Assembly: GCA_977016875.1 (NCBI GenBank)
Contig: CDRNST010000031.1
Coordinates: 806,001-870,000 of the forward strand
Source: Pavona decussata
Taxonomy: Eukaryota
Direction: 5' to 3'
DNA length: 64,000 nucleotides
Shown here: positions 1 through 64,000 of the stretch, piece by piece
Layout: the number at the start of each line of letters is the position of its first letter
How positions within the stretch are numbered: position 1 is the stretch's first letter
Notes under the pieces: model-generated
Told to the model about the DNA's origin: nothing
Databases searched by the model: none
The model's input: the letters and a program-made list of their open reading frames with translations, nothing else
Program-made: the position numbers and the translations under genes

Positions 1-23
1 ACAAGTGGGCTTGGAGCACGGGG
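1..23 (-). CDS. exon: start of FS13 (runs off window)
   Basis: Acceptor tctctttctgtag followed in phase 1 by (T)PCSKPTC, the same xPC-x4-C start as other FS exons. Confidence 0.7.
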
Positions 24-2811
24 CTACAGAAAGAGACTTGGTTAAGAAATTGAAATGCATCTAATCTGATAATAATTATCGGGTCCTGTGTTTTGAAGCG
101 TTTTGGATCCGAGTCTGCATGTGTAAAAATAAGGAGCCAATTACAAGTGTTATGGGGACGGTGGCGTTCGTGGCGTTCGATTGACCATAATCCACATTAG
201 GAGAAAACGGAATAGCCTCTAGAATTCTTGTTTCAGTAAATAAATTTGGGAAGAGGAATCTGCGAACTTTTGGCTCGACAAGATATTCAAATCCTAAATT
301 CAAACTCCAAAAGTCTCCTTTGAGAGATGCTTAGTAATCGATGTATGTATGGTGTTTGTAAGTTCTGCCTCTGGAGACTAAGAATGAAGGTAGACGCTCT
401 AATCGCTCATAGGAAATTGTCGATGAGATTGTCTTTTTGCACTCCTTATTAAGTTTAACCTAACACACTGATAGCCATAACAAAGACGTCTCTATACTTA
501 CTGCACGCTCCTTTACGCTTGACTTCGATTCTCTTCTTCAATTGACAAGCCGTCGCTTCCAGACGACATTGGTTAGGATACGTCTTCCCGTCGTCCCCGC
601 AGATAGCTCTGACGGTACTAGGACACTGGTCAGCTGAAGGGCACTGACATGTCGCCGTACCAGAGCCATCTTGTGCCACAGTACACGTGCCATAATAATC
701 CTGGCAATCTGAGAACGAGCATGGACCTGAGAACAAGCACATAAAACATTAATGGAAAGAGCCCGGCAAACTGTTCAGGAGGTATCACCATTTGCTCTTT
801 GACAAAGGAAACAGGATAACAGAAGTCAAGGCATGGTCTCCATCGAGGTTCCGATTTCATATTCTGAGCAATTAACAAGTTCCTTGCACTCACAGCCATT
901 TTTAGTTTCTAGTGCTCAGCACAGTGTAGCATCTATCTTTGGACATGACTTTTTTCGGCCCGCTATGTTAACGGCTGAAGGACCGTAAAACTGTCAAATT
1001 TCCACTTTTTCATAATTCACTCCTTGATGGGTCCTTGTCCATCCAGAATTTCTCGGCTTGATCGCAAGTTGGGAACATGTAAAACAATTTATCGTTCACT
1101 GAACGCAGCAACACAGTTTGATAATAAATAAATCCATAATCATCACGAAAATTCAAGGTCGACAGCAAGCAATTCAGTTAAGCTTAGTTACATCATTTCC
1201 AAAGACCAAAGATGGTCGCTTTGCACGTGGCACTGGAAAAGGATGTAGCCTTTTCTTATTTTCCTACCGCATTCTCCTTTGTGCTTCAGTGAAACATCTT
1301 CTCCATTGGCGCAGCTTTGAGCCTTCAGCTTACATTCATTCTCATATGTTGCACCATTGGTGCCACATACGGGATCTGTTACATCCGGGCATTCCTCAGT
1401 GCGTGGGCACTCGCAGGCAGTGGAGCCATCAGGTTTGTTTTTGCAAACTGAATGATGAACACAACGAGCAGCTTGGCAAGGATCTGAAATTTATCACGAA
1501 CAACGAACTGTTAATAGCGAGGATGAAAAGCTTTAAAAAGACATGACGAGTAAAGGAAAAGAGAGGTAAAATAAAAGAAATACCCCGGCCTTACCACACA
1601 CTCCCTTTTTGTCCACTACAAGAGGCTGTTCTGTCTTGCATGCCTCCACTCTCAGTCTGCAGGGGTTAACGTAAGTTTGCTTGTCGCTTCCACACACTGG
1701 ATCGTAATCTCTGGGACAGTCATCTTCTGTCGGACACTGACAGCTGGGTAGCTTGAGAATACTGGCCACACACTTCTTGCCGCCAGAACAGCGAGTGTCT
1801 TTACAAATTACTGAAAAAAAAAGTCAGTTATGTCACCAAAGAACGGATATTAAATGCCTAACCAATCGCTCAACAGTAGATACAGTGAAAATAACTGCAA
1901 AAATTATCAAAACTAACAATATATATTTAGCATTGGCCACTATGAGGGCTGTGAGGGAATGTAATCATCCGGTGTCAAACAGGTATGAGTTCCAGTTGCA
2001 GATTTAATATTTTTGAAATTATTGCTATGATATAACAGCTTTTTCCAATGATGATGCAATACAGCTTCCAAGAATGGCCAAAATAAACACGTTAACACCC
2101 CGCCGAAATTAGGCTGATTTAGCCACAGAACAGGAACGTCATTTGAGGACGCGAGAGCTCGCGGAATAGTCTGGACACGAGTCTATTTCGACTATATATG
2201 GGCATTCTTGATGCACGCGCTGTTGTCAACTGACGTTCCCGTTCTGTAGCTAATTCAGCCTATCAATAATGATAAGACCGTTTTCGATGAAAACAAAAAA
2301 GGTCAAAATTGTATTAAGTATAATGTCTGTACCACAAGGTCCCGGATGTTCCACTCCAACAGTTGTGTTTATAGCACATGACTCCGCTTTCAGAATGCAC
2401 TCATTTAAGTAGGTGATCCCATCGGTTCCGCATACAAGGTCCTTCTCCTTGGGGCAGTCCTTCATTTCAATGCACTTGCAGGATGATGTGCCGTCTTTTT
2501 GAGCAATGCAAACTTCGTTGTCACGGCAACTATCCAGGTTACAGACACCTACGTAAAATAAATAGTAAATTAGTATTCTGAATGCTTTACCAATACAAAA
2601 CGAGATTTGTTGCAATTAATTTGTTTCATTTTTTCCACATTCAAGAGAAACCACCATGTTCAGAATAGGAGTATGCGTATGCTCAAATGGGATCATGCGT
2701 ACTTATACTCTATCCACTCTTACTCCACGTCTGGAGACATCGCGGAATATAGAACTTAGTCAACGTTTGCTAAATTGCAAACAACAAAGTGGTTTTGCAT
2801 TTAAAGGAAAA

Positions 2812-2856
<45 letters not shown>

Positions 2857-5800
2857 GAAAATAGCGAACATAGCGGCGCTCAGAGTTTTGCGACTACACT
2901 TCATGTACGAAGCGATTTCTCGCAATCTCACAATAACTGTTAATCAGAAAACAGGTCTCAGCCGATCAGACTGCGTTAAAGATAGATTGGAAATTTTTTA
3001 ATCAAAGTCAACTCACCGCAGGGGCCGACGTGACGCTCTTGAATTTCCTTATCATTGGCACAAGCAAACACATCTAAGAGACATTTGTTGATGTATGTCT
3101 GTCCGTCTGAGCCACACACACCATCGCCATCTTTTGGACACTCGTCTTCGGTCCGGCATTTGCACGTGACCAAGCCATCAAAGTCTCCTGTGCAGGCGGC
3201 ATTGTTTTTACAGTCCTTCGCAAGGTCACATGGCCCTGTAAGAATAAATGTATACATTAATGAATACAGTAACGATGTTTACGTTTGTTTAAGGTTGCCG
3301 GTTCCCAGGCTGCCAGATGTCTTTTAACGGTGAACTACTGATATCATCGATAACATCAGGTAGATTGTACATGCAGTTGCTGTTAAGGACGGTGCCTACT
3401 AATAACGAAGTATTTTCGCCCGGTTTATCACTATGCGGGAAAAGCAGATCTTGGTAACGGCTATTGAAAAAACCAAAAAGAAAATTGGGGGTAATCACGC
3501 ATTTTTTAGAGATAACTAAGCAACACTTATTCTAAAAAGCAGCAAAATACAAAGCAATGTATGGCGCTTTTTTCCCAATTGAAGGTTTAACAGTTATCTC
3601 TGAAAAATGCATGGTTGCCCCCAAGTTTCTTTTTGGATACCAAAATCACTTGCTAAGTTCTGCTTTCTCCGCATAGTTTTAAAGCGCGCAAAAATATCCC
3701 TGTAATAGTAGGCACCACCCATAGGAAACCCGAGTATCTCGAGATGCGCAGAACGTATGCGCAGTAGCAAAAGTAGGCACCGTCCTTAATTGGCTAAAAT
3801 ACTGACCCCAGACTCACGAAGTCCTCGTAAGTTGAAGGGGAAGTATCACGCAAATTTGCTATCATTTCAAAACCCAAAAATGTTTTTCTGTCAGCAGAAA
3901 CAACGAAATAATTGTCAAGTTTGTTATAAACTATCACCCTAGTACAATAAAATTGTCGATTAGTGCCTCTGGCCAGAGACAGAGAAGGCCGGTATGGATT
4001 GAAATTTGAAAAATGTTGGGCTAATGTTTTTCAAGTTCTCGCATTTTTGTTTCAAAAATGCGCTAGAGCAGATCACGAGTTGTTCCTTTCAAGAATTGAG
4101 TTGATGTCTTTCCTCTCGTCATTCTAGAATTATTTGTCAGCTGATTGAAGGTCTTATTTCAACATTTTTAACAAAAGATATCAAAAACCCCATGATACTT
4201 CCCCTTTACGTATTGTTTCTTAACAAAAGCCTATTGTTGGAATAACAACACACTATTCTTCAGAAACAATACTTAGAATACATCTAAAAAGTAAGAAGTA
4301 TTTGCGAGTTGAAACGATTAAACGGTTGAAGATATTAGAGGCATCTGTACTTTGACTGTATCACGATAGCTAAACATTGTTAGGACAACACTCACCGCAA
4401 TATCCATCCATAACGGCGTAGACAGGCATGTCTTTTTCACAAGCCTTTGCTTTCATCGCACAGTCGTTCAAGTAAGTCTTCCCATCGCTGCCGCAAACGG
4501 TATTAACAGTAGCAGGACAGTCTCTTTCATCCGGGCATCTGCATTCAGGGTTACCTAGGGAGTCTACCACGCATGTCTTTGGTTCTTTACACTTCACGCC
4601 AGCACAGGGCTCTGAAATCACATGGTCATGAAAAAGTCATGATGTGATCATGAGAATGTAGTCTTACCACGACTTGCCGGTATGTAAAAACAATACTACA
4701 GAACATATTTTTCTGGTAAAGGTTGTTGCAGGTTATTCTGCTACGCTCGCAAGAAAAAATGCGCCTTCAATCAACCAAAACTTGTGCTTGGAATGCATGT
4801 TGGCGTGAGTGAATCCAACTGTAAAAACTATTGGCAGACATGTTGGTTAACTGTTAGCCACAAATAGCATTAGTGCTCAATCTCGCGAATCTCTCGTGTG
4901 AAATATGAATCAGACAGATGGCACCAGTCTCCAAGCAGCTCAGTGGTTGGAGCATCCGACCGGTGGACGGAGGGTCCTGGGTTTGATTGCCGTCTGTGAC
5001 TCGGATTTTCTCTTCGTTCTTCTTTGCCCACACTCGTGATATATCGAGCAACACTTCTTTCGTATTGGTCAACAAAGTTCTGGTTTTGTCGAACTAGCAT
5101 TTTAAATTTTAGTGCTGTTTACTCGAAACGCCAGAAAGAAGAATTTAGGGATGTGGTCAGAATTATGCTCGAACAGGACCTATCAAACCACAAAATAGAT
5201 GGTGGTCTCTTCCTGCACTTCCCTACTCAACCTGAAAATGTGGTATCTTTATTGTATAGCCACCCTTCTATCCATCAGTCTCATAATGGCTCCTTTTAAG
5301 CACCAATTTACAAAATGTCCACTTTTTCAATTAAATTGTTCTTTGTAATATTATTGCGTAGTTTTACGCCGTTTTTTTTTTGGCCGTTTGCTGACGGCTG
5401 ATATCTGCACCTACTGTAAGTCCAACTGGAACCACATGGTGCTCAAACGGAGAAAAAATGGAACTAAAATAGATCTGAAACTTACCACACTTTCCAGTTT
5501 TCTGCTCATCAATGCTACCATTCACCAAGCAATTTGCAACATCCAAATAACATTTGTTTATGTAAGTCTTATTGTCGTGTCCACACACTGGAGCTGCTGT
5601 CCGAGGACACTCCCTGACATCCTTACACAAACACTGTGCCTTGCCCTCCTTCACTTCACAATGCGCATGCTCTTTACACATCACCCCAGCACATAACCCT
5701 ACACAAACAAACAAAAATGTAAAGTTGAAGGCTTAGGACTACATTAAACTGCTTAACATGCAGATGTCTAGATTACTCCTCATCAAACCCTGGTGAGAGA

Positions 5801-8800
5801 GGTCGGGTCTGGATGAAGTGGGCGGAGATGACTATCGGTATACATGTCATGTGACCACTTACCCACTGTCTTTTAATCGATAAAGACAAAGGCAAGACAT
5901 GCAGAGCGAGTATAAACAGTCCTGAGTAAGACTAAGTAAGACTCATTATGACTAAACCAAGGTACGTATTTTGATTGGTTGACCCAAGCCGTGAAGCACG
6001 TCAAGAAACTTTTATTCTCAAGAACAAACCTGAATTTTTTATCATATGATTTGAACTTATAAGAGACTGTGGAGGAAATCCTTAAGTATAACCATCTAAA
6101 ATAAATCAATTCAAGCGGTGCTAGTCTCTGTAGCATGGCCGAGTTTTTTCGCTCGACAACAAGGGGGCGAAACCACGATTTCTACGACCCTTCGCCCATC
6201 ATACGAATGATAGCACCCGCTGTGCACGCTACGCGGTGGTGCTGTTTGTTTGTTAGCTGTAACAATGAAATTTGGCTTTTTTTAGAAATTTCATCCACCC
6301 TTTCACGAATGAAATGATTCTTATGAACCAAGAACAGCCCATAGCAATTCGTGTTTATCAAAATGCATTTCATAACCATGACGCATAAGAACAAGGAATC
6401 TGGTGGACTTACCACAAGGCGCCAAATTAGTTACTGTGATGTCCTCTCCTTTAGCACAGGCTTCTACTCGTAAAGCACAGTCATTGTGATATGTTTTGCC
6501 ATCACTACCGCATACTTCATCTTTTCTGGGCGAACAATCACTGATCTTTGGGCACACACATTCAGAATCGGTGTAACCAATTGACTTACATCGAGCATAG
6601 TACGCACAGTCTCTCTTGTCACAAGGGTCTGTAAATAAAGAACTGCACCCTTAAAAGCGTGTTTGGAGACATTTTGTTGGAGCTGTTACGTGGGTGAAAG
6701 AGGTCAGCGGGAAGAGAATCAAAATTGAGAACAGGAATTGAAATGGAAGCAGCAGCCGTCCAAACTGCTTTTACGCTACAATACATTTTGAATCATTCAA
6801 CGTGTGAGAGCTAAATACAAGCACAATGTTACAAAACTATGGAGGGAAGGAGAGAAGTTTGTATATGTGTTTTAACTCATATCATTATCATATCATTATC
6901 ATGTGTGGGTAAACTGTTCTTTCCGGTTCGGCGGGATAATTTCGAGAAGGCACGAGTAGGCATTTTCCGACAGCAGCATCTGTATACTGAGCAAAATGTT
7001 TGGAGCCAAACTAGATCGTTATTATGATTAAAAATGGACGATACATGCTGCAGGTTCTGACCCAGCTCAGCTTACCTTTACAAGTGTCCTTAACCAGTCG
7101 GGCGCTCTTGGAAACAAGTTTATCCACCGAGTCTACTGTGTGGACGTGATTTCTTGAATTGGCGATGCTAAGGTGCCGAGAAGAGGGCGTGTTCACACCA
7201 ACAGCGAGAACAAATACCTGTATGTTCCTGTTCTTCAGAGGGGCGACGGCTGTCTGTAGATCCTCAGTGATCTCACCGAAAACAATCACAATAAGAGACT
7301 TGGGAACCTGAAATAAATGTCATGCTGTTTCTGTTACATGGCAAAATTTAAAAATAACGAATAGAAAAACGACTGGTTCAGCCTTGGGCCATAAAGGAGA
7401 CAATTAAGCAAGCAAAACTGCGAAGGACGACTCTTAAAGAAAGACGAAAAACCCAAAATGGCTTGGATCCTCGCGTTTTGGTCACAGATAAAGCAATTTT
7501 TACTTTCAGGCAACATTTGAAAGCTGGGAGAATATAAGGAATTTTAATGGTCAAAACCTGTGGGGCCCCAAACCTTCTTAAGTGTACCATTTAATATTTC
7601 GGGTCAGATTGCCAGTTTTATCACGGTTTTTGACTAAAGACTCCTTGTTTATCTGAAACGACGAGCTGCCATAGTCCTGGTGAACGCAAGAGAAAAATGC
7701 TGGGTTCAGGGCTAGACAACTGTGGCCATGGCTTCCCTCCAGGGAAGGAAGGTAATTAGAGATATTTAGAATGACGTCCGCGGCAAACGGCAAAAATGAC
7801 CACCGTGACCTTTTTTGTCCTTCATATGCCGCTCGCTGTTTTAAGTTTCTCAGTAAAATTGAGTAGTTTTGCATTAACATCAGAAGCCAAAATAATTTTG
7901 CACTTTTCTCCTCTGTTTACTCGTTTTATCTCCTTTATGTTTAGTCGTAAACGCGAATCTAGACCTCTCAAATAACGCTCAAATTCCTTCAAAACATGGG
8001 CTGGGTATGATCCAAAGAGGAGAGTTGAAGAGCGTGAACAGTGAAATGTACATTGTGGGAAATAAATGATACGATTAATAAGTAGTGGGTTGTTTTAGTG
8101 CACAGTTCCGATTGCCATCCAAGAACGTAAAACTTACCCCACTCCTTCCCCCGTTCTTAAATATCTCGAAGGCCTTTCGAAGCATATCACTAAGCCTGCT
8201 GGTCGGAAGTGAAGGAAGAACTTTCTCAGCTCGTAGTTCATCCACCTTGGCTTTGAGTGGTCCTGGCTGACTATATTCTGTGAGTTCAATATCCTTCCTC
8301 GCGGTCTCCGAGACAGTGATGAGGCCAACATGTGTCTGGGATTGGGAAATTGTGAAGCCATCTATCATAGTGAGGACAAAACTCTTCTGCTGGTCGAAGG
8401 CCGAGGGTTTTATTTCGTAGGAAGAATCCAGAGCGAAAACCACATCCATTGGGAATGGACACGCTAAAATGAAAGCAAAATAATTATTAAGTAGGGTTTA
8501 AAAGAATCGCGTCAGTTTCACAACATTTGTTCTGTTTAATGAAACTATTCTTATAGCAGAGTCAAAATACAAAAGGGAAAACAGTTCTGACTTTTCAAAA
8601 AATAATTGTAAAGAATTCATAAATCGGCCCAATTCTAAGGATCATTAACAGAAAGAAGTACTCCCCTATGATTTTACTCATTGTCATAGCCAATGACGTT
8701 TTAGCTTGTGAGGCTATGGATGAATTCATGAAAAGCATCTGCTATTCAGCAGAAGTTCATGTCATGCTGTTGCTTAAAAAAATGCTTCTCTCTACAGTAA

Positions 8801-11800
8801 TGAATTTGTCACATTAGGAAGGATAACAGTTCAAAAATGATAAAGACACAAACCTGCTGGGATAGAACAAAGAGGTTCCACCAGAATAGCACCCCTGGTT
8901 GGTTTACATCGACCACACCAGCCTCCACACTTGGCAGATATCACAGCGTCGTCATGTGACCTACTGTAATCCTGAACCTCGAAACCATTCGGGAATCCCT
9001 GGAAGGACCAGCTCACATCTTCCCGAACTCGCAGCCTCGTGCCTCGCAAATCAACCTTGAATGATCCCTTCCTACATTTACCCGGGTTCACAGAATAGCA
9101 GTCTCCAGCCGAGCCATAAGCAACGTCGCTTCCTTCTTCCGTCTGTGCAAAGGTGAAATCATCGCTGACAAGTTTCATGGTGAGAGCATTAAGACGTACT
9201 TTAGTAAAATTTGTGGCACCTCGCTCAGCGTACAGCTCTGTTCGTGCAGGCCCACTACAGCTAAACCTATCCTGAAGCCGCTCATGGTAAATGATAGCAT
9301 AGTTATTCTTGGCACCAGACTCCAGTGTGATGAATTCCTGGGGCATTCCAGACGCCATGCTGTGACAGTAAACTCTGATTGGGTCTTTACATCTGTCGCT
9401 CACGTGAACAAGGTAGTGACCGTCAGATGAATATCCAGATTTTTTAACTTCAACGCAGTTGTGGAACTCTGTTGAAATTTAAACAAGTCAGCGGCATAAG
9501 GGTCTGAGGGAACGGACAATTTTGTCAGTCTTCAAGAGAACATGCACTTCTCCTTGGGAAACTTAACTAACGTGTGGCGAAGCGCTTACACACACAACGA
9601 TTAACTCCTCCACTAAATGTTTGATTACTTTATTAAAGCTTACATCTTGAACGAAAGGTTTTAAAAACGAAGTGACACGCATTCTTAACTTTTAACTGCA
9701 GTTTGCCTATTCCACGTCAATCGTGCCTTGACTGACTCTGTTTTGGATTAGGCAAAACAAACTTAGGAAGTCCAGCCAAATCATCTTCCCATAAAAACAA
9801 GAAGATTCAGTAGATATAGCTACGGTAAAGTAAACCGAAATCTAGAAATAAAAGGTTAATTGGGCCAACAGCTTAAGTTGATCATTTGTATTCTTGAAAT
9901 ATTATACTAAAACTGCAAGGAGGGATAACATGTTGATCACTTTTTGTCAGAAAGACAACCAACCTTCACTTGCTGTAAAAGGTAGTTTTTCCCCTTCTTT
10001 TTCCTCTTCTCCAGGTTTCGGTAACACCACAAGATTTCCCCCTGATGCAATGGCCTTGAGTTTGTCCTTGTCCGTTTTATCCGGGTCATCCGTGATAACA
10101 ACAGGAATGACCTTGACTGGCCTCTCTCTTAACTTGCTAATCTCGTTTTTGATTTCTGGCGAGTTCTCATCAAAGACACCTTCGGTCATCACAATGAGAA
10201 TGTCCTCCGCGAATGGTCTCTCTCCGCGCTGTGTTATAAACACTTCCTCTCGAACCTTTTTCAGAGCACCACTCAATGTCCCTGGGCGAGACGCAGATTG
10301 AGGAATATTTTCAGCAAAAGTTTTGAAGTTATCTTTGCTATACTTGTCCCTGAAAAAGACCCTAGCATTGGCAGGTCCGTTGTAGTCCACGAGAGCAAGA
10401 AGCGTTTTGCTCGGGGATACCTCGTACTCATCCACGATTTTCTTTAGCATTGCTACCATTCTGCCAAAGTTGGTCGAAGCTTTAGGACCGGAGGCACCGA
10501 TGACAAAGGCCAGATCAACAGCTTTCTCTGCGAATAAGAAGATGCAATATCATGGAAGGTGTTAGTCGTCGCGGTTTGCAATGATGTCTAAGTTAATCGT
10601 TGCTCTCATGATGTGGAACGCAATAATAGAAATTTACGCCGATCCACATGTAAGTGACTCAATGGTAAGAGTTTGGTGTCAAGAAGGTGCCATTAACCAA
10701 GAAAAAAAAAAACCGTTTATAAATGAACGGAACTAACACGCGTAAATCAAATGTTAAGGCTTGATCATTATTTGAACTTACTTTAAGAATCGTCCTTCGC
10801 TTATAAAACTTATGAGAACGATGAAGATCGTCACGAATTAAAAATAACTCATCATATATAGGGTATGTTAGCTTAATTTTCGTTAGAGTGCCGGCTTAAC
10901 TTATTACTGAATGTTGTGTTGCTAGACTAATGACATACATGGTGAATCAAAGAGTTTACTCTGCAGTTTACGGCCTCGTAGGTTAGTCAACACTTATGAC
11001 AAATGTAGCAAAATGAACAATACATTTGACGCTCAATGAGTTTTTCTGTTAATTTAGAGACATTTCCATTTTTAAACTTACGACAAATTCCTGTCGAATT
11101 CACGGCGGTCATTTTCTTATCCATACAAGCCTCTGCCTTGAGAGAGCATTCATTTGGATAAGTCACCATGTCACTTCCACAAACTGGTTTAAAAGGCTCC
11201 GAGGTACAGTCGTCCACACACTGACATACAGCTGTGTCATTGGGTAAGGCAGAACACTTGGCGTGGTAGTCGCAACTCACATTCTTGCAGGGATCTGTAG
11301 ACAGAACACAAGAAAATTAAACGTTTCTTTTCCTTTAAATATCGTCCAATGAGGTTCCTCCTTTTGAGCCGGGTGGGTGCATTCGACCATTTCTGATAAA
11401 ATGACTCAGAACCACTGCTTTAAATTTCTTAGGCAAACAAAATTTCGTTCAATTAATTATTGACTACAAGCAACAAATAGAAGTGTTGGTGTGTCTTGAG
11501 GAAAGGTTCTTTGGTATTCAACAATTAAACACCATTAAAACACCATATGTGAGATTTGACTAAACTATTAAGCGTAATGGTGTAAGGAGAGGTTGGGAAT
11601 TTATTTCTTTAATTGCGTCAATGAATTCCTAGTCTCATATTCACAACATACATTTAAGATTGCCGTCAAAACAGTACGGTCGCTCTGTTGCTGATTGTAA
11701 GAGAAGTATTTAAGTCACTGCAGAGGAATTAAGAAAGTTCATAAACGTCAATTAATGTCACTTACAGCCGATCGTCCTTTGAAGCACATATCCTTATAAA

Positions 11801-14800
11801 AAGGAAGGAAACAAAAACAGAAAGGCGAGAAAGGAAGCAGAGAAGACAAACGGACTTACTACAGTGTCCATTGTACTTCGAGGTGATTCGGTTACGCAGA
11901 CGACAAGCGTTACTTTGAAGAAAGCACTCGCTGAAGTAAGATTCCCCATCACTGCCACACACTGGTCTATAAATCTCCACACAAGAATTTCGGCATGCGC
12001 AGTAAGGAGTTCCGTCCTTTGTAAGTCGACAAGTGCCGTAGAATGAACACGTGACTCCAAAACAAGGAGTCGGATCTTGAAAAAGGTTAAAAATAGATGA
12101 TAGAGAAAACAGAAATGCAAGTAGAATGAACCGACAACAAATATAGAAGGACTACAATAGAAAAGAGAGGTAGAGAAAGAAATTCAGCACATATATGGTC
12201 AACTTACTACAGGGCTCTTTAGATGAGACAGTAGTGTTCTGTTTCATGAAACAAGCCTCTCGCTTAAGATAACACTCATTCCAGTATGTCCTTAAATTAG
12301 ACCCACAAACAGGAGAGAAAGACGCTGGACATAGATCAGAGCACTGGCACCTGGCAGACCCATCTCTTTGAGAGATGCACACAGCGTAGTACGCACACTC
12401 AGTAAAGTTACAAGGATCTAAAGTAACGAACCGAGAACAAAGACATGAAGGAAATTATTCAAAACAAGAGATGTTATTTAAAGATCATTAAATGGAGAGT
12501 GCAACAGCTTCTTCATTGATAATGATCATCGCTCTCCGCACCAGAAGGCACTTAAGGCCAAAACTAATATTAAGGTACAATAAAGCATTTTACCAAGAAT
12601 GACCAGCAACAGAAAAGTTCTCAGTAGGACCAGTTCCCTACTCCACAAACTTTTGTTGGAGGCTTGGGTGCTCACATTTTTTTTTTTTTTTTTTGGGGGG
12701 GGGGGGGGGTGTAAAATTGAAAATGGATTGTTTAAAATGTATTTTAATAAATTAAAATTTGTTAAACGTTTATCACGTTAGTGTTCGTCGATCTTTTCCC
12801 GTAAAAAAGAACAGGGATTCTTTCCTTTGAAACGATTCTTTATATTTTACTGGAAAAGATCCACAAAAGGCCTGGCGCACTTCAGTTCATTGGCTTGTTG
12901 CCGTGATAATGTTTGCCTATCGTTCTGGAGGACGAGCATAGATTAATATTAGTTAATATTAGACCATGTTAGCAGTGTATGTTTTAACCTTTCTTTCTAA
13001 ATGCATTTATAACGACTTTTCTAATCGGATTTTTTTCACAACATTTTATCTTACCGATAAAAACTTGAGCCATGATCTTGCTAACAAGCTTTTCCGGTTT
13101 GTCCACTTCTGGAACAGGGTCAACGATAACATTGGGAGCTATCATTACGAGATCAGGGTCTACTTCTTGTCCAACAACAACTGGTATCACCTTGAATTGA
13201 ATACAGCTTTGTTACTTAACTGACTTATCTTTCTGGATCATTATTTTTCAAAACATTAAAGATCGATTTTTTTGTTCTTCTGATTATTTTCCTTTATTTA
13301 TTTCCTACTTTATACGGAGACAAAAAAATGTTCATAATTTCCATAATTTCAAAATCTCCCGATCCGACAGGATTGTTAAAATTGACACGATAATTAACAA
13401 TTACTCACCGAACTGGAGGTGGATAGTGGTGAATATTTCGGTATTTCTACCACTTTTCCCCTGACACTGAATATACGAAATCGGTCGATAGTGCTTTTCA
13501 TGCGCTTTAATTGGATTTTCAATCTCTGGCTGGTATTTGCTATACAACTCCTGTCCTAGATTCCGTGGGCGGGTGTTTACGAAAATGGTTAAAAACCTAG
13601 CGGATTATTGAAGCTGGCTATCCAGCGGTTTGGTATACACTAAAACAAGTATTCACCTGAGTGTAAGTGAATAATAGTCTATATTTACCTCGCCCCTTCG
13701 CAGTTTTGGTAAATATCCCCCACAGTCCATCTTCGCTTCATTGAATAACTGCTGATTATTATGCTGTTTTACGATGAGCTCTGTCGATCTGCGCAGCAGA
13801 TGCAAATGAATGCTGTGATGTCAATGAGGAAATCAACCTTACCTTCACCCCTGAATTCTCCAAGTCTTTTGCATGGCGTCTGACAAAATTCTCATCTCCC
13901 ACAGTGTCCCTATCCACAATCACCACCAAGAACTTCCGTACCCCAGGTCTCTCGCCCTCATAGCCTGGCTCAAAGAGCTCGGCAGCCTTCTCCAATGCCT
14001 TTTCCAGGTTTGGCTGACCTCCAAGTCTCACAATGATATCTAACAATCCCTTCAGTTGGTCAGGGCTATTAAAACTCTCTCCAAACGTTATTTGCACATC
14101 CGGTTCGCTTCCAAACACCATAAATGCATAATGCACATAGTACATGCCATATTTGTCGATTATGTACTTTATGGCATCCATCATGTAGTCGTATAACTCG
14201 TTTGCTTTGGTGCTTGTTGCAGAAATGGCGAAAGCTATGTCAATAGGATATGTCACCAGTACTGAAATGAAAGAAGCCAAGGAAAATTAACGGCATTCGG
14301 CCAAACTAGCACTTCCATAAATGAAAAGGTTGGCATAAAGATACTAAATTCATAAAACCCACTGCAAATAGATACCTTTCAAGTCGCAGATCTGGTCAGA
14401 AATGTTTGTGGTGACGGACATGATGTCATGGAAGGAGGTCACGTGATAAGCATAGTCTTCGTTGGAGGCGATTGTCTTCACACTGGGTTCATCCATATCG
14501 CTCCCGACCCCCACTACAAAGAGTGTGGCATCAAGAGTCTTTAAAGTCCCGGACAAGCTTTTGAACGAAGCAATGTCACTTTCTTCTTCTGCAATAACAA
14601 CCACGGCCTACACCAAGAGATATAAGAATGCTTATTATTAAACACTGGATCGCTGGATAATGAAATTCCAGAGTTTTGATTAGTTTTGTGGCCATGGGAA
14701 TTCAGTCATTATACCATGCCCGAGAAATAGTTTGTAACTCTGTGGGATGTTAAAGAACCCACTCACTGTTCGCAAAGAGTAGGGGACGTAGTTCCCGGTG

Positions 14801-17800
14801 TTGTGGTCTGGTCGTTGTGCGTATATTATCATGGTTGGGTGGGAAAATGCTCGGAGATATTGGCTGCATTAAGCTACTCTACAATCCGAGGGTAAATAAA
14901 GATTGATGATGATGATGATGAAGGATTCTCTGTTTGCTTACACATGAATAAGGCATAAGAATGTAAATTTTAGAAACATATCTGCTTTGGGAGGTCATAT
15001 TTCGCGGGACCTTATTGGAGTCACGTGGTACCCACTACAAATGGGTATGGTTCTGACAAGACCAACCTTCCATTTTATCTCTTTTTAACTTTCGGAGCTT
15101 AGATATTATCACTTTTCTTTCTTCACCAGCACCCAATGACCTTTCGACACTGCTGATCACGACTTGCGTCAACCAACTTTCTGGCTTAACTGACTTAAAA
15201 TCAACACAGGCTACTGAATGAGATAACTAGCCTACCTTTCCCACGTCTGGCCTCAAGAATTGTTCAACACTTGGCAATTGACCGCTTGAGCTTTCGATGA
15301 AGGATTCAAGTGTTTCGAGGCTTTCTAGATCATCCAAAGGCAGCGTGCTATTATTTAATAAACCCACTGCCAATACTCCCACACGGGTATTGTTTGTACC
15401 CATGACGAATCTATCGATTATGGATTTGATGAAGTTCATCTTCTCTGATATGTGTCCTCCAGCAACGACAAACAGCAGGTCAACAGAGTTGTTACAAACT
15501 AAAACAGTCAAAATTTTGTTAAGTGAGGGAAATGTACCATACACAAGCGTTTTTACCGTAAACTGCCGCTTATAAGCGCCCCCCCCCCCCGGTTGTAGGC
15601 CCATCCACCTGTAGACCAAAAAATTCATCCGATTAAGCCCCCCCCCCCCGATAAAAGCCCCCCTCTACTTTCGTTCGTGTTGTTACTTTTAATTTTGTTC
15701 CAAATATTGACGTTTTAAAGCTTAATTAAAAAGCAGTAAATAAAAAACGTATATCGATTGACACTGCTATAGCTCGTTTCGAAACTTTTTTTATTCCAAT
15801 TTTAACCCCCTCCCCCCGCCCCCCGCGGATATAATCCCCTCCGTTTATAAGCCCATCTAAAACCTCTTACGAAGTTCTGATTTACTGGGTTTGCAGCTGT
15901 TTTACAAGCGTAATTAACATATGAGTGAGCATTCAAATCAAAATGACTGCTTAACAACGTTGATTTAATTTCAACATCATACCTTCACAAACACCACTCT
16001 TTACAGGAGCGAGATTCGTCTTTGTTCTGCACGATTCGGCCATCATGCTGCAGTTATTAGGGTAGGTATTACTGTCGCTTGCACATACAGGACTGTAGGT
16101 TGGAGGACAGTCTTCCCGGCATACACATCCTGCCGTGCCATTGGGGTACCTGACACACTTTCCATTAAAATCACATTCCTTGATCAAGCATGGGTCAGAT
16201 AAAGCTATGACAAAAACATATGACGATAAAGTACAAACGCCAATCACATGCAGTTAGGAAACTGGTTACATTTTAGCAAGGTACTTTAAAGAGAGTATTC
16301 TGAAGGCTAGAGGCCGTTTACAAGGTCAAGAGTTAAAATCCCGTGGATCAAAGACTCAAGATGTCAAGGTCCCAAAGGTGATAACGAAAAGATGCTGACC
16401 CTGGCTAAATGGAGCCCTGTAGTAGCGCCGTGGACACTGAGAGCCCTCAACTTCCTGTCTTGGAGCATTGGAGCCCTAAATATCCTTGGGACCCTGAGAT
16501 GTCTCATCCACGTGACATACTAAGTGCATACTACTTGTATTAATACTACGTTTGTAAGTTGTGCTGACTGTTAAAATCACCTTCATAGGGGAGGTTAGTA
16601 GCCTATTAGACCACTGTTGCATGAAGCAACCAAAAGTGCAACTACTCGCACCCTGGATGGGATACTAGGCTCGTCACATTACGGTAGCTTAGAACCCATT
16701 CAGCACCTGGGTGTAATAACAACTATGGATCTCGTATTAAGAAGAAAGAAAAACGCAAATTGGGATCCCACATTAGCCGAATCCTTATATTCATTCCAGC
16801 AGATTGAAAAGGCCAACATGAGTTTAAATAACTCGGTTGTTATACCATCTGCTTTTGGACCGAAATAAAGACTTCAGAACTAAAGATGACATTGGAAACA
16901 TATTATATGAAGTATAAACTAAGAAAGGTCGTTTTAAAGTGCACCTAACCCCCAAATTGTTTTTCGCTGAAATAAATCTTTGCACCTCTTCGAAACGCAT
17001 GCCTTTTTGCGCCTTTTTTCAACCAAATCTTGACTTTTTATAGGCCGTAAAAGTAAAATCTAGCCATCATCTGTCCCATGACCGAGCTGGTAAGGGGCAT
17101 GGGTCTATTCGTTACATGACGTCACAAACTGCTTTGCATGCATTTTCACAAAGACTTAATACTATGCAAATGAGTTTGTGACGTCAAGTAAGGAATAGAC
17201 CCATGCCCCTACCAGCTCGGCCATGGGACAGATGATGGCTAGATTTCGTAACTTTTACAGCCTATAAAAAGTCAAGATTTGGTTAAAAAAGACGCCAAAT
17301 AGCGCAATATGTTTCGAACAGGTGCAAAGATTTATTTAAGAGAAAAAAATAATTGGGGGGTTAGGTGCACTTTAAATCAACAATATCACTTTTGATGTTT
17401 ACCTAACGCCATCATGGCCCAAATTCGTTTTCCAACACCTTTTGGGTCAGCATCCTTGTCAGTTTTCACGATTTTATCTTTGTCCTTGTCCGGGCTGAAA
17501 GTTGTAAGCTCGTCCGGATCGGCTTCATTTCCAATAACCACAGTAACAAACTTCACCTTGCCGTCCTCGTATTCACTCGCCAAATTGTCAATTTCACCTG
17601 CCGTATTTACTGTCTTACGGTCAATCATGACCACGATTATCTTCCGAGAGTCTGGTCGCGCACCTCCGCTGGGTTTGAAAAACAGTTGCTTTGTAGTTTC
17701 CAGGGCATGAACCACGTCCGGTGATCCGGTAGGCTGTTGCGCTCCCTTTATAAGCGCTATTAGAGTATCTTCGCTGGTTTTTTGTAAAGGAAATATTATG

Positions 17801-20800
17801 TCGGCATTTTGCCCAAAGACTACCATTGCGTAAAGATGCTTTTTGACGCCATGTTCTTCGACGGTGTACTCGATGGTGGACTTTATGAGTTTAAAGTTGT
17901 TATCAGCGGTAATAGCTGTTGCGCTCACTACAAAAGCGATGTCTAACCTAGGGAACTTCGCTGTTTCTGAAATTAAAAAAATTATCATGAGTGACTATCG
18001 AATCAGACAACAGATTGAGGTCTTCCAAAAACTTCCAGTGGACAATTGCTAAAATAAAAAATAAACAAATTAAAAGTTTCTGCTGAATAAAACGTTTCAT
18101 ATGCAGCTAAATTCACAAACGAGATAAATCGCTACAGTAAAAGTTATGTTAAAATTACAATCTTTGTGAACTGCATATTGAAATTGCAAATTTAATAACT
18201 TACTATCCTTTTTCTCATCACATTCTCTATGTATATTGAGAGATAGCTGATACCAAACGAACGTATGTAAGTAATTAGTGCTAGTTATGTTAGTAATAAG
18301 TTTTGATCTCTATCATGTAGTTACCAGCAAGCAACTTGTCCTGTATCTTGTCTGCAATCTTTATCGGATGATCTGTGTCATTTGCCTTTACGACTTCCTC
18401 ATCAGGGAACTCCTTTTCTAGTTCAGAAACCGGTTTGTCGCCAATGGCAACAGGAATGACAACTATAAATTTCTTTATCAAGTCCTTAGCTGCGTTCTCA
18501 ATGGCTGGCTTGTCGCGACCAGTTGTGGCATCCGTGATTACAACAAGAACCTGAATAACAATAGATAACTGCCAATGAGCTTATAAAAATAAACGGAAGC
18601 CCATAAACATCGAGCTTTTATCCCATCACAAAGCTCTAAAACACAAGAAAAGAAGGAGAAAATTNNNNNNNNNNNNNNNNNNNNNNNNNNNNNNNNNNNN
18701 NNNNNNNNNNNNNNNNNNNNNNNNNNNNNNNNNNNNNNNNNNNNNNNNNNNNNNNNNNNNNNNNNNNNNNNNNNNNNNNNNNNNNNNNNNNNNNNNNNNN
18801 NNNNNNNNNNNNNNNNNNNNNNNNNNNNNNNNNNNNNNNNNNNNNNNNNNNNNNNNNNNNNNNNNNNNNNNNNNNNNNNNNNNNNNNNNNNNNNNNNNNN
18901 NNNNNNNNNNNNNNNNNNNNNNNNNNNNNNNNNNNNNNNNNNNNNNNNACAGAAGGAAATAGAAAATTCTGTGGTCGTTCAGCATGTCAAAATGACCAAG
19001 AAATTCTTCAATTCATGCTGTCCGTACAATAACAAATTAAAAAACAGACTGATGTGTCCTTACGAAGAGTATAGAGGCAAACGCTTGGCATCTGACGCCG
19101 TTATCAATAAGAAAACTTGGGTAATTATGGCGCGCTAGAAAATCGACAGAATAGCACGTACCTTTTGTGCATCTTTCCTTGCAGCATCACTTTCAAACAG
19201 ACTCTTGGCCAAAACAAGAGCCTTGTCCAAAGCGGGCTCGTCGTTATTAGGAGGGATAGAGCCAACATACATCTGTAACCTTCTTGGGTCACTGTACTTA
19301 TCTCTGAAGTGGACCTTTATGGAGGCATCCTTGCCAAAGACAATAAGCCCGTATCTGACGTTCTCACTGAAAAATCGCTCCATTACTTCCTTTACAACAT
19401 CCTGGATCAATCCAAAGTTGTTGTCAGTTGGTAATGCACTGATAGCAAAGACGAGGTCCAACTTTGGCACTTTGGGAGTTTCTTAAAGTTAAATAGATGA
19501 ATAGATTGACGGCGTTATAAGTGCGATTTGCAAATTACGTGTGTAAACTACTGTTGTTTTTTGGCTGAAATGTTTCTGAGAGTTTACTGCGACTATGAAG
19601 CATTTGTTGAGCGTTACCTAGGAAACACATGCGATGTGAGCAACAAACAGTGTCTGTTTAATAATTGCTTATGTATTTGCATGGCACTACAGTTCAAAAG
19701 TTGAATAAGGACTTCGATTCTATTATAAAAACACCTCTTTGACCGCTCAGGTATGGAACGCAATTTAGACCACGTGACGCAGAATTACAAAAAAACTGAC
19801 ATTACCTTTTAGAACTTTATTCATGACAGCTTTAGCGAGATCTGTTGGATCGACATCTTTTGGGACATCAACTAGCACATCTTTATACGGTGAAATCTCC
19901 TCTATTTCCTGAGGATCAATTTCATCACCAATGGCGACAGGAATAACCTTTACATCATCAATGTCCAGTTCTTGAGCCTCCTTCTCTATGGTCTTTTTGT
20001 CTCCTGTAGGCGACTTGTCAGCGATCACAACTAGTACCTTCTTAGCATCGCTGCGAGAACTCAATTGGAATATTTGTTTGGCCTCTTGCAGCGCCTTCTC
20101 CATAGCCGGTGGTCCTTGCTCAAGCTGTATGCTATCGATTGTAGTCAACCAATTCTCCAATGCAGAGAAGTTAGCCTGGAAGCTAAGCACTAACTTCGCG
20201 TCGGAACCATAAGTGATTACTGCATAATGTAGGTTACCTACACCGTATTTCTTTATTACAGATTTAACAGTATCTTTGATTTTCTGGAACGTTTCGTCAG
20301 CACTGAGCGCTGTTGCGCTAATAGCGAAACCCAGGTCGATCTTCTCTGTAATAACTGAATCTGAGGAAGAAGAAAACAAGTGACATATCATGATACTATT
20401 ATCTGACTTGGTGACATTAACGGACGCCTCAGGCAACCGATATCGACCCACTGTTGTTGTAATCTAATTCACTTAACCCATGAACAAATGAATGTCACTC
20501 TGAGTGGTCTCCAAATAAGAGACTTGTGTGATTGTTGTCTTTTTAACGTCTCGACCTAAGTCACGTCAAGGTACAGCTACTGCTGATGTCTAATCAAAGT
20601 TAGTTACTGGTTTATTTAACGATTGTAATTTCTGGGTGTTGAGAATTAAGGGTCTGACTTTCCACAATGCAGATCAGGAATCTGCCAACTGAGTCTTAAG
20701 TGGCCTCCCTACCATTAAGCACTGTGTCCACCAACTGTTTCACAACCTCCTCCACACTGCTCTTTTCTTCTGGTTTGATAACTTCCGGTGAAACAGGATC

Positions 20801-23800
20801 AAAGTCATCACCAAGCGCTATGGCAATAACTCGCACACCATCATCCTTCAACTTCTTAGCGGCGAACTGGACATCATCTTCAGTGCTGTCTGACGTTTTG
20901 TCCGTGATAACAACTAGAACCTGACTTGCGTTTGGTCGAGTGTCTTCTGCCAGAGCAAAAAGGTAGCGTGCTTCTTCGAGAGCTTTGTGCAGGTCTGCAT
21001 CCCCAAGACTCTTCTTCACGTTGTTGATCAGTTTTCCAAGTTCCTCTTCAGAGTCGAATACATTGTCGAATCTAATCTTCACATCAGGAGTTTCGCCGAA
21101 CGTTATGAGGCTGTACCTTACACGGAACAAGCCAAACTTATCAACAGTTCCCTTAACGATGTCTTTCATTTTCTCAAAGTTCTTGTCTTGCTCCACAGCT
21201 GTGTTGCTGATGACAAAAGCGAGATCCATTTCTGGTACGAAAATTGTTTCTAAAGCGAGGTCAAGAAAAAAAATACAGTACATTAACAGAATTTAGATTA
21301 AAGACATAACATTAAAGTATTAAGGCGTTTGCTGTTCCTCCGAGCTCCAACCACCCTGGAGGTCAGAGAGTGGTGGGCGCTCACAGGGTTGCTATGGTTA
21401 CCTTCACTGGGTCTGGTCCCTTTGGGAACCAGTTCTCAGACTCATCAATTTTCGATCAGTTCAAATAAGGTAACGACGTTGGTGCAATGTGGATGCACGC
21501 TTGACTAACACTCTGTTCTACCTTTCGTCCATACAACTGTTTTGCAATGTGAACGATAAAATGGTCATTACATAATATAAAGCTCTGTGTAATATATTTT
21601 ATTGTGAAATCTGGTCAAAAATAGCGTTGTTAATGTATGACCTATGGACACACATTAACAAGGAACGTCGGTCAAGAATACCAACTATTAATAAATAAAA
21701 GGAAAAATGGATAAAACACTGAAACAAGTAAGAGAACAGAGAAGTAACATATCAAACACGAGGAAGAGTGTTTCATCAGATATCCAAACACTGAGAAGTA
21801 GGTTGAAATAACGAGGCGTAGCCGAGTTTTTTTAAACGACTTCGAGGTGTTTGGATATCTGATGAAACACATTTTCGAGTGTTTGATATGGCTTCTCAAA
21901 TGATTAATAATTCTTGGAGAAATTCAAGGCTAAAGTTGGCAAAATCTTATGGTGATTAGGATCACATATCCAAACCACGGTCACGGTAGTGATTTTCTTT
22001 GTTTTCTCTTGATGAATTATTAATGAGTTTGAGAGGTAGTAAGCAAGGATTGTGCTGGCAAAGTCTGACGAGCGTGAAACCAATAAACAATGAAACCAAA
22101 ATTCTTATGTTACCCTCTAAAACTTCCGCCATGATGTCCCTAGCTAGTTCCTTGGATGTTGCATTAGATGGTCTCTTGATAACATATTTACTCCGAGTAG
22201 TTATTATCTCTAGTTCGGTGTCATCGACTTCCTCTCCCAAACCAACTGGTATTACTTTGACTTTGGCCATTTCTAGAAGGGAAGCCTTTTCCCGGAGCTC
22301 GCCTTCAGCACTATCAGATTTCTTGTCTGTTATAACGACGAGAACCCTTCTCACTCCGGGTCGTGCATAACGTTCAAATGTTTCCTTCGCCTTTTGCAGT
22401 GTTGTATCCAATGCTGAGCCAGATGCGATGGGCATTGACCCTATGAACGTTTTCAATAGTTCATCGCTTGCAAATTCGTCATTGAACGTGATCTTTACAG
22501 ATGGAGAGGAACCAAAGATGATGAGGCTGTAGTGAATTCTCTCCTTGCCATAGGCATCTACTACCTCACCAATGACATCTTTCATCTTTTGGAAGTTAGC
22601 TTCTGACCGGGCAGCATTGGCGCTGATGGCAAAGGCAAGATCGACTTCCGGGATGATGGGCAAATCTGCATTAAAATAGAACGAAACGTTAAACAAAGTG
22701 TTTCATCTGTCTTCGTAATTTGAAATGAAATGTACACAACTCACTTGAAAAGAACCACACATTGTCAGCTACCGTAAGAACGAATGGAGTTATTGTCTTT
22801 CGCAAAATACGTACGGTGACTGTTCGACGTTTGAGAAGATGGCAACAGACCGATACACCATGAGGTTTCTTAGAAGACGGTAAGTGAAAATAGAGGATGT
22901 GCGAGCACTTAAATGGGTGCGCGAATGAATAAGCGAGTGTTTTCGAAGCTTATAATTCTGAACTCCTCACCTTTCAACACAGTTTCCATAACTACATCTC
23001 CTAGCTTTTCTGGGTCTTCGTATTCATCGGCTTTTATAAGGTTTCCTTTGTTTGGTACAATCTTGATCAGTTCATTAGGATCAGACTCAGTTCCTACAGC
23101 TACGGAAATCACTTTGATTGTTTTATCTTCAAGCGGTTTTGCAGCCTTTTTAAGCATCTCCAGAGCATTCCCAGATTTGCTACCCACAAACACGACCAGA
23201 AATTTCTTAGCTCTGGGTCTTGGCGGTGCGTTTTCAAACAATTCCTCTGCTCTTTTAATGGCCTTTACGACGTCTGGACGGCCACGTGGTCTAGGAATGC
23301 TCAGAACATATTCCATGAGCTTGTCTAAACTGTCAAACTGTTCTCCAAACTCTCTTACAGAGCTTGGTTCAGTTCCAAATGGAAGAATGGAATAGCGGAT
23401 TTGATCATAGTCTTTATGCTTTTCGATGATGCTCTTCACCGCTTCTTGCATTTTCTTAAACGTTTTTTCCCCATCTAAGTCAAAGGTGCTCATGGCAAAG
23501 CATATGTCCATTTCTGGAATACCTGGAGTTTCTAAAAGAAAATAAAAAAAAAAACATAGTCACCATGAACAAAGCTGACAATAATGTCCAGCAAGAAAAT
23601 TGACGAAAGAGAAAGGGTTTTTATTTCTTAGTGTTGTTTTATTGTTGAAAATGTTCTTATATTGCCTCCAATCATCAGATAAAGACATCCGTTATATCAT
23701 TTTACAGACACGCATCGTGAAAAGTGATCGTTTCTCCAAGACACAAGTCACGGAGAGGTTTTTGGAGTATTTTGCAGTAAAGGACATTCGTCCAGCGCTT

Positions 23801-26800
23801 TAACAGTCACTGAAAAACCTCTTCAGATAGGACGGTCGCCCAACCAGTTTTGAGTCTTCAAGCAGAGCCGAAGCTAGTATGAGGCAAGACGAGGTGCTTT
23901 CCTGGTCAAAGATATGGTGTATAAGAAGAGATATGTAGAAGAGGGAAACAAAATTCGGGATCACCATTGACTTGGTACTAGTATCACAAAAAGGCGACCA
24001 TTTTACACTTGACCAACACTGATTTTTTGAACAAATATCCATGAAGAATCATCATCATCATCATCACAACATGGGGTACTTACTTGCTTTCATTATGATC
24101 TCATCTGCAATTTTCTCTGGGTCATCATCCTTGTCAGCTTTGATAACATCGTCATCATCAACGGTAGCGTTTGTAAGTTCTGCGACGTCAGCTTCACTGC
24201 CCAGTGCTACAGGGATGACGCGGATGTTGTTGTTTTCCAAGAGTACAGCGGCCTTTCGAACATCGTCTTCAGTGTTGTCTGATTTCTTATCAATGACGAC
24301 AACCAGCACCTTCTTGGCATCTGGACGAAGATCTAATTTTTTATGAATGAAAAAAAAAAAGGAAAAAAAAGAAAGGAAGATGCATACATACAATTTACCT
24401 GTATGTGGAAAAATCCAACAGTAAGTTAATCATGCCCATGTCTAAACATCTATTTGAAAAATATTTTCATAATTGAGCAAATCCATTGCTTTTACTTCTG
24501 GGTGAAGCAATAAGAATGACTCTTTTGAAGCATAACGGAAGACTAGGAAATTTCTATTTAATTCTCCGTGGCATGACCCCTGAAACATAAAGTACTTTCT
24601 GTGTTCTCTTATTTATAACCAATCTATTCTTTCTTTAAAAGGGACTTTTTTTCTTCTTCTTCTTCTTAAGTCAAATTTTAGCTTCTGTTCTGCTGTCGTC
24701 TCGACTTTCGAGTCAATCATACCATTAAACATTAGTGATAGTGATACACATGCTAAAATATGTAGAATCACTAATGTTGTCCCTATAGAGTGTTTTCATT
24801 CACGTGATTACCGGCCATATTGGTTTACTGAAACAAAAGAAAGTATTTTCATAAAAATAGTGTTCAATTCCCAGAGGTTTAGTTTGGGACACCAACATGG
24901 CCGCCATTTCTTTGTTTTGGGACACCAACATGGCCGCTCTGACGTCATGTGAAAACACTCCATTCGTGGCGTTCTCACACCATACGTGTACCACTAGTAT
25001 TCCGTGACACGTCTTGTTATCACCACCAACCTTGAGCTTCATCAAAGATCCCCTTTGCTCCTTCCATGGCCTTTTCCAGTGATGCACCGCTCGATTGCAT
25101 TCCGCTATTTTCAATTGCACTCTTCAGCCTGTTGACTTCATCAGAGATGAAATTAAACTTGAAATGAACATAAGGTTCCTGGCCGAATGTTAGCAGGCTG
25201 TACTTGAGCTTTTTGATGCCATATTTTTCAATAATGCTGTACATAACCGTTTTTATGTAGGCCATGTTCGCGTCTGATTCAGTTGCAGTGGTGCTGATGG
25301 CAAACAGCAAGTCCATTTCAGGTATGGAAATCCTCTCTGTGATAACAAGAAAAATGACAAAATACTAAACATTTGTTGATTGCAATGTTGTTTCAGAAAA
25401 AAATTGGTTGTACAAACGATTATGGAACCTGGAAGCAGTTGCTTCTACCACCCTAAGCTACTCTGTGTGCAATTAGAGCATTCCATGCACCAATCCACTT
25501 ACCCAGGCCTTATACTGATCTACGTATAGTATAGATGTAATGCACTTAAGAACCTTATCTAACAAAGTAACAAAATAAACATTCGTCTAACGAATAAACA
25601 ATTGTCATCTAGCGAGAAGGGGACCTTTGGGCTATTCACATGCAATGCCTAGAGGGGTAGCTCAATGCGTGACTGCCATGGATATTACAAACCCATCTAG
25701 TTGTAAGAAAGATGGAATTGAACCCCAGGACCTCTTTAACTAGTGAAGAACCCTAACCACTGGGTCACATTCCCCTTTTCTGTAAGTAAGAAAGATTGAT
25801 TGTTCATTGTGTCACGTTGTCTGCTCTCGATCTATATAAGGCGTCTAACGAGCGGTGATTACTGTTGAGCAGAAACAAAATTCTGTGGCATTCAAGAAAT
25901 GATAACCTATATACTAAGAAGATAAGTGCAACATTCATGTCAATGGATGATTTTCAGATTAATGTTACAAATGCCTCCGTGAGCCCATAATTTCAAATTC
26001 AATTAACTCCCACAAAACGCGCTAACTTTGAACTCAAAGTTTATGTAATGTCCATACTTACACTCACAGTGTACGCCTTCCGAAAAGACAAAAATGGCAA
26101 ATTATTAAAGATAAATTAACAACAAACCTTTAAAAACTTGATTCATAATCTTGACTTTGATGTCAGTGGTATCATTGCTTGTGTCAGCGGTCACCAAATT
26201 GCTTTCGACATCCGGGAGTTGTTTTAGTTCCGTTTTGTCAGCTTCTTCACCGAGAGCTACAGGAATAACTATGACGTCATTTTCTTGTAGTGGCTTCACT
26301 GCCTCCTTTATTTCACTGTCAGTGCTGTCAGACTTCTTGTCCGAAATAACTATCAATACTTTTTTAGCATCCGGTCTTCCTTCTCTTGAGAACATGTCCC
26401 ATGACGACTTGACAGCCTTAAGGGAAGACACATAACAATAAACCTGACATACAGCTTCCGAGTAAGATCTCTAGTCAGACAATATAGAACACAAGGAGAG
26501 AGAAAGTAAAAGAAGGAATGCGAGCACGAAACATTTTTTAACTTCAAATCTGCCTTTACTTTTGTCTTTTTCCGAGAACTTGAGTCTCTTTCAAATGCAG
26601 TGTCGCAGCGCTGAAACCCGACGAAGAGTCATTCAAATTCTTGAAAATATTGCTGCACTGTCATTATCTAACCTCTAGACCACGAATATGGAGAACACAA
26701 ACAAGTCAGTATCAACATCAGTATATATTTGACATGAAATTCACATACCTCTGCCAAGTCAGCACTGTCTGTGTCCCGAGGGAATGCATTGATTACGGCC

Positions 26801-29800
26801 ATGAGTTGATTATCAGTGTCGTATTTGTCACTCAAGTGCACAGCCGTTCGAGGTGGTTTTCCGAAGAGTATAACACCGTAATGAAGGCGTTCACGGCCAT
26901 ATTCATCGATGATTGACTGGACAACATCTTTAGCCTTCTGAAAGTTTTCCTCTCCTCGTGTTGCAATGGAACTGATTGCTACGATCATGTCGACTTTCTC
27001 GACTGGCGGATGATCTGTTATTAAAGATTCGTGTAGGTCAAACACATTATACACATTATAATACAAGAGCGGTTTTTTCATTGCCTATCATAAGTTAATG
27101 TATTGTTATCGCTTTGGCCAATCGCATGAAACGCATTAGCAATCAAATGAACAAATCAGAATTCAAAGCAAATACAACTTAACGTTACATTTCTATTAAG
27201 GGTGAAAGTGACCTTTACCCAATCATAGAGTTTAGCAGAGAAAAACAAAAGCATGCGCAAACCTTTCAAAAACCAATCTTGATGGAAAAAAAAAGTTTTA
27301 CCTTTAGCAATAGTTTTCATGATCTTCTTTCCCAAAGCTTTCGAATCCTCACTCTTTGGAGACTCAATCATATTCTTTCGGTTTGTAGTGACCTTTTCTA
27401 ATTCGTTAGGATTCGCGTCTGTGCCAATAATCACTGGAATAACCTGGAAAGAATAACAAAATATAACCTTTTAAATGGAGAACACTCGGATAGTATGGAA
27501 GAGTTTTCTGTGGTGATCATACTGCTTTTTGAGACATTTGCGAGCTCTTATTTTGAAAGACATCGCAGAGATCAACTGTCATGGAGTAGGTATACAGGTG
27601 CAATACAATTCAGTAGAAAGTTTACCATCAATTAAATACACAACAAGTTTCTGTCGATTGTTTTTAGGAGAAGATAAAGCCCTGGCCATTTACCAACCCT
27701 GTCCATACAAAAACGTGGGAACTGAAGTGTATTTTTTCTTCATAGCTACATTCCAACAAGCAATTATTAAAAATATACAGTAGATTTCGGCATGCATGTT
27801 GGAGTAACAACATTTTACGTTCTTTGTTCTTGTTATAACAATGATTTTCTAAGAACTAAACGTTTATTCCTTTCGTGTCCAAAATAAAATTGAGGAGTTA
27901 TAAAAACCCGAAACACAGAAACCTACCTTAATTTGATCCTCCTCTAGGGATTCTGCTCCTTGAGTAATCTCATCCGGTGTATTACTAGATTTGGCATCCA
28001 TAACAACAACCAAGAACTTCTTTGCCTCTGTTCTTTCTGGGGCCTTGTCGAACACGGCTTTTACTTTCTCCAAAGCCTCTGTAAGATTTGGAACTCCAGA
28101 GGCACGAGACATTCGGTCGATTTGTTCTCTCAGTTCGTCCACTGCCCTTATGTCCTGGAAACTGATATCTTCAAACGCGGATGAGCCAAATCTAACAACA
28201 GCATACCTGATCCTATCTGCACCGTAATATGTAATGATAAAATCAATGGCATCTTTGATTTTCTTGAAATTCTCTGCAGATCCAGCGGCGTTGGAACTGA
28301 TGGCGAAGGCCAGGTCAATCATGGGAGTTGCTACAGAACACAAAACAGCAGGTGAGAAAGGCATTGTGAACCATCAAACAAGTACAACAGTGTTTTATTA
28401 CACAGACAACATCAATCGTGCTCTTTGATATGCTCTTACCCCAAAAATATTACTTTAGTCACATCCCACTCAGAAAAGTTACACAGGTAAATCATATTCA
28501 GCCTTTATGAAATCTTGCTCTTACGAACAACCCGTTATTATGAAGAGGAATTATGGTCCAAGCGCAAAGGAATTTCTGGAAACAGTTCCCGCTGTTACAC
28601 CAAATGGTAGCTCCAAGGGTGTCAGTCGCAACCGCACTTGTATGTAAATGAGCTAACATACTTATAGTTGAAATATGTCTTTTGATAAATGGATAAAATT
28701 TTGTCAAACTTAAGCATTCCTCGAACCCTTTAGAAAATTTTCTTAGGTGATTACCCAGCGGCCAGAGGTTATTATAGGATTTCAACGCACTGTTACTTCG
28801 CATAGTCACATTTCTCTTGACAGCAGCTAACAGTGTGGACAGTCTCTGGATGAAAAATTATGTTCTCTATATGATTTACACATATATCCAACATTTTTCA
28901 ACATTTTTCAGAAAGAAAAACTTTAGGAAACTCTAGGGAGGAGGAGGATTTGAGAACTCATATGGGAAGCTACTCGCCGTTGGACCTAAGCCAGTTATCC
29001 AGATCATTTTTATGTGCCTTTGTGATGTTAGCCATAACCATACTAAGGTATCTGACAACGTTTGTTTTACTTTACAGTCAAATTACCCAAATTTTGAATT
29101 ACATATAAACCGACTATTTCTTTTACTCACCCTTTCGTATTTTGTCCATAATAGTTTCAGCAATCTTGCTTGTTTTGTTAGACGTGTCAGCTGGGATCAA
29201 ATTTTTGTCGTGTGGTGTTATCGACTGTAGTTCATCCTCATCAGACTCGCGGCCGAACGCGATTGGAATCACCTCCACGGTATCCTCCCACAATGGCTTG
29301 GCCAAGCTCTTGACATCCTCCTCATCACTGGTTGACTTCTTGTCCATAATCACCACAAGTACCTTTTCAGTAGTAATAACAATGATAAAAAAACTAAACT
29401 TCATGCCAGGCCGCCCTCTTACAAGCTAGAACTGAGATTTCAAAATTTAACGGCTTAGCCTGGAGGCGGAAAGCGCACGTTAAGACGACTGTTCATCCGA
29501 CAATGGAAGGACCAAGTCTTGTGCTTAAATACGCCAAGAAAAGAATGAACTGGGTATATGAGCTACGATTTGGTTAAGTTCGGATTTTCTGGAGTTCGAG
29601 TCTGGTAAAGGGAGACATGTTCAAATATAATTATTCTAATTATTATCATTATTACCCTAACTATTGATTTTAGTTTTTAGTTTAAGCATGATTTGGATGG
29701 TTTATTATGTTCCGATATAGCTAGTACTTGCTAGCGTATAGAAAAGAAACCGAAACACAACTCTGCTCGACTCGAACGTTTAAACCTTTTAAACGCTGCA

Positions 29801-32800
29801 TTTACACCCTAAATGCCCTGTAACGTTTAACCATTTCTATCAATTTGGTTTTATGACTATGTACTTTACCTTTCTCGTATCATCCCTTTCATACTCTTGA
29901 AACAATTCCGCAGCTTTTTGAAGAGCTTTGTCCAAAGCCGCACCATCTGTCGCTCTGCCCTGAGAGTCAAGGAAGCCTTTAAACTGACTATCAGTGTCAA
30001 ACACATCGGAAAATCGCAGCTTCACAGAAGGCACTTCTCCAAACACGATCAAACTGTAATGGATCCTTTCTTTGCCATATTCATCGACCATCGTCTTGAT
30101 AATGTCTTTCATCTTTTGGAACTTCTCATTGGCGTTGGTTGATAGTGCGCTGACAGCGAAGATTAAGTTAACCATTGGAACAGCAGGGAGGTCTATGACA
30201 AAAAAGTACCCATCATTTTAATCCCCAGTTCTTCAATACCTCACATATCTCAAATTACATAACTGCCTTACACTGATCTCAGTCAAAACTAGCCTTAGTG
30301 ACTTAAATGCTAAATTATACTAAACTGCAAAGTCAAATGATGCCGAAGCATTATTTATGTGAAAACAAAATGGTAATGAAACATAATTTCAGTTAAGCAT
30401 AACTAGGTTTCAAGTTTCAAGTTTCAAGCTTATTCAAAAATCAAAAAAATTAGCAAAAAAGAGAAACTGGCCCGCAGGTAGCGAGAGCTAATCTAGGAGG
30501 GTCAGGTTTGCGTCACATAACACCCAAGAAATGATTCCATATTACCAAAGCTTCCAGAAGGGGCACAAAATAGGTTTGACGGGATGTGACATACTAGGAA
30601 TTTTGAGGGAGGGAAGCAGATTGCTTATGTTAATGGTGGCGGGAGACGTTATGCGGTATTCTTCAAGAGAAATGGGGGACATTACTGAAATCGTAGTTAG
30701 GAAGTCGAACGAGAAAAACAAATCCTTCACTTCGCTTAATGCCAATTGGTGGATAATGACAATATTGAACTACAGTGACTTTTAAGCATGCCAAGGCGGA
30801 TCAGGATAAGCATTCTGGTTGACGCCTGATAGTGTTATTGGACCCGAAATCACTTCTTGCTATGGCGCGTTAAGGACGAGTGTGACAAATATTGAAGGAA
30901 GGAAGCGGAATTGTTGAAGTCTACAACTTCTGCAATTCACTGGCAGGGGTTTCGAATCGCTTTGAGCTGTCCATAAACTTCATTACAACAAAAAGCCTTT
31001 GTCGTTTTTTTGTATTCACTTGTGGATGTTTCTGTTTTCTGCCTACACCGAATGCTATTCAGATAACAAATTAAACCGGCGTGTTCTTATTGTGGCAAAT
31101 GAAATACTTACTCTTTATTGCCTTTCGCATAATTTCCTCTCCAAGTCTCTCCGGATCCTCGTCTATTCCAATAATGGCCATAAATTTCTTATTAGTTGTG
31201 ATCTTCTCCAATTCAGAGAGACTAGCTTGTGAACCAATGGCAACTGGCACCACTTTGATGTTATTATCCTCTAGTGGCTTGGCAGCGTCCTTTACTTCAC
31301 TAGCGCCACTAGCTGACTTCTTGTCCACAATCACAACAAGAACTTTTTTGGCTCCAGGGCGAGAAGGAGCTTGTTTGAACATCGTCTTTGCCTCTTGAAG
31401 AGCAGCGTCTAGGTTGGGCTCGCCAGATGGTTGACTGACTCTCGCTAAAGCCTTTCTCAGTGCTTCAGGACCAGGAAGGTCTGAGGTGAAGTTTACTTCC
31501 CTGTTGACGGTGTCTCCGAATGTGAGAAGAGCGTAACGAATATTGCTAGTTTCATAGCGTTCTGCGATGCTACTCAGTGATTCTTTTATTAACTTAAAAA
31601 TTTTCGTTGCATCCTGCGAGGATGCACTAATGGCAAAGCCCAGATCCAACAGCGGAATTGACGCAGTTTCTAAAAAGAAAAAATGAAACAACCAGTTTAG
31701 CAAAGTAATTGTAAGTTTTTTTGCTGTCATAAGTGACATGGGAACTGCTTGAAAAAGACCTATCAAGCAATAGCTTCACGAATATCACAATCTGTTCCAA
31801 TCCAGCCAAGATGGCAGAAGCCTTAAGTGGACGGATTACCTGCTCCTTTCGACGAAGCAACTCAAAGTATTACTATTCCTTTTGGACGGAATGCCAGACT
31901 ATAGATCAACACTTCCTTCATTATTTACTGTGTAACTACATGTATTTATCATGGCCACATTCACGAAGCTCTCCTAAGTTAACATGTATTCTTAGTATTG
32001 TTTCTTAACAATAAGCTATTGTTTGCCCAAGAATAAACTTTGTCAAGAAACTGGTCCCTTCGCTCTTTCTTTTGCAGGTGAAGTTTTTCATACAGTTTAC
32101 AGCTAGTTTCGTGTCTACAGACACAATACTAACAAGTAGGACAGAAATGACCAAAAATTAAACATCCCAACGGATGATTTTAGGTTTAAAATCTGACACG
32201 AATAGTGGTTGCGACACCTCGACTCAGCTGAAAAGAGAGTAAAGGCAAGCAGAGCACAAGTTACGACCTGACATAGGCATGCACTAAAATTGTTTATCAT
32301 CATACGACAAATCATACGCTCACCATTCAACGCTCTGTCCATGATATCCTTAGCAATGTCCTCCGGGGTTTCATCTTTTGAAGGCGTCAGCACATCTTCC
32401 TCCACCAGTGTGAGTGTCTGAAGCTCTGTTTTATCAGCCTGATCAAGCCCAACCGGTATCACACGAATACCAGTATCTTCTACAAGGCTTACAGCATCTT
32501 CAATATCATTTTCACTACTGTCCGACTTGCTGTCGATAACCACAACTAAGATCTTTTTAGCAGTGGGACGACCACCATTCTCCTCTGTGAACATGGATGG
32601 GGAATCTTCCAAGGCTTTGGCCAAGTCAGCGCCTCCTTTTAGATTGGGGATGGAATCTACGTACGCCATAAACTGCGAGTTGCTGTCCACCAGCAAGTTA
32701 AACTTCAGAGCAATCTCCAATTTGTCCTTTAATGTGGCCAAACTGTAGTGAACTTTGTTTATTCCATACTTTTTCACAATGTCTTTCATTATCTCCTTGG

Positions 32801-35800
32801 TTTTCCTCAAGTTGTCGCCAAAGTTTACAGCTGTAGTGCTGATGACAAAGGCCAGGTCAACCTCTGGAATTCTTGGTTTCTCTTTAGGTAGAAATCAAAG
32901 TTAAAAAAATATCAAAGAGAATAAAAGAAAAGTTTTTTTTGGCACTACAGGAAATCAAAATATGAGTATCCCTATTCCAAAGAATCTCTGGATATAGACT
33001 AAACAATAAAGGAATATAAATAAAGGATAATAAAGGATAATAAGAAGGATAATAAAGGATAATAAAGGATATAAGACCGTAACTGAAAGTGCCTAGAATT
33101 GTTAGTACAGTACCCACAGAGGAGGCAGTTGTAGGGAGGGATAATGTCATAACTGTGACGTGTAGTAGTTGTGACGTAATCTACCTTCAAGAGCGGTGGA
33201 CAAAATCTTAACTGCGACTTTATATGGATTATCATCCTTCTCAGTCTGTATAATATCATCCAGCCATGGTGTAATTTTCTGCAATTCGTTCTGATCGGCC
33301 TCGCCACCCATAGCTACAGGTATGACCCTGATATCTTCCATTTCAAGTTCTTTTGCTTCGTTTGTAACATTCTTCAGTTCACTTGTCGATCTCTTGTCTG
33401 TGATGACAACCAGAATTCTCTTAGCGTTTGGACGTCCCTCTGAAGTAAACTCCTTCGGGAAAAAGAAAAAGATATCATTACAGAACAATCGCTGTGCAAT
33501 GATAACAAAATATTGGTGGTGCCCATCTCCAAAAATTCTTCAAATTACCAGGCCATTACAGTCATTAGGAAGAGCCAACTTTGGCCAAACAGGAACGAGC
33601 CAGTTGCAAAAGAAAGGTTCACGAAGAATTTTCTCCGCGAAGGTTATAGTAAATAGAGTAAAATGTGAATAGGCTATTTTCACGATACCGTCATTTACTA
33701 TAACTACCAGAATCCTTCAGTTTGTTGTTTTCTGTTACAAATTGAGGATTTTGTTATCTCAACCTCACTGGAATTAAAAAATTTAAATAAGAAAGGAAAA
33801 ACGAAGAGGATTTGGTGGTTGTAGTAAAATAACGTTACCGTGGATATCGTCTATCGGGGGGGTGAGAATTCGGCTTGAAGCAGTTTGATTAATGAGTTGA
33901 GTGTGTAGAAGTCAATTGGACTGAACAGAACGCATTCCATACCTCTTTTGCTAGCCTTAGGACTTTGTTCAGTGAGGCTCCAGGAATCTTTCCCATTTTA
34001 CTGATCACACCCATGAGTGCTTCATCTGTTTCAAAGCTCATTTTGAAGCTTACTACACGCGTTGGTTTCTCTCCATACACTATAACTGAGTAAAGGATGT
34101 CACCCCTGCCGTATTTGTCAATCATGGCATTGATAATCTCTTTCATCTGCTTAAAGTTGTCTCCTTCATCCAGCTGTGACGTGGAACTGATCGCAAAAAT
34201 CATGTCTATCTCAGGAAGATCAATAAGGTCTAGAGAGGAAAATATAAATTTTAGCCAGTGTCATTGTTGTTGTTTTGCTTTAAATAGAAGAAAGAAAAGA
34301 AAAGCTCAGGCCATAACTGATGCAAAGGAGTCGTAAAGTACAATTTCCATAACTCAGAGCACAGTCAACTCTAACTATCACGAATCATACATCGAAAGCT
34401 GTACCCCTTGTTCACTTGATTACAAAAAATTAGCTCATCCTTTCGTTAAAGTGAAAAGTCGGATTGTGTTTCCGTTGACAGTTTGAGTTATAGGTAACAA
34501 GGATGACAGGCATATCTAACAAACGTTTGACACTATATGCTTTCAAACAGACTCATGATTATGGGTTGAGAACACCTAAAAGCCGACTATGTCAGTTCCT
34601 TTGCACAGCAAATACATCTGAATTACTCAAATTATCATAGAGTTGCATATATCGTGTTTAACATCGTTCATACCAGAGGTTACTTTATCCATAATGGCCT
34701 TGGCAAGCCTCTTAGGGGTTGTTGTCTTCTCTGCTTCAACCAAGTACCCTTCTGCTGAAGTTAAGTTTTTCAATTGGTCCTTGTCTGCATCGGAACCTAC
34801 TGCCACCGGTACTACTTTCACTTCATCCTTCTTCAATGGTTTGAGTGCCTCCTGGACGACTTCCTGTTCATCAATCGACTTCTTGTCCATGATTATCACA
34901 AGGACTTTCTTCGCATTTGGGCGGGGTGAAGCTTGATCGAATGCTCTCTTTACAGCTGCCAGAGCCTTTTGGAGGTCGGGCTCTCCAGTTGGACGAGAAA
35001 CTGAGCTGAGGAAAGTTCTTATCTAAACAGAACAAAACTGTGTTGTTAATGGTTTTTGTTAGTGATAGGTTTCAAAAGCACAAGCCTACGAATGTCCACG
35101 CGTTTGCATTTCCATGGTCGCAATAATGATGAGAGATGCCAAGATGTCGCGTGCTGTAGCCCATTACTTGAAAAGCAATAATAATCAAGGAAAAGGATAA
35201 AGAAAGCTGAAGAAATGACAACTATGATGTTATTAGTTTGGGTCAATGTATGGGATCACGAGGTGATAAAATATTTTCTTTCAACTTAAATTAATTAAAT
35301 GTAGTTCATTTTAACGGTATCGAATTGCCTACCGTTTGTTCGTCAGGAAGAGTCTGTCCAAAGTTCAGAGGTGATATGGTCTGATCGCCGAAAACCACCA
35401 CTGCATATCGCAGCTTGTTGGTTCTATACTCCTGCATGATCTCTTTCACCGTGTCTTTCATTTGCTGGAAAGTTGTTTCAGCGTCTGCCGCAGCCGAACT
35501 GATGGCAAATGCCAAGTCAATCTCACCGAGTGTGGCGGCTTCTGCGAGTAAATTTCACTATTTATTAAGAAATAAAACGCACCAGCCTAACAACTTGTTA
35601 TTTGTATCCCTTCAAATAAGTTAGTTTTCTAGTAGTTATAGTTTTAGATCTATGAAGGGAAGGGTTTTCATTACTGGTATATAGATCACAATGTATACGA
35701 TGGCTACCGAAACGCTTGGTGCCCCCTCACCGTTCCTTATTTGAAGCCCACATGAAGCCTCTATTCCAGTAGCATATATATCAATATTATTATCTAACTC

Positions 35801-36677
35801 CAACATTCAATGCCACGTTAAAGGATAAACATGAAAAACTTGAATTGTACACTTACTGTCCAGGATGCGTTCCATAACTTTCTCTACAATCTTGGCTGGA
35901 GACGTTGAATCAGTGACATTAATGACGTCCTCTGTGATGCCAGTGACGTTATCCAGCTCACCACCAGACTCGTTTCCAAGGGCGACACCAATCACCCGGA
36001 TGTCCTTTTCATGAAGAATTTCTGCCCATACCTTCACGTCCTGTGTTTTGCTATCTGAGTTTTTGTCTGTTATCACAACCAAAACTTTCAAAGCATTGCT
36101 TCTGGCACCGTTAGAAGCCTTAAAGAGATCCCTCGCACCTTCCAAAGCCTCGTCAAGGGATGCTGTTCCAGGATTCTGCGGAATGTTTTCCACATACCGC
36201 ATCAAAAGGTTATCGGCGCTTACTGAATCATTAAAACGAACATGAATCGTTGGAGTCGATCCAAACGTCAGAACACTGTATGCCATTCTGTGAGATCCAT
36301 ACTTTTCAATAAACGTCTTGATGACTTCTTGCATCTTCTTGAAGTGCTCTTTGGCATTTGCTGCGGTGGCACTGATTGCAAATCCCAAGTCAACTATCAG
36401 GATGACCGGTTTCTCTAAAATGAATCAGGAAAAAAGTTACTCCTACATATCGGTAAAGCCCTTCATTTGCTGTACAAATGTGGCACATACTTGTCTCCTG
36501 ATATCATTATTATTGTTGTTGTTATTGTTATTGTTATTGTTGTTGTTATCGTTATTGTTATTGAATTATTATTGGTGAGCTGGCACTCAGGTTTCAATAG
36601 AATCAAACTGTATCTAGTAGATTTTATTCTTGCAAATAATAAAGTTATCATTCTATTTATTAATTATATTAAAAAAA

Positions 36678-36738
<61 letters not shown>

Positions 36739-39700
36739 GTCCACTGTCGTCAAACATTTGTATACAAACGCCATTTCTTACCTTCTGCTATTTTCATGGA
36801 AATTTCTTTGGCAATGTCTTTTGGATCACTTGTGTCATTGGCTCTAACGACATTCTGTTTATTTGTGGTGGTTGCTGTCGTTTCGTCAGGATCAGCTAGA
36901 CTACCAAAGGCCACTGGAATGACTTTGATGCCATCTTGTTCCAACTTGCCAGCAGCATTCCTTACATCGTCAATGCCGCTTTCAGATTTCTGATCCACTA
37001 CAACCACCACCACCTTCTTTGAGTCTGGACGACTGCCTTCAGTAAATACTTCCCTGGCTTTTTCCAATGCAGTGTGAAGAGATGCTCCGTCCGTCGGTCT
37101 TGGGAGAAGCCCTATGGTGTTTTTCAAAGCATCCTCGGTGAACTGTTCAGTGAATTTGATTCTGACAGTGGGATCTCGGCCAAATAGTATGACGCTGTAG
37201 TAAACCCTCTGGACACCATACAGGTCAATCACCTCTTTGACGATCTCTTTGATCTTAGCAAAGTTCACGCTGGCACTTGGTGAGCTGGCACTTATGACAA
37301 ATGCAAGGTCCATGTCACGCACGTCTGGTAAATCTGGTGATAAATAATTTGTTGAAAAAATTCTCACCTTAGCTAAGAACCAATTCTAAGGCAGGAATAC
37401 ATTGACAAAGGTTGAAAGTGCTAAATATAATTTCGTGAGTCTTGTTTCTTCTTTTTACATTTAGTTCTGGTTCTAAGGTAACTTTCAAGACCGCCGATTA
37501 CATCCTAATGTATGGCCAATGAAATAAAGACACTTGAAGAGTAATTTCCTGTGGGTACTGTTTGATTTGTTGTGGATTAGAAAGAAACCTTAAGAATTAT
37601 GTTCAGTCTCCAACTTGTCGGTACTCTTGAAAGTATAGTTATAAAATCTGAGACGCTTATGTCTTTTATTATAGAAAAATATATTAGCCAAAATAAAAGC
37701 TGTCGCGAACGGAGTCCCATTTTCCTGAACATGTTGAACCCATTAAGATTAAAAGTCCCAAGTCCGAAGAAATCATCCTCCTAACAACGTTAGTGTATCT
37801 ATGGCCAGCAAAAAAAAAAAATTACAGTACATTTAAGTTTTTGAAAGTGAGATAACAACCAAACGATGTTGAACATCTGATCTGAGGGCATGAACAGTGC
37901 GACACTATACCTTTCAACACTTTGTCCATTATATCTTCAGCTGTCGTATCGGGATCCAACTCTCTCGGTGTGTCAATCAAATATCCTCTGTTTGATGAGA
38001 TTTGTTCCAGTTCGGTTGGGTCAGCCGATGAACCAACAGCTACAGGTACAATTTTAACTTCTTCTTCCTCCAGAGGCGTCAAAGCCTCCTTTACATCCTC
38101 CGGACTACTCGTGGATTCCTTGTCAATAATTACAACTAGAACTTTTTTGACGCCAGGTCGACTTGGCGCGGAATCAAACATGTTTTTCGCTTCTTCTAAA
38201 GCTTTCTGTAGGTCAGGTTCCCCGGCTGGGGGTTGGGCAGACATTATTTTTGCCTTCAAGGAGTTTACGTCAGCAGATTCGTCGGTGAAGTTCAGTTTTC
38301 TCCTTGCCTCACTTCCAAAGACTATGAGGCCATAGCGGAGCCTACTGGAGATTCCGTATTCTTCAATTATGGTATTTATAGTATCCTTTATGCGCTGAAA
38401 GGTATCCGAAGCTGACACTGCTGTGGCACTTATGACAAATCCTAAATCAATCTTGGGAACTCGAAGTTTATCTGAAAAATAAAAAATACAAGATTGAAGA
38501 TAAAAAATTAAAACTAATAATTCCACGCTAGTCACCGACAAAACATGGCTTAACAAGCCGAAAGGGAGGCTTATAACTGGAACCTTATAACTGTTGCAAA
38601 AATATGTGTCATCTGGATGTATTTGTTAAAATAATTATCTAGAAATGTTATCGTTAACGAAGCATCCTCCTCCGTACATATCTTGTGCTATGGTAAATTT
38701 GATAGCTTGGCTTGATGGTAGATTTGATAAAGCACATTGACAAATTGACAAAGATAACAACTACATGTATATAAAAATAGGAATGTTGTGTTGATAGTGA
38801 AGGAATCTGTGTAATTTGCAGGTGGTAAACAATTTAACACCGTACCAAACGAACAAAGGCTGAAATCTCGTTAGTGCAATCCGAAAGTATCCAAACAACT
38901 TTTCTTTATAATTTTTATCATTTATAACGTTTTCGATTTAAGCCCTTTTAAATCATGTTTCTCTAGAATATTAAAATTCTTATTATCCGGCTGGACACCC
39001 ATGGACACCAGCACATGCTGACGGGCTTAATTATGGTAGTACGAAACGTAAGAATGCCCATGAAACTTCACCACAGAAACACTCTACTACGTAACTAACT
39101 CCTGTCAAATTTCTAAAAGCAAAGACAACAGTAATTGCTATCGTTAACATTATCAATACCATAACCCTTGAAATTACCATTACCATTGTCATTGTCATTA
39201 TTTATTTTTAAATCACGTACCATTAAGCATATTATCAATAATCTTATTTGCAATCTCCCTGGGCTTATCGGTGTCATTTGGTTTGATGGCATCCTCCTTG
39301 ATGGGCACAATTGTCTCCACTTCACGCACGTTATCCTCATCCCCTAAAGCCACTGCAATGACTCGTATTCCTTCATTGTCCAACAAATTGGATGCTTTCT
39401 TAGCGTCTCCATTACTACTGTCCGACTCCTTATCAATCATAACTACCAAGACCTTCTTTGCGTCTGCCCTTCCACCGGCAGCGGGACTGAACAGCATTTT
39501 GGCTTCATTAAGAGCTTTAGCTAGTGCAGCTCCTTTAGATGGCTTCGAGACACTTTCAATCAAGACTTTCAAAGCAGACGAACTGTTCGATTTATCGGCG
39601 AATCGGAGATGTACTGTAGGGGGGTCGCCAAATGTTAATAAACTGTAGTGCACTTTTTCTTGGACGCCAAATCTGTGGATGAATTCTTTCACCGTGTCTT

Positions 39701-40813
39701 TCATCTTCTTAAAGTTTGCTTCTGATTGGAAGGCTGCGGCGCTTATAGCAAAGGCAATATCCATTTTTGGGACATTAAAATCTAGTGGATAAAGCATGCG
39801 AGAGTGAAAATTAATATCTTAAACATGTCGAGAATAAAATGTGACAGAACAGCTCTAGTTAAAGTTAGCATCAGTAGTAAGCTGTCGTGTAAATATGACA
39901 GTTATCTTGAGCTCTTCAACAAAACTGGGCAACTAAACGCCTCGTCAAATTTTTGAAGAAACAAAGTGTGACACCCCGCTTCTACTATCCCTCATCTAGA
40001 GACATACAATTAAATCTTAAGTTGACTTGATTAAAGGTCGATTTAGGGCCAACAACTTTGCAGAGATCACAGGGAAATGCCATTGCGTTGTTCGTTGGTA
40101 CAGAACATATTGGAAATTGCGCATACACCAAAACGATTTCTAGTATCAAAGCATATAGTACTGGTCTAGTTCCCATGGCCGCAATCATTTAGTTCAAGTT
40201 AGTTTAAAGAAAGAAAACTTTCGCAGTTTATTTAACACAAAGCTGTATATTATTGGGCTGGATATTTCTTTTGAAATAAGCCTAACAGTAAAATAGACAA
40301 AACATGATTCATTAACATACCCATGCAGCTGTATTATACAACTTTCCGTCAAAAAACGTTTTTGTGAGGTGTCTAGAAGTAACAATCTCCAAGCAATCTT
40401 TTCCAATTAGACAGTGGTTCGTATTACTTAAGGAAGCGAGAATTTGTTCAACCTCGATTCTCTTCGGTGACATATGGAAAACACTCACTTCGTTACCTAG
40501 GGCCTAAACTGTGGAATGATCTCACTCCTAGAATAAGATATCAACCCTCTCTGAAGCAATTCAAAAGAGTCATACGTAATCAGGACCTTACTGCCCTAGC
40601 AGCAAATGTCAGTAACTGTCGAGGCTGCAACCTATGCCGAGAATGACAAGGGTTTACATGATTTTTTGCGATTGATGTATGAAATTTTATTAATATGGTT
40701 TACGATGTAAATTTTAATTCATTTTTTTTAGAATTTTCTAGAATTTAGTTTGGTGTTCACTATTAGTAGAGGGGACTTCTCCCCTCAGCTACATTTCTTG
40801 ACACGTTAATAAA

Positions 40814-40852
<39 letters not shown>

Positions 40853-40925
40853 GCTCTTTTTTCTACTTTTAACTTGTAAATATCAATTTTGCTTGGAATA
40901 TTATAATAAAGAAAGATTTTATTTA

Positions 40926-40969
<44 letters not shown>

Positions 40970-41921
40970 TAATATTATTATTATTATTATTATTATTATT
41001 ACGGGTGGTTTCCTATACTTTGATTCTCCGGAAATCCTGCATAGGTACAAATCATCACTACGGATGTTACTGACCTTCCAAAACTTTCTCCATGATTTCC
41101 TCAGCTACGGCATCGGGGTTTTCAGTATTTGGAACGTCTATCAAATTGTCTTTTTCTGAAGTTGTTTCTTCGATTTCATCCGGATCAGCTTCTCTCCCAA
41201 AGGCAACTGGAATTACCTTGATGCGAGATCTCCACAGATCTTCTGCGGAATCTTTGACGTCTTCAAGGCTGCTATCGGACTGTTTGTCGGTGACAAGAAC
41301 CAACACTCTTTTCGCATCAGGCCGAGGAGAAAGCTCGAAAAGATTTCTAACTGCGTCCAGTGCACTTTCAAGGTTTGATCCTTCTCTATTTGTTGTCGTG
41401 TTTTGTATGATATTTTTCAGCTGCTCATCATTGACTGGTTGAGTAAAGCTGACCTTAACTGTAGGGGTGTTTCCAAACACGACAACGCCAAATTGGATTT
41501 TTCCAACTCCATACTTGGTTATGACCCAGTCAATAATGTCTTTCATTTTTTGGAAGTTTTCGTCTGAGTCCAAGGCAGCATTTGCACTGATAGCAAAAGC
41601 CAAATCTAAGTCACGTACCTGCGGGATGGCTGCAAGAAAGTAGAGAAAATGCTTAAAGTTAGAAATGTAAGGAGGTTATCATCCTGATGAATTTGTACCA
41701 GGCATATAAATTATGTTGTAGCACTGTTCCATTGTAAGTAATAACATCTTCGCTGTGATAAAAACGTTCATTGTTATCATGGGAGAAAACTCGAAGCTTG
41801 ACAGTTGAAAACACGTCTAAGCAAGAGTAGATAAACAGATCAAATAGAAGAAAGATCCCCGCAGTTACTACGCAACTTAAGCAGTCTCAAAAAGAAAGCC
41901 TGAAAAAAAAATTTAGGCTTG

Positions 41922-41967
<46 letters not shown>

Positions 41968-44900
41968 TTCAGTGATCTTTCATCCACAGTTCAAAATATA
42001 CGTTTCATATATTTACATTTATTTAGTAGATAAACAGAGTTGACTTTGGGATCAACTATCAAAACCTTAATTACATGTAATCCATTTCTCTGAGGCCTGT
42101 TTGCCAATACATTCAGTCTCCTCAACCGAGAATAGTACCACTTTGAAATGGTTAGCAATACCACAGCCTAAACGATGGTTTCTTTTCAGTAGAACTCGGG
42201 GAAAGAACCAACAAAATTAATCAGAGCCCTTGAATTCCTGTAAACATTTTCTCTGCCAGGTTTAGGCCTCAAATCGGTTGAAGAGGATTTAAGTTTTGAT
42301 TCTGTGGATAAATTCGGTTTAAAACCTACTGACAAGTGCTTTCCAGTGGTGCTGTTCAAAATATAAAAGCTTCCTTTAACGTTTGAGCATGTAAAGGAAA
42401 CCATTTAATCTGACCATTCTAGTGAAAGCAGTGCTTTCCTTTGGTAAATTTAATTATGCGGTACAAGGTGATTCTAGCGTCTGAGTCCGTGGATGAAACC
42501 CTAACATGAATTCAGGTGAAGACTATTAAGCAGTACTTTGCTGAGCTACAGTGTTCTGCGTTACAAAAGGTGGTTCCACCTATTGAGGCAGTGGGTGAAA
42601 ACCTTACATTGCTTTCAGATGAAAGCTACTAAGCAGGTTTTGCATGGTAATACTCAGTTTTGTCCTTTTTTATTTTGGCTACTTTTGGGAGTTTAAGGAT
42701 ACACCAACCTTCTTGCACTTTGTTCATGATTTCTTTTCCCAGTTCATCAGGATCCTCATCTTTGCTCACATTCAAAATATTCTGTTTGTCAGGAGTCATC
42801 TTCTCCAGCTGCGTGGAGTCTGCTTCTCCTCCTAACGTTACTGCAATCACTGTGACTCCTTCTTCTTCCAAAGGTTTTGCAGCTTCTTTAATGTCAGCTG
42901 AAGTCGTAGGCGACTTAGCATCAGTAACCACGACCAACACCTTGTTTGCCTTTGGTCTACCAGAGTCATTCGCGAAAACTTGCTTTGCTTCCTCTAACAA
43001 TATCTTAAGTTCTGGTCGACCGGAGGGCTGCGGTAGTTTGTTAATAGCCCTGATCAGTTTCTCCACATCTTGCGGATCTCTTGAGAATGACACTTCAGGA
43101 GTTGCCGAGTCACCAAAGATGATGACACTGTAGCGTAGTTTGTCTGGACTGTGCTTATTTATGATACTTTTGACTGCGTCTTTTACTACCTCAAAAATTT
43201 TATCAGCATCGGCACCAGCAGTATTGATGGCAAAGGCAACATCAATTTCCGGTGTATCTGGATAATCTGAAACAAATATGCATCAATTTTATTATTTTAA
43301 TTATTTTTCGCGTTAACTAAACTGTTGATGATGTCAAGGTTTTCACAAACAAACCCTAGTTTATTTTGTAATAAACAATGAGGGTTCTTTGGACTTACGA
43401 CGAGGCAGCATGGTTTTTTTTAGACTTCTTCAAGGCCGTTCTCTTGAATCAAATCCCTAACCCCATCCAACAACCAAAATGTTTTTTTTTACAACATAAT
43501 AGTCAGGAATTCAGAATTACTGACTACATTTGGCGCAACTAGAGGTGACTAAGAATCTAGGGAGGAAACCACAGCCCCACGATCGCCCAGGCTCACTACA
43601 ACCCAAGAAAAACTGCATGCCGTAAAACAATCATACACCACTAGGCTCTTTACGGTAATATGCAGAGGGGACATTAAGACAATCACTGCAATGCGCAAGA
43701 GCCTCGCACACCAATCCGCTGACACTTACTAACACCACGATAAATACACTGGGCAACACACCTTCGAGAGCTTCCTTCATGATCTTTTCAGCTGTTTTCT
43801 TTGCACCATCAGTACTGTTAGCCTCAATGACTTCACCTTGTTCAGGCGTCAAAACATCAAGTTCATCTTTGTCCGACTCTTCTCCAAGAGCTACAGCAAT
43901 AACCTTGATATCTTGTGAATCCAGTACAATAGTCTCTCTCTTCAAATCGCTTCCATCACTGTCGGAAGTCTGGTCGGTTATGACCACCAGCACGTTCTTG
44001 GCATTGGGACGAGATTTTGCAGCAGCTTTGAATAGCCTGGATGCCTCTGTTAGGACCTGATCTAATGCAGCCAAAGGTCCATTCTTGGAAATGTTATCTG
44101 GAATGAAAAGAATAAAGGGACTGTGTTCGCATTGTAAATGTCCTCTGAAAGGGATAGAAAAATAGAGCATGGAAAGTAAAGCGGCCAACATTATCTGAAC
44201 TAATGATCGACGACATGGAACATTACTTGGTCATAGGTTCATCCCCCACATTACCCATCATCAAATAATCACGCCTACCTCCTAGGATCCTTAACAACCT
44301 AACTGAAGGGTGAATAGCATTATTCACCTCCCCATTAAAATTACACCCACTATATAACACTTGTGGTACCTATAAATCTTTCTAAATCCTCATCAGTGGG
44401 GAGCTGTCGATCAAAAGGCAATTCGGTGGTAACAGGATCCCCAAATGTTATTACAGCATAGTGAATTCTGTTGGAGCCAAACTCCTGCACGATCGTTTTA
44501 ATGACATCTTTCATCTTTTCAAAGTTTGCGGCATCATCCACTGCTCGGGCACTAATAGCAAATGCCAAGTTCATTTCTGGTATCTTTGGGACGTCTGAAA
44601 GAAAGAGAGGAAAAAACAAACAAACAAATGAGAGCATCAAGTTGACGTCTGATGGCGAAAGGGGTCTTTGCTCTGAGTCGTCAATCAGTTTCAGAGAAAC
44701 TTAATGACAAGAAAACTATGCAAGATTGCACTAAACTTCCAAAATCTCCAAGTAAATAGTGGAGGAGATCTATTTTCATGCAGACGTTACAACATCGCAC
44801 GCAACTAATTCCTACGTAAAACCATGGAGTGTCATTAAAACCAGAAAAGAGATTGACAAGCTGCAATTTGGGACACTCAAAATGCACTCTGTAGCTGGGA

Positions 44901-47900
44901 CTCCTTCGGATATTTCGACCAATGTGCATTCACAGGAAAGGTATAATTAAAATTATGCAGTAAAGAAAATATAACACACTCCGGTTTTGCCGAAGTGAAA
45001 CATTATTTCGAGCGTTGATTTCAAGAAAGGAAAGGATACATCTCTTTTCTTGTGTCGATAACGTTATGATAACAGATGAATTCGAGAACCCGAAAAAACC
45101 CTGAATCTTTGGCCTGTGATTCTGCACCCTTTTCCTTCTACCCGATCGTCTCACGGAAAACAACTCCAAGAAACGTTAACATGTAACAGGGTTACCTTTT
45201 AGGGCCTTCCTCAGTATAACCTCACAAGTTATCTCCGGATCATCTCCTTCATCAACGTCAATAAGGTTCTCTTTGTTGGGTGTGGTTTTAGCTAGTTCAG
45301 GAACGTCAGACTCCTTTCCAAGCGCAATTGGAATGACCTTGATATCGTCATCTTCTAAGGATTTCGCTTGACGCTCCAAATCATTAAGAGAACTGCTGGA
45401 CTTCTTATCAGTAATTACCACAAGTATTCTTTTAGCCTCAGGCCGGCCTTGCGTCTCAAAGAGTAGTTTTGCTTGTTCGAGCGCTTTATCTAACAATGCA
45501 CCCGAGCTCTTCTGCACAGAATATACTAAAGCCTTCAATGCTTTATCGTCCAACGAAGCAACATCATTGAAAGATATTCTTGTGGTCGGGATATTTCCAA
45601 ATGTAATGACTGCATATTGGATACGGGATGTTCCATATCTGTCAATCATTGTCTTGATAATATCTTTCATTTGTTGGAAATTCTCTTGGTCTTTCAGAGC
45701 GTTGGCACTGAGGGCAAAAACAAGGTCCATTTCTGGAATAGCGGGTGGATCTATAAAAGAAAAGTTACAAAAAAATGTCGACCAGCATAATTGAATGTGA
45801 TTAATTCTCAGCAATGCAAATTACTTTAAATTGATAATAGTTTAATATGATACCTCCCAACAGAGAAAAGGGTTTAACAAGAATAAAAACCTCTTTTTAT
45901 AGAGTAAGCCGGGAAATGAACATAGCATGGCAGACTCGGACATCGAACCCTATAGCACATCTAGCCCGGCCTGTCAAATTCCCAACACCATTTCCTAAAC
46001 AAACCTGTACAGTAGAACCCGCTTATCCAGTTCAGTTTTATACTGCCGCATTTTAAACTCTTCAAGATTAATATTATTCAACTCTTTCAAATGAAAAATT
46101 CAAATTAATATAAAAAGAAATGATGGAAAGCTAGGGAATTTTTCGCTTGAGCGTCGTTTCAATTTAGCCAAGAAACAACTATCAGTGTTTTACCTAAATA
46201 CAGACAACACACCACCACTGAACTTGTACAAAGCTCTTACCTTGTATAATTTTGTCTATAATTTCTTCACCCACGCCTGAAGGGTCACCATCCTTGTCAG
46301 TGGTAATTATATTTTGTTTGTTGCTTGTAATGGATTCCACTTCCTCTTCAGCAACATTTGGCTCAACACCAACAGGCACAATCTGGATGTCATCATCTTC
46401 CAACACTTTGACTGCTTCTTTGATTTCACTGAGATCATTTATGGACTTCTTATCCATTATCACGGCTAATACTTTCTTGGCATCAGGTCGGGCGGGTGCT
46501 TTATCAAACATGTTCTTCGCTTCCCCTAAAGCCTTTTGCAAGTTAGGCTCACCTCGGGGTCGCGGATGTTGATCGAGAAGTGTTGTAAGCGCCAATTTGT
46601 CAGGGAACGTTTGCGAGAAAGGTATGTATGTGGTGGCGGAATCTGCAAACAAGATAACGCCGTATCGCATACTGGCAAGTCCATATGTGTTCACGATGTA
46701 CTTTATGACATTTTTCATGTTTCTGAACGTATCGTCTGCACCGATGTCTGTAACACCAATCATAAATCCAAGATCAACATGGAGCACTGGCATAGAATCT
46801 GGAAAGAAAGTACCCAAAATCAAGATCTAGTTCCTCATTAAAAATAAGCTTTTTGCGCTAGTGTAGATTCGAGGCCTTAATCAAATGCCTTGTTCTAACT
46901 TGTGCACTTAACACATGCATAACGAAATATCGTGTGTAAAACGGTGTGAGATTAGCACAAAGACAAGAAAACAAGCTGTTTTCATTTCTGATACTTGAGC
47001 TTATTTTCAGTGGTGTTTTTTTCTTATGTGTCTGTGGGCGTAAGAGCAGAGCTGTGGGTATGTATGTTGCCTTATTTCACTAGTGGAAACCGGTGTACAC
47101 GCGAGATAAGCGCAAGCATAAGTACAACAAAATCAAAGGCACTGTGGGTCTAACGTTGGTTAACACACAATTTTTGTTAGGCTTGTGCTCGGTTCGAGAA
47201 TACCGACCGATTTCTTGGACATATTAGAATATGCAGCAAGGTTAAAACCGCTATACACATTTTACGGGACCGAAAAACAAAGGGTGGGATAAAAGCTTAG
47301 AATCCAGTGCCAGATGTTCCGTTCCCTTCTGGGACCATAGCTACTTATGGTTCCTAAAACGGTAGAGGAAGAACTTGGATACACATCGTTTATGCGTAAA
47401 GAAGTCATTATGACGTTTTGATTGTCTATCTATAAGCAAACCAGTTTAGTTATTTCCTTCATCTCTAGAACTGATTTTCATAAGTGCTTACCATTCTTTG
47501 CCTTTTCCATCACTTCAGCTGCAATATCCTTTGCATTGTCAGATTCATCGGTCTCAATCACGTTATTCTCATTCAAAGTCGTTTTGGCGATTTCCTGCGG
47601 ATCACTTTCTTTTCCGAATGTGACAGCGATCACTCGGACTTCATCTTGCGCTAGCGATTTCGCAACAACGTCTACTGAAATTTCGTCACTGTCCGACGTC
47701 TTGTCCATGGCTACAACGAGAATCCTCTTTGCACCAGGTCGGCTAACAGCCGCTTTCTGTAAGAGCTCCCTTGCTTTCTTGAGGGCCCTACTTAAGTCAG
47801 CTCCATCACTGTTCTTCGAAATGCCCTGAAGGATTTCTCTGATTCGCTTAGGATCGCTCTGGTTTCCAAAATCAAGTTCTACACTTGGGTAGTCACCGAA

Positions 47901-50900
47901 GGTAATGACACTGTACCGCACTGAGGTTGAACCGTGGGTATTGAGAATCTCGTGTATGACTGATTTCATCTTCATGAAGTTATCATCTGACTTCAAAGCT
48001 GTAGCACTGAGAACAAATGCAAGATCCAGCAGCTGCTCTTTGACGACCGTCTCTAAATAAGAGAATAAAAGAGATTGTAATGAAGGAAATAAAAAGGGAA
48101 AATGTTTACATAAAAGGAGATTCAAATCCCCCCTGCTCGCAAAAAAAAAAAAAGAACAACAACAACAACGATTGACCACCTGAAAGTAGAGAATGTATTT
48201 TGATAATAGAGAGATTTAGAATCGCGTTTACGGCAAACGGCAAACGTGAGATTCGCGTTAATGTTTTGTTAAAAAAATGAGTACATAGATGAGAATAGCG
48301 CAAAATAAATCAGGCCTTTGATGCTAACGCAGGGTAAACATGGTCACGTGGCCATTTCTGTCGTTTACTGTTTGCCGTAAACGTAATTATAATCTCTCTA
48401 ATATATGTTTCCGTAGAACAAGCAGGCAGGAAATAATTTGCAAGAAGGTCACGACTTTTTTAACGTATACATGTTTCGGACGAAACTTCATCCATCTTCA
48501 GTACAAGCAAAAGAACCCGGTAGTGGGTGTGCTATAAAGGCAAGAAGGATACAATAGCGTTAAGACTATGCTATATTCTTAATCGTTATTGTACATTCAG
48601 TTCCAAAATAATTTCTAATAATGTAAGCATTTACCTTCGAGCACTTTGATCATTATTTTCACAGCTGCTTTCTCTGGATTCTCGTCTGTTTCCATTTTCA
48701 CCAGATTCTCTTTGTTTCGGGTGATTTCTGTAAGTTCATCAGGGTTTGCCTCTTCGCCGAGTGCTACAGGTACAACTTTAATGCCTGACTCTCTCAAATC
48801 TCTCTCCTTCTCCCTGGTCTTCTCAGGATCGCTCGACTGGCCCTGGTCCATAATGACAACCAAAACTTTTTTTGCATCGGGCCTAGCTGTATCCTCAAAC
48901 ATCTTCCTTGCTTCGTCGAGAGCCTTGTCAAGAGGCGAACCAGAGATACTTGAGAAGCTATCCACTCTGTTCTTTAGAAACTCGATAGTGTAAAGTTCAC
49001 TTTCCGCAAAGCGAACTATCTTTGAAGGAACATTGCCAAAGAGGATAAAGCTGTAGCGAATGTCCCTCTTTCCATAACGATCAATCACGGCCTTGATCGT
49101 GTCCTTGATTTTCTGCAAGTTTGCATTTGCATTTGTAGAACCAATGCTGATTGCGAATCCCAGGTCAAGTTTTGGAATTCTTGGAAGCTCTGTAAACCAC
49201 GAACAACAAACAAACCAAAAAAAAAACAACAACAACCTGAGTTAACAAGTCCCTGAGAAACGTTAGATTCCTGATATACTTGATAACAGTGTTTCATCGG
49301 GTGGAGATTGTTTTAAACGTAATATCAACACTTTTTTTTTCAGAACTGTATAATGCTAATGGCGGGGAATCTGTCCTCCTTGTACTGCCAGATATTTTTA
49401 GAAAATTATTACTGAAAACAGATATTTGAAGCTGATGCTGATACTGAAAAGATTACATGAATCAAGCCTTAGAGAGTAGTCCCAGTGCCTACAGTTCTAT
49501 GACAGCTCATATTAGCCAAGACAAATCGTTAGAATCCACTTTCCGTATCATGCCTTTCTGACCTGTTACTTACCTTTCAAGGCCTTGTCGATTATTTTAT
49601 CTGGCCATGTTTCGGGTTCAGGAACTGGGCAGACAGCTATTTCAGCTTTGTGTTCAACTAACACGTCAATTTCATCCACGTCAACTCCAGGACCAACAAC
49701 AGCTGGTACAATTGTAACATTCTTATTAAACAGCGGTTCCGTGGCTTCCTTGATGTCATTTCGGCTATTAGTGGATTTCTTGTCTATGAAAATAACCAGT
49801 ATTTTCCTACTCCCTCGCCTGGGAGGGGCGTTTTGAAACCGGCTCTCCACTTCTTTCAATACAGTCTCGATGTTTGGGTCACCCACTGGGCGACTGAGTT
49901 GCTCCACAATTGTCCGCAATTCATCCTTTCCTCGGTCATCACCGAAGTCAACAATGACTGAAGAGGTGCTGCCAAATGTGATTATTGCATAGCGGATCTT
50001 GTCTGTTCCGTATTGTTTTATGATGGTGTCCAACGTGTCTTTCATCTTATCAAAGATGTCGTCAGCGTCTACAGCAGCAGCACTCAACGCGAAGGCCAGA
50101 TCGATTTCAGGGATATCTCGAGTATCTGCAATAAAGAAAAGCGTTTTTCGAGAAGAATACAGTTCATTAGAATGGTGAATAATTAAAGCTCCATGTTGAG
50201 TATATAAAGGCGCATTCCTCGAGAGAAATATTGGGCCTGAAATCGGTACAAGTATTTGTAAAGACCAAACATTTTTTAGCATTTACTCAATTGAGTAATA
50301 TCTTGGCATGGACTGGATATATAACAGGCAACTACATTTTATGGTGTACCGACCAGGGACCCGTTTCTCGAAAGTCCTGGTAAGTCACCGGGCCCGATAA
50401 GTCTCCTTACAGAAATCAATTTTTGTTAGCTTTGAATACTAAAATTTTAAAATCTTATAATTCTATGAAAACATTGGCCAAGTACCATGTCTGTAATCAC
50501 TGTATAATCGACTTATCGGGCCCGGTAAGTTACCGAGACTTTCAAGAAACGGGCCCCTGGTCCGGCCACCAAAGCGTTGATGCATTTCTGTTGACACATA
50601 AAATAGCAGCCACGTGCCGGAGCAGCGTTTACATAGTGTTCTTAGGCTGTAGCGATAGTTTGGAACCCCCGTGTTTTCGGTGTTGGGGCCGAAAAACAAA
50701 CAAAACAAAAACAGGTTAGGGTCAATCGAATAAATATAGGGTTTACACGAGCAAAAAGGCGGTACAGCTTACATTTAGGTAATACAGAAGGAACATTTAT
50801 CAGTGTTCACGACGCCATATGACCTTTGAGCTGTTTTATAAACACCTTATCAGAGCAACACCATTCTTTACCTTTGTCAATATTTTTGATAATCTCCTCA

Positions 50901-53900
50901 GCCACCGAATCTGGGTTATCTGTTGTATTTGTGAGAATCGAAGTAGAAGTAACGGCATCTACTTCCCGCTTATCCACCTCATCTCCAATGCCAACGATAA
51001 TCACTTTAACGCCATCGCCTTCCAAAAGTGTCGAGGAAGCCTTGACATCGATAATCTCGCTATCAGACTTTCTATCGACAAAAACCACGAGTACGTTCTT
51101 AGCAGCCGGTCTTTTCATGGCCGCATCTTTGAAAAGGCTTCTTGCTTTTTCTAGGGCTTTATCAAGGGATGTTTTGCCACTTGGTTTGTCGATTGAGTCA
51201 ATGGTTCTTCTCTGATCTTCCGCTGACATTTTGTCATCGAAGTTAATGTGAACAACAGGAGGATCGCCAAACGAAAGGACACTGTAGTAAATGATTGCTG
51301 CTGGGTAGTTCTCCATTGTAGCCTTAATAATGTCCTGCATTTGCTGAAATGTTCTTTGCGAGTCCAATGAGTTGGCGCTGATTGCAAAACCAAGGTTGAC
51401 CTCAATTAATAGAGCAGGATCTGAAACAAAAAAAGTACGCACAAAATGGTAGCTCCCCTTACTTATTTGGAAATGCGTTTGTTCCAACCCTCTGGTGAAG
51501 TTGGTGGGGATGTGGTTGTCTAGTGGTTAAAGCGTTGAATATTTCACCTTAACGGATGTCGTATGGGCTACCCATGACACTAACGCGATGTCACCCTTAC
51601 TTTACAGCCAATAATTTAGTAGCAGTAATACCCCACCGTCGATGATATTCTATCTGCTTATTCACAGCTCAGCTGTTGCCATCCAACTACCTTTCTCGGC
51701 TGTTTCCGATTTAGACGATTAAGTCGCCATCCATTAACTGTCTACAAACAAAATGGATCTCTGTTTTCTAGAAAGAATATTCTGTTCAGGCGCATGTGCA
51801 CTGCTAACCACTTTTATACATCTGTTATCTGCTTTGAATACAGCTGATAACAGTAAAAAATAAGCTGCTTGATTTATTTAAAATCTATCTAAGATCAATA
51901 ATTTGCCTCTGCTTTCGACATCGGCAAATGGTCGATCTACTTGCCACTAACAGCGCGTGATGTTTTGCTTAATCTGTCCCAATTATTGATCATTATAAGA
52001 ACAATGGCAATATCAAAGCACCTTTAATTGCCTTTTGGATTTGTTCATCGATACTGTCTGTCACTTCTTTGGGATTATCAGATGGTTTCACTGGTACAAT
52101 GCGATCTTCGTCGTCGGTTACTGGTTTAACGTCCTCTTTTTTCACGTCACTTCCTACTATAACTGGAATGACTGTCACGCCCCGATACACAAGTTCCCTT
52201 GCTTTGGTCTAAAAAATAAAGAAAAACAGAACACTCCAAGTATTCGTAATTGTATAAATACGGATATAGCTAAGGATTTATATGACTAAGAAGTCTAATT
52301 GCTATATCAAATTATTTCCAGAATATTTCTGGAAATACTTGCAAACCATCCGATCACCTTCGACAAAGTTCGGATGATCTTTAGAAGTCGCCCAGAAATC
52401 TTGAGATAATTCAAACGCTCCCTTTAGGCGGCCTTCGAAAAATTCCGGGATATCTTCGAAAGTAATTGGCGGTCTTCAGAAATCTTTCAGTAGTTTTTGT
52501 CCCTACTAAAGTCGGAAAGTACCCAACAAGTGATGCCGTCGTTAGAGCCTGGCAAACTACTAAGGCAAACTCAATAGACGAAACAATGTCTCCTCGACAA
52601 TCTTTCTAAGCTAAGCTATGTTCTTTGATCTGTTGGTGGTATCTAGTTTTAGTAGTAGTTTTCGCCCATATGGATGTGCCAGCGTGATGCTAAAATTGGT
52701 TACACGGGATCTCTTCAATAATTGTTTAGTTTTTGTGAAAAATGGTTCACTTTGGGTGAAATTTTATCTCGTATTTGTCAAGTCTTCGAAGAAAAAAATC
52801 CAGTGAGCAACAACTAAGTTGACCCACCACATTGAAGGCATTTAATACTCCCTACTTCCTAATACATGTTCCACCATTAACTAGGGGTGGGGTATTTTTG
52901 GCGGGTAAAGGGGTCACTGTCTAACTAACCCGAATATCGCATTAAAAATGACGGTACCCAACATTGTTGTCGCTCCTGGTGGCTCAGTTGGAAGACTAGC
53001 ATTTAAAAGGTGCTTGTCCGGCCCATGGAAAGCACAAAGGCCCTATGACGCCTACCTTTACGCTACCAGTTTCGCTTGCTGATTTTTTGTCCACGATCAC
53101 AATGAGAATCCTCTTTGCATGATTTCGTTTTGAGCCATTGAACAACGTCTCCGCTTTTTCTAGAGCCGCGTCGAGATTTGGCGAACTAGGCGTCGATATT
53201 AAACCATCATCGACGGCCTTCTTCAGCTCAGCAGGGTCTGTAACTTGGCTTGTAAACGGGACTTTAATAACAGCTGATGACCCAAATACCATGAAGCCAT
53301 AACGCACTCGGCCGACTCTGTATCGATCGATCATTTCTTGTACCGTTTCTTTCACAAGTTTAAGGTTCTCTTGGGTCACACCTGATGCAACACTGATAGC
53401 AAAGCCAAGGTCTATTTCAGGTCCTTCTGGATCTGCATAAAGAGGATTTATTAAAACAAATGGATTGCTATCAAATAGAACAACTTAAAGCGATGAATCA
53501 AAGGTTGCAGCACCCATAATAGAGACTAATATATCTTGTGCAATGTGACATTCAAAATATATAATTCAGTAATATCTATAGGTGAAGACAGAACAACAAA
53601 CAAGAAAGGCGATTGAAGCGACAGTCATATTATCTACAAGGGTAGAAAGGACGATAGTGATAACAATAATGAATGCATAAAGGAATGATGATGATGATGA
53701 TGATGATGATGACGATGATGTCGACGACGATGATGATGATAGCAAAGTATCGTTTTGGCGAGGTTACATTAAATTAAACATTAGGGATCTTAAGCAACCA
53801 CGACGACAACATCAACAAAATCGTATTGAGAAATATAATTCACGTTAATTCGAACTATCTTGAGAACATTCATTCCAATTCGTTCAACCTGTGCAACGTG

Positions 53901-56900
53901 GCTAAACTATTTCAAGAACTAAGCTGATAGGAACGGCTTCAGGTTAAGAAAGAGAAAAAACTCCCGCCGTGTGCTCACGGTCTTTGAACTAGAAACTTCA
54001 CGTTGTTGTCTTGCAGAAAAATGGAAGAAATGTAGCAAGATTCATAACGCAAGTGCAAAACATTGCTATTTCATAAACCTTTTTTTTGGTGACCTTCTCC
54101 ATCGTGTCTGCAGAATTGAAGTTCCAACAATAATTTCCTCACCTGTTAGCACAAGCACCATAATTTTCATGGCCAGTTCTTTTGGATCTTCTTCCGCAGT
54201 AGCCTCTGTCACATTATGGGGAGTGAAATCAGTCAACTCATTAGCATTAGCCTCTTGGCCAATAACAACACTGACAAGCAAAATGTCATCCTCCTTGAGA
54301 CGATCGGCTTCATCCTTGAGGTCATCATAACTGCTGTCAGAGGCTCTATCAGAGATAACCACAATCACTTTGCGAGCGTTGGGTCTTCCACCGTCTTTAA
54401 AAAGTCTCCTGGCTTCTTTGAGTGCATTGTCAAGGTCGGGGATTCCAAACCTGGGGAAGAGCTTACTAACAGCACTTTCAAGATTCTTGTTCAAACTTTG
54501 TTGGATGGGGATTGTTTCTGTGTCACGTCCAAACACGACCACACCTACTCGAATCACGTCCATTGAGTAGGTGTCAAGGACTGCATTTATCGTCTCTTTC
54601 ATTTGCTTGAAGTTGTTGAGCCACTTTTGTGACGTTGCAGTGATTGCAAATACGATGTCAGTTTCAGGGATGCGCTGCTCCTCTATAAATGCAAAAAAAT
54701 ACAGTTAGTGTCTCTGTGAGAAACCTACTACTGGACCCGCAAATAGTCTCATCTTTACTAACTAAAAAGCCTGTCAGGTGCGTTGATCGATTTAACAAGT
54801 AATAATTCAACGACCTAAAAGTCAGTTTAGCAACCTCTTACTTTTGACCGCTACGTTTTGGCCACATATTTTGGATTCTCCATTAACCCAAATTCAATAG
54901 TCTACGTCTTCAATACATTACTCTCTAAGGAAACAAATGCTTTGAACTTTACCCTAACGTTCATAGTCACGGCTTAAATTAACTTTAACGTTGACACGAA
55001 ACTATAAGGAACAGTGGGGAAGTTTTCCAAGAATGTTTGTAGTACACCGACAATGTACAGTCGATGGTTAAGTTAACTATGAGTCCAAAGTTGCAGTGTT
55101 AAGATTAAACTCCAGGTCAAATATGACTGAGGTCGGCAACAGTCATGCCAGCCATTACGAGCGGCAATGATTCGGTAAAACAATTACCGAGTGTCAGTCG
55201 AAGAAGAGAGAGTTAGAATTCTGGACTGAAATTAAAGTGTGTTATTATTGGGTGATTAGAAGTTAAAAAATAAAGCGAAACCAGTGCTGAAACGATTAGG
55301 CAGCGATTGGCAACTTACCACCAAAGCTCTTCTCCATGATCTTCTTTGCAAGTTCCTCTGGTAAAATGTCTTTCGATTCTTCAATAAGATCGTCTTTATG
55401 AGCAGTTATTTTCTCTAATTCTGAAGGATCTGCTTCATCACCAATCGCCACTGGAACGATAATCACATCTTCTCCATACAACTCCTTGGCAGCTTGCAAC
55501 TTTTTCATATCATCTGCATCACCAATAGACTCGTCATCTACCAACACTACTAGCACTCTCTTAACTCCAGGTCTGCATTAGAACAAACAAAACAGTTAAA
55601 ATGTAGTGTTTAACCAGGAAATAAACAATTCATGAAAAAACCCTTCGTTTACCCTCGGCAGTGTTTATAGCACCAGTGCTAGTGGGGCCGAGCATTAAAC
55701 TTCACTAAGAAATACTTCAAGGATGGCAATACACAGCTCCACGTACGGCTTTCGGGTCGAAGAGGTGACTGGGGGCTATGACATGCTGATGAGGTCTAAC
55801 AAGGACAGCTGCCTATGGCTTCCACTACCTGGGTAATATTGCTGTGCACATGCGTAGAGGACTGTCCATGTGTAGTGTGACCCTGGAATTTCACGACAAG
55901 TGAAAACGCCAGTGACGGATCTAGAGAAGGGGTCCAGTACTCCATCTAATTCTCAAAGAAAACAGAGCCTGGAAGGCCAAATCTTTTTAAATCAAGCTGA
56001 AACGTGTTCACCCCGGGTCCGCGAGAACCAACCTTACACGAAGCTTTGGATCCCCCATTGAACACGATCGTTTTATATGCGACAAAGCCGATAAGAGGCG
56101 TTTGCCATAAAGGTTAACTAGTTTACTGGTACAAAAGTCGACAATCGTCCGAGTTTCTCATATATACAAGCATTTATAGTCGTCAGAAAAATTTGTACGT
56201 TTCTTAATTGACAAAGTTATGGAAGTGGTTTCTCAGCATAGCAGAAGTTTGAAACCATTAACGTTTAGAAACAAATTCGACAATACAGAATTCTCGTGTT
56301 CAAATTGTCTTTTTTAACAAGAACAAATTTATTGGAAAAGCTTAAAGTAGATGTAATAACTTATCTTGGTTTCTAGCATGCTTTTACAAAACACAAACGT
56401 GTCGAACGTACGCAACTATACAATTTGTTACCTTTTAGGCACTTCATCAAATACTTTTTTTGCTTCTTGCAAGGCCACATCAATTCTTGGACCACCGCTG
56501 GGTTGGCGAATGCTGTTAATATAGGATATTAGGGTCTCTGAATCCTGGTTTTGGTTTCTGAAACTGATGACAGTCTGCGCTTGATTTCCAAACACAATGG
56601 CTAAGAGGTGCAGTTTGACGACGCCATACTTGTTGATGATCTCAGCTATGGTGTCTCTCATTAACTTGGAAGTTAAACTGGAATCTGAACTTGTTGCACT
56701 AAATGCAAAACAGAGCTCAATTTCTGGCGTGGGTTTAAGACCTGAAATATAAAAACGTGACATATAAAATACCGTCAAGTTGTGAATGGACGCCCTGGGC
56801 TTACATTCGTTCAAAGGCGTTTTTATAAGGAACTTATTTACACGCCGGGGGGGCTTACCTTAGAGGTAACTTTGCGCTTGAAATTCCTTAGACTTTCCAA

Positions 56901-59900
56901 GCACACAATCGGCTTATATTTGGAGGCGGGGGGAAGAAAGGAGTATTTTCTGGAGTATTTTAGCCTCTGAGATTTAGGGGGCTTAAATGTCCTGAAATTT
57001 GTTTTTTTTTTTTGGGGGGGGGGGGGGAGGGGGGGAGGAGTTTCCATCGTGAACGATCTAGACTTAACTTTAGAGACGGACAAGGGCTGAGAGGTCACCC
57101 TTAAAAACTCACAATTTTCCGATAGCTTTTAAAGTCTCAAAATTGTAAAGAGCGAAGCAAAGGGCACCAAAGAGAAAAGCTCCTCAACGTTTTATACTTG
57201 ACTGAACAAAGACCACAAAATCAAAAATTCAACCACACACGTCCTGGTTTCTTGTATCTTTGAATGCAGGGATTATAAAACAACAACAAACAATTTCTGA
57301 GACCTACCTTCTTTTAACACGTTGTCAATCTTTTTGACAACTTCCTTGGGATTTTCACTGCTATTTGTAGAAATGACACTTTCTTTGTTCGGAGTGACAA
57401 GTTCGCACGTCTCAGGAACATAACTCATATTCAAAACAACAGCGACAATCTGAATGCCTTCATCTTCCATTTCCCTGGCGACTTTAGCGGCAGCAGACCC
57501 TCCCGTGTCTCCAGTTGGCTCTGCGTCAGTGAAAATAACAACAACCTTCTTAGCGTGTGGTCGGCTGCCAGACCCATTTGCGAACAGCTTCTTAGCCTCT
57601 GCTAGAGCGAGATCCATCCTTGAACTGATGCCTGCTCTCGGAAGGATGTTCCTTATGACTCCTTTAATTTCACTATCCGAAGAGTACTTGGTCTGGAAAG
57701 TGCTGATTGTTTTCACTCCAGAGTTGTAAGTAAGAAAGCTATAGCCTGTTTCACTAATAGGATGCTTGTCCAGGAACTCAAGACTTATTTTCGTGAACAT
57801 TGGTATGTTTTGTGTTCCAACCGAGACTGCCATGACAACGTCAACCTCTTCTCCTTTCAGGGCTGTAAAACAAAAGGTTATATTTTTTTCTTTCAACTTG
57901 TCTCACAATTTTGTTGCGACACAAATTGCACGAACCGTTGCCTAGTGTAACATGCCCTGAAATGAACATGACCCGCACTTTTTTGTTGCAGCAACCATTG
58001 CGAAAGGTAGAAGTTGGTTCTACTTCATGCAACAGTGACTGCACAAAAAAAAGGCAAGACATATTCATTTCAGGGCATGTTAAACTACCCAACGTTCCGT
58101 GCAACTTGTGTCACAAAGGTGCAACGAAATTGCGAGACAAGTTGCAAGAAAAATTGCCTGGTGAAACAGTGCCTTTAAAATCCCTCTTTAAGCGATATAC
58201 TTTCCTTCCGAAAAAAGTGTTTCGAAAGTTTCGAAAGTTTGAGATGACATTTGGCTAACGAATTTCTGAGGCGGTTAAGGCCTCCCCAACAGATATTAAA
58301 CTGAAGCTACCCGTTGGGTACCTCTGTCTTGAAGTACTACTTTCTCGAACAAATGTTTCGTTCAGTTCCCTTGAGTATTCGAGCGGTAGCAAACCTTTAT
58401 TAGGATGAAATATCGTGAACAATAGTTACGGCTAATAGCTGCTCAAGTGAAAACATGACCGTCTTCCATATTACATTTACCTTTAAATACTTTGTTCATA
58501 ATCTTGGTTTTCAAGTCCGTCAGGTCAACATCGGTGCTGGCGTTCACCATGTTTCTTTTCTCAGAGGTCGTCGCCTCAAGTTCAGCATGGTCGACCTCAT
58601 CACCTATTGCAACTGGGATAACTTTAATTCCGCCTTCTTCCAAAAGCTTTGCACTATCCTTGATATCATCCAACTCGCTGATGGACTTCTTATCCATGAT
58701 CACCACAAGTACTTTTCTTGCATTTGGACGTTCTTTTGCGTTGTCAAACAGTTCTTTTCCTTTCTTAAGAGCTCCGCCTAAAGCAGGAAGCTCGTTAGGC
58801 CCAGATAGGCCACTGATAAAGGCTTTGAGGTCTTTATCGCTAGGAAAGTCATCTTCAAAACTAATTTGAACTGACGCGCTTGTTCCAAACACAACGACTC
58901 CATAGCGCAGTTTATTCATGGAGTAACTGTCAACGATTGCTTTTATCACTTCCTTGGTCTTTTCAAAGTTGTCGTCTGCTTCCACTGATGCAGCGCTAAT
59001 TGCAAAAGCAAGATCTACCTCTGGAATTGTTGGAAGATTCAGGTCTGTGGGAAAATTGGGAAACAATAATAAGGAGAACGAAAAGGACATGGTGTGTTGC
59101 ATAAAGACATTCAAAAGGTTCTCTAGTACATGACCTCAAAATGTTTCAATCGTTTAACCTTAGCTGGACAGGTTTCCAACAGCTGGACTCCATTGAATTA
59201 TGTCTGAAAGGAATCAGAAAAACTACGAACCCAATTTGAAATGCCTTATGAAGAACACCCAGAATTTAGAACAGGCAATGACTGGTAAAAGAGCAGCCAG
59301 TCAGCATTCTTAAATTCCAATTTGATTTGAAGAATGTCCCCAATAAGTGCTCTGCGCTAAATACATTGGCACTGAAATATGTATATATTTCATATTTGGA
59401 TAACTACAACAATCGGCTACAATTTTGGAAAAAATAGTCATCTTGTTTTATCAGCAGGCTTTTTGTCGCACAACAATCGCCGAAAGAACAGAAGAAACAA
59501 GAAATCTTTACCGTATAGATGGAATAATACGGTAGGTTCATGAGTTGCAAATCGGTTACCAAAGAAACGCTTATAGATCTCCCCCTCCCCCTTGCCAAGA
59601 AAACTGTTAACATCCTCGAGAAGAGAACGTGACAGCTGTCCAGGGCAAAAAAAAGTGAAGCATAGACAATGAATGCAACTCTTGATATTCAATAAATAGA
59701 GGTAACTGTTACTTACTTTCTCTAACTTTGTCCATAATTTTCTTTCCAAGGCTTTCCGGGTTCTCTTTCGTTGGTACTTCGACGATGTTTTTCTTATATG
59801 GAGTAGTCTTCTCAAGTTCTTCGCGATTTACTTGGCTGCCAATGCCAACCGGGATGACCTTCACTTCCGAGTCTTCCAATGCGATGGCAGATTTCAAGAC

Positions 59901-62900
59901 GTCTTCTTCAGTACTACCAGAACTGTTATCCACGATAATTACCAGAATCTTCTTGGCATTAATGCGAGCACCAGGTGCTTCAAATGCCTTCTTTGCTTCA
60001 GCAAGTGCTAGATCCAAGTCAGGTGTACCAGCAACAGCTGATAGGCTCTCAAGCTTCTCAATCAGTGCTTCTTCATCTGGGAATGTGTCTTGAAAGTCGA
60101 CAATTGTTCGTGTTTCTGCTCCATAGGAGACAACAGTGTAATGTATGTTCTCAGCTCCATGTGTTGACACAATGGACTGGATGGTATCTTTCATTAACTG
60201 CAGGGTGTCCTCTGCTTCTGTTGAGGAGGTACTGACTGCAAAGACTATGTCAATGTCCTCTCGGTCGAGTGGATCTGATACTATCAGAATAAAAAAATTC
60301 ATTATTTTACATCATATTAGGTCAGATATTATTGCTCGTATCAAGCTCTTGTGATATCTAACTGGGTTTTAACAATGGCAATTTTTAGGTTTAGAACTCA
60401 TTCATTAGCTCTCAGAGAGAACTTACTATTCAAGCAAATCCCGGAAATTACGAACTGAAAATCGACTAAAACGTGTAGAGAGGAATGCAGCAAATACAAC
60501 GTTTCGATGTCATTATGTTATCATTTTCAAGCTTATCCAGAGGCAACACTTAACTTTAAGCTAATTTATTGTAACAAAAAATTTGCCAAGATGCGCGAAA
60601 CCTTTTCTCATAAAAAAAAACACACTTACCCTTCAAGATTGTTTGAATTATCTGCTCCCCGGTCTCTCCTGGACCCTCGTCAGTGGTAGTGTTCAACGAA
60701 TCACCGTCTGTAGGCGTAAGACCTTCCAAGTCTTTTTGATCAACATCATCTCCAACTGCAACGGTTATTATCGTCACGAGCTCGTCAGTTAAGTCATTGG
60801 CAATGCCCTTTGCAGCCTCCTTATCTCCTGATGAATTATCGTCTGTGATCACTACCAATACTTTCCTTGCAGCTGGTCTTACACCGTCGTCTTCAATAAA
60901 CAGTTGTTTGGCTTTATGCAGTGCTTTATCCAATGCCGAATCCCCGGGAACGTCTGGTGCCGATCTCATCAGATTCACCAGCTGGTCCGGGTCTGTGACT
61001 CCGTCAGAAAATTTCAGAACCACCGAGGGTTCATCTCCATATTGAACAACTGCATAGTGGATCAGGTTTGTACTGTAATTCTGCATAATATCCATGATGA
61101 CGTCTTTCATGTATGAAAAGCTGTTGGAGGCTTGAGCACTCACAAGAAACATCAAGTCTATCTTTGGAAGCCACATTCTCTCTGTGCAAAAGAAAAAGTA
61201 GACAAGTAAGGACCTCTTTCAGCTAGAGAGTATTTTCACTGTTGATTACGAGAGGCGAAATTTGCTTCTACAGCATATGTTTTTCACGAAACTGGGAAAC
61301 ATTTGAGTAAGTCTGGCCATTCTCTTAGCCTCCTCATAAAATGCAATTTTCTTACAGCCAGTACTTACTTTTAAGCATTAAGTCCACTATCTTGTCTGCA
61401 AGGTCGTCAACGTCATCGTCCTTGCTTGCCTCAATTACGTTTTCCTTGTCTGGAGTTGTAACCCTCAGCTGCGGTAGATAAACTTCAACACCTATTCCGA
61501 CAGGAATCACCTCGATCTCTTCTTCTTCGAGTTCTCTAGCATTGCTCTTTATTTCCCATGGCTTGCTGTCAGATCGATCATCACATATAATAACAAGCAC
61601 TTTCTTCGCGTGTGGTCGCGCCTCTGCAAATACTGTCTTCGCTAATGACAGTGCTTGATCCAGGTCTGGTGTCCCGCTGTTTGGCGTTAAGTTGTCAATG
61701 AGTTGCTTCAGGTCGTTCAGATCTGTGATCTTTTCATCAAAGTTAAGCCTGACTGATGCCACATCTCCAAACACAATGATTGCAGGGCGTATGCTGTCAA
61801 CTCCATGCTTTTCAAAGATGGATTTTATCACTTGTTTCATAACGAAGAAAGTCTGCTGGGAATCACTTGCAGTGGCACTGATGGCAAACACAACATCTAC
61901 ATCTTGAATAGGTTTCGCTGAAAGAAAAAAGGAGAATGGCAAAAGTCATTGCTTAACATTTGTATTGCATTTGGTTCAATCTTTACTAACGGTGCTTTGT
62001 ATTCATTTAGCGGACAATTCGAAGTATTTCACTTTAATGTACTAGATGACTATACCTTCACCATGATTAACATGTAATTGGCCATTATACTTATATTTTA
62101 CCGCCAGTTAGGCCTCATTAAAACCGGCAAAATGTACCAAATCATTACCAATGAAAAGCAAATAGGGAGGGCACTTTTGGTAAGGTGCGGTTAGATTTGG
62201 CTCGTAATCGTATTACAAGCCAATATATTGATGTTGAAAAGCCCCTCCCCGCCCTCCCCGTTGAAGAAATATGCTATATAATGTTATCAATTATTTATAA
62301 TTATTTATAATTATTTATTTATGAATTATTATTTGTTACGAATTATTTATGAATTATGCTATATAATGCTATGAATTATTTAGCTATCCAGACAAATTGC
62401 TCCGCATGTTTATTTTTTCTTATCATGAAAATATATTGTATTTCATTCGAATAAGTGCGAATAAAATTGAATTGAATTGAATTAACTCAACAAGGAGCTT
62501 CGCTTGACAAGGGCCGAAAACTGAAAGTGAGTAACACGAAAGCGAACAGAAAGAGCGTCTTCCTGTGCAAATCGCATAATTTCGCTTAAGTTACCTTGTC
62601 TTATTTTGTCCATTATGTGTTCCCTTATCTTTCCTGGTTCATCAGTGTTTGAACAGTGTTTGACGTTTTTCTTAGATCCAGAAGCGATGGCCAATTCCGC
62701 AGAATCTGCTTCACTACCAATAGCAACAGCAAACACACGAATGTCTTTATCATCGAGATAATCTGCTGCAAGTTTTATTTCCCTTGGACTACTGCCTGAC
62801 TTGACGTCTGTGATAACAACCAACACTTTGTCGGCGTTGGGGCGACCGGGGATCAGCAGCTGCTCACCAAGCTGAAGAGACTTGGCGAGGTCCGGCGTAC

Positions 62901-64000
62901 TACGAGGCAAACGAATAGCTTCAACGCGTTGCTTCACATCGGGTTTTAAGCTGTCTTTCAGGCTGAGCTCAATCTTGGGTGTGCTACCATACGAAATGAT
63001 GCCATACTGCAGTCTGTGCATAGCATACTTGTCAATGAACGATTTTATCACGTCCTTCAGATGCACCGTGTTTGCGGCTGCGTCACCTGAGCCAGCTGAG
63101 ATGATGAAACCTAGATCAACCTCAGGAACTCTTGGTTCGTCGATAACTAAAATAAAAAAGGCAATTTATGGGTTAAGCAAAAGGACAACAACAAATTCAT
63201 CGCACCAATGGCACTTACGAAAGGTTTGGTTTAGAGTGTTGACGATATTTGAACATGATCATTCTCTTTGTTTTTTGTAGAATGCGTGCTGGCCTTCAAA
63301 TTAATGCTGCAAAATTGTTTTCAGGGATTCCCAGAAATGACGTCTTCTTGACATTGAGGTTATGTCTGCGTGCTATTACTGCTGTTACGTTATGAAGTGT
63401 CCCAATAATTTTTGATCTGCCACGTTATCAGTTAGAAAACGCGTACATGTCTAAAAGGTTATTTTAATATGCGGCAGGCTTTACTAAAAACATTGTCAGC
63501 AGCATCAGCATGAATACGGAGTGGATAAGTCTCCAGTCTATACCATGGCCTGGATAATTATGTTTCATTAACTTGAAAGTAATCATATGACCCTGATTAT
63601 AGATCCTGGGAACCAATTTGCTCCCACTGCAACTTCTCACGTAGCTATATCTCTCTTTTTTAACGTTGCTTTTGGCCTCGTTTGCTGCAGTGTTGTTAAT
63701 CTGGGCCCTCTATAATTGGCTCACACTACTGAAGATACAGTTGTACTTAATTGAACTGAACTGCTCATTTATAATAAGGAAGCTAATAGAATAAAATTGG
63801 ATTAACAAACTGCACTTACGCTCCTTCATTTTTTCGGTAATCTCTTCAGCCAATTTACCAGGATCCCCTGTCTTAGACACCTCCACAGTTGTTTTCTTTA
63901 GAGGAGTAACTAATTGAAGTTGTGCATCGTCCACACTGTTTCCAACCGCAACAGGAATGACCCAATACTCTGATTCAATCAGTGGCTTTGCTGCCTCAAT
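1..64000 (-). CDS. Giant multi-exon predicted extracellular protein, partial at both ends: 41 vWA + 13 follistatin/Kazal + 1 GON domain, 68 exons, ~8,500 aa in window
   Basis: All exons have GT donors and AG acceptors on the minus strand with mutually compatible phases. Translation is continuous with recognisable vWA (DLxFAIS...VLVVITD...VIPVAxG), FS (10 Cys, VCGSDGxTYxNxC) and GON motifs. Confidence 0.9.
502..726 (-). CDS. exon: FS12
   Basis: 225 nt, phase 1-1; ICGDDGKTYPNQC. Confidence 0.9.
1268..1483 (-). CDS. exon: FS11 (absent from ORF track)
   Basis: 216 nt, phase 1-1; hand translation DPCQAARCVHHSVCKNKPDGSTACECPRTEECPDVTDPVCGTNGATYENECKLKAQSCANGEDVSLKHKGEC. Confidence 0.9.
1595..1810 (-). 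CDS. exon: FS10
   Basis: 216 nt, phase 1-1; PVCGSDKQTYVNPC. Confidence 0.9.
2110..2262. mobile_element. MITE with ~37-bp imperfect terminal inverted repeats, TA at both ends
   Basis: taggctgatttagccacagaacaggaacgtcatttga ... tcaactgacgttcccgttctgtagctaattcagccta. Confidence 0.75.
2333..2548 (-). CDS. exon: FS9
   Basis: 216 nt, phase 1-1; VCGTDGITYLNEC. Confidence 0.9.
2815..2852. repeat. (ATC)n microsatellite
   Basis: Perfect trinucleotide run. Confidence 0.95.
3017..3235 (-). CDS. exon: FS8
   Basis: 219 nt, phase 1-1; VCGSDGQTYINKC. Confidence 0.9.
3387..3785. mobile_element. MITE, TTAA target-site duplication, Kolobok-like termini
   Basis: TTAA|GGACGGTGCCTACT ... AGTAGGCACCGTCC|TTAA; 14-bp perfect TIR. 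Confidence 0.85.
3836..4205. mobile_element. MITE, Kolobok-like, degenerate TTAA flanks
   Basis: ttga|AGGGGAAGTATCA ... TGATACTTCCCCT|ttac. Confidence 0.7.
4396..4611 (-). CDS. exon: FS7
   Basis: 216 nt, phase 1-1; VCGSDGKTYLNDC. Confidence 0.9.
4935..5065 (+). mobile_element. tRNA-derived SINE relic
   Basis: A-box-like gcagctcagtggttggagc, B-box-like gggtttgattgcc, followed by non-tRNA body. Confidence 0.6.
5486..5698 (-). CDS. exon: FS6
   Basis: 213 nt, phase 1-1; PVCGHDNKTYINKC. Confidence 0.9.
6413..6628 (-). CDS. exon: FS5
   Basis: 216 nt, phase 1-1; VCGSDGKTYHNDC. Confidence 0.9.
7076..7307 (-). CDS. exon: vWA41, C-terminal part
   Basis: 232 nt, phase 0-1; VPKSLIVIVFG...VFVLAVG...KDTC. 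Confidence 0.87.
7757..7970. mobile_element. MITE, same family as 48207-48400 in opposite orientation
   Basis: tagagatatttagaatgacgtccgcggcaaacggcaaa ... gtttagtcgtaaacgcgaatctagacctctca. Confidence 0.6.
8138..8463 (-). CDS. exon: vWA41 (Cys-bracketed), N-terminal part
   Basis: 326 nt, phase 1-0; CPFPMDVVFALDSSYE...QTHVGLI. Confidence 0.88.
8854..9468 (-). CDS. exon: GON domain (ADAMTS9/20, GON-1 type)
   Basis: 615 nt, phase 1-1; NCVEVK..DGHY, VYCHSM..PQEFITL, FTKVRL, DDFTFAQT, AGDCYS, GSFKVDLRGT, KCGGWCGRC match the GON consensus as I recall it. Confidence 0.88.
9964..10527 (-). CDS. exon: vWA40
   Basis: 564 nt, phase 1-1; DLAFVIGASGP...ILIVMTEG. Confidence 0.88.
11082..11294 (-). CDS. 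exon: FS4
   Basis: 213 nt, phase 1-1; PVCGSDMVTYPNEC. Confidence 0.9.
11860..12075 (-). CDS. exon: FS3
   Basis: 216 nt, phase 1-1; PVCGSDGESYFSEC. Confidence 0.9.
12208..12417 (-). CDS. exon: FS2
   Basis: 210 nt, phase 1-1; PVCGSNLRTYWNEC. Confidence 0.9.
13055..13190 (-). CDS. exon: vWA39, C-terminal part
   Basis: 136 nt, phase 0-1; VIPVVVGQEVDP. Confidence 0.85.
13389..13760. mobile_element. Degenerate inverted-repeat element
   Basis: ataattaacaattactcaccgaactggaggtgga ... tccatcttcgcttcattgaataactgctgattat. Confidence 0.5.
13843..14261 (-). CDS. exon: vWA39, N-terminal part
   Basis: 419 nt, phase 1-0; DIAFAISATS. Confidence 0.88.
14376..14607 (-). CDS. exon: vWA38, C-terminal part
   Basis: 232 nt, phase 0-1; LFVVGVG...IAS...QIC. 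Confidence 0.85.
14741..14920 (+). mobile_element. SINE 3' portion with (GAT)n tail
   Basis: gggatgttaaagaacccac...aagagtagggg core resembles a conserved SINE central domain; ends aataaa + (gat)n. Confidence 0.55.
15236..15498 (-). CDS. exon: vWA38 (short, Cys-bracketed), N-terminal part
   Basis: 263 nt, phase 1-0; CNNSVDLLFVV...NTRVGVL. Confidence 0.82.
15555..15875. mobile_element. DNA-transposon-derived fragment with ATAAGCCC-like repeats and C-runs
   Basis: Starts TA|CCGTAAA; repeated ataagc(g)ccc motifs; similar relic at 56768-57000. Confidence 0.45.
15983..16204 (-). CDS. exon: follistatin/Kazal module FS1
   Basis: 222 nt, phase 1-1; 10 Cys; PVCASDSNTYPNNC. Confidence 0.9.
16938..17371. 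mobile_element. Foldback MITE (434 bp, nearly fully palindromic), TTAA TSD, Kolobok-like
   Basis: TTAA|AGTGCACCTAACCCCC ... GGGGGTTAGGTGCACT|TTAA; arms of ~200 bp pair up to a short central spacer. Confidence 0.9.
17403..17966 (-). CDS. exon: vWA37 (last of the tandem array)
   Basis: 564 nt, phase 1-1. Confidence 0.9.
18325..18550 (-). CDS. exon: vWA36, C-terminal part
   Basis: 226 nt, phase 0-1; VLVVITDATTG. Confidence 0.85.
18665..18948. other. assembly gap (284 N) inside an intron
   Basis: Run of n between the two halves of vWA36. Confidence 0.99.
19162..19481 (-). CDS. exon: vWA36, N-terminal part
   Basis: 320 nt, phase 1-0. Confidence 0.87.
19806..20360 (-). CDS. exon: vWA35
   Basis: 555 nt, phase 1-1. 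Confidence 0.9.
20713..21249 (-). CDS. exon: vWA34 (type C)
   Basis: 537 nt, phase 1-1. Confidence 0.9.
21748..21890. repeat. Inverted repeat within an interspersed element extending to ~22035
   Basis: catatcaaacac..gtgtttcatcagatatccaaacac ... gtgtttggatatctgatgaaacac..gtgtttgatatg. Confidence 0.8.
22114..22665 (-). CDS. exon: vWA33 (type B)
   Basis: 552 nt, phase 1-1. Confidence 0.9.
22971..23531 (-). CDS. exon: vWA32 (type A)
   Basis: 561 nt, phase 1-1. Confidence 0.9.
24084..24332 (-). CDS. exon: vWA31, C-terminal part
   Basis: 249 nt, phase 1-1; DLRPDAKKVLVVVID. Confidence 0.87.
24785..24963. mobile_element. MITE with internal direct repeat
   Basis: atagagtgttttca ... tgaaaacactccat; tttgggacaccaacatggccgc occurs twice. 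Confidence 0.8.
25031..25336 (-). CDS. exon: vWA31 (type C), N-terminal part
   Basis: 306 nt, phase 1-1. Confidence 0.87.
25595..25775 (-). mobile_element. tRNA-derived SINE relic
   Basis: Minus strand tgacccagtggttagggt (A-box-like) ... ggggttcaattcc (B-box-like). Confidence 0.5.
26128..26416 (-). CDS. exon: vWA30, C-terminal part
   Basis: 289 nt, phase 0-1. Confidence 0.87.
26749..27014 (-). CDS. exon: vWA30 (type B), N-terminal part
   Basis: 266 nt, phase 1-0. Confidence 0.87.
27302..27443 (-). CDS. exon: vWA29, C-terminal part
   Basis: 142 nt, phase 0-1; VIPVIIGTDANP. Confidence 0.85.
27927..28330 (-). CDS. exon: vWA29 (type A), N-terminal part
   Basis: 404 nt, phase 1-0. Confidence 0.87.
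29131..29362 (-). CDS. exon: vWA28, C-terminal part
   Basis: 232 nt, phase 0-1; VLVVIMDKKS. Confidence 0.85.
29870..30192 (-). CDS. exon: vWA28 (type B), N-terminal part
   Basis: 323 nt, phase 1-0. Confidence 0.87.
30407..30510 (-). mobile_element. LINE 3'-end remnant (stem-loop plus short tandem tail)
   Basis: (tttcaag)x3 tail next to hairpin ctggccc...tagc-gaga-gcta...gggtcag. Confidence 0.45.
31112..31669 (-). CDS. exon: vWA27 (type A)
   Basis: 558 nt, phase 1-1. Confidence 0.9.
32324..32881 (-). CDS. exon: vWA26 (type C)
   Basis: 558 nt, phase 1-1. Confidence 0.88.
33005..33073. repeat. Degenerate (ATAAAGGATA)n minisatellite
   Basis: Repeated taaaggataa units. Confidence 0.75.
33185..33452 (-). 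CDS. exon: vWA25, C-terminal part
   Basis: 268 nt, phase 0-1. Confidence 0.87.
33669..33854. mobile_element. MITE with imperfect TIRs
   Basis: ataggctattttcacgataccgtcatttactataactaccagaatcct ... aggatttggtggttgtagtaaaataacgttaccgtggatatcgtctat. Confidence 0.65.
33943..34229 (-). CDS. exon: vWA25 (type B), N-terminal part
   Basis: 287 nt, phase 1-0. Confidence 0.87.
34674..35022 (-). CDS. exon: vWA24, C-terminal part
   Basis: 349 nt, phase 0-1; PTGEPDLQKAL. Confidence 0.87.
35333..35541 (-). CDS. exon: vWA24 (type A), N-terminal part
   Basis: 209 nt, phase 1-0. Confidence 0.87.
35857..36414 (-). CDS. exon: vWA23 (type C)
   Basis: 558 nt, phase 1-1. Confidence 0.9.
36505..36738. repeat. 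(TTA/TTG)n and (ATT)n microsatellites
   Basis: Trinucleotide runs at 36505-36562 and 36678-36738. Confidence 0.95.
36782..37333 (-). CDS. exon: vWA22 (type B)
   Basis: 552 nt, phase 1-1. Confidence 0.9.
37911..38471 (-). CDS. exon: vWA21 (type A)
   Basis: 561 nt, phase 1-1. Confidence 0.9.
39221..39781 (-). CDS. exon: vWA20 (type C)
   Basis: 561 nt, phase 1-1. Confidence 0.9.
40392..40851 (+). mobile_element. 5'-truncated non-LTR retrotransposon (CR1/L2-group) 3' end
   Basis: Open frame SNLFQLDSGSYYLRKREFVQPRFSSVTYGKHSLRYLGPKLWNDL...FKRVIR...CRGCNLCRE* (stop 40644-40646), AT-rich 3'UTR, aataaa + (att)n tail. Confidence 0.8.
40925..41000. repeat. (ATT)n microsatellite
   Basis: Two adjacent ATT runs. 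Confidence 0.95.
41075..41629 (-). CDS. exon: vWA19 (type B)
   Basis: 555 nt, phase 1-1. Confidence 0.9.
41840..42024 (-). mobile_element. tRNA-related short retroposon with 14-bp target-site duplication
   Basis: agtagataaacaga at 41826-41839 and 42025-42038; minus-strand B-box gggttcgaatccc. Confidence 0.8.
42295..42655. repeat. Degenerate ~95-100 bp tandem repeat, about 4 units
   Basis: Recurring gagtc(t/c)gtggatgaaa...tgaaagctact(g/a)agcagtacttt...caaggtg(g/a)ttc motifs. Confidence 0.6.
42709..43266 (-). CDS. exon: vWA18 (type A)
   Basis: 558 nt, phase 1-1. Confidence 0.9.
43762..44097 (-). CDS. exon: vWA17, C-terminal part
   Basis: 336 nt, phase 1-1. Confidence 0.87.
44370..44594 (-). 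CDS. exon: vWA17 (type C), N-terminal part
   Basis: 225 nt, phase 1-1. Confidence 0.87.
45196..45750 (-). CDS. exon: vWA16 (type B)
   Basis: 555 nt, phase 1-1. Confidence 0.9.
46241..46798 (-). CDS. exon: vWA15 (type A)
   Basis: 558 nt, phase 1-1. Confidence 0.9.
47492..48052 (-). CDS. exon: vWA14 (type C)
   Basis: 561 nt, phase 1-1. Confidence 0.9.
48207..48400. mobile_element. MITE with imperfect TIRs
   Basis: tagagagatttagaatcgcgtttacggcaaacggcaaacg ... cgtttactgtttgccgtaaacgtaattataatctctcta. Confidence 0.8.
48635..49189 (-). CDS. exon: vWA13 (type B)
   Basis: 555 nt, phase 1-1. Confidence 0.9.
49574..50125 (-). CDS. exon: vWA12 (type A)
   Basis: 552 nt, phase 1-1. Confidence 0.9.
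50352..50561. mobile_element. MITE with ~50-bp TIRs (possibly PIF/Harbinger-like)
   Basis: accagggacccgtttctcgaaagtcctggtaagtcaccgggcccgataagtc ... gacttatcgggcccggtaagttaccgagactttcaagaaacgggcccctggt. Confidence 0.85.
50872..51420 (-). CDS. exon: vWA11 (type C)
   Basis: 549 nt, phase 1-1. Confidence 0.9.
52022..52208 (-). CDS. exon: vWA10, C-terminal part
   Basis: 187 nt, phase 0-1; TKARELVYRGVTVIPVIVG. Confidence 0.85.
53056..53432 (-). CDS. exon: vWA10, N-terminal part
   Basis: 377 nt, phase 1-0; DLGFAISVAS. Confidence 0.88.
53685..53740. repeat. (GAT/GAC)n microsatellite
   Basis: Trinucleotide run. Confidence 0.9.
54143..54682 (-). CDS. exon: vWA9
   Basis: 540 nt, phase 1-1; DIVFAITATS. 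Confidence 0.9.
55319..55572 (-). CDS. exon: vWA8, C-terminal part
   Basis: 254 nt, phase 2-1; junction restores R-PGVKRVLVVLVD. Confidence 0.88.
55735..55880 (+). mobile_element. Retrozyme-like relic with a decayed type I hammerhead motif
   Basis: gacatg-CTGATGAG-gtc..ggac-[GAAAC missing]-agct-gcc-tatggc. Confidence 0.5.
56432..56741 (-). CDS. exon: vWA8, N-terminal part
   Basis: 310 nt, phase 1-2; ELCFAFSATSS. Confidence 0.88.
57308..57862 (-). CDS. exon: vWA7 (divergent)
   Basis: 555 nt, phase 1-1; DVVMAVSVGT...VVVIFTD. Confidence 0.88.
57890..58178. mobile_element. Palindromic MITE-like element, left end truncated
   Basis: caacttgtctcacaattttgttgc..tagtgtaacatgccctgaaatgaa ... ttcatttcagggcatgttaaacta..gcaacgaaattgcgagacaagttg. 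Confidence 0.75.
58481..59044 (-). CDS. exon: vWA6
   Basis: 564 nt, phase 1-1; DLAFAISAAS. Confidence 0.9.
59717..60274 (-). CDS. exon: vWA5
   Basis: 558 nt, phase 1-1; DIVFAVSTSS. Confidence 0.9.
60630..61181 (-). CDS. exon: vWA4
   Basis: 552 nt, phase 1-1; DLMFLVSAQAS. Confidence 0.9.
61369..61917 (-). CDS. exon: vWA3
   Basis: 549 nt, phase 1-1; DVVFAISATAS. Confidence 0.9.
62595..63146 (-). CDS. exon: vWA2
   Basis: 552 nt, phase 1-1, AG/GT bounded; VDLGFIISAGS...VLVVITD. Confidence 0.9.
63820..64000 (-). CDS. exon: vWA1, C-terminal part (runs off window)
   Basis: IEAAKPLIESEYWVIPVAVG...EKMKE; donor C|GTAAG, phase 1. Confidence 0.85.

Follow-up and report, generated by a model that had tools for sequence, protein, structure and literature searches.

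The window, i.e. the whole stretch of 64,000 nucleotides analysed here, is the central 64 kb of a predicted minus-strand gene, and all coding signal within it lies on that strand. In Pfam searches, VWA (PF00092) was detected on all ten of the ~200-aa exons tested (E 1e-14 to 1e-21), Kazal_1/Kazal_2 domains exceeded the cut-offs on cysteine-rich open stretches of ~75 aa, and GON (PF08685) was found on the open stretch 8834-9478(-) with E 1.9e-53. A local vWA HMM, built from 11 vWA exons of the window, recovered 54 minus-strand pieces that make up 41 vWA domains, and gave no match on the plus strand of the window. Thirty-seven of these 41 domains are consecutive, from 64000 down to 17403. With an FS HMM, 12 FS exons were located in the window, together with one that straddles base 1. 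An exon chain was then assembled by means of a simple donor/acceptor scorer with frame continuity enforced, independently of the original prediction. Sixty-eight exons overlap the window, and their 25,815 nt, equal to 8,605 codons, contain no internal stop. This reproduces the 68 phase-compatible exons and the single frame of more than 8,500 aa that had been predicted. All inter-domain introns in this chain are phase 1, while intra-domain introns are mostly phase 0. The predicted order (vWA)37-FS-vWA2-FS3-vWA-GON-vWA-FS9 is also recovered as encoded; within FS3, only one FS was seen to be expressed. The features of the window are as follows.

17403..64000, minus strand: share of the uninterrupted vWA array inside the window, with 47 exons for 37 vWA domains (Pfam, HMM, phase-1 junctions)
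18665..18948, no strand: N gap, inside the phase-0 intron that splits vWA 36
15983..16204, minus strand: FS exon after the vWA array (Kazal_2 E 7e-11; both junctions in four of four RNA runs)
14376..15498, minus strand: vWA 38, exons 15236-15498 and 14376-14607 (HMM; RNA joints 15235->14606 and 14376->14261)
13055..14261, minus strand: vWA 39, exons 13843-14261 and 13055-13190 (Pfam VWA E 1.6e-11; RNA joint 13841->13188)
12208..12417, minus strand: intact FS exon, skipped in RNA (Kazal_2 E 1.3e-7; 10 Cys, GTAAGT donor, phase 1-1)
11860..12075, minus strand: second intact FS exon, skipped in RNA (FS HMM E 2e-20; donor tgta|GTAAGT at 11860)
11082..11294, minus strand: FS exon (Kazal_2 E 4.9e-10; acceptor 11294 used after 13055 in RNA, donor 11082 predicted)
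9964..10527, minus strand: vWA 40, single exon (Pfam VWA E 7.5e-20; phase 1-1)
8854..9468, minus strand: GON in one phase-1/phase-1 exon (PF08685 E 1.9e-53), one of two GON at the locus
7076..8463, minus strand: vWA 41, exons 8138-8463 and 7076-7307 (Pfam VWA E 1.3e-14; MIDAS Asp kept, LDSS)
1..6628, minus strand: first nine of 28 FS exons (Kazal Pfam, FS HMM, phase-1 junctions with C+1nt|GTAAGT donors), predicted at 6413-6628, 5486-5698, 4396-4611, 3017-3235, ~2333-2548, 1595-1810, 1268-1483 and 502-726, with one from 23 past base 1

The array continues beyond the right edge, which is crossed by exon 63859-64374, and the part inside the window corresponds to domains 20-56 of a 56-domain run. 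The single N gap falls within vWA 36. Exon 19162-19481 covers HMM positions 13-122 of this domain and exon 18325-18550 covers positions 121-201, and both the donor of the former and the acceptor of the latter are phase 0. Since the two halves are complementary and their borders agree in phase, the domain needs no sequence from the gap and the reading frame runs on, while the gap may hold a small extra exon.

Expression and splicing of the locus can be observed in RNA data. Fifteen runs of the same organism contain about one fifth of the sampled words of 8000-17999, a share consistent with transcriptome data given that exons occupy ~40% of this region. RNA contigs from four runs, belonging to four studies, were compared with 12000-17999. 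The joint 17403->16204, which connects the array to the remainder of the chain and which the original prediction had singled out for RNA checking, is present exactly in all four runs. Further joints were recovered at 15983->15498, 15235/6->14606/7, 14376->14261 and 13841/3->13188/90, and all joints display GT..AG ends on the minus strand. One contig of 2,017 nt spans six exons. Moreover, a loose contig end at 17967 matches 18326-18355, demonstrating that 18325->17966 is also used. The RNA thereby links vWA36b-vWA37-FS-vWA38-vWA39-FS, with similar contig depth on each exon covered. At 13055 a second loose end continues with an exact match to 11265-11294, and none of the four runs gives any depth over 12000-12999 or over the FS exon 11860-12075. 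Joining of 13055 straight to 11294 means that these transcripts skip the FS exons 12208-12417 and 11860-12075, which are probably cassette exons. Further along the chain, the junctions 9964->9468 and 8854->8463 are predicted from phase, splice signals and the same module order in a related assembly.

For the parts of the chain outside the window, 60 kb of upstream and 40 kb of downstream flank were added. Both flanks hold further exons, as expected from the earlier view that the frame is open at both window edges and the true protein larger. Upstream, 19 more contiguous vWA domains bring the run to 56, and 22 more vWA domains were found overall. Moving away from the run, the modules FS-vWA-FS-FS-vWA-FS-GON-FS follow, with five FS among them. 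Two upstream features, in window coordinates, lie outside the window.

98776-99414, minus strand: the other GON (PF08685 E 3e-52)
105301-104905, minus strand: first exon, with Met, hydrophobic leader and NtA-like domain, ~41 kb past the right edge

The first exon ends in a perfect phase-1 donor, cagGTAAGT, which is compatible with the acceptor of the next FS exon at 100399. Its NtA-like character emerges at the level of fold. PF03146 was unmatched at E<=0.01, and no Pfam family matched at all; phmmer against PDB sequences returned nothing relevant and no solved NtA; a genome-wide NtA family search did not place this exon among its matches; and BLASTP revealed no similarity to the canonical NtA exon of the genome. 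The nearest protein-language-model cluster is described as ‘agrin-like, NtA 98%’, at 0.95 and with 193 of 256 features in common. An AF2 model computed with an alignment of 16 coral homologues reached pLDDT 72.5 (48 for the single sequence), and the top four Foldseek matches to this model are all agrin NtA structures, 1pxu, 1jc7, 1jb3 and 3i70, with TM ~0.59, probability 1.0 and E ~1e-4 (7e-5), followed by other NTR/TIMP folds. The sole Pfam-detectable NtA exon of the genome is located on another contig (C359). There, neither FS nor vWA exons occur within -30 to +50 kb, so that this locus is not a conventional agrin either.

Downstream of the window, 19 more FS exons extend the row to 28. They are followed by LamG-EGF-LamG-EGF, whose exons lie ~19-25 kb past the left edge, and then by a last vWA, which is closed by a TAA stop; ATTAAA lies 526 nt beyond it. 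The flanks, searched for a signal peptide and a stop as the original prediction had proposed, thus contain both, the leader exon upstream and the stop downstream. The LamG exon is best matched in the PDB by agrin 8s9p (full-length, E 2e-26), with neurexin, pikachurin and laminin ranking below. There are two LamG and two EGF domains, and a vWA stands where a third LamG was sought. Four full agrins, from sea urchin, Lingula, octopus and mammal, were compared by BLASTP with each open stretch of the 164-kb locus; they match only its FS and LamG/EGF exons, and laminin-EGF, SEA and the Ser/Thr-rich region were not found by this comparison. Together with the NtA-like fold matches, the agrin match of the LamG/EGF part leads to a locus that is best described as an agrin-type frame, though not a canonical agrin. 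The warning that ‘agrin-like’ would be a misleading label is therefore unsupported; it was drawn from the window only, and the NtA-like and LamG/EGF exons lie outside. The companion statement, that collagen triplets and a metalloprotease are absent, holds over the whole 164-kb locus: no Gly-X-Y run of at least six triplets exists in any frame, and ADAMTS9/20-like proteins (1711 and 1774 aa) matched only the two GON exons, with no reprolysin, disintegrin or thrombospondin repeats. The locus was accordingly rejected both as a collagen and as an ADAMTS protease.

Taken together, the predicted chain extends from about -27,080 to +105,300 in window coordinates, ~132 kb with ~132 exons on the minus strand, which corresponds to about 778,900-911,300 of the contig. 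Its 131 exons after the first contain no internal stop in 46,104 nt; this is the length of a rough model, and the true length is a few hundred nt smaller, several FS donors having later been shifted inward. Junctions over the whole chain are phase 1 in 104 cases, phase 0 in 20 and phase 2 in 6. A start codon with a leader was seen in no internal exon, and none of them ends in a stop; the signal peptide is confined to the first exon, and a stop codon ends only the last one. The predicted product would have ~15,000-15,500 residues, comprising 63 vWA, 37 FS, 2 GON, 2 LamG and 2 EGF domains. The predicted order in the head half is signal peptide, NtA-like, FS, GON, FS, vWA, FS x2, vWA, FS and vWA x56. 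This would be followed by FS, vWA x2, FS x2 (the cassette), FS, vWA, GON, vWA and FS x28, and the tail would consist of LamG, EGF, LamG, EGF, vWA and stop. Splicing is documented at ~7 of ~131 junctions by RNA of this species and at ~10 orthologous junctions by Acropora gene models. The array interior (exons e10 to ~e78), the 28-FS run and the FS-to-LamG junction are predicted from phase, splice signals and open frames, and exon borders outside the RNA data are predictions that may deviate by a few codons. It should be added that searches were run per single exon, and that exon pieces were joined only in HMM-column space, for domain comparison. The earlier idea of a giant secreted matrix protein is supported. 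We favour, with moderate confidence, the reading that one giant gene of a stony (scleractinian) coral encodes a secreted matrix protein, in which an agrin-type frame has been enlarged with vWA, FS and GON modules and which acts by the mechanism proposed below.

The properties of the vWA array are relevant to its age and its possible binding behaviour. Pairwise identity among 40 single-exon vWA domains averages 32%, with a range of 16-45%, which excludes recent amplification or an assembler artefact; judged by this divergence, the repeats are old. The best PDB matches of an array vWA domain are PTMP1 4cn8 (E 3e-11) and then VWF A3 (~2e-5). Both are collagen-binding vWA domains. Of the 63 vWA domains, 59 lack the first Asp of the MIDAS motif, mostly with Ser in its place (array consensus DLAFAISAT). 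This Asp is present in the remaining four, and the full DxSxS occurs only in the C-terminal vWA. As an observation on gene structure, most of the coral vWA domains occupy a single phase-1 exon each.

Comparison with other genomes shows that the locus order is conserved in a related assembly, and that public annotation has divided the locus. The closest sequences, by cluster look-up, belong to stony corals. The Acropora muricata protein XP_067051278.1 (‘agrin-like’, 1113 aa) aligns in order with each of the first 10 predicted exons (56-88% identical), and its end consists of 18 codons of read-through past a conserved phase-1 G|GTAAG donor. When used as a protein query it matched mostly Kazal-rich agrins and no longer orthologue, and no encoding contig is on record for it. 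In Acropora digitifera, XP_015778938.1 (‘ADAMTS9-like, partial’) covers FS-GON, while the adjacent XP_015778939.1 (‘collagen alpha-6(VI) chain-like’) contains GON-FS-FS-vWA-FS and then the array exons e9 and e10. The latter model joins FS e8 to vWA e9/e10, and so runs past the end point of the A. muricata model. RNA (vWA37 to FS) thus spans one border of the 56-vWA array, and the A. digitifera model (FS e8 to e9/e10) spans the other. With exon e9 as query, only genomic ORF calls were returned and no transcripts. In the related assembly ENA ERZ25067889 the GON is 77% identical, the order Kazal-vWA-GON-vWA-Kazal x4 is kept around the GON labelled GON-B, and two GON exons lie on one strand 144 kb apart; a second contig carries the NtA-like exon, e9 and GON-B, again ordered as in the coral locus and all on one strand. 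Furthermore, e9 and the first exon have counterparts of 59-94% identity in many coral assemblies, and the conservation of e9 ends at the exon borders. Since the annotations split it into agrin-like, ADAMTS9-like and collagen VI-like pieces, the gene would have stayed unrecognised, and to this extent the concern of the original prediction about misleading labels was justified.

A search with the GON exon against 1.84 billion representatives matched 609 proteins. None is longer than ~2,800 aa, and all are fragments and unrelated GON mosaics carrying C-type lectin, kringle, WSC, EGF or ADAM domains; in the seven long top matches checked with Pfam, vWA and Kazal were absent. A jellyfish protein carries Kazal-GON-Kazal. 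The closest GON of Pocillopora meandrina belongs to a small PAN-vWA-GON gene of its own, and the 10 kb around it hold no array, for which reason it was rejected as an orthologous full-length model. In the literature searched on GON with vWA and Kazal, on cnidarian agrin with vWA, and on vWA in Acropora or collagen VI, the architecture is undescribed, and the Nematostella matrisome paper and the coral skeletal proteome papers contain no description of such a protein. The earlier remark that the protein was not recognised as a described family agrees with the outcome of the protein and literature searches.

Whether the chain is transcribed as one gene has to be weighed against a cluster of several genes on the same strand, which could be phase-compatible by chance since all of them would be built of phase-1 modules. 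Its members might be a ~1,100-aa agrin-like gene reaching from NtA to FS, at least one gene for the vWA array, a unit of vWA-GON-vWA, and a further agrin-like gene with FS and LamG. The A. muricata RefSeq model, which stops after the ninth or tenth exon and may represent a real short isoform, is in line with this reading, as are the division of the region into two models in the A. digitifera annotation, the PAN-vWA-GON gene standing alone in P. meandrina, the lack of a giant model in the protein libraries searched with GON, and the small share of junctions seen in RNA of this species. However, both ends of the array are bridged, and the end of the A. muricata model is a read-through of a conserved consensus donor. 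No internal start with a leader and no internal stop was seen in the chain, and contig depth is similar on all exons covered. We consider a cluster unlikely. Somewhat less probable again is that the locus is one gene whose complete 15,000-aa product is seldom or never made, short isoforms arising instead by internal promoters, intronic polyadenylation and cassette skipping. It agrees with this that all four runs lack two intact FS exons, that a retained intron closes the A. muricata model, and that the domain exons are all phase-symmetric, any subset of them staying in frame. Yet in the 6 kb compared with RNA, all other predicted exons are included and no alternative joints occur. Moreover, that all 63 vWA and 37 FS domains have kept open frames and their Cys or cores at ~32% identity points to selection on each of them. 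An assembly artefact or decaying pseudogene array, suggested by the N gap and by the known assembly risk of long tandem domain arrays, is highly improbable and was rejected, since an assembler cannot confuse repeats of such divergence, 46 kb of exon sequence is free of stops, RNA shows transcription and splicing, and the exons are conserved up to their borders across many coral assemblies.

In the reading as a single gene, for which we infer one full-length transcript, agrin is among the closest known systems. Like agrin, the coral product would be secreted, carries tandem 10-Cys FS modules and has skipped exons that are probably cassettes. Its N-terminal domain resembles the NtA/NTR fold, with agrin NtA structures as the best fold matches, and its LamG-EGF part is matched best by agrin among solved structures; the RefSeq name of the Acropora N-terminal fragment is already ‘agrin-like’. 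There are also differences. The coral locus has 63 vWA and 2 GON, present in no agrin, and 37 FS compared with 9, and would be ~7 times longer. No laminin-EGF, SEA or Ser/Thr-rich region was found, two LamG were detected instead of three, a C-terminal vWA is added, and the NtA-like domain fails PF03146.

Tandem vWA domains of collagen VI are described as ‘beads on a string’ (PMC3919171, PMC3220584), and up to 10 consecutive vWA, in COL6A3, is the known extreme (PMC3220584). Collagen VI alpha-3 and other vWA-rich collagens share with the coral locus the tandem vWA, mostly without a complete MIDAS. In contrast to them, the coral locus has 56 consecutive vWA, lacks Gly-X-Y runs and shows no Kunitz or FN3 tail. 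ADAMTS9, ADAMTS20 and GON-1 are related to it through GON, which is found twice and to which ADAMTS9/20-like proteins align at E ~1e-30; there, GON is C-terminal and occurs once, whereas in the coral it is internal, occurs twice and is unaccompanied by protease, disintegrin or thrombospondin repeats. PTMP1, with two vWA, and VWF, with three, contain the closest solved relatives of an array domain, but neither has FS, GON, LamG or NtA. Among cnidarian proteins, the agrin-like skeletal proteins of Corallium are secreted and carry long Kazal/FOLN arrays (PMC7853314), and the Nematostella WAP/vWFA repeat protein NV2.11346 is secreted with extensive vWFA repeats (PMC12549020). The descriptions of both mention no protein in which NtA, a vWA array, GON and LamG occur together, and none of comparable size.

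In the favoured reading, exons of phase-1 modules would have been duplicated and so have enlarged an agrin-type frame with NtA-like head, FS arrays and LamG/EGF tail. From the roles of these domains elsewhere, we infer a possible mechanism. The product would be a secreted beads-on-a-string matrix protein, with a filament or adhesive scaffold as its putative function. Its NtA-like head may anchor the molecule to laminin of the basal lamina, and the LamG/EGF tail, together with the MIDAS-complete terminal vWA, could bind cell-surface or matrix receptors. Between these ends, the MIDAS-less run of 56 vWA would serve as a sub-micrometre spacer and as a multivalent, metal-independent rod for binding collagen or other matrix. 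The FS array would provide a second spacer, perhaps binding proteases or growth factors. Symmetric phase-1 exons would permit variation in length by exon skipping, as seen for two FS exons. That stony corals, and possibly other cnidarians, make a single agrin-derived protein of ~15,000 residues, whose 56 consecutive vWA form part of a sub-micrometre tether from the basal lamina to the cell, the mesoglea or the skeleton-forming matrix, is in our estimation about evenly balanced between true and false.

If the locus is one gene, we know of no larger agrin-family protein, and the product would be among the largest animal proteins. On the same condition, the 56-vWA run would lie far above the 10 of collagen VI alpha-3 (PMC3220584), more than five times the longest cited. 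It would show the length that a matrix protein can reach by duplication of phase-1 exons while selection acts on each module, and it would supply a candidate long-range tether or scaffold for the coral basal lamina, mesoglea or calcifying matrix. For agrin evolution, the occurrence of an NtA-like head, FS arrays and an agrin-type LamG tail together at one coral locus is of importance. With current coral annotations, orthology tables, matrisome lists and skeletal-proteome searches see several unrelated, small and misnamed proteins.

Two minor observations may be added. The FS-GON-FS module of the jellyfish protein is the ground on which the proposed protein is extended to other cnidarians. Within the vWA array, similarity follows a weak but significant three-domain periodicity, with a permutation p of 0.008 over the entire array; over 17403-51420 it is 0.0006.

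The similarity among the vWA domains displayed a weak three-domain periodicity, both within 17403-51420 and across the whole array of 56 consecutive domains, which extends up to window coordinate 91265. Identity was 0.357-0.372 at lags of 3, 6 and 9, compared with 0.333-0.352 at other lags, and permutation gave p = 0.0006 for 17403-51420 and p = 0.008 for the full set of 56. Such a pattern suggests an old duplication by triplets.

A repeated unit is present in XP_015778939.1, the Acropora digitifera model named 'collagen alpha-6(VI) chain-like'. Here, the block comprising follistatin/Kazal (FS) exon e8 and vWA exons e9 and e10 occurs two times in tandem, and exons e3-e5 are omitted. Such an arrangement could reflect duplication introduced by the assembly, a genuine local duplication in this species or a faulty gene model.

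For the GON domain of the window, the closest Pocillopora counterpart displayed 63% identity and is located inside a separate gene:

P. meandrina CALNXJ010000006.1: PAN-vWA-GON gene of 552 aa, adjoining a histone H2A gene

Within 10 kb of this gene there is no vWA/FS array; it may therefore represent a copy of the vWA-GON unit that became detached. Among the GON search matches, other predicted animal proteins combine the domain with C-type lectin, kringle, WSC, F5/8C, SUEL lectin and D8C domains, EGF arrays and an ADAM-type protease. Judged from these predicted architectures, GON outside ADAMTS9/20 seems to have been shuffled freely, as a module, into very diverse mosaics.

The sole NtA exon detectable by Pfam in the whole genome of this coral is located on another contig:

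G000:C359:859020-859508, plus strand: NtA exon (Pfam, 34 bits), encoding a signal peptide of its own

Neither FS nor vWA exons were found within -30/+50 kb of it, and thus no conventional NtA-FS agrin is present at this locus.

Putative repeats were observed in two introns and near the left window edge:

Window 16980-17376: repeat element of ~400 bp, in the intron separating vWA37 from the FS exon
Window 14600-14999: high-RNA stretch, in the intron within vWA38
Window 170-270: putative short repeat of ~100 bp

The first element has at least 400 candidate genomic copies at 91-94% identity and looks like a palindromic MITE, since it matches its own reverse strand at ~85%. RNA contig depth over it reached 100-260, compared with about 5-20 on exons. 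Summed RNA-contig depth was also very high (55-258) over 14600-14999, with numerous loose ends, and this stretch is presumably a second expressed intronic repeat. The 170-270 stretch, of which dozens of copies at 73-82% identity are spread over many contigs, looks like a short interspersed repeat.

Located 5 kb past the stop of the giant gene is a long open frame:

Window coordinates -37731 to -32509, minus strand: single uninterrupted open frame of 1,741 codons

This frame may represent a transposon or an intronless gene.

Follow-up and report, generated by a model that had tools for sequence, protein, structure and literature searches.

The question raised by this stretch of the Pavona decussata genome is how a long tandem run of vWA domains has come to carry a hidden period of three domains, and whether that period tells us about the way in which the array was built or also about the way in which the protein works. 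The locus covers the middle of a single, very large coral gene that is transcribed and has at least 62 tandem vWA domains, and its product is a giant coral matrix-type protein, the vWA part of which alone comprises ~11,500 residues, translated from an mRNA of at least 27 kb. An HMM built from the exons of the window (the whole 64-kb stretch analysed here) identified 41 vWA domains, all on the minus strand, in agreement with the number and numbering of the initial annotation; the figure holds for the window but not for the array, which has 62 domains because a further 21 lie upstream of the window, extending to G000:C31:903419. The vWA array is followed by Kazal/follistatin-like modules and then by a GON domain. 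Domains vWA20, 21 and 22 score 75-81 bits against Pfam PF00092 (cut-off 23.8), and for vWA20 a Rossmann-like α/β fold of the integrin I/vWF A type is predicted, its AF2 model (pLDDT 92.8) giving TM values of 0.80-0.85 to integrin I domains, vWF A3 and collagen VI α3 N5/N2. The MIDAS motif DxSxS was found in the first 40 residues of none of the 62 domains, where the consensus is D-L-x-F-A-I-S-A.

The period can be read from a single loop, defined as the residues between the helix-end Phe (F) and the invariant Arg (R) and counted on the alignment. Its length runs 6, 5, 4 six times without exception from vWA11 to vWA28, and then 5, 4, 6, 5, 4, 6 from vWA29 to vWA34; these lengths agree with the lists of C (6), A (5) and B (4) domains that had been drawn up by eye, so that the proposed 6/5/4 cycle is borne out. 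With ~185 residues per domain, a triplet amounts to ~555 residues. One phase slip occurs, where vWA28 (B) is followed directly by vWA29 (A) with C absent, giving the order C-A-B / A-B / C-A-B. The periodic core, vWA11-34, occupies 20713-51420 on the minus strand and includes 24 of the 62 domains; the wider span 17403-51420, in which the super-repeat was originally placed, begins exactly at the first base of the vWA11 exon (51420) and ends at the last base of the vWA37 exon (17403). The domains concerned, in the order of the gene, are as follows.

57308..64000, minus strand: vWA01-07, beginning of the non-periodic N-terminal regime, which continues for 21 domains upstream
52022..57862, minus strand: vWA07-10, loops 6, 5, 4, 4
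50872..51420, minus strand: vWA11, type C (loop 6), encoded by one phase-1 exon
49574..50125, minus strand: vWA12, type A (loop 5); orthologue L006_02, 68%
48635..49189, minus strand: vWA13, type B (loop 4); acceptor site read directly
47492..48052, minus strand: vWA14, type C (loop 6); placed with B groups on trees
46241..46798, minus strand: vWA15, type A (loop 5)
45196..45750, minus strand: vWA16, type B (loop 4)
43762..44594, minus strand: vWA17, type C (loop 6); split into two exons by intron 44098-44369
42709..43266, minus strand: vWA18, type A (loop 5)
41075..41629, minus strand: vWA19, type B (loop 4)
39221..39781, minus strand: vWA20, type C (loop 6); domain used for fold prediction
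37911..38471, minus strand: vWA21, type A (loop 5); homologue-search query
36782..37333, minus strand: vWA22, type B (loop 4)
35857..36414, minus strand: vWA23, type C (loop 6)
34674..35541, minus strand: vWA24, type A (loop 5); two exons, intron 35023-35332; 3' exon and donor in RNA contig
33185..34229, minus strand: vWA25, type B (loop 4); split into two exons by intron 33453-33942, just ahead of the loop; all three junctions in RNA contig
32324..32881, minus strand: vWA26, type C (loop 6); RNA contig contains both junctions
31112..31669, minus strand: vWA27, type A (loop 5); RNA contig contains both junctions
29131..30192, minus strand: vWA28, type B (loop 4); split into two exons by intron 29363-29869, between K and VLVV; junctions in RNA contig
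27302..28330, minus strand: vWA29, type A (loop 5); two exons; directly after B (phase slip, no C)
26128..27014, minus strand: vWA30, type B (loop 4); two exons
24084..25336, minus strand: vWA31, type C (loop 6); two exons, intron within the loop
22971..23531, minus strand: vWA32, type A (loop 5)
22114..22665, minus strand: vWA33, type B (loop 4); with vWA28 the closest pair of the array (46%)
20713..21249, minus strand: vWA34, type C (loop 6); final member of the periodic core
17403..20360, minus strand: vWA35-37, loops 4, 5, 7; vWA36 split by the gap-bearing intron

Domains 1-10 and 35-37 had been described as fitting only loosely, and this is how they behave: the loops of vWA35-37 (4, 5, 7) fall outside the cycle, those of vWA04-10 read 6, 5, 5, 6, 5, 4, 4, and period 3 in vWA02-10 reaches only z 1.5 (p 0.06). 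It is just possible that vWA07-10 represent a ninth, degenerate C-A-B triplet with an extra B-like domain, their nearest classes being C, A, B and B by margins of 1.2-2.4 points, a weak assignment that is without tree support in the 93-row ML tree. Further upstream, 16 consecutive domains all have a loop of 5 and no periodicity, and since it is unchanged over so long a row, loop length seems to record descent and to change only slowly.

The similarity is lag-3 periodic across the whole domain and not in the loop only. With the loop columns removed, identity at lags 3, 6, 9 and 12 is 38.4, 38.7, 38.2 and 37.7%, against 32-35% at other lags, so the predicted i/i+3 bands are present, and of the periods scanned, p=3 (z 7.7) and p=6 (z 4.7) alone reach significance. 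Identity is 37.2% within classes and 33.1% between them (z 9.4), leave-one-out assignment places 22 of the 24 core domains in the right class, and the class signal is significant separately in the N-terminal, middle and C-terminal thirds. The lag profile of 23 upstream domains, which serve as an internal control, is flat with no period, and the 38 domains outside the core are non-periodic. These results bear on the idea that domains were duplicated singly and that the three loop types then evolved convergently in a regular order. Loop length is a simple character that could change repeatedly, as one orthologue with 3 residues instead of 4 illustrates, but the class signal persists over the whole domain when the loop and every motif named in the initial annotation are removed (z 8.0, p <= 0.0002), and classes cluster on trees from which the loop has been left out, with the wrong-register grouping rejected; we consider convergence of this kind highly improbable.

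Those ML trees were built in 40-row and 93-row versions, and along them the class label changes 3 times (11.8 when shuffled) and 4 times (33.7 when shuffled), respectively. A single branch separates type A from B and C together in 99% of bootstraps. For type C, six of the eight positions form one clade (91/90), with vWA14 and vWA31 outside it, and type B is a grade that was not recovered as a clade. Neither a single clade of C (p 0.40) nor one of B (p 0.19) was rejected by AU tests, which did reject a wrong-register control group (p 0.0006); the deep branches of the trees have weak support. With A a clade, C mostly one and B a grade, the expectation of three A/B/C clades therefore held only in part. 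Type A resembles the non-periodic upstream domains, and B is most closely related to C and C to B.

Every inter-domain intron is in phase 1, and therefore any block of exons copies in frame. Each domain has, or originally had, one exon, single exons measuring 537-564 nt. Eight of the 24 core domains now contain an internal intron, and these split domains were joined by the splice model for alignment only; the vWA31 junction, which falls inside the loop, lies beyond the part compared with spliced RNA, and the loop count of 6 there comes from the predicted splice model. Such introns, two of which (in vWA25 and vWA31) fall at the loop, together with an assembly gap inside the 17403-51420 span, might suggest that the cycle is an artefact of collapsed or mis-joined repeats or of wrong splice sites. 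A spliced 26.9-kb RNA contig from an independent run speaks against this, matching six predicted junctions to the base and confirming both internal splice sites that set the vWA25 and vWA28 loops, as do independent coral assemblies with the same order and loops; the gap, moreover, does not touch the core at 20713-51420, and an artefact has next to no chance of being the explanation. The gap itself is a run of N at 18665-18948 between the two vWA36 exons (at 19162 and 18550). It is likely that vWA36 is continuous across it, judging by the complementary HMM ranges of the two exons (10-119 and 118-199), their in-frame join, the good GT/AG sites and an intron position, between K and VLVV, that recurs in eight other domains. 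Some introns in the locus show very deep RNA contigs, and ARAGORN predicted no tRNA gene in these introns.

The array can be followed into four other coral assemblies (contigs L006, L008, L009 and L010), in which collinear one-to-one orthologues show 53-76% identity. Loop length is conserved in 60 of 61 orthologue comparisons, and the vWA28/29 slip, with its missing C, is conserved in L006, L009 and L010. A distant homologue, L012, has a loop cycle of 6, 5, ~4; its 6-loop domains join the C clade, and its nearest kin within the P. decussata genome is this array. Gene conversion is common in tandem arrays, and in-register conversion among every third exon could in principle make unrelated domains alike. 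Identity within a class is only ~37%, however, without high-identity tracts, paralogous second matches in the orthologous contigs do not exceed 47%, and in the 93-row tree each position represented by more than one species forms its own clade with 100% bootstrap. Orthologues being closer than paralogues, and each position having its own clade, there has therefore been no homogenisation since the species split, and conversion as the source of the period is very hard to credit. Since the amplification, the architecture has been frozen position by position across corals.

The reading that we favour, and regard as very probable, is that vWA11-34 arose by an ancient tandem amplification of a three-exon C-A-B cassette that has since been frozen. 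Growth by duplication of a three-exon block, as proposed in the initial annotation, is supported by the lag-3 periodicity, the clustering on trees and the phase-1 introns, and is also backed by the same C-A-B order in orthologues and in the distant homologue. The ancestral cassette would have consisted of three already-diverged domains, C-A-B, each of ~185 residues. Because A is like the upstream domains and B and C are closest kin, the cassette probably came from an A-like array, via the birth and split of a B/C lineage. It would then have been copied in tandem about eight times, most simply, we infer, by in-register unequal crossing-over: with two cassettes present the best misalignment would be one of three exons, and the phase-1 introns would keep the copies in frame. 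One unit may later have dropped its C, or else acquired a further A-B. The copies would have diverged to ~37% identity within classes and ~33% between classes, since when purifying selection would have kept each position individually, with no detectable homogenisation. Block copying would show itself most directly in a history common to all three classes, but Mantel correlations between the three within-class distance matrices are not significant (r -0.10 to -0.25), a test of low power since the differences are near the noise level; the case for block duplication therefore comes from positional periodicity and class kinship rather than from reconstructed events. Nor was the order of the block duplications recoverable from these matrices, vWA26-28 and vWA31-33 (41.8% mean identity) being the sole pair of blocks that stands out.

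Amplification of the C-A-B cassette would be compatible with an additional, functional meaning of the period, as a structural unit of ~555 residues or a match to a periodic partner that selection would maintain, in the manner of titin or nebulin. Loop length is invariant within a class across eight paralogues that are only ~37% identical and is almost invariant among orthologues, the cycle is found in the distant homologue as well, and the classes are told apart by 26 alignment columns (MI >= 0.8), where 10.4 would be expected. In the vWA20 model the class loop joins helix α3 to strand β4, and from the topology of the vWA fold we take such a helix-to-strand loop to lie on the face bearing the chain termini, and so probably near the inter-domain joints. 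The loop is equally stable, however, where there is no period (5 residues, 16 times), and its stability alone is therefore no proof of selection for the period; a strict ruler should not tolerate the slip, which is conserved in three other assemblies, no period exists in the 38 domains beyond the core, and the 26 class-specific columns, when placed on the secondary structure, form no clear patch and are scattered over all fold elements, in helices and in loops of both faces. On balance we think a functional period unlikely. Its most explicit form, in which C-A-B would be the working unit, the three loop lengths would set three joint geometries and a 24-domain rod or zig-zag would dock onto a periodic matrix partner, is somewhat less likely again. 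A complex prediction with vWA20, 21 and 22 as three separate chains, the middle one as partner, scored 0.00 and gave no answer either way. In titin and nebulin the period matches the lattice of a partner, the thick or thin filament. Such a partner lattice is known for those proteins and none for the coral array, whose period has a conserved slip and spans only 24 of 62 domains, and whose repeated unit is an extracellular vWA domain rather than an Ig/Fn3 domain or nebulin module. Were the functional reading true, the C-A-B period would make this protein a ruler comparable to titin and nebulin, and the first such ruler to be extracellular and built of vWA domains.

As a product of duplication, the array has several parallels. 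The seven-module super-repeat of nebulin and the 7- and 11-domain super-repeats of the titin A-band share with it a similarity that peaks at a fixed lag greater than one, lags 3, 6, 9 and 12 exceeding the others by 4-5 points in the coral array. In nebulin a block of several diverged domains is the unit of duplication, with fixed-lag similarity, and repeats in general expand by several domains at once in mid-array (Bjorklund et al. 2006, PMC1553488); that paper makes no mention of vWA. Satellite higher-order repeats such as those of alpha satellite also arise when a duplicated multi-unit block is amplified by in-register unequal exchange. The population-genetic logic of block amplification is the same, but the coral copies are old, protein-coding, ~37% identical and no longer homogenised.

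Among vWA proteins, the N-terminal array of collagen VI α3 (N10-N1) consists of tandem extracellular domains arranged as beads on a string (PMC3919171). The coral array is likewise a tandem of vWA domains with one per phase-1 exon, and the vWA20 model superposes on α3 N5 and N2 with TM 0.83-0.84. It differs in having 62 vWA domains where α3 has 10, in Kazal modules and a GON domain at its C-terminal end, and in the vWA20 model stopping in the last helix, without the long C-terminal extension of N5. Runs of at least six Gly-X-Y were absent from all frames of 109 kb, a region that does not include the 3' end of the gene beyond the window, and our literature search found no report of a higher-order period in collagen VI. 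Of relatives with a solved structure, the nearest in sequence (E 5e-12) is PTMP1 of mussel byssus (PDB 4CN8), whose fold also matches closely. It too is a matrix protein from an invertebrate, and its tandem vWA domains abut directly; it has only two of them, and a MIDAS able to hold zinc according to the title of the entry, in contrast to the coral domains. The literature searched yielded no paper joining super-repeats with VWA domains, or the GON domain with coral and von Willebrand factor, and papers on the coral skeletal proteome and the sea-anemone matrisome deal with vWA proteins other than this one.

From this locus one can see how a gene that ranks among the largest matrix-type genes of animals would have been constructed, from a non-periodic array of vWA exons in which a three-exon cassette was amplified mid-array. 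It offers a clean, datable case of duplication by multi-domain blocks in a family of extracellular domains, none having been noted in the literature searched, and the coexistence of periodic and non-periodic vWA runs in one protein provides a basis for structural comparison. The map of classes and positions should aid the annotation of such genes, which are usually fragmented or mis-collapsed. One candidate homologue, L011, taken up from a 43% match, proved to be an unrelated EGF-vWA-ZP gene. Other, paralogous arrays of this genome, on C76, C95, C79 and C251 (loop 6 throughout), do not carry C-A-B; C76 has two arrays of three domains each, with loops of 5, 4 and 5.

The DNA of the window is eukaryotic (~40% G+C) and carries one long gene on the minus strand, in which an HMM trained on long open exons from the window itself identifies 41 vWA domains, numbered vWA01 to vWA41 along the gene in agreement with the initial annotation. 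Pfam confirms VWA at 75-81 bits and also detects, among the final domains at the gene's 3' end, Kazal modules and a GON domain; in this part (window 1-17000) Kazal/follistatin-like exons alternate with the diverged vWA38-41 and one GON exon. The array was initially put at these 41 domains, but it continues upstream with 21 more (u-numbers) in a further 45 kb, giving 62 in total; introns split many of the upstream domains, and strong divergence marks the three nearest the N-terminus. Inter-domain introns are all phase 1 and exons measure 537-564 nt, so that neighbouring domains abut with almost no linker. Thirteen domains are interrupted by one internal intron each, and these were modelled as the best in-frame GT/AG joins, selected by HMM score.

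Landmarks of the array
Window 8834-9478, minus-strand gene: GON exon in the 3' part of the gene
Window 17403 and 51420, the limits given in the initial annotation: exon ends of vWA37 and vWA11, respectively
G000:C31:870001-903419 (loci L001-L004): continuation upstream of the window (G000:C31:806001-870000), 21 vWA domains

The sole N run in the window (18665-18948) leaves the periodic core (vWA11-34, 20713-51420) untouched and falls in the intron of vWA36, whose 5' exon ends at 19162 and whose 3' exon starts at 18550. In the HMM the first half spans positions 10-119 and the second 118-199; they join in frame with good splice sites, and the phase-0 intron lies at K/VLVV, as in eight other domains; the complementary ranges, the join and the recurrent position make the flanks consistent with one continuous vWA36, though from sequence alone a longer gap could hold hidden exons. 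The nine carriers of this intron, at the start of strand beta4, are those with introns at window 29363-29869 and 18551-19161, vWA38, and upstream u21, u16, u15, u13, u11 and u04, and a second site, K/VIPV, is shared by vWA29 and vWA39. Such recurrence may mean that most copies have lost an ancestral intron, or that introns insert preferentially at such a site.

Array exons occur in RNA-type runs that bear the organism's code and in runs labelled "coral metagenome". In one RNA run, compared over 29101-35100, a 26,942-nt contig omits exactly the predicted introns (junctions 29362/29870, 30192/31112, 31669/32324, 32881/33185, 33452/33943 and 34229/34674), the skipped stretches all being CT..AC-ended, as expected for GT..AG introns of a minus-strand gene. 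The match confirms the exon borders, together with the loop lengths of vWA25 and vWA28; for vWA31, whose junction falls inside the loop and beyond the compared stretch, the loop length follows the splice model. The contig also implies that the mRNA extends past window base 1. On two short intronic stretches (30423-30501 and 33738-33835) many unrelated contigs from RNA runs pile up, at very high summed depth (up to ~3,200); ARAGORN found no tRNA gene there, and near 33671 the loose ends look like the arm of a tRNA-like SINE.

The domains of the core were classed by the loop between a nearly invariant Phe, at a helix end, and an invariant Arg, measured in the alignment, with six residues in type C, five in type A and four in type B.

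Loop lengths along the array
vWA04-10: 6,5,5,6,5,4,4
vWA11-28: 6,5,4 six times
vWA29-34: 5,4,6,5,4,6
vWA35-37: 4,5,7

These lengths bear out the classes first described, including the absent C between vWA28 and vWA29, and the predicted i+3 enrichment is present with and without the loop columns. Raw identity within vWA11-28 at lags 3/6/9/12 is 37.9/38.5/37.5/37.2%, against 31-34% elsewhere, and with the loop columns removed 38.4/38.7/38.2/37.7%, against 32-35% at the remaining lags. The scan over periods 2-8 picked out period 3 (z 7.7) and period 6 (z 4.7) alone. Identity is 37.2% within and 33.1% between classes (z 9.4), and the class signal persists (z 8.0, p <= 0.0002) after removal of every motif used in the initial annotation; the N-terminal, middle and C-terminal parts of the domain each show it on their own. 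Leave-one-out assignment without the loop is correct for 22 of 24 domains. The periodic signal thus extends beyond the loop.

All trees were built without loop columns. On the tree of 40 window domains, 3 changes suffice to explain the class labels, compared with 11.8 for shuffled labels (0/200 shuffles as low), with seven of the eight C domains in one clade and five A domains forming a core; AU tests do not reject a single-clade C (p 0.40) or B (p 0.19) and do reject an eight-domain wrong-register control group (p 0.0006). In a 93-row tree with orthologues the labels need 4 changes (33.7 shuffled), a single branch sets A apart in 99% of bootstrap trees, and the C clade holds six of eight positions (support 91/90), vWA14 and vWA31 being placed, with weak support, among B groups. 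Of the three clades expected, the division of A from B plus C is therefore solid and C is mostly a clade, but B is recovered as a grade around C.

With the vWA21 exon as query, exon-sized proteins at 44-94% identity were matched on long contigs from other assemblies, and four orthologous contigs among these were examined. Collinear one-to-one orthologues cover vWA11-30 in L006/L007 (scaffolds named as Tara coral metagenomes), vWA14-27 in L008, vWA18-33 in L009 and vWA21-34 in L010, at 62-76% identity (L006, L008, L009) or 53-63% (L010), with next-best, paralogous matches at <= 47%. Conservation extends to the phase slip at vWA28/29 and to the introns inside vWA24, 25 and 29-31; loop length is identical in 60 of 61 comparisons, the exception being a vWA22 orthologue with 3 residues, and each position with more than one species forms its own clade at 100% bootstrap support, so the architecture predates these species, with no homogenisation since. 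The cassette is older still, as a much more distant array (L012; ENA ERZ25070530, contig at 2.8x coverage; 36-47% identity), whose nearest kin in the P. decussata genome fall inside this same array, has loops of 6,5,~4,6,5,4,6,5,~3,6, its 6-loop domains lying in the C clade, short-loop ones with B groups and 5-loop ones near A. Nearly every L012 domain is split by a short intron (70-300 nt); those of P. decussata are mostly single-exon.

Outside the core, the loop has five residues in sixteen consecutive domains (u15 to vWA01), and the 23 domains u17-vWA06 give a flat lag profile (34.2-36.1%) and no significant period in the period scan, so the period belongs to the central 24 domains and not to the family or method. 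Since loop length changes slowly throughout the protein, the 6/5/4 pattern can be taken to mark descent. The account best supported for the core is that a three-exon cassette was amplified long ago; divergence would have followed, and then conservation position by position. The resemblance of A to non-periodic domains, with B and C as sisters, suggests how the cassette arose; the within-class matrices are uncorrelated, only vWA26-28 versus vWA31-33 standing out (41.8%), so the order of copying is lost. The functional 555-residue period originally proposed would fit the strict loop length within each class and the 26 class-discriminating columns (~10 expected), yet we consider it unlikely, given that the phase slip is conserved, 38 domains are non-periodic, the loop is equally stable where no period exists and class-specific sites are scattered.

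An AF2 model of vWA20 (pLDDT 92.8), with an alignment of 50 single-exon domains as input, gives TM 0.80-0.85 against integrin I domains, collagen VI alpha3 N5/N2, vWF A domains and PTMP1, of solved relatives the nearest in sequence. DxSxS occurs in 0/62 domains, and no Gly-X-Y coding was found within 109 kb. The loop (residues 98-103) connects helix 86-96 to strand 108-115. The general topology of the vWA fold puts loops that lead from helix to strand on the side away from the ligand site, together with the two chain termini, so the class loop is probably close to the joints between domains.

It is established that domain arrays can grow several domains in one step and that nebulin has a unit of seven (PMC1553488, a paper that makes no mention of vWA); collagen VI alpha3 is the known beads-on-a-string vWA array (PMC3919171). 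In our literature search, neither a higher-order period in a vWA array nor a description of this coral protein came up.

Other vWA arrays of the genome
C76:2521372-2524134, plus strand: three domains
C76:2615654-2619406, minus strand: three domains
C251:769493-778966: seven domains, 6-residue loop throughout, separate from the C76 arrays

The C76 arrays, in opposite orientation ~90 kb apart, have loops of 5,4,5 and are similar to the non-periodic upstream domains. Within the main array, two domains outside the cycle and separated by 26 positions, vWA10 (52022-53426) and vWA36 (18325-19481), are tree sisters (97/81), which may be the trace of an ancient long-range duplication on either side of the core.
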